DNA of 64,000 nt from Vicinamibacteria bacterium (GTDB lineage Bacteria > Acidobacteriota > Vicinamibacteria > Marinacidobacterales > Marinacidobacteraceae), in the NCBI GenBank assembly GCA_963555995.3, contig OY821641.1, positions 2,848,001 through 2,912,000 of the forward strand, in the 5' to 3' direction. The position numbers and the translations under genes were made by a program. A model generated the notes under the pieces. That model did no database searches and was not told where the DNA came from. It saw nothing but the letters and a program-made list of their open reading frames with translations. Below are positions 1-64,000 of this stretch, piece by piece; the stretch's first letter is position 1, and the number at the start of each line of letters is the position of its first letter.

Positions 1-309
1 GCGCACTGCCCGCGAACCCGCGCCCTCGGAGAGCCCGGCGTGGGCGGCGCGGTCCGGCAACGCGATCACCGCGTCCCGGAAACCACCGTTCGGGGCGGCC
101 AGCGCCCGCAGGGCGGCCTGTACCGCTCGGGCCGCCTCCACCGAGGACGCCAGGTTCGGCTCGGTCGGCGAAGGTGTGACGAAGTCCGCCGGCAAGCGCC
201 AGCGGACCCAACGGCCGTCGCCGGTGCGGATCATCAGGTGGTTCCGCCGGAAGGTCATCGCGACGGCTCGGTCGCGAGGGCCGAGGCGAAGGAGGGGTAT
301 CGAGGGCAA
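1..309 (-). CDS. Partial CDS running off the left edge, possibly the N-terminus of a PilM/GspL-like protein
   Basis: Manual translation: open frame LPSIPLLRLG...WRLPADFVTPSPTEPNL...DAVIALPDRAAH. The LP..V.PS..EPN / ALPD pattern recalls PilM-like proteins. Start uncertain. Confidence 0.35.
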   Translation of the reverse strand, partial: MPSIPLLRLGPRDRAVAMTFRRNHLMIRTGDGRWVRWRLPADFVTPSPTEPNLASSVEAARAVQAALRALAAPNGGFRDAVIALPDRAAHAGLSEGAGSRAVR

Positions 310-623
310 GACTCCGACCGATGGGATGGATTTAGCCTAACTCGATTGACCCCTGGACCGTAGGTGCCGGAAGCGTTGCCCGCGAGACGAGAAGGAAACA
401 GAACGCCCCGAGAATGGTAGGATCGGCGGTCGGGCTGCGGACGATTTCCGCCCGTGCGAACGAGCGCGGCGGCGATTCGCCCGCGTGACTACCGGCCGAA
501 CGAGGTCCAGCGTTTCGAGTTGGCGCACGTCGTTCGGCAGCCGGTCCGGGCGCCGGGATCCAGACGATTCCCAAGGAGGTCCCGGCTCGGAGCGAATCCC
601 TAACGTCCACAATCTGGAGCAGC

Positions 624-2690
624 ATGCGCGACTATCAGACCGCCGAACTTCGCAACCTCGCCGTCGTCGGACACGGAACGTCCGGCAAGACAACGCTCGT
701 GTCGGCGCTCCTCTATGCCGCCGGCGCCGTGACCCGCCTTGCCCGCGTGGAAGACGGAAACACCACGACGGACTTCGAAGAGGACGAAATCGAACGCGGC
801 ATCAGCCTGAGCGCGGCGCCCACGTACTTCGACTGGGACGGGGTCAAGGTCAACCTGGTGGACACGCCGGGGTACAGCAACTTCCTCACCGAGGCGAAGC
901 TGGCCATGCCGGTCGCGGACACGGCCCTCATTGCGGTCTGCGCGGTGGACGGCGTGGGGGTCAACACCGAACGGGTCTGGAACTTCGCGGAAGAGAACGG
1001 GGCGGCCGCCATCTTCGCGATCACCCGGATGGACCGCGACCGCGCGTCGTTCGAACGCACCCTGAGTTCGATTCAGGAGACCTTCGGACGCACCGCGATC
1101 CCGGTCCAACTGCCCATCGGAAGCGAGTCCGGGTTCTCCGGGGTCGTGGACCTCATCACGATGAAGGCGATCAGCGGTCCCGGGCCGGACGGAAAGGGGG
1201 CGACGACGGGCGACGTGCCCGCCGAGCTTCAGGAGCAGGCCGAGGCGGCGCGCAACGAGCTCATGGAAATGATCGCCGAATCGGACGAGGAGCTGCTGGA
1301 CCGGTTCTTTTCCGAGGGAGAGCTGACGTCGGAGGAGATGATCCGGGGCCTCAGGACGGCGGTTGCCGCCCGTGCCATCTTCCCGGTGGCGGCGGTGACC
1401 GGAGCACACAACGTGGGAACCACGGCGCTCCTCGACCTGATCGTCGCGGCCGCCCCGGACCCGACCGGACGCGGGCCGGCGCGCGGGGTCAGCGGGGACG
1501 GGGAGCCGGTCGAGCGCGAGGTGGACGGCGGCGCGCCGGCCAGCGTCTACGTGTACAAGACCATCGCCGACCCCTTCGCCGGACGGTTGAGCCTCTTCCG
1601 GGTCATGACCGGCACCGTCGGCCCCGAGACCCAGCTCAAGAACCTGACCACCGGCGGGACCGGGCGGACCGGCGGCGTGAACGTCGTGAACGGGAAGGCC
1701 ATGGAGGCCGTATCGAAGCTGTCGGCCGGCGATCTCGGTTGTTTCGCCAAGCTGCGGGACACCTTCACGGGAGACACGCTCGGCGCTCAGGACGGGATCC
1801 GTTTCGTGCGCCCCGAAGTGCCGCACCCGGTCATCAGCTTCGCCATCGAGCCCAAGTCGAGAGGGGACGAGGAGAAGATCTCCCAGGCGCTGCAGCGGCT
1901 TCGCGAAGAAGACCTGACCCTGAAGTTCGAGCGCGACCAGGAGCTGCTCCTCTCGGGGACGGGGCAGCTCCACATCGAGGTCGTGGTGTCCCGGCTGAAG
2001 CGGAAGTTCGGAGTCGAAGTCGATCTGAAACCGCCGCGGGTGCCGTACCGCGAGACGATCACGGTGACCGCCGAGGCGCACGGGCGGCACAAGAAACAGA
2101 CCGGCGGACACGGCCAGTTCGCCGACTGCCACGTGCGCGTCGAGCCGCTCGAGCGCGGCGGGGAGTTCGAGTTCACGAGCGAGGTGGTGGGCGGCTCGAT
2201 CCCGCGCCAGTTCATCCCGGCGATCGAGAAGGGATTCCAGGAAGCCCGGCAGAAGGGATACCTCGCCGGCTATCCCGTCGTGGACTTCAAGGCGACGGTG
2301 TTCGACGGGAAGTTCCACACGGTCGATTCGTCGGAGATCGCGTTCAAGATCGCCGCGTCCCTCGCGTTCAAGGACGCGATGTCGAAGTGCCGGCCGACGC
2401 TGCTCGAACCGATCATGTCCGTCGTGATCACGGTTCCGGACGAGAACACGGGAGATGTCCTGGGCGATCTGAACTCGCGCCGCGGCCGCACCCAGGGCAT
2501 GGACCGGAAGGGCTCGCAGACCGCGATCACGGCGCAGGCGCCCATGGCCGAGATGCTCACCTACGAACCGACGCTGACCTCCCTCACCGGGGGACGCGGG
2601 GGCTTCCACATGGAGTTTTCCCACTACGACCCGGTGCCGGGGAATCTGGCGAAGGCCCTGATCGAGGCGTACCAGTCGCGGAACGACTAG
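624..2690 (+). CDS. fusA: Elongation factor G paralogue (EF-G2 type)
   Basis: GHGTSGKTT P-loop, [31 protein letters not shown] and LLEPIM motifs; GGAG SD before ATG. Confidence 0.93.
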   Translation: MRDYQTAELRNLAVVGHGTSGKTTLVSALLYAAGAVTRLARVEDGNTTTDFEEDEIERGISLSAAPTYFDWDGVKVNLVDTPGYSNFLTEAKLAMPVADTALIAVCAVDGVGVNTERVWNFAEENGAAAIFAITRMDRDRASFERTLSSIQETFGRTAIPVQLPIGSESGFSGVVDLITMKAISGPGPDGKGATTGDVPAELQEQAEAARNELMEMIAESDEELLDRFFSEGELTSEEMIRGLRTAVAARAIFPVAAVTGAHNVGTTALLDLIVAAAPDPTGRGPARGVSGDGEPVEREVDGGAPASVYVYKTIADPFAGRLSLFRVMTGTVGPETQLKNLTTGGTGRTGGVNVVNGKAMEAVSKLSAGDLGCFAKLRDTFTGDTLGAQDGIRFVRPEVPHPVISFAIEPKSRGDEEKISQALQRLREEDLTLKFERDQELLLSGTGQLHIEVVVSRLKRKFGVEVDLKPPRVPYRETITVTAEAHGRHKKQTGGHGQFADCHVRVEPLERGGEFEFTSEVVGGSIPRQFIPAIEKGFQEARQKGYLAGYPVVDFKATVFDGKFHTVDSSEIAFKIAASLAFKDAMSKCRPTLLEPIMSVVITVPDENTGDVLGDLNSRRGRTQGMDRKGSQTAITAQAPMAEMLTYEPTLTSLTGGRGGFHMEFSHYDPVPGNLAKALIEAYQSRND

Positions 2691-2726
2691 CCGTTCGGCA
2701 AGGCGCCGTGAGGCTGGGTGAGGTTA

Positions 2727-2781
2727 CGACGTGCGCGGTGCCGAGCACCGCGTGCCGGTCGGAGACCGGCGTTCCAAGCCG
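2727..2781. repeat. REP-like palindromic repeat (family B2) between the convergent EF-G2 gene and rplQ
   Basis: cgacgtgcgcggtgccgagcaccgcgtgccggtcggagaccggcgttccaagccg matches the copies at 37026, 60030 and 60241. Confidence 0.75.
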
Positions 2782-2786
2782 TTCCG

Positions 2787-3140
2787 TTAGTCGACGAACT
2801 CGATGCGCGCCATGGGGGCGCCGTCGCCGTGGCGGGGACCGAGCTTGAGGATCCGGGTGTAGCCGCCGGGACGCTCCTGGAACCGGGGCGCCACCTCGCT
2901 GAAGAGATGGCGGACCACCGCTTTCCGGGGCAGGATCTGGAGCGCGCGGCGACGCGCCGCGAGGTCCGACCGGCGCCCGAGGGTGACGAGCCGCTCGACG
3001 AACGGACGCACTTCCTTCGCCTTGGCGAGCGTGGTGCGCAGGTGTCCGTGCTCGATCAGGGTGGCGGCCAGGTTCCGCAGCAGGGCGCGCCGGTGCGATG
3101 GCCGGCGGCCGAGCTTGCGGTGTGCCAACTGGTGACGCAT
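2787..3140 (-). CDS. rplQ: 50S ribosomal protein L17
   Basis: MRH...KLGR..SHR, TT.AKAKE, RPGGYTRI.KLG.R.GD motifs. Confidence 0.97.
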   Translation of the reverse strand: MRHQLAHRKLGRRPSHRRALLRNLAATLIEHGHLRTTLAKAKEVRPFVERLVTLGRRSDLAARRRALQILPRKAVVRHLFSEVAPRFQERPGGYTRILKLGPRHGDGAPMARIEFVD

Positions 3141-3141
3141 T

Positions 3142-4089
3142 TCAGCCCTGTCCCATTCCCAGCTTCAGGCCGAGACCGTCGAGAATCCTCTCGACTTCCT
3201 CGATGCTCTTCCGCCCGATGTTGCGCTCCCGCAGCAACTCCTGCTCGCTCTTGACCACGAGGTCGCCGATCGTGGCGATGTCGGCGTTCCGCAGTCCGTT
3301 GTACGCGCGGACCGAAAGCTGATCCGCGTAGTCGTCAATGGACGTGTTGCGATGCAGCTCGTAGGCCTTCTGCTCGTCGCTGATCACGACGTCTTCCGTC
3401 GCTTCTCCCTCGCCGCCCACGAAGATCCCCAGCATCTCCCGCAGCAGGCGGGCGGCGGTGGTGACCGCCTCCTGGGGCCGGATCGAACCGTTCGTGTGCA
3501 CGTCGATCACGAGCTTGTCGAGGTCCGTGTCCTGGCCCACCCGCGCCGGTTCGACCTTGTAGTTGACCTTGCGGACCGGAGAATGCGTCGAATCGAGAGG
3601 GATGTAGCCGACCTCCAGGTCCGTATCCCGGTTCCGCTCCGCCTGGATGTAGCCGCGGCCGTTCTTCACCCGCATCTCGATGTCCAGCTCGGCCGGCTGG
3701 GTGATGGTCGCGAGGTGCACGTCCGGGTCGAGGATCTCGACGTTGGGATCCGTCTCGATGTCTCCCGAGGTCAGGGAACCGGTCTTCCTTCCCTTGAGCC
3801 GGATGGTCCTCGGCTGCGCCCCGTGGAGCCGCAGGGGGATCCGCTTGATGTTCAGGATGATGTCGAGGGTGTCTTCCTTGACCCCGGGAATCGTGGACAT
3901 CTCGTGCTGCACACCGTCGAACTTGACCGCGGTGACCGCTGCGCCCTGAATGGAGGAAATCAGCAACCGGCGCAGGGCGTTGCCGATGGTGACCCCGTAG
4001 CCCCGCTCGAAGGGATGAGCGGAAAACCGACCGAAGTCGTCACTGCTGGTCTCGATGTTGAGGCCGCTGGGCCTCCGAAGTTCGGACAT
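3142..4089 (-). CDS. rpoA: RNA polymerase alpha subunit
   Basis: PFERGYGVTIGNALRRLL, HSPVRKVNY and LSVRAYN motifs; synteny. Confidence 0.97.
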   Translation of the reverse strand: MSELRRPSGLNIETSSDDFGRFSAHPFERGYGVTIGNALRRLLISSIQGAAVTAVKFDGVQHEMSTIPGVKEDTLDIILNIKRIPLRLHGAQPRTIRLKGRKTGSLTSGDIETDPNVEILDPDVHLATITQPAELDIEMRVKNGRGYIQAERNRDTDLEVGYIPLDSTHSPVRKVNYKVEPARVGQDTDLDKLVIDVHTNGSIRPQEAVTTAARLLREMLGIFVGGEGEATEDVVISDEQKAYELHRNTSIDDYADQLSVRAYNGLRNADIATIGDLVVKSEQELLRERNIGRKSIEEVERILDGLGLKLGMGQG

Positions 4090-4120
4090 AAGCGCCGTCT
4101 CTCCTTTCCTTTCTGCCCCG

Positions 4121-4753
4121 TTAGCGCGAGTAGAGCTCGACGATGAGCTGGTCGCGGATCTTCAGTTGCGGGTCCTCGCCGGAGGGGAGCGTGACAACCC
4201 GTCCCGACGCCATGTCATCCTCTTCACGCTGAAGCCATTCCGGAACCGTGCGGCCTTCGGCGCGTTCCATGATCGCCTTGAAGAAATCCTTCTTGCGCGT
4301 CTTGTCGCAGACGCGGATCACGTCTCCCTCGTTGATGATGTTGGACGGAATGTCCACGCGTTTCCCGTTCACCTCGACGTGTCCGTGCCGGACGAAGAGC
4401 CGGGCCGCGGCCCGGGAGGGAGCCAGACCCAATCGGTAAACGGCGTTGTCGAGCCGGCGCTCCAGGAGCTGGAGCAGGAACGTTCCGGTCACGGCGCGCT
4501 CGCGTTCGGCGCGATCGAAGTACAGGCGGAACTGACGCTCGAGCAGGCCATAGGCGCGCTTCGCCTTCTGCTTCTCGCGAAGCTGAAGTCCGTAGCCCTG
4601 AACGCGGCTGCGACGGGTCTTCCCGTGGGCTCCGGGCGCGAAGTTGCGCTTGTCGATGGCGCACTTCGGGCTGAGGCAGCGATCGCCCTTCAGAAAGAGC
4701 TTGGCCCCCTCCCGGCGGCACAGCCGGCAGACGGGACCTCGATATCTCGCCAA
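4121..4753 (-). CDS. rpsD: 30S ribosomal protein S4 (zinc-type)
   Basis: ARYRGPVCRLCRREG, LERRLDN; TTG start after GGAGG. Confidence 0.97.
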   Translation of the reverse strand: MARYRGPVCRLCRREGAKLFLKGDRCLSPKCAIDKRNFAPGAHGKTRRSRVQGYGLQLREKQKAKRAYGLLERQFRLYFDRAERERAVTGTFLLQLLERRLDNAVYRLGLAPSRAAARLFVRHGHVEVNGKRVDIPSNIINEGDVIRVCDKTRKKDFFKAIMERAEGRTVPEWLQREEDDMASGRVVTLPSGEDPQLKIRDQLIVELYSR

Positions 4754-4763
4754 GATGTCCTCC

Positions 4764-4987
4764 TAACAGCCTGTGGCCACTGCCTGGCTGCGTCCGTTCG
4801 CGGCGCAACGCGCCGCGGGGGTGGGGTGTGGGGAAGGGATTCCCCTCCCCACGAAAGAACGTGGCATGAATCGCGCAGCGATTCGCGTCACCCCGTGGGG
4901 AAAGCGCCCCGCACGCACGACAGCCCCCAGTTTGGGCGTCCGTGACGTCCTGAGTACGGTGCGGGGTGCTTTTTCCACGGGCTGTTA
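4764..4987. mobile_element. MITE-like element with family-A ends and a different interior, TA on both sides
   Basis: TA-acagcctgtgg ... ccacgggctgt-TA inverted ends; overlaps the rpsK stop codon. Confidence 0.75.
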
Positions 4988-5386
4988 GTTCCGCCGTTTT
5001 TTGGGAGGGCGGCACCCGTTGTGTGGGATCGGGGTGACGTCCTTGATCGTCTTCACCTCGATTCCGGCGGCGGCTACGGCCCGGATCGCGGCTTCGCGTC
5101 CGGCGCCGGGGCCTTTCACCTTGACGTCCACATGCGTGCAGCCGAGGGCGCGGGCTTCGCGTGAGGCCGCGCCCGCCGCCTGCTGCGCCGCGAACGGCGT
5201 CTGTTTCCGGGAACCCTTGAAGCCCTGCGATCCGGCGCTGGCCCAGCAGACCACGTTTCCGGCCGGATCCGCGAAGGTGATGATCGTGTTGTGGTACGTC
5301 GCCTGGATGGATACGACGCCGGCGGTCAGCGTGCGCTTCTCGCGCTTCTTCCCGGTCCGGCGGCGGGCGGTCTTCTTCTTTGCCAT
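4985..5386 (-). CDS. rpsK: 30S ribosomal protein S11
   Basis: GFKGSRK.TPFAAQ and [14 protein letters not shown] motifs. Confidence 0.97.
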
Positions 5387-5397
5387 GTCTTGTCTTC

Positions 5398-5763
5398 CTA
5401 GCGCCGGCGCATTCCGACCCGGCGGGGGCCGCGGCGGGTCCGGGCGTTGGTCTTGGTGCGCTGGCCCCGTGCCGGGAGGCCCCGGCGATGGCGGAGCCCG
5501 CGGTAGCACCCGATGTCCATGAGGCGCTTCAGGTCCATCGAGATCCGCTTCCTCAGGTCTCCTTCGACGCCGCCTTCGTCATCAATGGCCCGGCCGATCC
5601 GGCTCACCTCTTCCTCGGTCAGGTCGCTGACCCGGCGGTGGCGTTCGATCCCCACCCGGTCGAGGATGGTCACCGCGCGGTGGGATCCCACGCCGTAGAT
5701 GTACGTCAGCCCGATATCAATGCGCTTGGCGCGCGGCAGGTCAACGCCGGCAATTCTGGCCAT
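5398..5763 (-). CDS. rpsM: 30S ribosomal protein S13
   Basis: [31 protein letters not shown]. Confidence 0.97.
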
Positions 5764-5786
5764 CGGTCAGTCTCTCCCTGTTTCCA

Positions 5787-5900
5787 TCACCCTTGGCGCT
5801 GCTTGTGCTTCGGGTTTTCGCAGATCACCCGCACGACCCCTCGGCGGCGGACGATCTTGCACTTGGCGCAGATGCGCCGAACGGACGCGCGAACCTTCAT
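5787..5900 (-). CDS. rpmJ: 50S ribosomal protein L36 (not in the ORF track)
   Basis: Manual translation [37 protein letters not shown]. Confidence 0.95.
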
Positions 5901-5910
5901 GCTGCCGCTC

Positions 5911-6132
5911 CTACTTGCACCGGTAAACGATCCGGCCGCGGCTCAGATCGTAGGGGGAAAGCTCCACCAGCACGCGGTCCCCCGGCAGTACCTTGATGAA
6001 GCTCTTCCGCATCTTTCCCGACACGTGGGCGAGCACCTTGTGATCGCCGGTATCGAGCTTGACCCGGAACATGGCGTTTGGCAGAGGCTCCATGACGGTC
6101 GCCTCCACGGAAATAGCGTCTTCCTTAGACAT
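5911..6132 (-). CDS. infA: Translation initiation factor IF-1
   Basis: [13 protein letters not shown] and ELSPYDL.RGRI.YR motifs. Confidence 0.97.
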
Positions 6133-6916
6133 GATCTTCCTCTGAACCCGGGTTGGCGGGGTTCTGCCCTCTGGGCTCCGCCAGAATCCAGGGACCGCCC
6201 TCCATGACCGCGATGGATCGTTCGAAGTGCGCGGAGGCGCTGCCGTCCACGGTGACCACCGTCCAGCGATCCCGCTTCACGCGCACATCCGGGCTCCCGC
6301 GATTCACCATGGGTTCGATCGCGATCACGGCGCCCGGAATCAGGCGAGTCCGTTTCCCGGGATCATAGAAGTTCGGGATCCAGGGCTCCGCGTGCAGGCT
6401 CGTTCCGATCCCGTGTCCGCCGTATTCGCGCACCACGGAATAGCCGCGGCTCTCGGCATGGGTCTGCACGGCCTGCCCGATGTCCGAAACGCTGTTTCCG
6501 GGACGGGCGGCTCCGATTCCGGCGTAGAGAGCCCCCTCGGTCACCTGCAGCAGACGCGCCACTTCCTCGTCAATCCGGCCGACCGCGACGGTGGTCGCGT
6601 TGTCCCCGTAGTAGCCGTCCACGATGCAGCCGAAGTCGAGGCTCACGATGTCGCCCTCCTTCAGCTTCCGCCAACGGGACGGGATGCCGTGGACGACCTC
6701 GTCGTTGATCGAAACGCACAGGGAGGCGGGAAACCCGTGATATCCCTTGAAGGCGGGAGTCACGCCGTGGCGTCGCAGGTTGTCCGCCGCCACGCGGTCG
6801 AGGTGGGCCGTGGTCACGCCCGGCTCCACCGTGCGGGCGAGCAGCTCCAGCGTCTCCACGGTGATCGCGTTGGCCTGGTGGAGCTTGTCGAGCTCGACGT
6901 CGGAACGGGAGATCAC
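6125..6916 (-). CDS. map: Methionine aminopeptidase type I
   Basis: [28 protein letters not shown]; GTG start overlaps the adk stop. Confidence 0.93.
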
Positions 6917-7494
6917 GAGGTCACCAACTGCGCCGCTCTGAACGGCAGCGCGGCGCACAGACGGCTGAAGACGTCGTCGCGGGACCCGAGTCCCGAGACG
7001 CTCGCGGCGCGGTCCCCGTAGTAGTCGAGGAGCGGAAAGGACTCGGATTCGTAAACCTCGAGCCGGCGGCGGAAGGCTTCCTCGCTGTCGTCCTGCCGGC
7101 CGTCGGTCCCGCGCCGACCGCGGACCCGGGCGGCCAGTTCCTCCGCGGGGACGGCGATGTTCGCAATCCACTCGGTGGCGCCGAGCCTCGACAGGACCGC
7201 ACCCAGCGCCCGGGCCTGCGCCCGGTTCCGCGGATAGCCGTCGAGAATGAAACCCCGGCTGCAATCGGGAGCGGAGATCCTCTCCTCGACGATCCCCAGC
7301 ACGATCTCGTCGCTCACCAGGCGGCCGGCGGCCATGATGTCGCGGGCCGCCCTCCCGAGTTCCGTGCCGTCCGCGACCGCCTGCCGCAGAATGGCCCCGG
7401 TCGAGATGTGGGGCAACCCCAGCGACTCGGCGAGCCGCGCCGCCTGGGTCCCCTTTCCGGACCCGGGAGCGCCGAGAAGAATGACCGCGTTCAT
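6913..7494 (-). CDS. adk: Adenylate kinase (short-lid type)
   Basis: GAPGSGKGTQ, HISTG, GFILDGYPR and R.DD motifs. Confidence 0.95.
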   Translation of the reverse strand: MNAVILLGAPGSGKGTQAARLAESLGLPHISTGAILRQAVADGTELGRAARDIMAAGRLVSDEIVLGIVEERISAPDCSRGFILDGYPRNRAQARALGAVLSRLGATEWIANIAVPAEELAARVRGRRGTDGRQDDSEEAFRRRLEVYESESFPLLDYYGDRAASVSGLGSRDDVFSRLCAALPFRAAQLVTS

Positions 7495-7511
7495 GTCAGC
7501 TCCGGCACACC

Positions 7512-8893
<1,382 letters not shown>

Positions 8894-8897
<4 letters not shown>

Positions 8898-9439
8898 TTC
8901 TCGTCTTCGGAGTTGCCGGCGTCCGCGCCGATGAAGGCCACGGTCCCGCCGGCGGCTTCGATCTTCCGGCGCGCGGAAGCGCTGAAGGCGTGGGCGTGGA
9001 CGGTGAGCCGCTTCTCCAACTCACCTCCGCCGAGGACCTTGATGCGGAACGGACGGGGGCGGACCAGCAGGGGAGATCCCTCCGGGTGAGGCCGGTAGAT
9101 CCGCGCTCCGTGAATCAGGCGGGCGGCCACCAGTTCGATCTCGCCGACGGTCGAACCGTCTTCGAAACGGTTGAGGTCACCCAGATTGACGACCTCCTGA
9201 CGGGTTCTGAAGATGTTCGTGAACCCGCGCTTCGGCACGCGGCGCACGAGCGGCATCTGGCCGCCCTCGAAGCCACGGCGGAGCGAGTACCCGGACCGCG
9301 ACTTGGCTCCCTTGTGGCCGCGCCCGGCAGTCTTGCCGGTGCCTGATCCCGGGCCGCGTCCCACCCGCTTGCGGGGCCGGACGGCGCCCTCGGGCGGCGC
9401 CAGTTCATGAAGGCTCACTTGCTCGTCCTCATTCACCAT
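8894..9439 (-). CDS. rplO: 50S ribosomal protein L15 with an internal insertion
   Basis: [33 protein letters not shown]. Confidence 0.95.
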
Positions 9440-9683
9440 CGGCCGGAACGGCCGTCTCTTGCGCTTGCGTCGTTTCGACGATGCGGACGAGGTGCGGAAC
9501 GCGCCGCACCATCCCGCGGATCATCGGGTTGTCCGGCCGGGAAGCGGTCGCTCCCAGTCGGCGAAGCCCCAGGCCCTTCACGACTTCGCGCTGGTAGCGG
9601 GTCGTGCCCGCCAGGCCGCGCACGAGTTGCACGACGATCCGGGGCTGGCCCGGGCTGGCCGCGGTGTCTTCTGGCTGCGTCAT
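9429..9683 (-). CDS. rpmD: 50S ribosomal protein L30
   Basis: GLGLRRLG...[16 protein letters not shown]; synteny. Confidence 0.93.
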
Positions 9684-9687
9684 GGCG

Positions 9688-10254
9688 CTAGGCGCGGATC
9701 TCCGCCTCGATGTGGCTCACGTCCTTCCCCCGAAGCTCCGCCACCGCGGCCTTCGAGCGGAGCGAGAGGAGCGCGACCATCGTCGCCTCCACCACGTTCT
9801 TCGGATTGGCGGTTCCGAGCGACTTGGTCAGGATGTCCTTGATTCCGGCGAGCTCGATGACGGCGCGCACCGGGCCGCCCGCGATCACCCCGGTCCCCTC
9901 CGAGGCCGGCTTGAGCAGGACCCGGCCCGCTCCGAACACGCCCACCACCTCGTGAGCGATGGTGGTTCCCTCGCGGGGGACCATCGTCAGGTTCTTCTTG
10001 GCGATCTCGATTCCCTTCTTGATCGCCGCCGGCACCTCGCGCGCCTTGCCAAGGCCGAAACCCACCCGGCCGTCCTCGTTTCCAACCACGACCAGCGCGG
10101 AAAAGGAGAGGTTCTTGCCACCCTTGACCACCTTGGTCACCCGGTTGATCGAGACGACCTTGTCCTTGAGATCGGGATCGCCGGTGCGCTCCACCTGCGT
10201 GTTGCGCGAACCGCTGCGAGGCCTCGATCGGCCGCCCGCGTCCATGTTCAGCAC
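9688..10254 (-). CDS. rpsE: 30S ribosomal protein S5
   Basis: [11 protein letters not shown] and [12 protein letters not shown] motifs; start may be ATG 10245. Confidence 0.96.
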
Positions 10255-10601
10255 TGAATCCCTCCATTCCTCACCGCGTCGGCAAGGGCCTTGATCCGGC
10301 CGTGGTACTGGGACCCGCCGCGATCGAAGACGACGGTCTCGATGCCGGCGGCGCGGGCCCGCTCGGCCAGCTTCTCGCCGACCAGGGCGGCGCCCCGGGC
10401 GTTTCCGCCGGCCTCGATCCCGGTCTCGCGGCTTCCCGCGGCAACGAGGGTCCTGCCGGCAGCGTCGTCAATCACCTGCGCATAGATGTGCTTCAACGAG
10501 CGATAGACTGCGAGCCGCGGGCGCTCGGCAGTGCCGGCGATCTTCCGACGGATGCGGGCATGGATGCGCCGCCTGCGCTGGCGGCGGGTCGTGATTCGCA
10601 T
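10248..10601 (-). CDS. rplR: 50S ribosomal protein L18
   Basis: [30 protein letters not shown]. Confidence 0.96.
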
Positions 10602-10634
10602 GGCTCTTCGGTCCTCGAGCTCTCTTCCTCGGGA

Positions 10635-11168
10635 TCAGGCCCCGGTCTTTCCTGCCTTCTTGATGAGGCGTTCGCCGGTGTAGCGAACCCCCTTCTGCTT
10701 GTACGGGTCCGGCTTGCGGAGCGCGCGGATGCGCGCCGCCACCTGCCCGACGGCCTGCTTGTCGGCGCCCGACACGACGACGTGGGTGTTCTTCTCGACC
10801 CGGACGTCGATCCCGTCGGGCAACGTGAACTCGATGGGATGGGAATACCCCAGCGCGAAGGAAACGTTCCGTCCCTTCACCTGCGCCCGGTAGCCGACTC
10901 CCACGATGTCCAGCTCCTTCTGGAAGCCCTCGGAGACGCCGGTCACCGCGTTCGCGAGCAGCGCCCGGGTGAGCCCCCAGTAGGCCCGGTTCGCGGACGT
11001 TTCCCGAAGGGACACCTGGGCCACGCTGCCGTCGAGCTTCACCTCGATTCCGGGGAGGAGCGGACTCGTGAGGACGCCCTTCGGGCCCTTCACGCGGACC
11101 TCGGAACTCGCGATGGAGATCGAGACCCCGGACGGAACGGGGATCGGCTTGGCGCCTATGCGAGACAT
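10635..11168 (-). CDS. rplF: 50S ribosomal protein L6
   Basis: MSRIG.KPI, GVGYRA, LGYSHP, RKPDPYK.KG. Confidence 0.96.
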
Positions 11169-11173
11169 GATCA

Positions 11174-11354
11174 ACAGCCTTTGGTGAAACTCACGTGAGC
11201 GCCGAGCCCGGTGAGGCGCCCGGCTGACAAGGCGCGTGAGGGAGGAATATCGAGCGTATTTCGACCGAAACGCAACGCAGAGCGGAGCGAAGCGGAGTGT
11301 TTCAGCCGGGATGGATCGCCGGGCGAACGCCGCGTGAGTTTTGCCACAGGCTGT
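11174..11354. mobile_element. Family-A 181-bp inverted-repeat element
   Basis: acagcctttggtgaaactcacg ... cgtgagttttgccacaggctgt arms; conserved core aggcgcccggctgacaaggcgcgtgagggaggaata...gaccgaaacgcaacg. Confidence 0.85.
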
Positions 11355-11364
11355 TTACCTCGGG

Positions 11365-11760
11365 CTACCACACCTGGCAAAGGACTTCGCCGCCCACGCC
11401 GAGATGGCGCGCCTGGCGGCCCGTCATCACCCCGCGGGAGGTCGAAAGCAGGGTGACACCGAGCCCTCCCTGCGCCTTGGGAATCTTCTGGTGCGAGACG
11501 TAGACACGGGTGCCCGGCCTCGAAATGCGCTTCAGTCCACTCAGCGCGTCCCGGTTGCCGGGCAGGCGCCGCAACTTGATGCGGATCGCGTCCTGCGGCG
11601 GAGCGGAGCGGCGCTCCCAACCGTCCACGTATCCCTCCTCGTGGAGGATGCGGGCGATCTCCTCCTTCAGCTTCGACGCGGGAATCTCGACGAAGTCGTG
11701 CCGCGCCTGAATCGCGTTGCGAATCCGGGTGAGCATGTCGGCCACCGGGTCAGACCACAT
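11365..11760 (-). CDS. rpsH: 30S ribosomal protein S8
   Basis: DPVADMLTRIRNA, RISRPG.RVY, STS.GVMT, GGEV. Confidence 0.97.
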   Translation of the reverse strand: MWSDPVADMLTRIRNAIQARHDFVEIPASKLKEEIARILHEEGYVDGWERRSAPPQDAIRIKLRRLPGNRDALSGLKRISRPGTRVYVSHQKIPKAQGGLGVTLLSTSRGVMTGRQARHLGVGGEVLCQVW

Positions 11761-11772
11761 CAGCGCGCCTCC

Positions 11773-11958
11773 CTACCAACTCGCCTTGATGACGCCGGGG
11801 ATCTCCCCCGCGAGCGCCAGCTTCCGGAAGCACAGGCGGCAGAGCCCGAACTTCCGGAGATAGGCCCGGGGGCGGCCACAGCTCAGGCAGCGGTTGTAAC
11901 GCCGCACCTCGAACTTGGGCCGCTTCCTTGCCTTGGCAATGAGTGATTTCTTCGCCAA
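11773..11958 (-). CDS. rpsN: 30S ribosomal protein S14, zinc-binding type Z
   Basis: 61 aa, RC..CGR.R and CR.CFR..A..G.IPGV.KASW; TTG start. Confidence 0.96.
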
Positions 11959-11977
11959 AACCGTTTCCTCTGCTTCT

Positions 11978-12252
11978 TAACAGCCTGTGGATGAAGTGAC
12001 GTGAGTACCGAGAACGCCGAGGCGCCCGGCTGACAAGGCGCGTGAGGGAGGAATACCGAGCGTATTCCGACCGAAACACAACGCAGAGCGCCTCGTAGAG
12101 GCGCGGTTCAGGCGGGATGCATCGGCGTTCGCGTCGTTAGCGGGGCGTGAGCCCCGCGCAGACCCCGGAGCGAGAGGGATCGGGGACGGGTTCACCCGGC
12201 TCCTGTCCCTCTTGGCTCGGGAATGCCGCGTGACTTTGTCCACAGGCTGTTA
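11978..12252. mobile_element. Family-A element, long variant (271 bp between TA flanks) with an extra internal segment
   Basis: TA-acagcctgtggatgaagtgacg ... cgtgactttgtccacaggctgt-TA; same core, about 90 bp longer. Confidence 0.85.
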
Positions 12253-12262
12253 CCTCTGATGA

Positions 12263-12811
12263 CTACGCTTCCCGGCGGGCGAACGGCATCCCGAAGGCGC
12301 GGAGCAGCTCTCGCGCGTCCCCGTCGCTCGTCGCGGTCGTGCAGATGGTCACGTTCATCCCGAGCGTCCTCTCGATCTTCGAGTAGTCGATCTCGGGGAA
12401 CACGGATTGGTCCGTCAGACCCAGGGTGTAGTTGCCCCGGCCGTCGAAGGCCCGGTCCGAGACACCGCGAAAGTCGTGCACCCGAGGCAGCGCGATGTTG
12501 ATCAGCCGGTCCATGAATTCGTACATCCGGATTCCGCGCAGGGTGACCCGCGCGCCCACCGGCATGCCGTCCCGGATCTTGAAGTTGGCGATGGACTTCC
12601 GGGCCCTGGTCACCACCGGCCTTTGTCCGGTGATCGCCGTCAGGTCCGCGACCGCGGCATCAATGAACTTGTGCTCCCGCGCCCCTTCACCGACGCCCAT
12701 GTTGACGACGACCTTGGTAACCCGAGGCACGGCGTGCACGCTGGCGATCTGCAGTCGGGTGCGCAGATCGGGAGCGATGGTCTCGCGATACCGGGAACGA
12801 AGGCGGCTCAC
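12263..12811 (-). CDS. rplE: 50S ribosomal protein L5
   Basis: KVVVNMGVGE, ITGQ.P, LPRV.DFRG, FDGRGNY. Confidence 0.97.
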   Translation of the reverse strand: MSRLRSRYRETIAPDLRTRLQIASVHAVPRVTKVVVNMGVGEGAREHKFIDAAVADLTAITGQRPVVTRARKSIANFKIRDGMPVGARVTLRGIRMYEFMDRLINIALPRVHDFRGVSDRAFDGRGNYTLGLTDQSVFPEIDYSKIERTLGMNVTICTTATSDGDARELLRAFGMPFARREA

Positions 12812-13167
12812 TTGTCGATCACTCCCTGGGAACGGACGCTCACGCGAACCTTGCGTCCATCGGTCAGCCGGGTCCTCCCGATCCGCGTCGGGAGGTTGGT
12901 CTCCGGGTCCACGATGGCCACGTTGCTGATCGCGATCGAGGCTTCCCGTTCGACGACCCCGCCCTTGATGTTCGCCCGCGGGTTCGCCTTCGTGTGCCGC
13001 TTGATCATGTTGATGCCCTCGACGAGCACCCGTCCGGTCCCGGGAAAGACGCGGAGGATCCGTCCCCGCTTCCCGAGGTCGCTCCCGGCCATGATCTGGA
13101 CGAGGTCGTTCTTGCGAACGTGCAGGCGCCGGGGCGGCGGCGCGCTCTTCTTCCGGGACATCGTCAC
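12808..13167 (-). CDS. rplX: 50S ribosomal protein L24
   Basis: KOW motif [21 protein letters not shown]; start may be ATG 13161. Confidence 0.95.
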
Positions 13168-13532
13168 AGGACCTCCGGAGCGAGCGAAACGATCTTCATG
13201 AACTGGCGCTCGCGCAGCTCGCGGGCGACCGGGCCGAACACCCGGGTTCCGGTGGGCTCGCGCTGCTCGTTGATCAGCACCGCGGCGTTGTCACCGAAGC
13301 GGATGTAGGACCCGTCCGCCCGGCGGTGTTCCTTGCGGGTCCTCACGATCACCGCCTGGACGACCGTCCCCTTCTTGACCGCGCTCCCGGGCGCGGCTTC
13401 GCGGACCGAAGCGGTGATGACGTCCCCCAGCCGGGCGATACGGCCCACCCCGCCACCAAGCGGAAGAATGCAGGTGACCCGGCGGGCGCCGGAGTTGTCG
13501 GCGACCTGCAGCACCGACTGCATCTGGATCAT
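13164..13532 (-). CDS. rplN: 50S ribosomal protein L14
   Basis: [33 protein letters not shown]. Confidence 0.97.
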
Positions 13533-13774
13533 GTGGCGCGCTCCACAACCTTGAGCAGCCGGAAACGCTTGGTCCGGGAAAGCGGACGGCATTCCTCGAT
13601 CTGGACGCGGTCTCCGACCCGGCCCTCGTTCTTCTCGTCGTGGACCGCGAAGCGGGTGGACTTGCGGTAGCGACGCTTGTACAGGCGGTGTTCCACGAGG
13701 CGCTCCACGAGCACCGTGATGGTCTTTTGGGCGCCGCTGGCGACCACGGTTCCGGTCCTGATCAGTCTTGGCAT
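13529..13774 (-). CDS. rpsQ: 30S ribosomal protein S17
   Basis: KTITV.VER, HDE.N, ECRPLS.TKRF. Confidence 0.95.
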
Positions 13775-13800
13775 GACGGTTCTTCTCGTACTTACCGGCC

Positions 13801-14031
13801 TCAGGAATCCGAGGCGCCGCTCCCCGGGGAATCGGTCCCGATCTCGAGCTCGCGCTCCCTCATGATCGTCTGGAGCCGGGCGGCGTGGCGCCGCAGCATC
13901 TTGACCTTGTGCGTGTGGCCGAGCTGACCGGTAGCGGCCTCGAGCCGGGCATCGAACAGCTCCTTGGTCACTTCCTGCTGCTTCCTCACGAGTTCGTCGT
14001 GGGTCAGCTCACGAATCCGGGCGGCCTTCAC
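13801..14031 (-). CDS. rpmC: 50S ribosomal protein L29
   Basis: Size, position and ELF..R...ATGQL motif. Confidence 0.9.
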
Positions 14032-14450
14032 GACGACCCCTCCTCGAAGCGGCCGACGAACTGCGTCCGCACCGGAAGCTTGTGGCCCGCCCGGCGCATC
14101 GCCTCCATCGCCTGGTCGCGGCCGACGCCTTCCATCTCGAAGAGGATCCGTCCGGGGCGCACCACCGCGACCCAGCCTTCAGGACCGCCCTTTCCCTTGC
14201 CCATGCGCGTTTCCTGGGGTTTCTTGGTCAGCGGCTTGTCCGGAAAGATCCGGATCCAGACCCGCCCGGTCCGCTTGATGAAGCGGGTGATGGCCACCCG
14301 CGCCGACTCGATCTGGCGATTCGTGATCCACCCCGGCTCCAGCGTCTTGAGGCCGAAGTCCCCGAACGCCACGGTCTGCCCGGTCCAGGACTTGCCGCGC
14401 ATGCGGCCGCGCTGCTGTTTCCGGTACCGGGTCTTCTTCGGCATCAGCAT
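14028..14450 (-). CDS. rplP: 50S ribosomal protein L16
   Basis: [28 protein letters not shown]. Confidence 0.97.
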
Positions 14451-14481
14451 GGCGTTTCTCCTTCCGGGTCCCCTTCAGGGC

Positions 14482-15180
14482 TCAACCGGCGCTTGCCTCT
14501 TCGGAGCCGGAGGCTGATGGCTTCCTGGGGATCTCCGGACGCCCGGACCGGCTGACCATGTCGCTGACGCCCCGATAGACCCAACACTTGACCCCGATCT
14601 GCCCGTACGTCGTGAAGGCCTCGGCGAGCCCGTATTCGATGTCGGCCCGCAGCGTGTGGAGCGGGAGCTGTCCCTCCAGGTACCACTCCGCCCGCGCGAT
14701 GTCAGCGCCGTTCAGCCGCCCGGCGCACCGGATGCGGACGCCCTTGGCGCCGTTCCGCATGGTGTTCTCGACAGCCTTCCGCATCGCGCGCCGGAACGCG
14801 ATCCGCTTCTCCAGTTGGAGGGCGATGGACTCGGCGACCAACTGCGGGTCGAGCTCGGGCTTGATCACCTCGAGCGGCCGGATGTGGACTTCCTTGCCGG
14901 TGCGCTTGCGGAGGTCGCGCGTCAGCTTCTCCACCTCCGTCCCCTTGCGGCCGATGATGATTCCCGGCCTGGAGGTGTGGATGTAGATGTTGAGCTTGTT
15001 GCCCGGACGCTCGATCTCCACCCGCGAAATACCCGCGTGGTACAGGCGGCGCTTGAGAAGACGCCGCAGCTTCAGGTCCTCGTGCAGCGAGTCCCGGTAG
15101 GCGCTGTCCGCGAACCAGCGGGAGCGCCAGGTCTTGCTGTACCCGAGCCTGAAGCCGTGCGGGTGTACTTTCTGACCCAT
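14482..15180 (-). CDS. rpsC: 30S ribosomal protein S3
   Basis: [29 protein letters not shown]. Confidence 0.97.
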
Positions 15181-15182
15181 TC

Positions 15183-15542
15183 CTATTCCTCTTCCACCGC
15201 AGTCACGCGGATCGTGTAGTGGGTGGTTCGCCGCCGGATGCGACGGATACGGGCCCTCCGGCCGCTGCGGGCGATGGCCCGGGCCGGTCCCTGGTCGGCG
15301 AACGCCTCGGAAACCATGAGCTTGTCCTCATCAATCCGTTTTGCTTCGCTGAGGGCCTTCGTCTGGGCATTCGCGATCGCCGACCGCAACACCTTCTCGA
15401 TGATGGGCGCCGGCGCGCGGTTCGTGTTCTGCAACACCGAGATGGCGTCCGCCGCGGGCTTGTCGCGGATGAGGTCGAGAACGAGCCGCGCCTTCTGAAC
15501 CGAACCGGGAACCGCCGTGGCGCGGGCGACCGCTTCGATCAC
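15183..15542 (-). CDS. rplV: 50S ribosomal protein L22 with a divergent tunnel loop
   Basis: KARLV.DLIR, KVL.SA.ANA; synteny between rpsS and rpsC. Confidence 0.93.
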
Positions 15543-15570
15543 GGTGTCACCCCCGTCCGCGAGGAAAGTC

Positions 15571-15855
15571 TCATCGGCGCGCCCTCGACTTCTCGGTCTT
15601 CACCTTGTGGCCCTTGAAGGTCCGCGTTGGCGAGAACTCACCGAGCTTGTGACCCACCATGTTGTCGGTCACATAGACCGGAATGAACTTGCGGCCGTTG
15701 TGAACGGCGAAGGTCAGGCCCACCATCTGCGGAACGATCGTGGAGCGCCGGGACCAGGTCTTGATGATGGTCTGCCGGCGCGCGGTGTGCGCGTCCTCCA
15801 CCTTCCGGATCAGGCTTTCCTCGATGTACGGGCCTTTTTGAATCGAACGCGGCAT
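15571..15855 (-). CDS. rpsS: 30S ribosomal protein S19
   Basis: [28 protein letters not shown]. Confidence 0.97.
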
Positions 15856-15859
15856 TCTT

Positions 15860-15918
15860 TGGTCCTTTTGGCTCTGGTCCTTTTGGCTCTGGTCCCTTTC
15901 TGATCCCTGTTCCGATCC
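15860..15918. repeat. Short tandem repeat upstream of rpsS: two perfect 15-mers plus degenerate copies
   Basis: tggtccttttggctc x2 at 15860-15889, then tggtccctttc, tgatccctgttc, cgatcc. Confidence 0.8.
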
Positions 15919-15941
15919 TGGTGGAGTGGGGTTTCCTCGCT

Positions 15942-16775
15942 CTACCTTCTGCGGCGCCGGCGGGAGCGGACGATCATCGAGTCGGTCCGCTTGTTGTTGC
16001 GGGTCTTGTGTCCCTTGGTCGGCACGCCCCAAGGGCTCACCGGGTGGCGTCCTCCGGAGCTCTTGCCCTCGCCGCCGCCGTGGGGGTGGTCCACCGGGTT
16101 CATGGTGACTCCCCGGTTGTGCGGCCGGCGCCCGAGCCAGCGCTTGCGGCCGGCCTTGCCGAGCTTCACGTTCTCGTGGTCCACGTTGGAGACCTGACCG
16201 ATCGTGGCGTGGCACTCGCGCAGCACCTTGCGGACCTCGCCGGAAGGAAGGCGCACCTGCGCGTAACGCCCCTCCTTGGCGACCAGTTGCACGAACGCAC
16301 CGGCGCTGCGCGCCATCTTGCCGCCGCCCCCGGGCCGGAGCTCGACGTTGTGAATCGTGGCGCCCAGCGGGATGCGGTCTATGCACAGCATGTTTCCGGG
16401 CGCGATCTCGGCGCTGTCGCTCGCCATCACCACGTCGCCGAGCTTCATCCCGACGGCGTGCAGGATGTACCGCTTGTCTCCGTCGAGATAGTGAAGCAGC
16501 GCGATCCGGGCCGAGCGGTTCGGGTCGTACTCGATGGACGCCACACGTCCGGGCACCCCGGGTTTCGCCCGCCGGAAATCAATCTCCCGGTGGCGCCGCT
16601 TGTGGCCGCCGCCCCGGAAGCGGACCGTGATGCGCCCGGCGGTGTTCCGCCCGCCGCGCTGGCTCTTCCCGCGGGTCAGCCGCTTCTCCGGCGTGGTGGT
16701 CGTGAGCTCCTCGAACGTCTGGACGGTGTGGAACCGGCGTCCGGGGGAGGTCGGCCGGGATTTCTTGATCGCCAT
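15942..16775 (-). CDS. rplB: 50S ribosomal protein L2
   Basis: [25 protein letters not shown]. Confidence 0.98.
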
Positions 16776-16790
16776 CTAAGTGCCCCTCAC

Positions 16791-17081
16791 CTACACGCCC
16801 TTGAAGATCTCGATGGCGTGGCCCTCCTCGAGGGTCACGTACGCCTTCTTCCAGTTGGGGCGCCGGCCGACGAAGCGGCCCCAGCGCTTGTTCTTTCCCG
16901 TGAAGTTGGAAGTGCGGACATCCTTGACTTCCACCTCGAAGAGACTCTCCACGGCGCGGCGGATCTGGATCTTGTTGGCCTTCGGGCTCACCCGGAAGGC
17001 GACGACGTTCTGGGTTTCCCGAAGGCGCTCCGCCTTTTCGGTGGTGAGCGGTTCGAGGATGACGCGGTCGGCTTCCATCAT
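16791..17081 (-). CDS. rplW: 50S ribosomal protein L23
   Basis: P..TEK, ANK..I..AVE..F.V.V, WKKAYVTL. Confidence 0.96.
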   Translation of the reverse strand: MMEADRVILEPLTTEKAERLRETQNVVAFRVSPKANKIQIRRAVESLFEVEVKDVRTSNFTGKNKRWGRFVGRRPNWKKAYVTLEEGHAIEIFKGV

Positions 17082-17794
17082 CGGCCCCCTGCCTCAGCGC
17101 CCCCTGCTTCGGAGAGCTTTTCGGACAGCGCGGCGAGCGCGGAACGCCGGATCAGCACGGTCTTCGCCTTGAGTACCTCGTAGCAGTGCAGCGCCATCAC
17201 CGAGACCACTTCGACCGCCGGCAGGTTCCTCGTCGACAGGTAGAGGTCGTCGGACGGCGCCGTCTCCACGATCAGGACGCGTCCGCCCGCCGAGTCCCAT
17301 TCGCCGAGGCGCCGGAGCACCGCTCGGGTGGAGGGTCCCTCGAGACCGAAGTCCTCGAAGACGCGCAACCGCCCTTCGCTCGCGCACAGCGAGAGCGCGG
17401 AGCGGAGCGCGCCGCGCTGCATGCGGCCCGGCAGCCGATAGCTGTAGTCGCGGGGCTGTGGTCCGAACACGGTCCCGCCGCCCCGCCACAACGGGGTGCG
17501 GCGGCTTCCGACCCGCGCGTTGCCGGTGCCCTTCTGCCGCCACGGCTTGCGGCCGCCGCCGGCGACGAGCGCGCGGTTCTTCGTCGCGTGGGTCCCGGCG
17601 CGGCGTCCGGCCATGTACTGGCGGACGGCGTCGTAGTGAAGGCCCGGCTTCACCGGCGCCGCGAAGACCGTCGGATCGAGTTCCACTTCGCCGCCTTCGG
17701 CATCACGGGCGACCACGGATGCACCGCGCCCCTCCGAGCCTTCGGCCCCGGGTGCGCCTTCCGCCGGAAGCGCCTCTTGCTCTGCCACGGTCAC
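17078..17794 (-). CDS. rplD: 50S ribosomal protein L4 with an N-terminal extension
   Basis: R.GTH.TK.R, GGGRKPWRQKGTG.AR.GS, GGG..FGP.PR; start uncertain (GTG 17794 or 17788). Confidence 0.93.
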   Translation of the reverse strand: MTVAEQEALPAEGAPGAEGSEGRGASVVARDAEGGEVELDPTVFAAPVKPGLHYDAVRQYMAGRRAGTHATKNRALVAGGGRKPWRQKGTGNARVGSRRTPLWRGGGTVFGPQPRDYSYRLPGRMQRGALRSALSLCASEGRLRVFEDFGLEGPSTRAVLRRLGEWDSAGGRVLIVETAPSDDLYLSTRNLPAVEVVSVMALHCYEVLKAKTVLIRRSALAALSEKLSEAGGAEAGGR

Positions 17795-17844
17795 TCTCGT
17801 TCTTCCTGTTCGGGTCGGTGGTTCTCTCGCGTCGGTTTCTCTCG

Positions 17845-18474
17845 TCAGGCCTTGCGAATCTCGACGGTCCCGCCGCGGGGGCCGGGGACGGCGCCGCGTA
17901 CCGCGACCACGTTCTCCTGCGCATCCACCCGAACGATCCGGAGGTTCCGGACCGTCACGCGTTCCCGGCCGTGCTGGCCGGGAAGCCGGGTGCCCGGGAG
18001 CACCCGTGAGGGGGTTGCGCACATCCCGATGGCGCCCGGAGCGCGGTGGAACTTGGAGCCGTGCGACTTCGGGCCGCCGTGGAAGCCGTGCCGCTTCATC
18101 ACGCCGGCGAAGCCCTTGCCCTTGCTGACTCCGGTGACCCGGACCACGTCGTCCGGAGCGAACACCTCGGCGCCGAGCCGGGAACCGATGGCCAGGTCTT
18201 CGCCAGAATCCGCCTGAAACTCGCGCAGCACCGAGGCGGACGGGGCTCCGGCAGCCTGCAGCCGGGCGGCGAGCGCCCGGTTGCGGGCGGGGCGGCTTCC
18301 CGGGCCGCTCAGCCGCTCCAGGCCGACCTGAACGGCTTCGTATCCGTCCGCGCCCACCGTCTTCTTCTGGACGACGACGCAGGGGCCCACCCGGATCAGG
18401 GTGACCGGAATCACCCGGCCGTCGTCCCCGAAGTGCTGGGCCATCCCCAGCTTCGTGCCCAGCAGTCCGTTCAT
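17845..18474 (-). CDS. rplC: 50S ribosomal protein L3
   Basis: [31 protein letters not shown]. Confidence 0.97.
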
Positions 18475-18500
18475 GGTCCTTCCTCCGCGGTTCCCGTTCC

Positions 18501-18833
18501 CTACTTGACCTGCGGCTCGCCGGCGACCATCGCCTTGATCTCGACATGGACGCCGGCCGGAAGATCCAGCCGCGACAACGCATCAACCGTCGTCGGCGTG
18601 GACCCCAGGATGTCGAGGAGGCGCTTGTGCGTGCGGAGTTCGAACTGCTCCCGCGACTTCTTGTCCACGTGCGGGGAGCGAAGAACGGTGTAGCGGTTCT
18701 TGACCGTCGGCAGCGGAATCGGGCCGGCCACCGTGGCGCCGGTCCGCTTCGCCGTCTCCACGATCTCGCTGGTGGACTGGTCCAGCAGGCGGTGATCGAA
18801 CGCCTTGAGTCGGATGCGGATCTTTTCGTTCAT
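18501..18833 (-). CDS. rpsJ: 30S ribosomal protein S10
   Basis: [35 protein letters not shown]. Confidence 0.98.
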
Positions 18834-18870
18834 CGGTTGAAACTCGCTTCGGCGTTCCCGTGCGGCCCCG

Positions 18871-20943
<2,073 letters not shown>

Positions 20944-21179
20944 GGGAACGGGAGGGTGGTCTGACGGGAAACGAGAACTCTGGAAAAAGGTCCGAAATGC
21001 CTGCGGTTCGACGCACGCGCAATGACGAACGGATCGAGTCCGCCCCACCGGGGCGCGGGAGCCCGCAGGGGCTGGACTCAGCAGGCGATCTCATTGGGCG
21101 AAATCGTGCTCGCTTCCTGAATGGCGGTTCCTCCGATTTGTGGTTTGCCGATGGATGTTGATCGAACTGGAAGGGGCGG

Positions 21180-21650
21180 TTACCAGCGGTGGTGGGCGAA
21201 GGCCTTGTTCGCCTCCGCCATCTTGTGGGTGTCTTCCCGTTTCTTGATGGCCCCGCCCCGATTCTGGGAAGCGTCGAGCAACTCGGCCGCGAGCTTCTCC
21301 GCCATCGTCTTCTCCGGCCGCTTCCGGGCGTACCCCACGATCCAGCGCAGGGAAAGCGACGTGCGCCGCTCGGGACGGACCTCGTACGGCACCTGGACGT
21401 TGGCGCCGCCCTTCCGGCGGCTCTTCACCTCGAGGGTCGGCTTGACGTTCTGGACGGCCTCGCGAAAGGTCGTGAGCGGCTCGCTGCCCGTCTTGTCCTT
21501 GATGCGGTCGAAGGCCCCGTACACGATGGACTCGGCGGTGGACTTCTTCCCGTCCAGCATCACCTTGTTGATGAACGAGGAGACGAGCGCGCTCTGGTAG
21601 CGGGCATCCGGAGCGGGTTGCCGCTTCGGCACGTCACGGCGTCGGGACAT
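21180..21650 (-). CDS. rpsG: 30S ribosomal protein S7
   Basis: [30 protein letters not shown]. Confidence 0.97.
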
Positions 21651-21686
21651 CTCCGAATCTCTCTCCGTAAGGGGCGGCTCTACCGG

Positions 21687-22061
21687 TCAGCTCTTCGGCC
21701 GTTTCGTTCCGTACTTGGACCGGGCGTTCTTTCGTCCGTCCACCCCGGTGGCGTCGAGGGCTCCCCGGATCACGTGGTACCGCACGCCCGGAAGGTCCTT
21801 CACCCGGCCGCCGCGCAGGAGCACGATGGAGTGCTCCTGCAGGGAATGCCCCACCCCGGGAATGTAGGTCGTGACCTCGATCCCGTTGGTAAGCCGCACC
21901 CGGGCGACCTTCCTGAGGGCCGAGTTCGGCTTCTTGGGATTGATGGTGAAGACCCGCACGCATACCCCCCTCCGCTGTGGGCACCGCTGGAGCGCCGGAG
22001 AGTCAGTGGCCGGGGCCATCCGCTTCCGTCCACGGCGGACAAGCTGATGAATGGTGGGCAT
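21687..22061 (-). CDS. rpsL: 30S ribosomal protein S12
   Basis: [28 protein letters not shown]. Confidence 0.98.
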
Positions 22062-22234
22062 GGGGAAATCGAATCCGAAGGAAAAATGCTGGTCCCCCGC
22101 AGGGGATGGGAAACGGGGACGTGCACCGCCCACCCGTCAGGGCTCGAAAAAGCCGATCGGCGGCTGTTTCCCGAGGGAAACGATGACGTCCACGACGCTC
22201 GAAAAATGCGTTCTGGGCGCGTAGCGGACGAAGG

Positions 22235-22264
22235 ATTTTACGCGCTGGCGCGCGTACCTGTCAA
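22235..22264 (-). promoter_or_regulatory. Sigma70-type promoter of the str operon
   Basis: Minus strand TTGACA-N18-TAAAAT, about 175 bp upstream of rpsL. Confidence 0.7.
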
Positions 22265-22301
22265 ATCCCGGAACGCCGCAAAAAACGCCGACTGCCGCGA
22301 T

Positions 22302-22517
22302 GCCGCCGGCCTGGAACGCCGGCTTCAGCCGGCGCAGCCCGCCGAAGGCGGGCGGGGGGAAGGATCTCATCTGCCGGGATGGCACGAAGGCCGGGAACGC
22401 TGGCCACCGGTTCTTTCGTGACGCCTCGCCCGCCCTCGCGCCATGCGGGCAGGAGGCGTACGTCGTTCCGCTGCGCTTCGCGCAGCGGGTGCCGGCTGAA
22501 GCCGGCGTTCCAAGCCG
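22302..22517. repeat. REPIN-like inverted pair of REP palindromes (family B1)
   Basis: ggaacgccggcttcagccggc ... gccggctgaagccggcgttcc; the same ends occur in inverted orientation at 51438-51610. Confidence 0.75.
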
Positions 22518-22588
22518 TTCCGCCGTTTTCGTGAAGGGCGGGGTGCGCAGGTGGACCGAACCTGACGGTTTCGGTCCACCGTAAGCTG

Positions 22589-26947
<4,359 letters not shown>

Positions 26948-26972
26948 TTCGTCCCTCTCGATTGTTGGCCGA

Positions 26973-29900
26973 TCAGTTCTTGGCGCGGATCAGCTCGATG
27001 TCGAGCCCGAGGCTCTGGATTTCCGCCATCAGCACCTTGAACGATGCCGGCACCTCGGGCGAATAGCTGGTGTCGCCCTTCACGATGGACTCGTAGACCT
27101 TCGCGCGGCCCCGGACGTCGTCCGACTTCACGGTCAGGATCTCCTGGAGCGTGTGCGCCGCACCGTAGGCCTCGATGGCCCACACTTCCATCTCGCCGAA
27201 CCGCTGACCGCCGAACTGCGCCTTTCCGCCCAGCGGCTGCTGCGTGATCAGGCTGTAGGGCCCGATGCTGCGGGCGTGCATCTTGTCGTCCACCAGGTGC
27301 CCGAGCTTGAGCATGTAGATGTACCCGGAGGTGACGGGCTGATCGAAGGGCCTTCCGGTGCGGCCGTCGTAGAGAACGGTCTTGCCGTCCTCCAGGACGT
27401 TCGCCCGTAGTCCGTCTTCGTTCCGGGCCTTGTCGTTGGCCTCGTCGAGGAGCCTGCGGATGTCCGTCTCGCGGGCTCCGTCGAAGACGGGGGTGGCGAA
27501 GTGGCGGTCCAGCATGCGCGCCGCCCAACCCAGGTGGGTCTCGAGGACCTGGCCGATGTTCATGCGCGACGGAACGCCGAGCGGATTCAGGATGATGTCC
27601 ACCGGCGTGCCGTCGGGCAGGAACGGCATGTCCTCCACGGGCACGATCTTGGCGATGACGCCCTTGTTGCCGTGCCGGCCGGCCATCTTGTCGCCCACGC
27701 TGAGCTTTCGCTTCATGGCCACGTAGACCTTGACCATCTTGATGACGCCGGGGGGAAGATCGTCTCCCTGGCTCACCACCGCCTGCTGCTCGTCGCGGCG
27801 AACCGAGAGCAGATCCAGTTGTTCCTCGGTCTTTTCCTGGATCTCCTGGATCTCATCCCTCACGTCATCGGGAAGATCGGTCTCGAACAGGGGAACGAAG
27901 TCGAGCCGCTTCAAGAGCTCCTTCCTGGTCAGGCGCGTGCCCTTCTTGAGTTCGATTTCCCCCGTGGCCGGGTTCATGCAGTCCTCGACGAGGTGGGCGC
28001 CGACCATCCGGTCCACGATGCGCTTGTCGCACTCCTCGCGCAGAATCCGCTCTTCATCGTGGTAGTCGCGGTCAATGGCCTCGATGTCGTCCGCCTCGAT
28101 CGACAGCGCCCGCTCGTCGCGGTTCGCGTCCTTCCGGTGGAACACGCGAACGTCCACGACCACGCCTTCGACCCCGGACGGGCACTTGAGCGACGAGTTC
28201 TTGACGTCTCCCGCCTTGTCTCCGAAGATGGCCCGGAGGAGCTTCTCCTCCGGAGTCAGTTGAGCCTCGGCCTTGGGAGTGACGCGCCCGACGAGGATGT
28301 CGCCGGGACTGACCCGGGCGCCGATACGGACGATGCCCGATTCGTCGAGGTTCCTGAGGAAGCTCTCGGCGACGCCGGGCACCTCGCGCGTGATGGACTC
28401 CGGACCCAGCTTGGTGTCCCGCGCCTGCACGGTGTGCTCTTCGATGTGGATCGAGGTGTAGCTGTCGTCCTGAACGAGCCGTTCCGAAACGATGATCGCG
28501 TCCTCGAAGTTGTAACCGCGCCACGGCATGAAGGCGACGAGCACGTTGCGCCCGAGCGCCAGTTCGCCGCCGTCGGTGCACGGGCCGTCCGCGATGATCT
28601 GACCCCTCGCGACGCGTTCCCCCACCTCCACCAGGGGCTTCTGGTTGATGGAGGTGTTCTGGTTGGAGCGGCGGAACTTCTTCAACCGATAGATGCTGGC
28701 CCCGATCTCGGTCTCTCCGGCCCCGTCGCTCTCCTTGCGAACAATGATCCGGCGCCCGTCCACCCGGTCCACGACTCCGTTTTCCCGGCACACGATGACC
28801 GATCCGGAGTCGCGCGCGGTCACGAACTCCATGCCCGTGCCCACGAGCGGGGCTTCCGCCGTGATCAGGGGGACCGCCTGGCGCTGCATGTTCGAACCCA
28901 TCAGGGCCCGGTTCGCATCGTCGTTCTCGAGGAAGGGCACGAGCGAGGCCGCCACCGAAACGATCTGCTTCGGAGACACGTCGATGAAATCAACGTTCTC
29001 CCTCGGCGCCGGCACGAACTCGCCCTCGTGACGGCAGTTGACGCGCGGATCCAGAAGCTCGCCGCGCTCTCCGACCCGGGCGTTCGCCTGCGCGATCGTG
29101 TGGCGTTCTTCCTCGAGTGCCGAAAGGTAGAACGCGTGAGGGATGAGCGTGGCGGACTTCCGGCGGCGTCCGATCTTGGCGTTGGCCGCCTCGGCGTCTT
29201 TCCTCGGCACGATGCCGCCGGCCTCGAGCTTGGTGTCCCCGGGATCCTCGACCCGCACGTAGTCCACGATCCGGCCATCCACGACCTTCCGGTAGGGACT
29301 CTGGATGAAACCGTAGTTGTCGATCGTCGCGTAGCAGGAGAGCGAACTGATCAGCCCGATGTTCGGACCTTCCGGCGTCTCGATGGGACAGATCCGCCCG
29401 TAGTGGGTCGCGTGGACATCCCGCACGTCGAACTTGGCGCGGTCACGGGAGAGTCCTCCCGGACCCAGCGCCGAGAGACGGCGCTTGTGCGTCACCTCGG
29501 AGAGCGGATTCGTCTGCTCCATGAACTGCGAGAGCTGGGAGGCGCCGAAGAACTCACGCACGGCGGCGGTCACCGGCTTCGCGTTGATCAGGTCGCGCGG
29601 CATCGCCGTGGTCATTTCCTGATACACGTTCATCTTTTCGCGAATCGCCCGCTCCATCCGGACGAGGCCCAGGCGGAACTGGTTCTCGAGGAGTTCGCCG
29701 ACCGACCGGACGCGGCGGTTGCCGAGGTGGTCAATGTCGTCCGCCCGATACCCGCTCTCGCCGCGGGTGAGGCGAAGGAGGTAGTCCAGCACCAGGACGA
29801 AGTCCTCTTCCGCGAGGATGGTTCGGTTGGGATCCATCTCACGCTCGAGTTTGGTGGCCAGCTTGCGCCGGCCGACCCGGGAGAAGTCGTACTTCTGTTC

Positions 29901-31196
29901 ATTGAAGAACAGGTTGTGGAGGAGGGTCCGGGAGCTCTCCACCGTGGGCTGGTCGCCGGGACGCTGCCGGCGATAGAGCTCGACCAGCGCTCCGTCCACG
30001 CTCTCGGCGTTCGGCGCGTCGGTGCCACGCTGCCGCGTCAGTGGATCCTTGTCCAGCGTGTCGGCCAGGACCGTACCGACCGGGTCCGCGCCCGGCAGTA
30101 CGACCCGGATCGTGCCCACGTCACCGAGTTCGTCCACGAGTTCCGGGGTCAACCGCGCGTTCGCCGGAACTTCCTCCCCGGTATCCGGAATCGTCGCCGC
30201 GACGGCCAGCCGGAAACCGCCGAGGGCTTCCAGATGGAAGTCCAGCGCTTCCCGGTTCTGCCGGGTCAGCTTCCGGATGTCGCCGCGGCTGATCCGCTTC
30301 CCGCCTTCGATGACGACTTCGCCGTCCGCCTCGATATCCCGCTCGATGCGCTCGTCGAGGAGCATCGCCTTCAGCGTTTCGGTCAGCGGCAGCCGGACCC
30401 GGTCCCCGGTCAGCGTCGCTTCGTGTACGTGATAGAAGCGCGCGAGGATGGACTCCGTCTTTCCGAACCCGAGCGCTCTCAGGAAGATCGTCGCCGGAAA
30501 GCGCTTCTTGCGATCAATGCGGACCTGCAGGAGCCCCCGCGCGTCCGTCTCGAACTCGAGCCATGAACCCCGATAGGGCACCACCTGGGCCAGAAAACAA
30601 CCACGCTCCGCCTCGTGGAAGAAGACGCCCGGCGAACGGTGCAACTGGGAGACGACGACGCGCTCGGTCCCGTTGATGATGAACGTCCCGTTCTCGGTCA
30701 TCAGCGGGATGTCGCCGAAGAAGACCTCTTCTTCCTTGATGTCGTGGATGGACCGCTGATTGGTTTCCGGATCGCGGTCCCAGACGGTCAGCCTGATCTT
30801 CACCTTCAGGGGCACGGCGTAGGTCTTGCCGCGCTGCTGGCACTGCTCCACGTCGTGTTCGACCTTCAGGTGGACCCGGTCCCCGCAGTAGTTGCAGACC
30901 GAACCGTTCCGGGTGTGCTCGATGCCTTCCAACTCGCCGCAACTGCACGCCCACCGGCCTACCGAGTACTCGAGGAAGTCCAGCTCGCAGTTATCGCGAA
31001 AGTCCTTGATGGGGAAGATGGAACGGAATACGGCCTGGAGGCCGATCTCCTCGCGATCCTGCGGCTGCAGGTCCTTCTGAAGGAATCGGTCGTACGACCG
31101 ATGCTGGACCTCGATGAGCTTGGGCAGGGGAATGGACGCCCGGATGCGGGAGAAGTCGTGCCGCGTTTGCTTCGGAGTGATTTCAGCGGTCAACAT
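26973..31196 (-). CDS. rpoB: RNA polymerase beta subunit
   Basis: [40 protein letters not shown]. Confidence 0.99.
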
Positions 31197-31378
31197 GAGG
31201 AAGGCCTGTTCGCATTGCTACGAGACACCCGGCGCGGGGCCGCCAGGCGGCGCCCCGGTGAGCCGGGAGATAGCCCGGACGGCCGCTGCCGCCGGCTGAT
31301 GGCGGTTCTCCGCCACCGGCCGAGCGCGGGACGCGGCGAAACCGGGGGAAAGGATTTGGCAAAGGAGACGCACCCGAT

Positions 31379-31768
31379 CTACTTGATTTCGATCGTCGCG
31401 CCGACCTCCTTGAATCGCTCCTGGATCGCCTTGGCTTCCTCCATGGGAACGCCTTCCTTGACCGCTTTCGGAGCCTCTTCCACGAGCGTCTTCGCCTCCC
31501 GGAGGCCGAGACTCGTCAGTTCCCGGACCGCCTTGATGACCTGAACCCGGTTCGGGCCGGTCTCCGTGAGTACGGCGTCGAACTCCGTCTGTTCCTCGAC
31601 CGGCGCGGCCTCACCGCCGCCGGCCGCAACTGCCACCGGCATGGCGGCCGCCGCGGAGACTCCGAGTTCATCTTCGAGCGCCTTGACGAGTTCGGACAGC
31701 TCCAGCACGGTGAGCTGCTTGATGTGGTTGACAACGTCCTGCTGGCTGATTGTCGACATGGTGGGCAT
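31379..31768 (-). CDS. rplL: 50S ribosomal protein L7/L12
   Basis: EL..LVK.LE...GVSAAA, EEQTEFD, LGL.EAK; start may be ATG 31759. Confidence 0.96.
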
Positions 31769-31857
31769 CTACTCCTTACGGCTTGAATCGAGATTTGGGG
31801 AAATAGCGTGACAACGACGGACCGGCGGCGAGCGCCTGATTCCGACGGCAACGAGGT

Positions 31858-32391
31858 TCACTGGGCGGCGCCTCCGCCGGCGGCCTTCTCTTCGGCTGCC
31901 TTGAGCACGAGCACCAGCTTTCGTGGAACGCCCTCGAGGACATTCATCAGGTTCCGGATGGGCGCCGCGATGACGGCGACGACCTGACCGCGAAGCGCCT
32001 CCTGGCCGGGAAGCTTCGCCAGCGCCTCGAACTGCTGCGGATCGACCCGCTGATCGGAGACGACCCCGCCCTTGTACTGGAAGGCCGCGAAGTCCTTGGT
32101 CCCCTCGTGGAGCACCTTGGCCAAGGCCACCGGATCGTCCTCGCTCCAGGCGAGACCGGTCATCCCGGCGAGCTGGTCGTCCAGTCCGGAGATGCCGGCC
32201 TCCTCGAAGGCCCACTTGGCCGTGCTGTTCTTCACCACGCGGTACCGGCCGCCGGCTTCGCGGACCCGGCGGCGCAGATCCGTGACGTCCGCCACGGAAA
32301 GGCCCCGGTAATCGAAAGAGAACACCGCCGTCTGCGCCTTGAGCAGCGCCGCGAGCGACGCGGCCGCTTCCTGCTTCTCCATGCGTTGCAT
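31858..32391 (-). CDS. rplJ: 50S ribosomal protein L10
   Basis: DYRGLSV...LR, VVKN, LAKLP; synteny. Confidence 0.94.
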   Translation of the reverse strand: MQRMEKQEAAASLAALLKAQTAVFSFDYRGLSVADVTDLRRRVREAGGRYRVVKNSTAKWAFEEAGISGLDDQLAGMTGLAWSEDDPVALAKVLHEGTKDFAAFQYKGGVVSDQRVDPQQFEALAKLPGQEALRGQVVAVIAAPIRNLMNVLEGVPRKLVLVLKAAEEKAAGGGAAQ

Positions 32392-32428
32392 CGTTTCGAC
32401 CCTTTCCCGAATCTCCGGTGGCGCCGGC

Positions 32429-33118
32429 CTACTTGGCTCCGACCAATGAGGGGCTGATGCGGAGGCCGGGGCTCATCGTCGAACTGATGGCGACGCTCCG
32501 GATGTAGCGGCCCTTGGCTGCCGCCGGCTTCGACCGAACCACGGCGGAGACGAAGGCCAGCGTGTTTTCCACCAGCCGCTCATCGGAAAAAGAGAGCTTC
32601 CCCACGGGAGCGTGGATGTTGGAGGTCTTGTCCACGCGATAGTCAACCTTGCCGGCCTTGATCTCCTGCACGGCCTTCGCCACCTCGAACGTGACGGTCC
32701 CGGACTTGGGGTTGGGCATCAGTCCCCGCGGCCCCAGGATCCGCCCGAGCTTGCCGACCGAACGCATCATGTCCGGCGTCGCCACCACGGCTTCGAAGTC
32801 CAGGAAGCCGCCCTGGATGCGGGCCACCATGTCGTCTCCGCCCACCTCGTCGGCGCCCGCTTCCTCGGCCTCCTTGGCCTTTTCGCCGGAAGCGATCACC
32901 ACGACGCGGCGCGAGATCCCAAGTCCGTGCGGGAGGACCACGGAACCGCGCACCATCTGGTCGGCGTGCCGTGGATCCACCCCGAGCCGCATGGCGATCT
33001 CGGCAGTCTCGTCAAAGGAGGCGAAGCTCGCGCTCTTGAGCGTCTTGAACACTTCGTCCAGCGTTTCCGGCTGTGAATCAGCGACCGTCGTCTTCGCCGC
33101 CTGGTACTTCTTTCCCAT
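32429..33118 (-). CDS. rplA: 50S ribosomal protein L1
   Basis: [34 protein letters not shown]. Confidence 0.98.
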
Positions 33119-33150
33119 GATTCGCGTCCCTGATCTCTTTCCCTAAATCG

Positions 33151-33570
33151 TCAGGCCACTTCGATGCCCATGCTCCGGGCCGTTCCCTCGACGATGCGCC
33201 GCGCGGCGGCGATGTCGACGGCATTGAGATCCTTCATCTTGAGCTGGGCGATTTCCTCCACCTGGCCGACCGTCACCTTGCCCACGCGCATCCGGTTCGG
33301 CTCGCCGGATCCCTTCGCGATTCCCGCCGCGCGCTTCAGCAGCACGGCCGCCGGCGGGGTCTTGGTGATGAAGCTGAAGGACCGGTCCTGGTAGACCGTG
33401 ACCACGCAGGGAATGATCATCCCGGCGTCGTTCTGGGTCTTCGCGTTGAAGGACTTGCAGAAGTCCATGATGTTGATGCCGTGCTGTCCGAGCGCGGGCC
33501 CGACCGGCGGCGCCGGGGTCGCCTTGCCGGCGGGCAACTGGATCTTCGCGACCGCGAGCACTTTCTTCAT
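33151..33570 (-). CDS. rplK: 50S ribosomal protein L11
   Basis: [26 protein letters not shown]. Confidence 0.98.
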
Positions 33571-33601
33571 GGCATGTTTCTCCGATCGGAACTCCGGGGG
33601 G

Positions 33602-34129
33602 TCAAACCTTTTCCACCTCGAGGAACTCCAGCTCCACGGGAGTCGAGCGTCCGAAGATCGTCACCATGACCTTCACCTTGTTGCGGTCCGGCTGGACTTC
33701 GTCCACGACTCCCTGAAAGCCGTTGAAGGGGCCGTGAATGATGCGGACCGATTCGCCCGTCTGGAAGGTGTGCCGCAGCTTGGGCGCCTGGCTCGCGTCG
33801 TCCATCTGTTCGCGAATCCGGAGGACCTCGTCGTCCGGCATCGGCTGGGGCTTGTGCGGTGGCACGAACCCCATGACCTTGTCGGTGTTCTTGACGACCT
33901 GCCAGGTGTCGGCGTTCATCTCCATGTTGACGAGCACGTAGCCGGGGTAGACCTGCTTGGTCGTCACCACGCGGCGTCCGCCGCGCATCTCCACGACCTT
34001 CTCGGTGGGGATCAGGATCTCGCCGATCTGCTCCCCGAGCCCGTACGCGTTGGCCCGGTGGCGCAGTGCTTCCTTCACGCTCTCTTCGAACTTGGAGTGC
34101 GTCGAGACGATGAACCACTCTCTGGCCAT
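33602..34129 (-). CDS. nusG: Transcription elongation factor NusG
   Basis: YPGYVLV, GPF..F.G.V, IFGR.TPVEL. Confidence 0.97.
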
Positions 34130-34133
34130 GCAA

Positions 34134-34343
34134 CTACCCGATCAGGTTCGTGACGAACGCCGAGATGTACGACATGACGACGTCGAGGCCGTAGAGGTAG
34201 AAGCCGAAGAAGAAGACCGTGATCAGCACGATGATCGTGGTGCCGCGAACTTCCTCCCGCGTCGGCCAGGTGACCTTGTCGAGTTCACCCCTAACTTCCC
34301 CGAGGAAGTTGCGGGCGGAGCCGATTCTTTCGAGCACGCTCAC
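34134..34343 (-). CDS. secE: Preprotein translocase SecE
   Basis: EL.KVTWP.R motif plus one TM helix; GTG start after GAGGGG. Confidence 0.9.
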   Translation of the reverse strand: MSVLERIGSARNFLGEVRGELDKVTWPTREEVRGTTIIVLITVFFFGFYLYGLDVVMSYISAFVTNLIG

Positions 34344-34385
34344 GACGAACCCCTCAGGCCGTGATGTCTCGAAGGAACGTGGGGA

Positions 34386-34461
34386 TGGCAGGCCAGGAGG
34401 GGATCGAACCCCCAACCCCCGGTTTTGGAGACCGGTGCTCTGCCAATTGAGCTACTGGCCT
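34386..34461 (-). tRNA. tRNA-Trp (CCA)
   Basis: AGGCCAGTAGCTCAATTGG...CTCCAAA...GGTTCGATCC...GCCA cloverleaf. Confidence 0.95.
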
Positions 34462-34479
34462 TCGCACCCCTCACGGTAG

Positions 34480-34644
34480 TCAACGCGTCTCCCGATGCAA
34501 CACGTGCGTCCGGCAGAAACGGCAGAACTTGCGCAACTCCATCCGGCCCGGATGAGTCGCCCGGTTCTTCGTCGTCGAATACGTACGCCGCTTGCAGTCG
34601 GTGCATGCCAACGTGACGATCTGCCGCTTCTTTTCGCGAGCCAT
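34480..34644 (-). CDS. rpmG: 50S ribosomal protein L33, zinc type (not in the ORF track)
   Basis: Manual translation [27 protein letters not shown]...[19 protein letters not shown]. Confidence 0.93.
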
Positions 34645-34754
34645 GCCGCTTTCCCGCCGGTTCTGTTCCGGTCAAATGTTTCGAGGATGGCCCTCCCGAC
34701 GGACGAATCATGCCGTCCGCGGGAGGACCGTTTCCCGTTTCCCGTCCTCGCCGT

Positions 34755-35942
34755 CTACTCCAGGATCTCGGTGGTCATCCCGGAGGCGACCGTCCGGCCG
34801 CCCTCGCGGATCGCGAACCGGAGTCCGCGGTCCATGGCGATCGGGGTGATCAGTTCCACCTCGAGCTGGATGTTGTCTCCCGGCATGGCCACCACCTGAT
34901 CTCCCAGGAGGGTGGCGGTGCCGGTCACGTCCGTGGTCCGGAAATAGAACTGCGGGCGGTAGCCGCTCTTGAACGGCTTCTCGCGTCCCCCCTCTTCCTT
35001 GGACAGGACATAGACCTCGGAGCGGAACCTGGTGTGGGGCGTGATGGAACCGGGCTTGGCGAGCACCATCCCGCGCTCCACGTCCCGGCGATCGGTTCCC
35101 CGCAGCAGGATTCCGACGTTGTCACCGGCCTCGCCCTCGTCGAGGAGCTTCTTGAACATCTCGACTCCGGTCACGACCCGCTTCCGGGTCTCCCGGATCC
35201 CGACGATCTCGACCTCGTCCTGGACGCAGACCTTGCCCTGCTCGATCCGGCCGGTCACCACGGTGCCGCGGCCCGAGATCGAGAAGACATCCTCGATCGG
35301 CATCAGGTAGTCCTTGTCGATCGCCCGCTCCGGCACCGGCACGTACTCGTCAAGAGCCTTCGTCAGCTCCCGGACGGGTTCCCAGTCGGCCGGGTCGTCC
35401 GACTCGAGCGCCTTGAGCGCGCTGCCCCGGATGACCGGGATGTCGTCGCCGGGGAAGTCGTAGTAGGAGAGCAGCTCCCGGACTTCGAGTTCCACGAGCT
35501 CCAGGAGCTCCTCGTCGTCCAGCATGTCCACCTTGTTGAGGAACACGACGATCCGGGGCACGCCGACCTGGCGGGCGAGCAGGATGTGCTCGCGCGTCTG
35601 CGCCTGCGGGCCGTCCGGAGCGGAAATCAGCAGCACCGCGCCGTCCATCTGGGCGGCGCCGGTGATCATGTTCTTGATGTAGTCGGCGTGGCCGGGGCAG
35701 TCCACGTGCGCGTAGTGGCGCGCCGCGGTCTCGTACTCGACGTGTGCGGTGGCGATCGTGATGCCCCGCTCCCGCTCTTCCGGAGCGTTGTCGATCGAAT
35801 CGAAACTCCGGAAGTTTCCGCCCTGTTCGGCGGCGAGGACCTTCGTGATCGCTGCGGTCAGGGTCGTCTTGCCGTGATCCACGTGACCGATGGTCCCCAC
35901 GTTGACGTGAGGTTTGGTGCGTTCGAACTTCTCCTTGGCCAT
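34755..35942 (-). CDS. tuf: Elongation factor Tu
   Basis: [42 protein letters not shown]. Confidence 0.98.
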
Positions 35943-35990
35943 CTGGTCTTCTCCTTGTTAGCTGCGAGACCTGAGATTCAGATCGTCCCT

Positions 35991-36174
35991 TGCGGGCCGT
36001 GGGCGGGGTGACGTGAGCGCCGAGAGCGGTGAGGCGCCCGGCTGACAAGGCGCGCGAGGGAGGAATACCGGGTGTATTCCGACCGAAGCGCAACGATGAG
36101 CGCCGCTGCAGCGGCGCGGTTCAGCCGGGATGGATCGCCGCTCGAACGCCGCGTCACCCCGTTTACGGCCCGCA
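35991..36174. mobile_element. Family-A element with re-written but still complementary terminal arms
   Basis: Core matches family A; arms tgcgggccgtgggcggggtgacg / cgtcaccccgtttacggcccgca. Confidence 0.8.
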
Positions 36175-36189
36175 GGACGGGGGCGAGAG

Positions 36190-36264
<75 letters not shown>

Positions 36265-36357
36265 GGAGACGAGGGCGGGGGCCGATGGTGCGGCTCCGGA
36301 CCGCGCCGGCGGATCGGCCGCGGTCCCGGGACAATGCGAACCGCGCCGTTTTCAGCA

Positions 36358-36433
36358 TGGAGCGGGAGACGGGATTCGGACCCGCGACCCTCAGCTTGGA
36401 AGGCTGATGCTCTGCCAACTGAGCTACTCCCGC
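36358..36433 (-). tRNA. tRNA-Gly (TCC), T-loop reads TCCGAAT
   Basis: GCGGGAGTAGCTCAG...CTTCCAAG...CCGCTCCA cloverleaf. Confidence 0.92.
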
Positions 36434-36604
36434 GTTATGGAATGAAGGGACCGCCGGCGGCGGACGAACCGTGCGAAGGGTCGCCCCGGGCGCCGGGACC
36501 GGTACGTCACAGCGTGCGCGCAAGCGCGCGGTGGCGGTCCGGAGCAAGCCGTTGTCGGTGGTCAAAGCAGGGGGTGGGTTCGGTCGAGGAAACGCCGGAA
36601 GAGG

Positions 36605-36691
36605 TGGTGGAGCGGGGAGGATTCGAACCTCCGAAGGCGTAAAGCCGGCAGGTTTACAGCCTGCTGCGTTTGGCCGCTTCGCTACCACTCC
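36605..36691 (-). tRNA. tRNA-Tyr (GTA)
   Basis: Long variable arm, CTGTAAA anticodon loop, GGTTCGAATCC, ACCA end. Confidence 0.95.
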
Positions 36692-36841
36692 GCCCGGGAA
36701 ACTCCGCCACTCACGAGACAGGAAAGCAGCCTCCGTGATAATCAGCCGGCCGATCCGGACCGTTCTTCCCGGATTGGGTCGTCCGGATCAGTCCCTCCGG
36801 ACCCAGCGTGATCCGGTCCGATGCGGTCTGGCCCGATCCGG

Positions 36842-36914
36842 AGCTGGCGAAGGGACTTGAACCCTTGACCGGCTGATTACAAATCAGCTGCTCTGCCTCC
36901 TGAGCTACGCCAGC
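36842..36914 (-). tRNA. tRNA-Thr (TGT), CCA not encoded
   Basis: GCTGGCGTAGCTCAG...TTTGTAA...GGTTCAAGTCC...GCCAGCT followed by CCG. Confidence 0.93.
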
Positions 36915-36933
36915 GTGCACCGGCGAACGGTTG

Positions 36934-36963
36934 AGTATAGGTTGACGCCCGTTCGAGTGTCAA
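36934..36963 (-). promoter_or_regulatory. Sigma70-type promoter of the tRNA-tuf operon
   Basis: Minus strand TTGACA-N18-TATACT about 20 bp before tRNA-Thr(TGT). Confidence 0.8.
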
Positions 36964-37025
36964 CTGCGAACCGGGATGGGTCGGCGCCGCCCTGCAACCG
37001 GCAGCCAACGCGCCGGCCGGTGGCA

Positions 37026-37087
37026 GCGCCGGCCTGGAACGCCGGCCTCCAGACCGGCACGCGCGGCGCTCCGCGCCGCGCACCTCG
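37026..37087. repeat. REP-like repeat (family B2)
   Basis: ggaacgccggcctccagaccggcacgcgcggcgctccgcgccgcgcac, reverse complement of the 60241 unit. Confidence 0.75.
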
Positions 37088-37132
37088 TAACCCCACGCAC
37101 CCTGACGGCGCCCACGGCCTGGAACGCCCCGG

Positions 37133-37969
37133 CTACGGACCGCCAACGTCCTCGCGCGCCCCACCCCCAGACCCACCAGCGCGCTGGCGGACCCCTTCGT
37201 AGAGCACGATCCCGGCAGCCACGGAGACGTTCAGGGAACGGACGGAGCCCAACTGCGGCAGCGAGACCAGGACCTCGCACTCCTTCGACACCCCGGCGGC
37301 GAGGCCCCGGCCCTCGGACCCCACGACGAGGACGGTGGGCTGGGTCCAGTCGAACTCGTACCAGCGGACCTTCGCCCGCGGGGTGAGGCCGACGGTCCAG
37401 TACCCGTGAGCCTTGAGCGCCCGCAGCGCGCTCGCGGCGCCCGGGATCCGAACCAGCCGGGCGCGGGCGATGGCCCCCGCCGACGCCGCGACGGCGACGG
37501 CCGAGGGAGGAGCCGCGCCGCGCCGCGGAACGAGCACCGCATCCACTCCGGCGCCGTCCGCCGCCCGGACCAGAGCGCCGAAGTTCCGGGGGTCCTCGAT
37601 GCGATCGAGGAGCAGCAGGCGGCTCGGCTTCGGGTCCAGCGACAGCATCTCGCCAAGCGCCAGCCACCGCACCGGCGACACCTCGCAGGCCGCGCCCTGA
37701 TGGCGCGCTCCCGCCGCGATCCGGTCGAGGTGCTGATTCGGTACCCGCTGCAGCGGGGCGCCGCGGGCCCGCGCGATCTTGAGCAGGGCCTGATGGCGGC
37801 TCTCCAGCCGTCCCGTCCGGACCAGCACCCGCCGGACCTGGTTCGGGATCCCCTGGAGCGTTTCCTCCACCCGGGCGGGACCGAAGACCCAGGTCGCGGC
37901 CCGTTCCGCGCCCGTTTCGTCCGCCGGAGGGCCGGCCCTCGCCGGACGGCGCTGCTCGCGGCGGGTCAT
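37133..37969 (-). CDS. rlmB: TrmH/SpoU family RNA methyltransferase, 23S rRNA Gm2251 RlmB-like
   Basis: HQG, LD.IEDPRNFGA..R.A, GSEG.G and SLNVSVAAG motifs; ATGA overlap with ispDF. Confidence 0.88.
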   Translation of the reverse strand: MTRREQRRPARAGPPADETGAERAATWVFGPARVEETLQGIPNQVRRVLVRTGRLESRHQALLKIARARGAPLQRVPNQHLDRIAAGARHQGAACEVSPVRWLALGEMLSLDPKPSRLLLLDRIEDPRNFGALVRAADGAGVDAVLVPRRGAAPPSAVAVAASAGAIARARLVRIPGAASALRALKAHGYWTVGLTPRAKVRWYEFDWTQPTVLVVGSEGRGLAAGVSKECEVLVSLPQLGSVRSLNVSVAAGIVLYEGVRQRAGGSGGGAREDVGGP

Positions 37970-39216
37970 CCCGGAGGGGATGCCGGTCCCGGCACCCCTG
38001 ACCGCGGATCGAGACGGACGAGAGCCTTCGCCGCCAGCCCCTCGCCCCTTCCCGTGAAGCCCATGCCGTCGGTGGTGGTCGCCTTGAGACCCACCGCGTC
38101 CGGGGCGATGCCGAGCATGGCGCCGAGCCGCCGCCGCATCTCCTCGATCCGGGGAGCGAGCCGGGGACGCTCGGCGATGATGGTGAGGTCCACCTGGCCC
38201 GGCCCATGGCCGGCGGCGGCGGCGATTTCGAGCGCCCGCCGCACGAACCGTTCGCTCGCCGCGCCCCGCAGCGCCGGGTCGGACGACGGGAAGAGCGCCC
38301 CGATGTCCGGCCCGGCGACCGCGCCCAGGATGGCGTCGGCGAGGGCATGCAGGACCGCGTCCCCGTCGGAGTGTCCTTCCAGCGAAGGAACGCCCGGAAA
38401 CGCGATTCCCCCCAACTGGAGGGTTCCGGCCGTCCCGAAGCGGTGCGCGTCGAATCCGAACCCGATGCGGGGCATCCCGGAGACCCCGCCGAGGACGGTT
38501 CGCGCGAACTCCAGGTCGGCCGGGTGGGTCACCTTCAGGTTCCGGGAACTCCCCTCGACCACCCGCACCGGATGTCCCGCGGCCCGGACCAGCGACGCCT
38601 CGTCGGTCCCGCGCAGTCCGGCTTCCTCCGCCCGGGCGAGCGACTCCCTGAGCAGGCGCCGCCGGAAACACTGCGGTGTCTGCACGGCGACGGTGCGGTC
38701 CCGGTCCACCAGGCTCTCCACGTTGCCGTCAACGCTCACCCGCCAGAGCGTGTCCGGCGAGCGGCGCCCCGGGATCGCGGCGCCGTGGCGGCGGGCCGCC
38801 TCGATGACTTCTTCAACAAGCGGCAGCGGCGGCGCCGGCCTCGCCCCGTCGTGGACGGCGACCAGATCCGCGACCGCACCGTCTTCTTCCTCGAACCGCG
38901 CGTCGAGCGCCGCGAGTCCGCGCGTAACCGATTCCTGCCGGGAAGCGCCGCCGGGACAGCAGGAAACCCGGCCCGCGTCCGGCTCCAGATGACGGCCGAG
39001 GTCCGCCTGCCAGGATTCGAATCCCCGCTCCGGCAGGACGACCACCAGCCGCGCGACCTGCTCCGAAGCCAGCACCGCGCGGACGGAATGAACGACCAGC
39101 GGCAGGCCGAGGACCGGCTGGAACTGCTTCGGAGCGTCGCCGGCACCGAACCGGGCGCCGGAACCGGCGGCCACGACGACCGCGCCAACCCGCACGGTGA
39201 TCCGTTCCTCTGCCAC
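37966..39216 (-). CDS. ispDF: Bifunctional IspD/IspF
   Basis: AAGSGARFG..PKQF, VHDGARP, QTPQ; then GFGFDAH, GHSDGD..LHA..DA.LGA, DIG..F. Confidence 0.93.
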   Translation of the reverse strand: MAEERITVRVGAVVVAAGSGARFGAGDAPKQFQPVLGLPLVVHSVRAVLASEQVARLVVVLPERGFESWQADLGRHLEPDAGRVSCCPGGASRQESVTRGLAALDARFEEEDGAVADLVAVHDGARPAPPLPLVEEVIEAARRHGAAIPGRRSPDTLWRVSVDGNVESLVDRDRTVAVQTPQCFRRRLLRESLARAEEAGLRGTDEASLVRAAGHPVRVVEGSSRNLKVTHPADLEFARTVLGGVSGMPRIGFGFDAHRFGTAGTLQLGGIAFPGVPSLEGHSDGDAVLHALADAILGAVAGPDIGALFPSSDPALRGAASERFVRRALEIAAAAGHGPGQVDLTIIAERPRLAPRIEEMRRRLGAMLGIAPDAVGLKATTTDGMGFTGRGEGLAAKALVRLDPRSGVPGPASPPG

Positions 39217-39222
39217 CGGCTC

Positions 39223-40608
39223 TCAGGACTCGCCGATGGCCGCCAGCGCCTCGTCGAGGGTCGCGACCGCGACGAGAGCGATGTCCGCCGGCGGTTCGGC
39301 CGCGCGGGCCTTGCCCGGATTCATCACCGCGCGGCGGTACCCGAGGCGCGCCGCCTCCCGCAGGCGCACCCCCGCCTGATGGACCGGCCGCACCTCTCCG
39401 GAGAGTCCGACCTCACCGATGAAGAGGGTCCCCGGCGGCACCGGGACGCCGCGTCGCCGGGAAGCCACCGCCGCGAGGAGGCCCAGGTCGGCGGCCGGTT
39501 CGTTCACGGTGAGGCCGCCGGTCACCGACACGTACACGTCGCTGCGCAGCAGTCCTCCCCCTCCTCCCGTCTCGAGGACCGCCAGCAGCACCGCCAGCCG
39601 GCCGCTGTCGAACCCCACCGGAACCCGCCGCGGATAGGCGAGCGGGCTCTCGGCGAGCAGCACCTGGATCTCGGCGAGGAGGGGCCTCGTTCCCTCGAGC
39701 GTACAGACCACCGCCGATCCAGGCTTCGGGGGTCCCCCGGTGAGGAACAGTTCCGAGGGATTCCGAACCGGGACGAGTCCCTCTCCGGTCATGTCGAACA
39801 CGCCGAGTTCCCCGGCGGCGCCGAACCGGTTCTTGACCGCGCGGAGCAGCCGGTGCGACTGCCTCCGGTCCCCTTCGAAGTGCAGCACGGTGTCCACCAT
39901 GTGTTCGAGCGTGCGGGGGCCGGCGATGGCGCCGTCCTTGTTGACGTGGCCGATGATGAAGACGGGAACCCGGGTCGCCTTGGCGAACAGCACGAGCGCG
40001 GCGGCCGACTCCCGAACCTGGGTGACGGTACCCGGGGCGCCGCTGATCTCCGGAGAGTGGACGCACTGGACGGAATCGAGCACCACGAGCTGCGGTTCCG
40101 CGGACTGCGCCGCGTCGAGGATGCGGGGCATGCTCGTCTCCGAGAAGAGGAGGAGCGAGTCCGGCTGGAGTCCGAGCCGCTCGCCGCGCAGCTTGAGCTG
40201 GTGCTCGGACTCCTCCCCGCTGACGTAGAGCACGGGGGCTCCGGAACCGGCGGCCGCGGCGGCCAACTGGAGGAGGAGGGTGCTCTTGCCCGCGCCCGGC
40301 TCTCCCGCGACCAGAACGGCGGAGCCGGGCACCACCCCGCCGCCCAGGACGCGGTCGAGTTCCGGAATGCCCAGCGGACGGCGGGGCGCCGTCCGGGTGT
40401 CCACCTCGTTCCAGGAGACCGGCGCCGCGGCCCCGGCGCCCGCCGCCGCGGCGAACCCGCGCCAGCGTCCGCCGGCGGCGCCTTCCGGCGGCGCCTCCTG
40501 TTCGACGAGCGGCGTCCGGGAGGAACAGGACGGGCAGTACCCCATCCAACGGGAGAAGTCCTGCCCGCACTCCACGCAGGCGAAGCGAACATTGGAGTTC
40601 CTGGGCAC
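39223..40608 (-). CDS. radA: DNA repair protein RadA/Sms
   Basis: CxxC...CPxC zinc finger, GEPGAGKSTLLLQ, KNRFG. Confidence 0.96.
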   Translation of the reverse strand: MPRNSNVRFACVECGQDFSRWMGYCPSCSSRTPLVEQEAPPEGAAGGRWRGFAAAAGAGAAAPVSWNEVDTRTAPRRPLGIPELDRVLGGGVVPGSAVLVAGEPGAGKSTLLLQLAAAAAGSGAPVLYVSGEESEHQLKLRGERLGLQPDSLLLFSETSMPRILDAAQSAEPQLVVLDSVQCVHSPEISGAPGTVTQVRESAAALVLFAKATRVPVFIIGHVNKDGAIAGPRTLEHMVDTVLHFEGDRRQSHRLLRAVKNRFGAAGELGVFDMTGEGLVPVRNPSELFLTGGPPKPGSAVVCTLEGTRPLLAEIQVLLAESPLAYPRRVPVGFDSGRLAVLLAVLETGGGGGLLRSDVYVSVTGGLTVNEPAADLGLLAAVASRRRGVPVPPGTLFIGEVGLSGEVRPVHQAGVRLREAARLGYRRAVMNPGKARAAEPPADIALVAVATLDEALAAIGES

Positions 40609-40612
40609 CGGC

Positions 40613-42007
40613 TCACCAACCGGTTTCCTCGTCCGGATCGGGATAGTCGGCGCCCTCGCCCGCCTCCTCCAGGTTCTGGAACTTCGTGTAGCGATCGAGC
40701 CAGGCCAGCCGGACGTCACCCACCGGACCGTTGCGGTTCTTCGCGACGATCACCCGGCGCACGGGGGGCGACGGCGCTTCGATCCCTCCCGTTCCGTCCT
40801 GTTTCTTTTTCCATTCCCGGTGAATGAAAACGACGATGTCCGCGTCCTGCTCGAGAGCGCCGGACTCGCGCAGATCGGAGAGGCGCGGCGCCGTCAGCGC
40901 CCCGGTCCGCTGTTCCGGCGCCCGGCTGAGTTGGGAAAGCGCCAGGATCGGCACCTCGAGTTCCTTGGCCAGCAGTTTGAAGGACCGGCTGATCTCGGCG
41001 ATCTCCAGATTCCGGTTTTCGAAGCGCCGGGATCCGGGCTCCGACGCCCGCATCAATTGCAGGTAATCAATCACGATCAGATCGAGTCCGTGTTCCCGCT
41101 TCAGTTGACGCGCCTTGGACCGCAGTTCGACCGGAGTGACGTTCGAATCGTCCACGTAGATCGGCATGCGCGCGACGACCGGAAGCGTGTTCTGGATAAG
41201 CCGGCGATCCCGCTCGCTGAGCAGTCCGGGCCGCGAGAGCTGCCGGGCATCCACCTCCGCCTGGGAGAAAAGCAACCGGGTGGCGATCTGCCGGCGGGGC
41301 ATCTCCAGGCTGAAGATGAGCACCCGCTTGTCGGCGCGGCCGGCGGCCAGCGCAATGTTGAGCGCCAGGCTGGTCTTGCCCTCCCCGGGGCGGGCCCCGA
41401 CCAGGATCAGGTCCGACTCGCGGAGGCCTCCCATCAGGTTGTCGAGGTCCTGGAATCCGGTGCGGATCCCCGAGAACCCCTCCCGCTGGCGGCCGGACTC
41501 CTCGGCGAGTTGGCCCAGGTCCTCCGTGAGCCGCACCGGACCGGAGGCGAACGTCCCCTCCGCAATGGCGTACAGGCCCTCCTGGGCCGCGGAGAGGGTC
41601 TCCCGCGGGGAGTCCCGGATCGCGTCGCTGGCGAGGCGGCTGCCGAAGTGGTGGAGCTCCCGACTGAGCGCCCGTTCGCGAACGAGCCTCGCGTAGTCCG
41701 CCGCGTTCGAGGAACGAGCCACCCCGTCCGACAGCTCGCTCAGGTAGCCGGCGCCGCCGGCCGCGTCCAGCTTCCCGGTCCGCTCGAGTTCCGCGCGAAC
41801 GGTCAGCAGATCGATCTTCCGCAGTTCGGGGGCGTCGTCGAGTTCGCAGAAGGCGTCGAAGATCCGCTGGTGGCGAACATCGAGGAAGTCCCTGGTCTTC
41901 AGGACCTCCCGCACCGAATCGAGCTGACTCCGGTCCACCAGGACCGCGGCGAGCACCGCTCGTTCGGCGGCCAGGTCGTGCGGGAGGCGGACGGCTTCGT
42001 CCGGCAC
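40613..42007 (-). CDS. dnaB: Replicative DNA helicase
   Basis: ARPG.GKT, FSLEM, IDYLQL, LSQLSR, DLRESGALEQDAD, KNRNG. Confidence 0.97.
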   Translation of the reverse strand: MPDEAVRLPHDLAAERAVLAAVLVDRSQLDSVREVLKTRDFLDVRHQRIFDAFCELDDAPELRKIDLLTVRAELERTGKLDAAGGAGYLSELSDGVARSSNAADYARLVRERALSRELHHFGSRLASDAIRDSPRETLSAAQEGLYAIAEGTFASGPVRLTEDLGQLAEESGRQREGFSGIRTGFQDLDNLMGGLRESDLILVGARPGEGKTSLALNIALAAGRADKRVLIFSLEMPRRQIATRLLFSQAEVDARQLSRPGLLSERDRRLIQNTLPVVARMPIYVDDSNVTPVELRSKARQLKREHGLDLIVIDYLQLMRASEPGSRRFENRNLEIAEISRSFKLLAKELEVPILALSQLSRAPEQRTGALTAPRLSDLRESGALEQDADIVVFIHREWKKKQDGTGGIEAPSPPVRRVIVAKNRNGPVGDVRLAWLDRYTKFQNLEEAGEGADYPDPDEETGW

Positions 42008-42022
42008 GGACAGACGCCTCGC

Positions 42023-42207
42023 TAGCAGCCGGTGGTGAAACCCACGTGAGCGCCGAGACGGGCGAGGCGCCCGCCTGACAAGGCGCGTGAGGGAGGAATA
42101 CCGAGTGTATTCCGACCGAAACGCAACGATGAGCGCCTCGCAGAGGCGCGGTTCAGACGGGATGCATCGCGCGTCGAACGCCGCGTGGGTTTGGCCACAG
42201 GCTGCTA
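42023..42207. mobile_element. Family-A element at a CTAG site
   Basis: cTA-gcagccggtggtgaaacccacg ... cgtgggtttggccacaggctgc-TAg; 181 bp between the TA dinucleotides. Confidence 0.85.
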
Positions 42208-42298
42208 GGGGTCTTGGGTTGAGGGAGCGGAGCGGCTCAGCCGGAGTCCGTCATGACGGGGCCGCGTGACGTCTTCCACGGGCTGCTCCGGGCGGGGT

Positions 42299-42666
42299 TA
42301 ACAGCCTGTGGTGAAACCCACGTGAACGCCGAGACGGGCGAGGCGCCCGGCTGACAAGGCGCGTAACGGCCTGTGGTGGAACTGACGTGAGCATCGAGAA
42401 CGGCGAGGCGCCCGGCTGACAAGGCGCGTGAGGGAGGAATACCGGGTGTATTCCGACCGAAACGCAACGATGAGCGCCTCGCAGAGGCGCGGTTCCGGCG
42501 GGATGCATCGCTGTTCGAATGCCACGTGAGTTTCACTACAGGCTGTTGCAGGAGGAATACCGGGTGTATTCCGACCGAAACGCAACGCAGAGCGCCTCGC
42601 AGAGGCGCGGTTCCGGCGGGATGCATCGCGCGTCGAACGCCGCGTGGGTTTTGCCACAGGCGGTTA
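42299..42666. mobile_element. Nested pair of family-A elements (42366-42546 inserted inside 42301-42664)
   Basis: The outer copy breaks after caaggcgcgt and resumes at ggaggaatac after a complete inner copy; its right end overlaps the rplI stop codon. Confidence 0.85.
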
Positions 42667-43248
42667 ATCCTCCGAGTCGTCCGTTTCCCCGGAGGAGGCG
42701 GCGGCGACGGCCTCATCATCGTCGGACTCGGCATTGTCGGCCCGCTTCGCCGACACCTCCGTCGGGATGTCCGGTACCGGCTCCACTCCAAGCGACCCGG
42801 CGGCGACCGGGGACACCTCGATCGGGAGATCCACCTCGATCTCGCTGTGGAGCCGGACCACGGCCGACGCCTGGCCCGCCACCTTGATCGGGCCGCCGAG
42901 GATGATGCGGTTGCGGGCGATCTCGAACCCGCCCGCAGCGAGCTCCCGCGCAATGTCCTGGACCGACACCGAGCCGTAGAGCTCGTTGGAATCGGTCTTG
43001 ACCCGGCGCTCGAAACGGAGGGTCCGGCCCTCGAGGGAACGGGCGAGCGCCTCGGCGGCTTCCCGTTCCTTGATCCGCTCCACGGCCCAGACTTTTCTCG
43101 CCTCGGCGACTTCCCTCCGGTTCTCGTCCGTGATCGGAACCGCAATCCGGCGGGGAAGCAGGTAGTTCCTCGCGTACCCCGGACGGACGTTGACTTCGTC
43201 GCCCGGTTCCCCCAGGGCGTCCACGGGCTGTTTCAGCAGCAGGCGCAT
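42664..43248 (-). CDS. rplI: 50S ribosomal protein L9 with an acidic C-terminal tail
   Basis: LG..GD.V.V.PGYARNYLLP and LYGSV motifs. Confidence 0.95.
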   Translation of the reverse strand: MRLLLKQPVDALGEPGDEVNVRPGYARNYLLPRRIAVPITDENRREVAEARKVWAVERIKEREAAEALARSLEGRTLRFERRVKTDSNELYGSVSVQDIARELAAGGFEIARNRIILGGPIKVAGQASAVVRLHSEIEVDLPIEVSPVAAGSLGVEPVPDIPTEVSAKRADNAESDDDEAVAAASSGETDDSED

Positions 43249-43268
43249 GGCTCTTTCCCCGCCGGCCC

Positions 43269-43514
43269 CTATTCGTAGGGCAGGAGCGCCATCTGCCGGG
43301 CGCGCTTGATGGCGATCCGGATCTGGCGCTGGGCCCGGGCGCCGGCGCGCGACACGCGCCGCGGGGCGATCTTGGCGCGATCACCGAGGAACTCGCGCAG
43401 AAAGTCCACGTCCTTCCAGTCCACCCGGTCCACGCCGTTCAGCAGTGGATTGACGCGCACCCGCCGGACGTTCTGCCGGCGGCGGCGGCGCGGGGTCGCG
43501 GGCCTGTCGCTCAT
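43269..43514 (-). CDS. rpsR: 30S ribosomal protein S18, non-zinc type
   Basis: VDWKD...L, KI.PRR, QR....AIKRAR.MALLPY. Confidence 0.93.
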
Positions 43515-44233
43515 GATGTCTCCTCCTCATTCCGGGGGGATCCGTCCGGTGGCGCTGCCTCTCCGGCGCCGTCGGGCTCCCCGGCGGCGGCTTCCTTCGT
43601 GGCGCCAGCGTCCTCAGCCGCTGGTTCGGCCGGCTTGGCGGCAGCCTCACCAGACTTCCCGGCCGTCTCTGCGGACGGCTCGGCGGCAGCCCCGCCGGAC
43701 TCTCCGGACGGCCTGGCGGCAGCCTCGCCAGATTTTCCGGACGCTTCTCCAGCCGGCTTGGCGGCGGTCTCGGCAGCCTCCCCGGCCGCTTCTTCCGCCG
43801 CCTTGGCGGCGGCCTCGGCAGCCGCGGCGGCCGCGCGGGCGGCTCGCTCCTCCCGCCGGCGGAGGTCGGCGGCCTGGTCGCGTTCGCGGGTTTCCTTGTC
43901 GGTCCGCAGCACGATGAAGCGCAGCACGCCCTCGGCGAGGCGGACGCGGTTCTCGATGCCCCGGATGGAAGCCGGGGGCGCATCGAAGTAACAGAGGATG
44001 TAGAGGCCTTCATGGTGCCCGGCGATGGGGTACGCCAGCCGCCGCCGCTCCCAGGGTTTCAGGCTGACGACCTCGCCTCCCTGCCCCTTCACGATGCCCT
44101 CCACGCGCTCGACCACCGCAAGGGAAGCCGCGTCGTCGAGGGTCGGATCCAGAATGAACATGAACTCGTAGCCGTTCATGAGGGAATCCGGTGGGGGCGG
44201 AGCCGCCGTTTGGGGACTCGACTGTTCGTTCAT
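43511..44233 (-). CDS. rpsF: 30S ribosomal protein S6 with a long Ala/Glu-rich tail
   Basis: [23 protein letters not shown]; start may be ATG 44179. Confidence 0.92.
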
Positions 44234-44306
44234 TCGAGAGTGTCTCCAGCGTCACCGGTGACGCACCCCGCAGGGAACCGTGCGGGAATCTGCGGAAGGT
44301 TCCGCA

Positions 44307-45017
44307 TCATGCAGCCGCCCGGTTGAACCGGTTCATGGCAGTTTCGATCCCCTGCCCGACCGCGGTTTCGATGGCCCGCACCGCACGCTCCAGCAGATCC
44401 TCCACGGAAGCGGCCTCCTGGGGGGCGAAGTGAGAAAGCACGAAGTCAGCCGGATCTTCCCCCGCCGGGGGATTCCCGATCCCGAGGCGCATCCTGGGGA
44501 TCTCGTCCGTTCCGAGCGCGGACAGGATGGACGCGAGGCCGTTGTGACCCCCGTCGCTGCCGCGGCGGCGGGTCCTGATCGTTCCGAGCGGCAGTGCGTA
44601 GTCGTCGCACACGATGAGGGTCTCCTCCGGCGAACGGCGCTCGCTCTCCAGCAGCCGCCGCACCGGACCGCCGCTCCGATTCATGTAACCCATGGGACGC
44701 AGCAGGCCGATGTCGCGGCCGGCGATCTCGGCCTCGACGAGGAGGCCCCCGTCGAAGTGCCGGGTCCGAACCGACCCGTCCCCGAGGAGCGCGGCAACGG
44801 CGTCGAACCCGATGTTGTGCCGGGTCCCCTCATACCGGACCCCCGGATTGCCGAGCCCCACCACGAGCTGCACGGGAACCTCGACGCGAGCCGGAGTCTC
44901 GTGCGGCGACCCGCCGGCGGCGCCGCCGGGTACGCCCGCAGGGGGATCGCTCACCACGGTCGCCGGCCACGGCGCGGCGTGGGAACCGGGGCCGGGGGGA
45001 AGAGGACTGGGCAACAC
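44307..45017 (-). CDS. pth: Peptidyl-tRNA hydrolase
   Basis: VGLGNPG..Y..TRHNIGF, YMN.SG, GGHNGL.SI, FVLS.F; the true start may be GTG 44873. Confidence 0.92.
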   Translation of the reverse strand: MLPSPLPPGPGSHAAPWPATVVSDPPAGVPGGAAGGSPHETPARVEVPVQLVVGLGNPGVRYEGTRHNIGFDAVAALLGDGSVRTRHFDGGLLVEAEIAGRDIGLLRPMGYMNRSGGPVRRLLESERRSPEETLIVCDDYALPLGTIRTRRRGSDGGHNGLASILSALGTDEIPRMRLGIGNPPAGEDPADFVLSHFAPQEAASVEDLLERAVRAIETAVGQGIETAMNRFNRAAA

Positions 45018-45041
45018 GCTGGATCAGAAGGGTTCCGCCGG

Positions 45042-45665
45042 TCACTCTTCCGGTTCGTCGGCTGCTTCTTCTTCACTTTCGTCTTCCTGCTCGGCCTCTT
45101 CCGTTCCCTTCGGGGGAGAGACATGCACGATGACCACGTCCCGCTCCGTCGCGAGGGTCAGCCCCTCCGGCAGTTCGATGTCCGCCGCCCGGACGGTGTC
45201 CCCGTAGTCGAGCTCGCCGACGGCGAGCGGCAGGAACTCCGGAATGTCGTGCGGCAGGCAACTGACGGTGAGAGAGCGGCTGATGAAGTCCAGGTGGCCG
45301 CCGCGCTTGACACCCACGGACTCGCCCTCGAGGTGAACGGGAACGTGCCAGTCCGAAGCCCGGTCCGGGTCCACCCGCATGAGGTCCGCGTGCAGGACGG
45401 AATGATCGAGCGGATGCAGTTGGTAGTCGTGGATCATCACCTGCTCCACGCTCTCCTCGCCGTCAATCTCGAGCGAGAAGATGGTGTTCACCCCCCGCGG
45501 CGACCGAACGATGTCGGTGACGTGGCGCGGTGAGACGGTGAGCGAACGGGAGCCGGCGGAGCCGCCGTAAACGACCGCCGGAATCATCCCGGCCGCCCGC
45601 AGACGGCGGTTCGGCCCCTTGCCGACGGCAGTGCGGGAACTCGCGGGGATCGAGAGCTGAGCCAT
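45042..45665 (-). CDS. rplY: 50S ribosomal protein L25/Ctc
   Basis: GK...RRLR..G.IPAVVYG, H.D, GVK.GG, CLP..IPE. Confidence 0.94.
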   Translation of the reverse strand: MAQLSIPASSRTAVGKGPNRRLRAAGMIPAVVYGGSAGSRSLTVSPRHVTDIVRSPRGVNTIFSLEIDGEESVEQVMIHDYQLHPLDHSVLHADLMRVDPDRASDWHVPVHLEGESVGVKRGGHLDFISRSLTVSCLPHDIPEFLPLAVGELDYGDTVRAADIELPEGLTLATERDVVIVHVSPPKGTEEAEQEDESEEEAADEPEE

Positions 45666-45850
45666 GGAGTGTGCGTGGGGTTGTTCGGGTGGGACAGGGT
45701 GGCGCGGAGGCCCGGGAACGGGAAGACGTGACGCGCGCGGCGTCGTCCTCGAAGGTCCCTCTCGGCGGGCTCCGAGGGAGTGCGACCCAGGAAGTCCGGC
45801 GGATGTCGCCCGAGCGCCATCCACTCCTCAGCGGCAATGCAGGGCGCGAG

Positions 45851-45859
45851 AGTCTAGCA
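45851..45859 (-). promoter_or_regulatory. Possible extended -10 promoter for rplY
   Basis: Minus strand TG-C-TAGACT about 185 bp upstream of the rplY ATG. Confidence 0.35.
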
Positions 45860-45985
45860 GCCCGACCACCGCTCCCGCGCCTGCGAATTCCCGGCGGCGC
45901 ACCGGTTGCTGGGCAAAGGCGCGCTCCCGGCCGCCCGGATGGCGCGCCGGCCGGGACCGCCGGCCGGTTCTCGCGGTAGCGGCCT

Positions 45986-46364
45986 TAACAGCCTGTGGCA
46001 AAACCCGCGCGGCGTTCGAGCGGCGATGCATCCCGCCTGAACCGCGCCTCTACGAGGCGCTCTGCGTTGCGTTTCGGTCGGAATACGCCCGGTATTCCTC
46101 CCTCACGCGCCTTGTCAGCCGGGCGCCTCACCGCTCTCGGCGCTCACGTGGGTTTCACCACAGGCTGTTAACAACCTGTGGCAAAACCCGCGCGGCGTTC
46201 GAGCGGCGATGCATCCCGCCTGAACCGCGCCTCTACGAGGCGCTCTGCGTTGCGTTTCGGTCGGAATACGCCCGGTATTCCTCCCTCATGCGCCTTGTCA
46301 GCCGGGCGCCTCGCCGCTCTCGGCGCTCACGTGGGTTTCACCACAGGCTGTTAACAGCCTGCGG
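45986..46364. mobile_element. Head-to-tail tandem of two family-A elements in reverse orientation, plus an end stub
   Basis: TA-[45988-46168]-TA-[46171-46351]-TA-acagcctgcgg; units nearly identical. Confidence 0.88.
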
Positions 46365-46381
46365 CGCGGAGGGCAGCGCGG

Positions 46382-47383
46382 TCAGACGAAGAGGGAGCTG
46401 ACCGAGTCCTCCCCGTGGACGCTCTCGATGGCCCGCGCGAAGAGCGAAGCCACGGAAAGGACCTCGATCTTGCTGCCCGGCGCCCGCGCTTCGGGTGCGA
46501 GGGGAATCGTGTCTCCCACGATCAGGCGCTCGAGCCGGGCGTTCCGGATCCGTTCGACCGCGGGTCCGGAAAGCACCGCGTGGGTACAGACGGCCAGCAC
46601 CCGCGTCGCCCCGTCCCGGTGGAGCGCTTCCGCGGCGCGGACCAGGGTCCCGGCGGAATCCACGATGTCGTCCACGATCACCGCCGGACGCCCCTGCACG
46701 TCGCCCACGACGTGCATGGTCTCGACCTCGTTGTCGCTGCCGCGCCGCTTATCCATGACCGCGATGCCGACTCCGAGTTTCTTGCCGTAGGCGCGGGCGC
46801 GTTCCACGCCCCCGGCGTCCGGCGAAACGACCACCGGCCGCTCCAGCTCGAGGGTGGGCAGGTAGTCCAGCATCACCGGAGTCACGTACAGGTGATCCAC
46901 CGGAATGTCGAAGAATCCCTGGATCTGGCCCACGTGGAGATCCATGCAGATGACCCGGTGCACTCCGGCGACGGTCAGCAGATCGGCCACCAGCTTCGCG
47001 GAGATCGGGACTCGGGGACGGTCCTTCCGATCCTGCCGCGCGTACCCGTAGTAGGGGATCACCGCGTTGATGCGCGCCGCCGACGCCCGCTTCAGCGCGT
47101 CCACCATGAAGAGCAGTTCCATCAGGTTCTCGTTGACGGGCGGCGAGGTGGACTGGATCACGAAGGCGTCCGCGCCGCGGACGTTGTCCTTGATCTGGAA
47201 GCGGACCTCGCCGTCGCGAAAACGGCCCAGCGACGCCTCGCAGAGGGGAACGCCGAGGTGCCGCGCGATCGCGGCCGCCAGGTCCGGGTTGGAAGAGCCC
47301 CCGATGACCTTCAGTTCGCCCGCAAAGCCGTGGGTCGGGCTCCGGCACTGGCGATCGCCGGCAGATTCGGTCATGTCCATCAA
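46382..47383 (-). CDS. prs: Ribose-phosphate pyrophosphokinase
   Basis: F.DGE, PYYGYARQDRK, VSPDAGG.ERA, VDDIVDSAGT. Confidence 0.97.
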   Translation of the reverse strand: MMDMTESAGDRQCRSPTHGFAGELKVIGGSSNPDLAAAIARHLGVPLCEASLGRFRDGEVRFQIKDNVRGADAFVIQSTSPPVNENLMELLFMVDALKRASAARINAVIPYYGYARQDRKDRPRVPISAKLVADLLTVAGVHRVICMDLHVGQIQGFFDIPVDHLYVTPVMLDYLPTLELERPVVVSPDAGGVERARAYGKKLGVGIAVMDKRRGSDNEVETMHVVGDVQGRPAVIVDDIVDSAGTLVRAAEALHRDGATRVLAVCTHAVLSGPAVERIRNARLERLIVGDTIPLAPEARAPGSKIEVLSVASLFARAIESVHGEDSVSSLFV

Positions 47384-47459
47384 GCAGGGAACGCCGGGCG
47401 AACGTCCAGCGGGGAACGCGCGCGTCGGGAAATCACGAACCGATCACCGGTGCTGCGGG

Positions 47460-47531
47460 CTGGGGCGGAAGGATTCGAACCCTCGTAAACCGGAACCAAA
47501 ACCCGGCGCCTATCCCCTCGGCCACGCCCCA
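47460..47531 (-). tRNA. tRNA-Gln (TTG), CCA not encoded
   Basis: TGGGGCG acceptor arm pairing with CGCCCCA, CCGGG-TTTTGGT-TCCGG anticodon arm, GGTTCGAATCC; usual ispE-tRNA-Gln-prs synteny. Confidence 0.88.
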
Positions 47532-48493
47532 TCCGGCCCGTTCCCCCGGAGGGCCGCCCGGTGTTCGCTGCGGGTGATCGTGCGGGTCGCGATCGCCCGA
47601 AGGTTAGCCCCGGAGAGGCGGGCGGCCGCGTGCGCCGCCTGTTCCCGGCCGGGGAAGACGCCGAACACCGCCGAACCGCTTCCCGACATGGCGGTCTCCA
47701 GGGCTCCGGCCCCCTGCAGGGCGTTCCGCATCCGCGAAATGGCGTCGGGAGGCCGGGTCGTTTGCAGCACGGTGGACCGTTCGAGGTCGTTCGGAAAGCA
47801 TCCTGCGAGGAGCTCGCCACGGAGTTGGGGCCCCGAGGGACCCGACCCGAGAAACCGTACCAGACTATCGGCCCGTTCGGACCCACCCGCTCGGTGGGGC
47901 GGAGTCGGTGGCTCCGGCAGACCGCGGTAGGCGTCCGGGGTGGAGATGCCGAACTCCGGAATCAGCAGGACGAGCGGGAGTTCCGCGCCGCCGGCCAGCG
48001 GGAAGACGTGCTCGCCGCGGCCGGCGGCGAGCGCCAGCCCCCCGTAGAGGAAGTAGGGCGCGTCCATCCCGACCTCGGCCAACACCCGGTGCAGCACGCG
48101 GCGGCGCAGGCCGAGTCCGAACAGGCGGTTCAGACCGACGAGCGCCGCCGCGGCGTCCGAGCTTCCCCCGCCGAGGCCGCGGCCGGCCGGGATCGTCTTC
48201 CGCAGCCGGATGCGCGCGCCGGGGAGACGCCGGCCGAGCAGTTTCTCGAGCCGCAGCGCGGCGCGAAGGACCAGGTTCGTCCGGTCGGTGGGGATGGAGG
48301 GGCTGTCGCACTCCAGTCGGAGCCCGTCTCCGCCGGGTTCGAAGGTGAGGGTGTCCCAGAGGTCCACGCCGGCCAGCAGGGTGCGGACGGCGTGGTAGCC
48401 GTCGGGCCGTCGGGCGAGGACGCGCAGTCCCAGGTTGATCTTGGCCGGAGTCCTGAGGTCCAGGCGGCGGGCAGTGCGATCCGGACCGGCCAC
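47510..48493 (-). CDS. ispE: 4-diphosphocytidyl-2-C-methyl-D-erythritol kinase
   Basis: PAKINL.L.V..RR.DGYH, IP.G.GLGGGSSDAAA, NDLE, MSGSGS.VFG. Confidence 0.94.
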   Translation of the reverse strand: MAGPDRTARRLDLRTPAKINLGLRVLARRPDGYHAVRTLLAGVDLWDTLTFEPGGDGLRLECDSPSIPTDRTNLVLRAALRLEKLLGRRLPGARIRLRKTIPAGRGLGGGSSDAAAALVGLNRLFGLGLRRRVLHRVLAEVGMDAPYFLYGGLALAAGRGEHVFPLAGGAELPLVLLIPEFGISTPDAYRGLPEPPTPPHRAGGSERADSLVRFLGSGPSGPQLRGELLAGCFPNDLERSTVLQTTRPPDAISRMRNALQGAGALETAMSGSGSAVFGVFPGREQAAHAAARLSGANLRAIATRTITRSEHRAALRGNGPDGAWPRG

Positions 48494-48507
48494 GGCGAAC
48501 CCTCCGC

Positions 48508-49338
48508 TCAGCGCTCCGGCAGCCTCGAGGCCCGGCTCAGTTCGCGGACCTCCGCCCGCCGGTAGCCGGGGGGCGTCCGCACCTGGAAAGAATCGGGGTG
48601 CAGAGCGGCGTTGACCTCCAGCTCCTCGACCGTCAGGGTGGCGCGCAGGGCTTCGGATACGACCTCCACGAGGCGGGGCACCTGGCGTCGCTGCCGCCGG
48701 TAGCGGCCGGGGTAGCGTGCCTCGTAGCCCGGGGCCACGACGCGGCGCACCTGGCCGCCGTCCGCCGGGTCGTCCCACCAGATCTCGGCCCCGTTCCCGA
48801 GGACAGCGGACCCGTTCGCCGGGAGCGACCGGAGATTCTCCGGCCCTCCTACCGGAGTACCGCTCCCGACCAGGAGAGCGGCGATCGCCTCGCGCCCCAC
48901 GGAGACGCCCAGCAGCGGTCCCGTGAACTCCTCCATTTCCTCTCCTTCCGCGAACGCGCTCTCTCCGGGCACCACGAGGCGCGCCTCGCCCGGGCTGGCC
49001 ACGAGCGTCCAGCGGGAGCCGCCGACCGGAGCGAAGAGCTCCAGGCGCATCGCCTCGACGCCTTCGGGGTCCGCGCCCCCGGACGGACGGGCGAACACCA
49101 CCAGCAGGCGTCCCGAGAAGCGGCCGCGCTCCCCTTCGCCGCGAAGGTGAACGACGGCCTGATACCGCCGCACCCCCGCGGCCAGCCGGGCCGTCTCGTC
49201 CAGCAGCCGAACCGCCGCGCTCTCGTCGAGGGGCGCCGCCGGGACCCGGACCGTCCGGGCGGCGCAACCCAGGGAAGCGGCGAGGCCGCAGAAGATCGCC
49301 AGTCGCAGCGCCCCGGCGCAGGGACGGAGGTGGCCGAT
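48508..49338 (-). CDS. Putative lipoprotein, LolB-like by position; start codon unresolved
   Basis: Open frame extends 5' of GTG 49173 through a hydrophobic stretch and lipobox (LAIFCGLAASLG-C); lies between the TPR gene and ispE, where lolB is commonly found. Confidence 0.55.
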   Translation of the reverse strand: MGHLRPCAGALRLAIFCGLAASLGCAARTVRVPAAPLDESAAVRLLDETARLAAGVRRYQAVVHLRGEGERGRFSGRLLVVFARPSGGADPEGVEAMRLELFAPVGGSRWTLVASPGEARLVVPGESAFAEGEEMEEFTGPLLGVSVGREAIAALLVGSGTPVGGPENLRSLPANGSAVLGNGAEIWWDDPADGGQVRRVVAPGYEARYPGRYRRQRRQVPRLVEVVSEALRATLTVEELEVNAALHPDSFQVRTPPGYRRAEVRELSRASRLPER

Positions 49339-49375
49339 TCGCGGACGCTCCGGGGCAGCCGGAACCGCCGCCGTC

Positions 49376-51403
49376 CTAGTCCGGATCGTTACCGGCTTCC
49401 TCGATTTTTCGGGCGATCACCTCGCGTTCGAGTTCCTGGTCGCCGTCGTGCTGGAGGGCCATCCGCCAGAAGCGGACCGCTTCCTCGGCGTTTCCCTTCG
49501 CCCGGTAGAGGTCTCCGAGGTGGTCGAGGACCACGCTGTTCTCCGGCATGCACTGCCGGGCCCGCAGCAGGTTGGGTTCCGCCAGGTTCAGGTCGCCCTG
49601 CCGGAACTGCACCCAGCCGAGACTGTCGAGGTAGGAACCGTTGTACGGGTCCTCCGCGAGCGCCCGCTGGATCAGGTCCTCGGATTCCTCCAGCCGGTCG
49701 TTCCGGTCGGCGAGCATGTATCCGAGATAGTTGAGCGCGAGGTCGTGGCCGGGCTCCGCCGCGATCACCCGGCGGAACTCCGCCTCCGCCTCCTCGAGCC
49801 TTCCCTGCCGCTCCAGCAGGGCGCCGAGCTGAAACCGGAAGTCCGGGTCATCCGCCCGCTCCGCGAGCCAGTCGCGGGTGATCCGCTCCGCGACCGGCAG
49901 GTCGCCCCGTTCGACGTGATGGCGGACCAGCGCGTGCACCGCTCCCCCCGTCTCGGGATACTCGGCCACCAGGGCCCTGAGGATGCCAAGCGCGGCGTCG
50001 CTCCGGCCGCCCGCGTTCAGCACCCGGGCCTGGAGCGCGAGCAGGCCCGGTTCCCCCGGCCGATCCGCGATCAGCGCTTCGACCAGCACGGCTGCTTCGT
50101 CGGGCTGGCCGGCCGCCACCCGATTCTGCACGAGGGCCACCCGATACCGGAAAGCCTCGACACTGTCCCCGGAGAGCCGGAAGGCTTCGTCGAGCGCGTC
50201 GTACGCCTCCTCGTACTCTCCGAGGTGCTCCAGCGCCTGCGCGAGTCGGGCGAGGGTTTCACGGCGGTGGCGGGAGCCGTAGGAGTCCCGGGGGAGCGCC
50301 ACCACCGCCTGGAACTCCTCGGCCGCCCTGGCGTACTCGCAGCGGGTGGCGAAGACGCCGCCGAGCGCCATTCGCGCCGGGACGCTCCGGCTGTTCTCCT
50401 CCAGCAGCCGCAGCAGGGCCGCTTCCGCATCTTCGAGCCGACGCTGCTGCCTCCGCACCATCGCCAGACCCATCAGGGCGATTTCGCTGCGGGGCTCCGC
50501 CGCCAGGATCCGTTCGAAGGCCTCGGCGGCGGCCTCCAGCCGACCCAGGCGGGCCAGGCCGTCCGCGAGGGACAGGCGGAGCGCCTGATCGTCGGGATGG
50601 TCGCTGGACCCCTTCTCGTAGACGGCGACGACCTCGGCGAGGGCTTCGTCGGGCGCCCGGCCCGGGATCCCGCGGTCGCGCAGGAGATCGTCCACCATCT
50701 CCCGCGCCTCCGGCTGGCGCGGCTCGATGCGCAGCGACTCAAGCAGGTAGTCGAACGCCTGCTCCCGGTCTCCGGCGGACAGGCGGAGTTGCGCGAGCAG
50801 CAGCAACTCGCTGTAAGCGTCCGGCGCGCGGCGCAAGATCTCGCGAAGATGCGTCGCCGCTTCCTCGCCGCGTTGCAGGGCGGCGAGCAGCCGAGCCAAT
50901 TGGGAGCGGCTCCCGAGGTCCTCGGGGTCGAGGCGGACCGCCGCGCTCAGCGAAGCGACCGCGCGCTCCGCGGCCTCGGGATCGTCCCCGGACCGGAGGC
51001 GGCGGAAGTGCACCGCGCCGAGCGCCCGGTGGGCGGCGGCGGCGTCCGGGTTCCGCTCCACCGCTTCCGCGGCGGCCGCTTCCGCGGCCTCCAGGTCGCG
51101 GGCGGAGAGGCTGAGGTTGGCGATTTCAATGAGCGGATCCACCGCCTGGACATCGAGTTCGGCCGCCCGCCGGTAGGCGGCGATCGCCTCGTCACGCTCC
51201 CCGGACATCTGCGCGATCCGGCCCTCGCCGAACACCCGGTAGGCCTCGGCGACCGGATCCACCGCGACCGGATCGTCGGCGGCGTCCTCGGCTTCGGCCT
51301 GCCCCGGGGCTTCCTCGGCGGAAACGGGTTCCTGGGCGCCGGCGGTTCTCACGGGGAACGTCACGAGAAGCGCCAGCAGCGCCCACAGGGCCATCCGGTA
51401 CAT
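49376..51403 (-). CDS. Secreted tetratricopeptide-repeat protein
   Basis: Signal peptide MYRMALWALLALLV; many TPR-like helices; C-terminal ALNYLGYMLA...YLDSLGWV...DHLGD.Y. Confidence 0.88.
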   Translation of the reverse strand: MYRMALWALLALLVTFPVRTAGAQEPVSAEEAPGQAEAEDAADDPVAVDPVAEAYRVFGEGRIAQMSGERDEAIAAYRRAAELDVQAVDPLIEIANLSLSARDLEAAEAAAAEAVERNPDAAAAHRALGAVHFRRLRSGDDPEAAERAVASLSAAVRLDPEDLGSRSQLARLLAALQRGEEAATHLREILRRAPDAYSELLLLAQLRLSAGDREQAFDYLLESLRIEPRQPEAREMVDDLLRDRGIPGRAPDEALAEVVAVYEKGSSDHPDDQALRLSLADGLARLGRLEAAAEAFERILAAEPRSEIALMGLAMVRRQQRRLEDAEAALLRLLEENSRSVPARMALGGVFATRCEYARAAEEFQAVVALPRDSYGSRHRRETLARLAQALEHLGEYEEAYDALDEAFRLSGDSVEAFRYRVALVQNRVAAGQPDEAAVLVEALIADRPGEPGLLALQARVLNAGGRSDAALGILRALVAEYPETGGAVHALVRHHVERGDLPVAERITRDWLAERADDPDFRFQLGALLERQGRLEEAEAEFRRVIAAEPGHDLALNYLGYMLADRNDRLEESEDLIQRALAEDPYNGSYLDSLGWVQFRQGDLNLAEPNLLRARQCMPENSVVLDHLGDLYRAKGNAEEAVRFWRMALQHDGDQELEREVIARKIEEAGNDPD

Positions 51404-51437
51404 GGACCGGGAATTTATCGCTGCCGGAAGGCGCACA

Positions 51438-51610
51438 CGGCTTGGAACGCCGGCTTCAGCCGGCACCCGCTGCGCAAAGCGCAGCGGACTGCACGACGCT
51501 ACGCCGCGCGATGGCGTTCGGCTCTCGGTCCATCACCGCGAATAGCGGCGGGACATCCGCGGGCCTTCGGCCCGCTGTGCCGGCTGAAGCCGGCGTTCCA
51601 GGCCGGCGGC
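51438..51610. repeat. REPIN-like inverted pair (family B1)
   Basis: cggcttggaacgccggcttcagccggcacccgctgcgc ... gccggctgaagccggcgttccaggccggcggc. Confidence 0.75.
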
Positions 51611-51641
51611 GTCATGCGGGCTCGGAGCGTACCGTGGGTCC

Positions 51642-53225
51642 TCAATGACGGAAGTGCCGCGCGCCGGTGAAGACCATGGCCAGGTTCCGCTCGTCGGCGG
51701 CGGCGATGACCTCCTGGTCCCTGACGGAGCCGCCGGGCTGGATCACCGCGGTGATCCCGGCGTCGGCCAGCACCTCGAGCCCGTCGGCGAACGGGAAGAA
51801 CGCGTCCGACGCCGCGACGGCGCCCTCGACCGGGGACTGGGCCTTCCCGATCGCGAGCCGGCAGGAGTCGAGGCGGCTCATCTGGCCGGCGCCCACCCCC
51901 AGCAGGGCGCTGCCCCGCCCCACCACGATGGCGTTCGACTTCACGTGCTTCGCGGCCTGCCAGACGAACCGCAGGCCCTCCCATTCGACCTCCGACGGCT
52001 CCCGGCGGGTGGCCACCCGGTACGCCGACTCCTCGTCGCCGCGGTCCCAGTCCTGGACCAGCAGGCCGCCCGCCACCCGGGCGAAAGTGCGCCCTCCGGG
52101 CGCGAAACCCCGCAGGTCCCTCATCTCGATCAGCCGGAGGTTCTTCTTCCGCCGCAGCCGGGCGAAGGCGTCCGGATGGAACGACGGGGCGGCAATGGCC
52201 TCCAGGAAGGTCGAGGCCATCTCCTTCGCGGTGTCCAGATCCACCTCGCAGCTCAGCGCCACGATGCCGCCGAAGGCGGACACCGGATCGGTGGCGCGCG
52301 CGGCCCGGTACGCCTCCACCAGCGTGCCCGCGACCGCGGCGCCGGCGGGGTTCGAATGCTTGATGATCGCCGCGGCGGCTTCGCTGTCCTCGCGGGAGTT
52401 CGCCAGGTCGGCGACCAGCCGCACGGCGGCATCGAGATCCAGGATGTTGTTGTAGGAGAGCTCCTTGCCGTGGAGCTTCCGGGCGCCCGGGATTCCGGCG
52501 GGTCCGGTTCCCGGATCGCGATAGAGCGCGGCCGTCTGGTGCGGGTTCTCCCCGTAGCGGAGTTCGGCCACCCGCGCGAACTCGAGCGACACCCGCTCGG
52601 GGAAATCCTCCCCGGCGCCGCCTCCGGCGAACGAACCCGCGACCGCCCGGTCGTAGGCCGCGGTCGCGGCGAACGCCGCGCCCGCCAACCGGCGGCGCAG
52701 CGCGTGGCCGGCGCCTGGGTCGGGATCGTCGAGGGCGGCGAGCACGCCCGGGTACTCGCCGGGGTCCACGACCACCGTCACGTCGGGCCAGTTCTTGGCC
52801 GCCGCCCGAACGAGGCAGGGGCCGCCGATGTCAATGTTCTCCCTCAGCTCGTCGTCCCCGGCGCCCCGGGCGAGGGTCTCCTCGAAGGGATAGAAGTTGA
52901 CCGCGACCACGTCAATGGGCCGGATGCCCAGCGACTCGAGCGACTCGAGATCGTCCGGACGCGAGCGCCGCGCGAGGATGCCGCCGTGGATGCGCGGATG
53001 GAGGGTCTTGACGCGGCCGTCGAGGATCTCGGGATGTCCGGTGACCTCGGAGACATCGAGCACCGCGATGCCGGAGTCCCGGAGAAAACGCGCCGTGCCG
53101 CCGCTGGCCACGATCTCGAAACCGCGCTCGAACAGCCCCCGGGCGAAGGCGTCGAGGCCCTCCTTGCGGCTAACGCTGAGCAGGGCGCGGCGCGGGTGGT
53201 TGCCGGGGTCTTGCGAATCACTCAT
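51642..53225 (-). CDS. purH: AICAR transformylase / IMP cyclohydrolase
   Basis: GRVKTLHP, ENIDIGGP, LRYGENPHQ, KSNAIV, ASDAFFPF, RHFRH. Confidence 0.98.
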   Translation of the reverse strand: MSDSQDPGNHPRRALLSVSRKEGLDAFARGLFERGFEIVASGGTARFLRDSGIAVLDVSEVTGHPEILDGRVKTLHPRIHGGILARRSRPDDLESLESLGIRPIDVVAVNFYPFEETLARGAGDDELRENIDIGGPCLVRAAAKNWPDVTVVVDPGEYPGVLAALDDPDPGAGHALRRRLAGAAFAATAAYDRAVAGSFAGGGAGEDFPERVSLEFARVAELRYGENPHQTAALYRDPGTGPAGIPGARKLHGKELSYNNILDLDAAVRLVADLANSREDSEAAAAIIKHSNPAGAAVAGTLVEAYRAARATDPVSAFGGIVALSCEVDLDTAKEMASTFLEAIAAPSFHPDAFARLRRKKNLRLIEMRDLRGFAPGGRTFARVAGGLLVQDWDRGDEESAYRVATRREPSEVEWEGLRFVWQAAKHVKSNAIVVGRGSALLGVGAGQMSRLDSCRLAIGKAQSPVEGAVAASDAFFPFADGLEVLADAGITAVIQPGGSVRDQEVIAAADERNLAMVFTGARHFRH

Positions 53226-53320
53226 GGGCCGGAAGGCGGCGGATGCTAGCAGGGGTCCGGGACCCCATGAGTACTCTTGGAAGCCCTCGCCAGATTTCCG
53301 TATGGCGGCGGCCTGATCCC

Positions 53321-54757
53321 GTGTCCGAAAGCCAACCGAGAGCCCTCGCGCAGCTCCCCGCGGTGGGCAGGCTTCTCGAGACCGCGCGCTTCCGGAACCT
53401 CGCCGATCGCTTCGGGAGACCGCTCGTCACCGCCGCGCTGCGGACCGAGATTTCGGACCTTCGCCGGGCGGTGCGCGCGGCGGCCGTTCCGGCAGGCTTC
53501 TCCTCGGGTCCCGAAGCCTGGCTCGCCGCGGCGGTGGAGTCGCGGCTCGACCGGGCGGCCGGGCCCGACCTCCGGCGGGTGATCAACGCCACCGGGGTGG
53601 TCGTCCACACCAACCTGGGGAGGGCGCCGCTCTCCGAGCGCGCCGCGCAGGCCGTTTTCCGCGCCGCGAGCGGCTATTCCGATCTCGAGTTCGATCTCGA
53701 ATCCGGCGGCCGGGGGAGCCGCCAGGAACACCTCGGCGGTCTCTTTGAAGCCATGTTCCCGGGAAGGGCCTCGGCGGTCACCGGGAACGCCGCCGGAGGG
53801 GTGCTGCTGGCGCTCGACACCCTCGCCGCCGGGAAGGACGTGGTGGTGTCCCGGGGGGAACTGGTCGAGATCGGCGATTCCTTCCGGATCCCCGACATCC
53901 TGAAGAAGAGCGGCGCGCGGCTTGTCGAGGTCGGAACGACCAACCGGACGCGGATCGCCGACTACCGGCGGGCCATCGCGGAGAGCGAAGGAGAGGTCGG
54001 CGCGCTGCTCAAGGTGCATCAGTCCAACTTCCGGATCGTCGGCTTCACCGAGGCGGCGCCCACCGCCGACCTCGTGGCGCTGGGAGCGGAGTTCGGGATC
54101 CCCGTCATCGAGGATTTCGGCAGCGGCAACCTGCAACCCCTGGCCGAACTCGGAGCGGAGGGCGCCGGGGACGAACCGACGCTCGCCGACCGGGTCGCGT
54201 CGGGCGCGGACCTCGTCATCTTCTCGGGAGACAAGCTGTTCGGAGGACCGCAGGCGGGAGTCCTGCTGGGGACCCCGGAGGCGATCCGCGCCTGCCGCCG
54301 GAACCCGCTCGCGCGGGCGCTCCGCCCCGACAAGATGGCCATCGCCGGGCTCCAGGCGACGCTCTGGAGCCACCTGACCGGACGCGCCCGCCGCGAGGTC
54401 CCGGTGATCCGCGCCATCGCGCGTCCGCTCGAGGAGATTGCGGCGGCCGCGGAACGCCTGCGCGACTCCATCGGGCCTGCCGGAGGCTGGAATGTGGAAG
54501 TGGTTGCGGAGACTTCCCGCATCGGGGGCGGAGCGGCTCCGGGAGCGGGCCTGCCGACCCGCTGCCTGGCTCTCTCCCGCACCGGAAGCGAGGCGGAAGC
54601 GCTCCGCCGGCGGCTCCTCCGGAACGACCCGCCGGTGGTCGCCCGCATCGTGGACGACCGCGTGCTCCTCGACCTGCGCACCGTGCCGCCGGAAGAACAG
54701 GACGAGCTGCGGGCGGCCCTCCAGTCCCTGGTGGAAGGGCCTGATTCCCCGGGCTGA
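53321..54757 (+). CDS. selA: L-seryl-tRNA(Sec) selenium transferase
   Basis: RVINATGVVVHTNLGRAPL, SRGELVEIG.SFRIPD, EVGTTNRT, FSGDKLFGGPQAG (PLP Lys); start could be ATG 53267. Confidence 0.93.
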   Translation: MSESQPRALAQLPAVGRLLETARFRNLADRFGRPLVTAALRTEISDLRRAVRAAAVPAGFSSGPEAWLAAAVESRLDRAAGPDLRRVINATGVVVHTNLGRAPLSERAAQAVFRAASGYSDLEFDLESGGRGSRQEHLGGLFEAMFPGRASAVTGNAAGGVLLALDTLAAGKDVVVSRGELVEIGDSFRIPDILKKSGARLVEVGTTNRTRIADYRRAIAESEGEVGALLKVHQSNFRIVGFTEAAPTADLVALGAEFGIPVIEDFGSGNLQPLAELGAEGAGDEPTLADRVASGADLVIFSGDKLFGGPQAGVLLGTPEAIRACRRNPLARALRPDKMAIAGLQATLWSHLTGRARREVPVIRAIARPLEEIAAAAERLRDSIGPAGGWNVEVVAETSRIGGGAAPGAGLPTRCLALSRTGSEAEALRRRLLRNDPPVVARIVDDRVLLDLRTVPPEEQDELRAALQSLVEGPDSPG

Positions 54758-54796
54758 ATCCGGCCCATCCACAAAGTACCCTTCCCGGACCGCCGC

Positions 54797-55048
54797 ATGA
54801 TTCCCGCCCACGAACGATCCGGCCAGGTCGCTTCCGCGAACCCGGCCGGCGTCCTGTTCATCAACGGGAAGGAGCGCGCGCTGCCGCAGCCGGCCTCGGT
54901 GCGGGGCGCCCTCGCGGCGCTCGGGCTCCTGAGCCGCCCGGTCGCGGTCGAGCTCAACGGGAGCCTGGTGCGCCGCGCCGACCAGGAGACCACTGCGCTG
55001 AAGCCCGGGGACCGCGTGGAGATCGTCAGCTTCGTGGGCGGTGGCTGA
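54797..55048 (+). CDS. thiS: Sulfur carrier protein ThiS
   Basis: ING...VAVELNG..V...L.PGD.VEIV.FVGGG C-terminus. Confidence 0.9.
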
Positions 55049-55832
55049 AGTGACGTCGGTCGAAGACGCCCCGCTCTCGCTGGGCGGGCGCACCTTCGGG
55101 TCCCGCCTGATCCTCGGCACCGGCAAGTACGCGTCGCTGCCGCTGATGCGGGACTGTCACGCCGCCTCCGGGTGCGAGATGGTGACGGTCGCCGTCCGCC
55201 GGGTGGACCTCGACGCCGAGGAGACCCTCCTCGACTACATCCCGCGGGATCGCTACACCCTGCTCCCGAACACCGCCGACTGCTTCACTGCCCGGGAAGC
55301 GATCCGCACGGCGCAGCTCGCCCGCGAGGCGGGGCTCTCGAACTGGATCAAGCTGGAGGTGATCGGCGACCGGAAGACGCTCTATCCGGACAACGAGGAG
55401 CTCCTGATCGCGACCCGCGAACTGGTCGCCGACGGATTCGTGGTGCTTCCCTACACGAGCGACGACGTGGTGGTCGCTCAAAAGCTCGAGCAGGCCGGCG
55501 CCGCCGCGGTGATGCCGCTGGGAGCCCCCATCGGCTCCGGTCTCGGGATCCAGAACCGCAACAACATCGCGTTTATCCGCGAAGCGGTCTCGGTGCCGGT
55601 CATCGTGGACGCCGGCGTGGGAACCGCGTCCGACGTGACGGTGGCGATGGAGCTGGGCGCCGACGGAGTCCTCCTGAACACCGCGGTCGCGGCGGCGCGG
55701 GAGCCGGTGCAGATGGCCGAGGCGATGAAGCTCGCCGTCGAGGCCGGGCGGCTCTCCTGGCTCGCGGGACGGATGCCCCGCCGCCGCTATGCCACCGCGT
55801 CCTCGCCCCCGGCGGACGCGCCGCTCGCCTAG
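55041..55832 (+). CDS. thiG: Thiazole synthase
   Basis: SRL.LGTGKY, LPNTA.C, IKLEV, VMPL.APIGSG, VDAG.G. Confidence 0.96.
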
Positions 55833-56602
55833 TGCCGCCCGCCTCCCGCAAGCAGGCCCGGGGCGCAGGGAACGAGCAGACCCCGGACAGCCAGGCCGCG
55901 GAGAGAGCCCTCAAGCGACGGGCGGGACGGATCGTCCGGGTGCTCGCCCGGGAGTACGACGCGGCCCAGTGCGCGCTCCTCCACGACTCGGCGCTCCAGT
56001 TGCTGATCGCCACCATCCTGTCCGCGCAGTGCACGGACAAGCGGGTGAACATGGTGACCCCGGCGCTCTTCGCCCGCTACCCGACGGCCGACGACTTCGC
56101 CGACGCCGACCCCGACGAGCTGGAGGAGAGGATCCATTCGACCGGTTTCTTCCGGAACAAGGCCCGTTCGATCATGGGGGCCTGCCAGCGCATCCGCGAC
56201 GATTTCGGCGGCGAGGTGCCGGACACCATGGAAGACCTCCTGACCCTTCCCGGCGTCGCGCGGAAGACCGCGAACGTCGTCCTCGGCACCTGGTTCGGCA
56301 AGAACGAAGGGGTGGTGGTGGACACCCACGTGTTCCGCATCTCGCATCGGCTGGGCCTCGCGCCCAGGAAGAACACGGCACACACCGAGCAGCGGCTCAT
56401 GGCGCTCGTCCCGCGCCGGGAATGGACCAACTTCAGCCACCGGGTGATCCTCCACGGTCGGGCCATCTGCGACGCCCGCAACCCGAAATGCAGGGAATGC
56501 GCGCTGGAGAGCATGTGTCCCCGGAACGGCGTCGAACCGCCGCCGTCGGAGCGCGTCCGGACTCCCGGCCGGCGGCGCGCGAGGCGCCCGGCCTCCGCAT
56601 GA
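55832..56602 (+). CDS. nth: Endonuclease III
   Basis: ILSAQCTD..VN, LPGV.RKTANV HhH, VDTHV, C-x6-C-x2-C-x5-C FeS motif. Confidence 0.95.
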   Translation: MPPASRKQARGAGNEQTPDSQAAERALKRRAGRIVRVLAREYDAAQCALLHDSALQLLIATILSAQCTDKRVNMVTPALFARYPTADDFADADPDELEERIHSTGFFRNKARSIMGACQRIRDDFGGEVPDTMEDLLTLPGVARKTANVVLGTWFGKNEGVVVDTHVFRISHRLGLAPRKNTAHTEQRLMALVPRREWTNFSHRVILHGRAICDARNPKCRECALESMCPRNGVEPPPSERVRTPGRRRARRPASA

Positions 56603-57075
56603 ATCCGTCGAAGACCCTCTATCTGGCCAATCCGTACGGCTTTTCCGAAGGACTGCGGGCGGGGCCGCTCGAGGAGCTGGTCCGCGCGCTGGAAGCGCTG
56701 GGCGCCGAGGTCTGGGAGCCCTTCGCCCGCAACAACCAGGTGGACCGGGCCGCCCCCGGGTGGGCGTACCGGATCGGCCAGGCCGACGTGCGGGACGTCC
56801 GGGACGCCGACGGCCTCTTCGCGGTGGTCAACGGTTGTCCTCCCGACGAAGGCGTGATGGTGGAACTCGGGATGGCCATCGCCTGGCGGAAGCCGGTGTT
56901 CCTGTTTCGCGACGATTTCCGGCGCTGTACGGACAGCGAGGAGTACCCGCTGAACCTGATGCTCTTCACCGGCCTGCCGGAGAACGACTGGGAGAACTTC
57001 TGGTACCGGTCCGTCGCGGAGATCGCCGACCCGGACAAGGCGCTCGCCCGCTGGCTGCGCGAGGAACCCGCCTGA
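56599..57075 (+). CDS. Nucleoside 2-deoxyribosyltransferase / nucleotide N-hydrolase family protein
   Basis: YLANP, D..D.L.A, DEG.MVELG.A.A..KPV and NLM motifs. Confidence 0.8.
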   Translation: MNPSKTLYLANPYGFSEGLRAGPLEELVRALEALGAEVWEPFARNNQVDRAAPGWAYRIGQADVRDVRDADGLFAVVNGCPPDEGVMVELGMAIAWRKPVFLFRDDFRRCTDSEEYPLNLMLFTGLPENDWENFWYRSVAEIADPDKALARWLREEPA

Positions 57076-58115
57076 TGCGCCTCGGCCTCGAACTCGGCTA
57101 CCTGACGAAGGGATCGCCCGACCCGGTGGCGCTCGCCGAGCGGGCGGAGGCCGCGGGGTTCGACTCGGTCTGGGTGTCCGAGGCGTGGGGCTCCGACGGG
57201 GTCAGCCTGCTCGCCTGGATCGGCGCCCGCACCGAACGGGTCGCGCTCGGCACCGCCATCCTGCCCATCGGTTCTCGGACGCCCGCCCTGCTGGCGCAGA
57301 CGGCGGCCACCCTCGACATGCTGAGCGGAGGGCGGCTGATCCTCGGCCTGGGCGTTTCCGGTCCGCAGGTCATGGAGGGTTGGCACGGGGTCCCGTTCGC
57401 AAGGCCGGTGACCCGGACCCGTGAGACCGTCGAGGTCCTCCGGCAAATCCTGCAGCGGCACGAGAAGCTGGAGTACGCCGGGCAATCCATCCGGCTGCCG
57501 ATGCCGGGCGGCACCGGGCTGGGCAAACCCCTGAAGCTCATGCTCCATCCCCGCCGGTCCGAAATCCCGATCTACGTCGCCGCGATCGGCCCGCAGAACA
57601 CCGCGCTCACCGCGGAGATCGCGGAAGGCTGGCTCCCGTTCCTCTACTCGCCGGACCAGGCCGCCGAGGTCTGGGGTCCCGCGCTCGCCGCGGGCGCCGC
57701 CAAACGTGAACGCGAAGCGCCGCTCGAAATCGCCCCGATGGTGGACTGCGCGCTCGGGGAGGACCTCCCCCGTCTCCGCGACCAGCTCCGTCCCGGCATC
57801 GCGCTCTACGTGGGCGGCATGGGCGCGCGCGAACGCAACTTCTACAACCAACTCGCGCGCCGCTACGGCTACGAAGCCGAGGCGAAGACGATCCAGGACC
57901 TCTACCTCGACGGGCGGAAGGACGACGCGGCGGCGGCCGTCCCCGACGGGCTGGTGGACGAGATCTGCCTCGTCGGTCCCGAGGCGCGGATCGCCGAGCG
58001 CATGGCCGCCTACCGGGAAGCGGGCGTCACGACCCTGATCGTCGCGCCGCCGGTCGATAAGGACGGCCAACCCGTGCCGAACGGGCTAGATGTCCTGCGA
58101 GCCGCCGGCTCCTGA
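57075..58115 (+). CDS. Luciferase-like (LLM) probable F420-dependent oxidoreductase
   Basis: AE..GFDSVWVSEAWGSD, RTPA..A..A.TLD.LSGGR..LGLG.SGPQV.EGWHG. Confidence 0.85.
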   Translation: MRLGLELGYLTKGSPDPVALAERAEAAGFDSVWVSEAWGSDGVSLLAWIGARTERVALGTAILPIGSRTPALLAQTAATLDMLSGGRLILGLGVSGPQVMEGWHGVPFARPVTRTRETVEVLRQILQRHEKLEYAGQSIRLPMPGGTGLGKPLKLMLHPRRSEIPIYVAAIGPQNTALTAEIAEGWLPFLYSPDQAAEVWGPALAAGAAKREREAPLEIAPMVDCALGEDLPRLRDQLRPGIALYVGGMGARERNFYNQLARRYGYEAEAKTIQDLYLDGRKDDAAAAVPDGLVDEICLVGPEARIAERMAAYREAGVTTLIVAPPVDKDGQPVPNGLDVLRAAGS

Positions 58116-58154
58116 AACGGCCCGATGCGCACAAGACCGGCAGAACGCAAGAGT

Positions 58155-59198
58155 TCAGGAGTCCCGACCTGACCGCCGCCATTTGGCCACCAGTGCCTTC
58201 CTCCCCGAAACCAGAATGTCGAACCGACGCATCAGCTCGAGGCCGCGATGCCGCGTGCCAACGATCTCCTCGCCATCGTCGGTCCTTCCGAGGAGCATGA
58301 CCACGACGCCTCCCACTCTCGTCACGCGTACGATCGCTCGAAACGCGGCCTCGTAGAGGGCGCGCAGATCGGCGATCTGCGGATCGAAGTGCCCCCAGGG
58401 CGGATCCGTAACGACCCGGTCCACGAACCCAGCCCGCAGTGTGTCCAGGGTTCGGGCGTCTTCCACACGGGCTACTACCGGCCCGCCCCGCAGGCCCCCT
58501 CTCCGCTCGATCTGTTTCGCGCGCCGCCTGATGGCGCCCGCCTTTGCGGCGTCCTTCTCGAACGCGAAGGCGATGTTGTACGGCCGTCCCACCCGGGCAA
58601 ACACGATCGCACCGGTGCCCGCAAACGGGTCCAGAAAGACATCTCCCGCAGCCGGTTCGGACAGTTCGCACAACAGCTGCGCCAGTTCCGGCCTCAGTTC
58701 GCCTTGAGCGAGCGTTTTCTCGGTCGCCCGTCGTTGCGTCAGCCGGACGCAGAAATAGGCCCGTCCAGTGCGGCGCCGAAGTAGCCAGAACTCGATCCCG
58801 CCGCCCCGCGGGGCGTGCCGCAAGCCGCAATGCTGCTCGATCGTACAGATCAGTTTCTTTCGCGCGTCCGAATCTCCCCGAGTGAGCCGATCCCCATCCG
58901 ACAGCATCACTCGAAAACTCGCCGACCCGCGAATTTCCCGGCGGGCCGCCGCCACCCATGACGGATCCGCGGCCAGACGGCGCAAAAGCACGACCATCTC
59001 GCCGCCTGCGAAACCGCGCAGCACTGAGAAACAGTTGTTCAGGTATCGAAGATCTTGAAGCGCAGCGACCCGGGACGGGGCCGCCAGGCAGAGAAACCCT
59101 TCCTCGACTTCCGACACTGCTACCCCGGGGACATCCCGAAGCACGAGCTCCCGGACGAATTCCTGCATCCCGGCAACGCAGCGAATCAGATACTCCAC
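58155..59198 (-). CDS. SAM-dependent amino-methyltransferase (Trm11/RlmL-like)
   Basis: GELRPELA, LDPFAGTG (SAM motif I), TDPPWG (motif IV). Confidence 0.75.
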   Translation of the reverse strand: MEYLIRCVAGMQEFVRELVLRDVPGVAVSEVEEGFLCLAAPSRVAALQDLRYLNNCFSVLRGFAGGEMVVLLRRLAADPSWVAAARREIRGSASFRVMLSDGDRLTRGDSDARKKLICTIEQHCGLRHAPRGGGIEFWLLRRRTGRAYFCVRLTQRRATEKTLAQGELRPELAQLLCELSEPAAGDVFLDPFAGTGAIVFARVGRPYNIAFAFEKDAAKAGAIRRRAKQIERRGGLRGGPVVARVEDARTLDTLRAGFVDRVVTDPPWGHFDPQIADLRALYEAAFRAIVRVTRVGGVVVMLLGRTDDGEEIVGTRHRGLELMRRFDILVSGRKALVAKWRRSGRDS

Positions 59199-59404
59199 GA
59201 TTTCTCACTCACCTTGACGGTCGCTCGGATCCATGACCCTCGACGCCGCGCCGGCAGATCAGCGCACACAACATAGGTCATTTACCGCCAAAGCCGGGCC
59301 GGGAGACCTCTGGCTCGACCGCGCGTCAGAGCATGCGGCGTAACCGACCGGCGCTGCCGTGCGTCGTGCAGTTCGCCCCGGTTCGCGTGGCGTAGAGTCC
59401 CGAG

Positions 59405-60001
59405 ATGACGCTCCTCGTCCTGTTTCTGGCGTTCTACGGGATGACCGTGGTGCGGGCGCTGCTCGTTCGCCGGAGAACGGGGATCAACCCGGTGAAGTTG
59501 CAGGCGGACGACTCGGTATACGAGGTGACGGGCCGGGTTCTGAAGGCGAGCATCGGGACCTGGCTGCTCATCAGTCTGGTGTACGCCTTCGCGCCGGGCG
59601 TGAAGCCGTGGCTCGGCCCCATCCAGTACCTCGAGACGGAGGCCGTTCATCAGACCGGCACCATCGTCGCCGCGATCGCGATCCTGTGGATCGGCATCGC
59701 GCAGGCCCAGATGTCCGCTTCCTTCCGCATGGGAATCGATGCTTCCGAGAAGACGACCCTCGTCCGTCACGGGTTCTTCTCGTGGTCGCGAAACCCCATC
59801 TACCTCGGTCTCCTGACGGGGGTGGCCGGGTTCTTCCTGGTGGCGCCCAACGCCCTCAGCTTCGGCGCCTTCGTCGCCGCCTGGACCGGGATCAAGATCC
59901 AGGTCCGGCTGGAGGAGGAGTACCTGCTCTCGCACCACGGCGACGCCTACCGGGAGTACCAGGCCACCGTGCGGCGGTGGATCGGAACGCGGCGCGGCTG
60001 A
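59405..60001 (+). CDS. Isoprenylcysteine carboxyl methyltransferase (ICMT/PEMT) family membrane protein
   Basis: Several TM helices; LV..G.F.WSRNPIYLG and EE..L...G..Y..Y...V.RW motifs. Confidence 0.82.
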   Translation: MTLLVLFLAFYGMTVVRALLVRRRTGINPVKLQADDSVYEVTGRVLKASIGTWLLISLVYAFAPGVKPWLGPIQYLETEAVHQTGTIVAAIAILWIGIAQAQMSASFRMGIDASEKTTLVRHGFFSWSRNPIYLGLLTGVAGFFLVAPNALSFGAFVAAWTGIKIQVRLEEEYLLSHHGDAYREYQATVRRWIGTRRG

Positions 60002-60029
60002 CCGGAGGTCGGACAACAGCCGTGACGGC

Positions 60030-60089
60030 GCCGCCGGCTTGGAACGCCGGTCTCCAGACCGGCACGCGCGGTGCTCCGCACCGCGCACG
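60030..60089. repeat. REP-like repeat (family B2), inverted relative to the downstream array
   Basis: ggaacgccggtctccagaccggcacgcgcggtgctccgcaccgcgcacg. Confidence 0.75.
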
Positions 60090-60240
60090 GCGCGGCGCTG
60101 ACCTGCGGAATGACTCTGTCTTGTGGTGCGGGGAACTGTCGCGCACCGGCTTCGCGAATGCGGGGAGCTTGCGTTCCCCGGCCCCGTGAGTGCGGGGAGC
60201 TGCGTTCCGAGTCGGGACGCCATCTGGGCTCGGAGCGTCA

Positions 60241-60643
60241 CGACGTGCGCGGCGCGGAGCGACGCGCGTGCCGGGCTGGAGACCGGCGGTCCAGGCCGGG
60301 GGTGTCATCCGGGCTGGCGGCGTTCCGACGTGCGCGGTGCGGAGTGCTGGCGCGTGCCGGGCTGGAGACCGGCGGTCCAGGCCGGGGGTGTCATCCGGGC
60401 TGGCGGCGTTCCGACGTGCGCGGCGCGGAGCGACGCGCGTGCCGGGCTGGAGACCGGCGGTCCAAGCCGGGGGTGTCGTCTGGGCTCGCGGCGTTGCGAC
60501 GTGCGCGGCGCGGAGCGACGCGCGTGCCGGGCTGGAGACCGGCGGTCCAGGCCGGGGGTGTCGTCTGGGCTGGCGGCGTTGCGACGTGCGCGGCGCGGAG
60601 CGACGCGCGTGCCGGGCTGGAGACCGGCGGTCCAGGCCGGGGG
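60241..60643. repeat. Tandem array of about 4.7 units of 85-86 bp, each containing a REP-like double hairpin (BIME-like)
   Basis: Units start at 60241, 60326, 60412, 60497 and 60582 with cgacgtgcgcgg...gccgggctggagaccggcggtccaggccggggg. Confidence 0.9.
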
Positions 60644-60648
60644 CGCCG

Positions 60649-61734
60649 CTACGGGGTCCAGGCCTGGGCGCGTTCGAGGAACACGGAGGGGTTGGCCAGC
60701 CAGTCCGCGTAGCCGAGGTTCCGTTCGTCGGTGAGGTAGTCGAGCTTGTCGTCGAGGCAGGCGAGCAGAACTTCCTCGCCCTGATCGAGGGCGAATCCGC
60801 CGAGTTCGACCTCCGTGTCGAGGGCGGTCACCACGAAGAAGCCGTCGGAGGACGCTGCCGCGGCGCGGTTCCCGATCTCGTCGCCCGCCAGCGCGTCCAC
60901 TCCCCGGGTGGCCAGCGCCAGGAGTTGCTCGGCCCCAAGCGATTCGGCGCCGAAGAAAACGACCTGCGGATAACCGGGAGACGGCGGCTCCAGGTGGCTG
61001 CGTCCAGCGAGGTTCGCGGACGACCCGCTCGCGGCAATGCGAAAGGCCTCGGTGCCGTCGGCGACGACGACCCCTTCGGGGGTGGTGACGCTGGTCCCCG
61101 CCAGCAGCACGCCGCCGTCATCAATGAGTCCGACGATCCGCAGGAAGCGCGACTCGCCGGTCGTCTCCACCGAGACGCCGACGCGAGCCTCGCTCGTCAG
61201 GTCGCTGTATTCGCGGAGGGTCGCGGCGTCGGCGTCCCGCACGAGGAGCGAGTGGCGGAACTCGATGTGGCCCGACGTGAACGCGACCGCGGGAACGCCG
61301 GACGCATCCCGCGTGCGTTCCTCCAGGATCGTGATGCCGCCTCCCACCAGGCCGAACTCGGCGGTGGCCGGAAGCAGCCAGATCCCCGGCCAGTCGGCGA
61401 TGCCGCGGCGGTTGAAGGCGAGCCCGGCGCCGTCCATCGCTTCGAGCGCGCTCAGGAGATCGGCTTCGTAGCCGCGATGCTCGTCGAAGGCCGGCGAGTC
61501 CGGGTCGGGATCACCGCTGTAGCTGATCGGGTCGTAGAACGCGAAGAAGCCGAACTCGAGGACACGCCCTTCCTCCGCGCAGCGGACGGGGGCCGGGGCG
61601 GTGGGCGCGGGAGCCGGCGCCGGGGCCGTCGGCGACCGTGACGGGGCGTCCGAACCTTCATCGCACCCGGCGGCCGCGACACCGAACGCGAACGCGGCGG
61701 TCAGGAGAGGACGGGGAGCGCCGAACCGCGTCAT
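60649..61734 (-). CDS. Lipoprotein, probable solute-binding protein (family 3-like)
   Basis: Lipobox AAG-C, Pro/Ala linker, GYEADLL and GGITILEER motifs resembling amino-acid binding proteins. Confidence 0.65.
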   Translation of the reverse strand: MTRFGAPRPLLTAAFAFGVAAAGCDEGSDAPSRSPTAPAPAPAPTAPAPVRCAEEGRVLEFGFFAFYDPISYSGDPDPDSPAFDEHRGYEADLLSALEAMDGAGLAFNRRGIADWPGIWLLPATAEFGLVGGGITILEERTRDASGVPAVAFTSGHIEFRHSLLVRDADAATLREYSDLTSEARVGVSVETTGESRFLRIVGLIDDGGVLLAGTSVTTPEGVVVADGTEAFRIAASGSSANLAGRSHLEPPSPGYPQVVFFGAESLGAEQLLALATRGVDALAGDEIGNRAAAASSDGFFVVTALDTEVELGGFALDQGEEVLLACLDDKLDYLTDERNLGYADWLANPSVFLERAQAWTP

Positions 61735-62615
61735 CGGCCGGCGGGCCGCCCCGCCCGGGGAGCCGTGGACTCGGGGAAAGGGCCCAAGGCGCCCTCGAAG
61801 ACCCGGGTGACCGGGCCCTCCATCAGCGGCGCCTCCCCGGCGCAATCAATATGGATCAGGTCGCCGCTCGCCACCCGGACCGGGACGGCCGCCGGCCAAC
61901 CGAAGAAGCGATGCGCCACCGTGACCGCCGCCGTGGCCCCCGTCCCGCACGCGAGACACTCGGCTTCGACGCCGCGCTCGAAGGTGCGCAGCCGGATCTC
62001 TCCCGAACTTTCGTCCAGCGCCATGAAGTTGGCGTTCGCCCCGGCCGGAAAAACCGCATGCCGCCGGATCGCGCCGCCCCGGCGCTCCACGTCCACGACG
62101 CCAACGTCCGGGACGACCTCGATGGCGTGCGGAACGCCGACCTCCAGCGCGAACAGTTCGGCCTCCCCACCCGGGAGATCGGACAGCCGGAGCCGGCGGA
62201 TGGGACCCGGCCTCGCCATGGCCACCCGCACCGTCGCCGCACCGTTCGCATGCCCCAGGATGTCGGCCCGCAGCACCCCAGCCGGGGTGGCGATCCGCTG
62301 CGAAGCCCCGCCCGCCCCGATCTCCCGCGCGAAGACCGCGGCGCAGCGGGTCCCGTTGCCGCAGAGCTCTCCCTCGCTGCCGTCGGCGTTGAAGTACCGC
62401 ATCACGTAGTCGGCCTCCTGCCCCGCGCCCTCCCGCTCGATCAGGATCAGGCCGTCCGCCCCGATCCCGAGCTTGCGGCGGCACGCCCGCCGGGCGAGCG
62501 GAGCCTTCGCCGCCTCCTCGATGAAGCCGTCGCGGTTGTCCGCGACCACGAAGTCGTTCCCCGCGCCGTGCATCTTCACGAAGGAGAGGGAGCGGGCCGC
62601 GGGGCTGTGGTTCAT
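61731..62615 (-). CDS. dapF: Diaminopimelate epimerase
   Basis: F.KMHGAGNDF, GIGADG, NADGS..E.CGNG.RC, RTFERGVE.E.LACGTGA. Confidence 0.95.
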   Translation of the reverse strand: MNHSPAARSLSFVKMHGAGNDFVVADNRDGFIEEAAKAPLARRACRRKLGIGADGLILIEREGAGQEADYVMRYFNADGSEGELCGNGTRCAAVFAREIGAGGASQRIATPAGVLRADILGHANGAATVRVAMARPGPIRRLRLSDLPGGEAELFALEVGVPHAIEVVPDVGVVDVERRGGAIRRHAVFPAGANANFMALDESSGEIRLRTFERGVEAECLACGTGATAAVTVAHRFFGWPAAVPVRVASGDLIHIDCAGEAPLMEGPVTRVFEGALGPFPESTAPRAGRPAGR

Positions 62616-64000
62616 GACGGGCGACAACGGATCGTAGCCACCGCGCCGTCGTCCGCGCGGGGAACCACGGTCCCGATCCGGACCGCCTCCACGTCCGCTT
62701 CGCGGAGCCGACCCAGGAATTCCGCGGCTCGCGCATCGGGCACCCCGGCGAGAAAACCCCCCGCCGTCTGCGGATCGAACAGCAGCTCCAGGCCCGGATG
62801 CCGGGAAGCCTCGGCCTCGATGCGGATCGCCTTCGCGACGTTCCGGTTCGCCTCGTGCGCGGTGCTGCGGAGGCCGGAACCGAGGAGTTCCTCGGCGCCG
62901 GAGAGCGCGGGCAGCGCCGCGACGTCCAGCTCGGCCGACACGGCGCTCGCCCGCAGCATCTCGGCGAGGTGGTTCATGAGGCCGAAGCCGGTCACGTCGG
63001 TCGCCGCGCGGAGGCCCGCCGCGACCGCCGCCCGCGCCGCCTTCGCGTTGGGACACACCATCTGGGCGGCGGCGGCCTCGAGCCACGCCCCGCGTCCCCG
63101 GCCGAGCATGACGCCGCGCAGCACCACCCCGCTGCCGAGCCGCTTGGTCAGGTAGAGCCCGTCGCCGGCTTCGAGGCCGTCCAGGGTCAGGAGGCGATCC
63201 CCGATCGGGTGCCCTTCCACCGAGAAGCCGACGGTCAACTCGGGACCGACGGTGGTGTGGCCGCCCAGCAGGGCAACCCCGCACTCGTCGAGCAGCGAGC
63301 GGGCGCCCGCCAGGAGCTGGTAGAGCGTCTCCGCACCGGCTTCGGGGGTCTCCTCCTCGGGAAGGTTGACCAGCGCCATCGCGTAGCGCGGTTCCGCGCC
63401 CGTGGCGAAGAGGTCCGAGAGGGCATTCGCCGCCGCGACCTTCCCGTTCAGCCAGTGGTCCCCGCTGAACGCCTTGAACCAGTCCACGCTCGAAACCACC
63501 ACGTCGCCGCGCGGGGTCGCGAAGGCGGCGGCGTCGTCCGACTGTTCGAGCCCGAGGCGGACCCTCCCATGGCTCCCGCCGGCGCCGGCGCCGAGTTCGT
63601 CCCGCAGGCGGCCGAGCGCGCGGTCGAGGGTGGTCTGGCCGGCCTTCGCCGCGCAGCCCCCGCACACCATGGCCTCCATCGCCGTCCGGTCCATCCGGGA
63701 GAACTCCTCGGTGGTCCCGCCCCCGTCGTCGAGCACCTGGAACTTCCGCATGAACTTCCGGTCAATCCGGTCCTTGAGGTCCATCACCCAGCGGCCCTCG
63801 AAGGACGTTCCCCACTTCGCCCCGAGCGCCCGGCCGTCGCCGAGGTTCAGCAGGGTGAGGAAATCGGGCTGCGGCCGGTAGCGCCGCAGCGGACGCCCGG
63901 CCACCAGCCGGCGCAGGTTGTCGGCGATGAAGGGCCCCTGCCGCACGGCGTACACCCCGGCCTTCGGGGTCGCCGGCCAGTCCCGGAGGGTCGCGCAGTC
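62612..64000 (-). CDS. selD: Selenophosphate synthetase fused to an N-terminal FAD/NADH oxidoreductase domain (partial, continues past the window edge)
   Basis: PKAGVYAVRQGP and W..KD.IDR.FM oxidoreductase tail; CGGCAAK, DDAA, GGHT, TDVTGFGL, DPQT.GG SelD motifs. Confidence 0.9.
   Translation of the reverse strand, partial: DCATLRDWPATPKAGVYAVRQGPFIADNLRRLVAGRPLRRYRPQPDFLTLLNLGDGRALGAKWGTSFEGRWVMDLKDRIDRKFMRKFQVLDDGGGTTEEFSRMDRTAMEAMVCGGCAAKAGQTTLDRALGRLRDELGAGAGGSHGRVRLGLEQSDDAAAFATPRGDVVVSSVDWFKAFSGDHWLNGKVAAANALSDLFATGAEPRYAMALVNLPEEETPEAGAETLYQLLAGARSLLDECGVALLGGHTTVGPELTVGFSVEGHPIGDRLLTLDGLEAGDGLYLTKRLGSGVVLRGVMLGRGRGAWLEAAAAQMVCPNAKAARAAVAAGLRAATDVTGFGLMNHLAEMLRASAVSAELDVAALPALSGAEELLGSGLRSTAHEANRNVAKAIRIEAEASRHPGLELLFDPQTAGGFLAGVPDARAAEFLGRLREADVEAVRIGTVVPRADDGAVATIRCRPS

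Follow-up and report, generated by a model that had tools for sequence, protein, structure and literature searches.

What kind of repeat has settled between the genes of this Vicinamibacteria genome, and in what form does selection see it? Our window, the whole stretch of 64,000 nucleotides that was analysed, holds eight starts of a single family, as a preliminary description had recognized, though only five of the eight are plain 179-bp copies. The copy starting at 42301 is a family member but is not contiguous, being interrupted by the one at 42366, and those at 11980 and 35991 belong to the family as a 269-bp long variant and a 180-bp diverged copy. In order along the window they are:

11175..11353, plus strand: 179-bp MITE copy between rplF (L6) and rpsH (S8), flanked by TCAA and TTTA and lying antisense to the operon
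11981..12249, plus strand: long variant, 269 bp, between rpsN (S14) and rplE (L5), flanks TTAA/TTAC
35993..36172, plus strand: diverged copy, 180 bp, between tuf and a tRNA gene
42026..42204, plus strand: 179-bp copy between dnaB and rplI, CTAG/CTAG duplication
42302..42364, plus strand: first 63 bp (5' side) of an outer copy that a nested insertion interrupts
42367..42545, plus strand: inner nested copy, 179 bp, inserted in the core of the outer copy
42548..42663, plus strand: remaining 116 bp (3' side) of that outer copy, with its end at the stop codon of rplI
45989..46167, minus strand: 179-bp copy between prs and rplY, TTAA/TTAA, sense to the operon
46064..46115, minus strand: conserved core within the preceding copy
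46172..46350, minus strand: tandem 179-bp copy, sharing TTAA 46168-46171 with 45989..46167

The two parts of the outer copy sum to 179 bp, the insertion having added 183 bp in all, and this nesting point recurs at four loci in the genome. The long variant carries a 90-bp insert of additional hairpins, and eight pairs of ends lie that far apart in the genome; the diverged copy has had its ends rewritten with their complementarity kept. Both spc-operon sites (rplF/rpsH and rpsN/rplE) are empty in 14 of 16 genus genomes, which argues that the MITE is mobile, and in G006 a different variant occupies the second. Mapping of reads to a 20-kb stretch showed no empty-site joint among those listed.

Gathering copies across the genome, as the preliminary description had proposed, yielded 129 matches at 110 loci and revised the unit from 181 bp with TA flanks to 179 bp (CAG..CTG) with a 4-bp YTAR target duplication, seen in young copies and in all three copies of the partner insertion sequence (IS) introduced below. 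On the strength of that IS (GTAA/GTAA, TTAG/TTAG) and of the young copies we rejected a 2-base TA duplication around a 181-bp unit, although the 16 non-palindromic cases that are informative divide into 11 compatible only with paired ends, three only with duplication and two with neither. The 4-bp duplication is exact in 35 of 75 ungapped copies, in 24 of the 31 youngest and in none of the 15 oldest. With terminal inverted repeats (TIRs; paired arms of about 23 bp), short size, no transposase gene and high copy number, the 179-bp element is a gene-less MITE. A YTAR target in a 70% GC genome means that the landing site would often be a stop codon, and at 27 of 84 full loci the insertion coincides with one. 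The idea that the family had colonised ribosomal operons did not hold up: it occupies 4 of 42 gaps adjoining the window's 35 ribosomal-protein genes against 106 of 2818 (Fisher p=0.08), so enrichment there is not significant. The window holds five of the 110 loci, and five or more occur in 5 of 59 tiles of 64 kb; a search of the 64 kb for an rRNA operon found none.

What moves the MITE? A search for an autonomous element with the same termini found three identical 1515-bp IS1182-like copies in the genome, whose 15-bp ends are identical to the MITE's (both match the MITE 5' 15-mer exactly in 23 of 70 copies) and which are flanked by exact 4-bp duplications in three of three cases. The encoded transposase of 475 aa has DUF772 and DDE_Tnp_1 domains, as expected of IS1182, with D149/D298/E363 invariant in 70 sequences. 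Its best NCBIfam match, NF033551, scores 146 bits against a cut-off of 270, with IS5 models lower, and we therefore file it as IS1182-like only. A PDB sequence search with the transposase found nothing at E<=1. In 64 of 88 related IS the 4-bp duplication is exact, and it is mostly YTAR. A point against the partnership is that, among the 15 other genus genomes, many of them fragmented, the transposase was found at E<=1e-40 in only three and the MITE in all 15. The intact IS with identical ends likely mobilises the MITE, the matching ends being a circumstantial link between the two. BLAST found no match between the MITE interior and the partner IS, and the idea that the conserved core resides in autonomous IS was rejected on 100 IS loci: none contains it, the six matches all lying in flanking DNA. 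A close parallel is RUP with IS630-Spn1 (PMC2229807); RUP is likewise non-autonomous and intergenic, with the ends of a resident IS and a target duplication; our MITE differs in an interior unrelated to the IS, in strand-specific structural selection and in its IS1182-like partner.

The case for that structural selection begins with the fold, which is more stable than all 200 shuffles (z of -8.4 with RNA and -6.1 with DNA parameters). Phylogeny does not explain the covariation away: we counted 50 same-branch co-changes against 5.9 expected with random partners and 15.5 with rate-matched ones (0 of 5000), and 47 events in which both sides changed and the pair was kept, spread over 24 of 61 pairs, tree-based counts that recombination between copies can inflate. 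A count that uses no tree finds 39 additional Watson-Crick pair types, distributed over 29 pairs. Two of the three compensatory changes first proposed are genuine, ctcacg/cgtgag versus cccacg/cgtggg (pair 18-164: CG in 39, TA in 30) and gcgcctc/gaggcgc versus gcgccgc/gcggcgc (114-120: TA 42, GC 23, CG 4). The third, acagcc/ggctgt versus gcagcc/ggctgc, involves the innermost base of a palindromic target (TTAA versus CTAG), and this terminal A:T/G:C "covariation" is the target duplication. Across 63 pairs in 70 distinct copies, cells with G·T outnumber those with A·C by 325 to 27 in the element's own orientation, whichever way it faces its host genes, and the G·T-rich strand folds better in 70 of 70. 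The IS ends, with 39 G·T and 51 A·C at positions 2-16, have no G·T excess, so the bias was not inherited from them; at position 14, A·C occurs in 34 of 63 IS ends and in none of the 70 MITEs. Selection on a folded single strand is thus supported. The preliminary description had named an IS with exactly these ends, together with paired changes traceable to a few founders, as grounds against its own reading: such an IS does exist, but the covariation does not reduce to a few founders.

When does this selection act? Among variants seen in one copy, G·T and A·C are nearly balanced (15 and 12), whereas among those in four or more copies the ratio is 14:1 (Fisher p=0.015). The core tells the same story. 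Present in every full copy, it comprises an AAG/CA internal loop, a short stem, a bulge, tandem GA pairs and an apical stem with a 5-nt loop. Taken as the central 50 nt, it has 0.34 singleton variants per column against 0.49 elsewhere (p=0.21) but 0.06 against 0.55 for variants in four or more copies (p=6e-7); a McDonald-Kreitman-like test of the two classes gives p=0.003. Private mutations look neutral-like in arms and core alike, and multiplied variants keep G·T and avoid the core, from which it is likely that selection acts at copying. A replication-strand bias was looked for and not seen (leading versus lagging 44:48, with 54% of genes on a leading strand inferred from a poorly defined origin), a point against the reading favoured below.

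We consider it improbable that this is an ordinary MITE whose structure is unselected, its paired changes coming from a few founders, template switching and gene conversion. Such a MITE would have a partner IS and clear subfamilies in the tree, as ours does; the 14 single-copy Watson-Crick pair types in 12 copies, some two-sided, are as expected of template switching, and nested composites whose outer arms differ point to exchange among copies. The explanation is nonetheless already strained. Template switching would erase G·T too, but several pairs are fixed as G·T, unlike A·C, and only multiplied variants show the G·T asymmetry. The hairpin next to the core (105-128), equally central, has 0.79 variants per column to the core's 0.06, and the core is conserved across phyla. 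We give an equally small probability to the host selecting the fold in place, for mRNA processing, stability or termination, or tolerating insertions only if folded away. Of 56 loci with co-directional flanking genes, 37 have the folding strand antisense to those genes and 19 have it sense (p=0.02), so that it is disfavoured in operons, and effects of ERIC and Correia repeats on mRNA are known (PMC2229807). Old copies also keep their inner flank pairs longest: in the 15 oldest the two inner flank bases are still paired (15/15 and 14/15) and the two outer ones have decayed (3/15 and 6/15), which plain neutral decay does not explain. Against host selection stand the neutral-like private mutations, the lack of conservation of the sites (empty in 14 of 16 genomes) and the frequency of both orientations.

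The reading we favour, by a narrow lead over doubt, is that the MITE is moved by its partner IS and that copying needs one strand to fold, probably as single-stranded DNA (ssDNA), around a core common to unrelated MITEs. The transposase would recognize the sequence of the 15-bp ends. One strand would become single-stranded at some point in transposition and fold into a rod with the paired ends at its base, and the core at the tip would be a cis-acting site, for priming, protecting or end-pairing, for example. Since the IS lacks the core, which sits between the ends of many families, the factor that the core engages would be the host's rather than the transposase. After insertion, copies would decay neutrally.

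Why lean to DNA rather than RNA? The side hairpin closes with C-GNA-G in 57 of 70 copies, with all four bases at N (ANA in 8 of 70), and is reduced in divergent subfamilies to a bare GCGAAGC. GNA alone of 64 triloops makes a DNA mini-hairpin, the RNA counterpart (GCGAAAGC) being much weaker (PMC13037366). The loop thus points to folded ssDNA. Against this, the loop is a single feature that the lineage has inherited. An enrichment of GNA loops across phyla was looked for and rejected (8 forward versus 5 reverse in 143). For a G:T skew on the folded DNA strand there is a precedent in attC sites (PMC5027507). By the same source, attC shares with our MITE, as an analogy only, one strand that folds better through G:T pairs, purine-rich loops and, often, a GAA tip; it differs in its tyrosine recombinase and RYYYAAC/GTTRRRY boxes, where the MITE has DDE-type ends and a duplication. 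Those ends and that duplication also point away from REP/REPIN with RAYT, a linked Y1 transposase with tetranucleotide-tagged REPs.

That the folded form is instead RNA, with a G·U-strand transcript (from read-through or of its own) binding a protein through the core and so promoting copying, whether by transposase tethering, an R-loop or a reverse-transcription template, strikes us as unlikely, though far from negligible. The covariation and frequency evidence would serve it equally. RNAs often have fixed G·U pairs and tandem GA loops, the several fixed G·T pairs fit RNA at least as well as DNA, and unpaired positions are 74% purine. Transcripts of Correia and ERIC repeats are processed by RNases (PMC2229807). 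Yet the 179-bp unit has no GNRA or UNCG loop, its side loop being C-GNA-G; the folding strand is mostly antisense to flanking genes; the 4-bp duplication fits DDE integration; and Rfam 15, the check suggested at the outset, recognized only tRNAs in the window and gave no match better than E 0.06 in 12 core loci. An RNA run (X16), from a strain that lacks both spc copies, gave element-like assembled contigs, which carry no information on strand, ends or level and so speak neither for nor against expression. Of the early suggestion of a mobile structured RNA rather than a plain MITE, then, selection on the fold of one strand survives; the element is a MITE with a partner IS, and nothing demonstrates an RNA form of it.

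The reading we favour, folded ssDNA around a common core, draws on other genomes too. Absent from the partner IS, the core is carried by MITEs whose ends are unrelated, in at least eight phyla. A scan for the core pattern found at least 121 stretches; among the matches listed, the apical pair is complementary in 79 of 80, an inverted repeat encloses the core in 55 of 73 (versus 2.5% of shuffles) and the same strand is the more stable in 67 of 73. The core's covariation score is 0.376 versus 0.122. Viral contigs gave 44 matches, many of them by chance since the apex is unpaired in 14 of 41 labelled.

The core appears to extend to the Correia repeat and, more weakly, to the ERIC repeat. Our short model R1 scores five 107-bp TATAG-ended elements (L102 and L124 from Neisseria) at 28-37 bits on the same strand; we take these, from host, size and ends (PMC2229807), to be Correia elements (CREE/NEMIS). 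R1 thus matches the central core sequence and fold in five of five, a test that is partly circular, because it was the same pattern that turned up the Neisseria loci, and because R1, though built without them, includes betaproteobacterial relatives. Like our MITE, the Correia repeat is a small TIR-bounded intergenic element that folds end to end (5' to 3'); it differs in being AT-rich, in having no side hairpin and in having its own ends and a TA target instead of 4-bp YTAR, and the MITE has neither Neisseria TIRs with TA ends nor a length of 107 or 155 bp. In E. coli K-12, the 127-bp rods of ERIC (IRU) have both core boxes and a similar apex, and in all 13 the strand that carries the boxes folds better. 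R1 did not detect ERIC in E. coli; model R2, built without enterobacteria, matches 8 of the 13 rods at the correct position and on the correct strand (E from 2e-4 to 1.8, searching 41 kb) and misses five, and its best match chromosome-wide in E. coli (E 0.0014) is another copy of ERIC type. ERIC differs in a longer middle stem, a 4-nt apical loop, an extra base in the 3' box and other ends, and our MITE is not a 127-bp unit with those ends.

How ERIC, Correia and similar repeats move has been an open question for decades; a 2008 review noted no experimental support for transposase mobilisation (PMC2229807). If these repeats do share a strand-specific core that copying requires, it would tie them together, and the spread of MITEs would involve a single-stranded step and a host factor. 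What is added here is an intact partner transposase, which makes the mechanism testable: unlike the classic cases, this genome has young copies together with a transposase that is intact, present several times and bounded by the very ends of the MITE, and a single assay could take in mutations of the core, the wobbles and the loop. More tentatively still, and as a possibility we would not bet on, many bacterial MITEs including Correia and ERIC may be one ancient parasite and not decayed IS, its folded core engaging a host machine, repeatedly capturing unrelated IS ends and being copied through a single-stranded step outside current DDE models. A search of the open literature listed no paper on a core shared among MITEs, and none showed up in the passages searched of PMC3184786, PMC10969869, PMC11602168 and bioRxiv 10.64898/2026.10.21.760802, the last of which has motif clusters that could include this core.

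The eight starts named in the preliminary description all proved to be copies of one family, a gene-less MITE. The repeat family is real; its unit, however, is 179 bp and not about 181 bp, and not all eight are the full copies they were taken for, since that at 11980 is a long variant, that at 35991 is diverged and that at 42301 is split by the one at 42366. Searching the 3.8-Mb genome with a profile built from six window copies, we found 129 matches, 82 of them near full length, at 110 loci. Seventy end pairs share a single exact spacing; in 8 more the ends are 90 bp further apart. None of the loci falls inside any of the 2861 genes we called for this analysis, and a stop codon adjoins the MITE at 27 of 84 full loci. 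The window holds five loci, where the genome average for 64 kb is 1.9. The counts do not support the idea that the element had colonised the ribosomal operons: it occupies 4 of 42 gaps beside ribosomal-protein genes and 106 of the 2818 remaining gaps (p = 0.08). All 15 other genomes searched in the genus carry the family, as do 24 of 30 relatives; of 16 genus genomes, 14 lack a copy at each of the two spc-operon sites, rplF/rpsH and rpsN/rplE. Three window features belong with these copies:

Window 11160–11370: MITE copy that separates the rplF start from the GAGG Shine-Dalgarno sequence of the empty allele
Window 42220–42287: decayed 3' half of a MITE, next to full copies
Window 46355–46364: short end stub of a MITE, beside full copies

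In both filled rplF alleles, that of the source genome and that of a genus relative (G011), G has changed to T at position 8, creating AAAGG 9–11 nt ahead of the ATG as a possible replacement ribosome-binding site.

An autonomous element with the same termini, which the preliminary description had thought worth looking for, does exist. It is an IS1182-like element in three identical 1515-bp copies, both ends of which are the 15-mer that opens 23 of the 70 distinct MITE copies. The interior of the MITE has no match to its sequence. This partner IS encodes a 475-aa DUF772 plus DDE protein, with IS1182 as the nearest family model at a score under the IS1182 cut-off, and with a D149/D298/E363 triad that is invariant in an alignment of 70 sequences. 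The transposase turned up in 6 of 30 relatives. Exact 4-bp duplications flank all three IS copies (two are non-palindromic) and 64 of 88 relatives of the IS, so the exchange of A:T for G:C at the outermost MITE position, earlier read as compensation, reflects a TTAA versus a CTAG target. In 7 of the 88 cases (L331, L332, L336, L339, L350, L351 and L248) the IS adjoins the end of another element, with a 4-bp flank in common. Contig C1 of the source genome also holds an internal-deletion derivative of the partner IS, without the core (3647893–3648235), and a broken relative of the transposase (2718294–2719107).

For structure we used the 75 ungapped copies among the 82 near full length, 70 of them distinct. 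Their fold is rod-shaped, with a three-way junction. Across the paired columns of the 70 distinct copies, 3991 cells are Watson-Crick, 325 are G·T, 27 are A·C and 67 are something else; the better-folding strand is identical in 70 of 70, whether modelled as RNA or DNA. The covariation reported earlier holds with phylogeny considered. With the two flank-derived pairs excluded, parsimony on a maximum-likelihood tree counts 50 co-changes on the same branch, where two nulls give 5.9 and 15.5 (0 of 5000), and 47 two-sided events that keep the pair, spread over 24 of 61 pairs. Such tree counts may be inflated by recombination between copies, unlike the tree-independent count of 39 extra Watson-Crick types, on 29 pairs. 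Ends of the partner-type IS show no net G·T bias; they share the MITE wobble at position 12 only (16 vs 1), and at position 14, 34 of 63 IS end pairs are A·C against 0 of 70 MITEs.

When does selection act? Non-canonical pair types occurring once comprise 15 G·T, 12 A·C and 33 others; those in at least four copies comprise 14, 1 and 3 (p = 0.015). The core, a central structured stretch of about 50 nt, counted here as positions 53–104 minus the apical loop, has 0.34 singletons per column against 0.49 elsewhere (p = 0.21) and 0.06 shared variants against 0.55 (p = 6e-7), with an MK-like Fisher p of 0.003 for its singleton versus shared variants. Relative to co-directional neighbour genes, the folding strand lies antisense at 37 loci and in the sense direction at 19 (p = 0.02). 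We infer that fold and core are required for producing new copies, not for a host role in place. Selection on copying alone sits less easily with old copies, where two inner flank bases stay paired and the outer two decay, or with terminal branches of the tree, still G·T 57 times against A·C 16; this last excess we attribute to recurrent shared variants. At four loci (window 42302–42663; C1 278029, 861651 and 2494262) one copy is nested in another at an identical point inside the core. The outer arms differ between loci, a 179-bp unit is recovered when 183 bp are taken out, and AA/TT flank the inner copy though the target there is not YTAR; the outer core is broken and the inner core intact.

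The preliminary description left RNA and single-stranded DNA as alternatives, leaning to the former. Of 70 copies, 57 close the side hairpin with a C-GNA-G loop (genome background for such triloops, 15%), in which each of the four bases occurs at the middle position; in divergent subfamilies the hairpin shrinks to GCGAAGC. One paper (PMC13037366) describes GNA as alone among 64 triloops in forming a DNA mini-hairpin, the RNA counterpart as far weaker, and GNA-type loops at ssDNA priming sites. attC, as described in PMC5027507, is a precedent for folded DNA with a G:T skew, like the G·T-biased folding strand of the MITE. The GNA loop is a single inherited trait; it is not obligatory, nor does it recur across phyla, so it shifts the odds towards ssDNA only moderately. 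MITE strand showed no bias with replication direction in this genome, whose origin is poorly defined.

The core is not confined to the 179-bp family:

Contig C1, 62845–63030 and five more loci: second MITE family, six copies, CTAG-TGTGG ends, same core as the 179-bp MITE

No partner IS was identified for this second family. Elements of order-level relatives also have the core, between different CTAG-bounded ends. Run on GTDB genomes, a 22-position pattern with the apical pair left free matches at least 121 stretches; the 80 matches listed cover Desulfobacterota, Pseudomonadota, Streptomyces, Bacillota, Acidobacteriota, Gemmatimonadota, Myxococcota, Rokubacteria and one Bacteroidota MAG. The invariant boxes are set by the pattern itself and are uninformative on conservation. 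The apical pair is complementary in 79 of the 80 listed loci and 40 of 40 labelled further loci, and is not complementary in 14 of 41 labelled viral matches. An inverted repeat, with many kinds of ends, encloses the core at 55 of 73 loci with enough flank against 2.5% of shuffles, and covariation on 67 short cores scores 0.376, while shuffling gives 0.122 and sliding no more than 0.084. At 100 IS loci, none of the IS was found to contain the core. Of two models of the core, both roughly calibrated, the short R1 detects it in 15 of 60 other genomes of the phylum and in Correia-type elements of Neisseria but not in ERIC-type copies of E. coli, where R2 detects it weakly (8 of 13, also its top chromosome match).

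Stem-loop MITEs with IS-like ends are already known (PMC2229807, PMC3184786, PMC10969869) and compensatory change is reported for bcr1 (PMC3184786). We found no literature on a core common to several MITE families in a search that fell short of primary and subscription papers and supplements. The 179-bp MITE offers a testable link to the spread of ERIC- and Correia-like repeats. Matched loci L067, L095, L109, L115, L119 and L130 are elements of about 270–320 bp with long inverted repeats, and L115 appears to carry a second core-like module with another apex. The window has other features besides:

Window 60179–60648, also 2702, 22307, 22489, 37022, 51438, 51577 and 60027: five tandem 85-bp units and scattered REP-like palindromes, of a family other than the MITE
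Window 43511–44179: S6 gene call of 222 aa, in which the S6 domain is followed by a long low-complexity repeat tail
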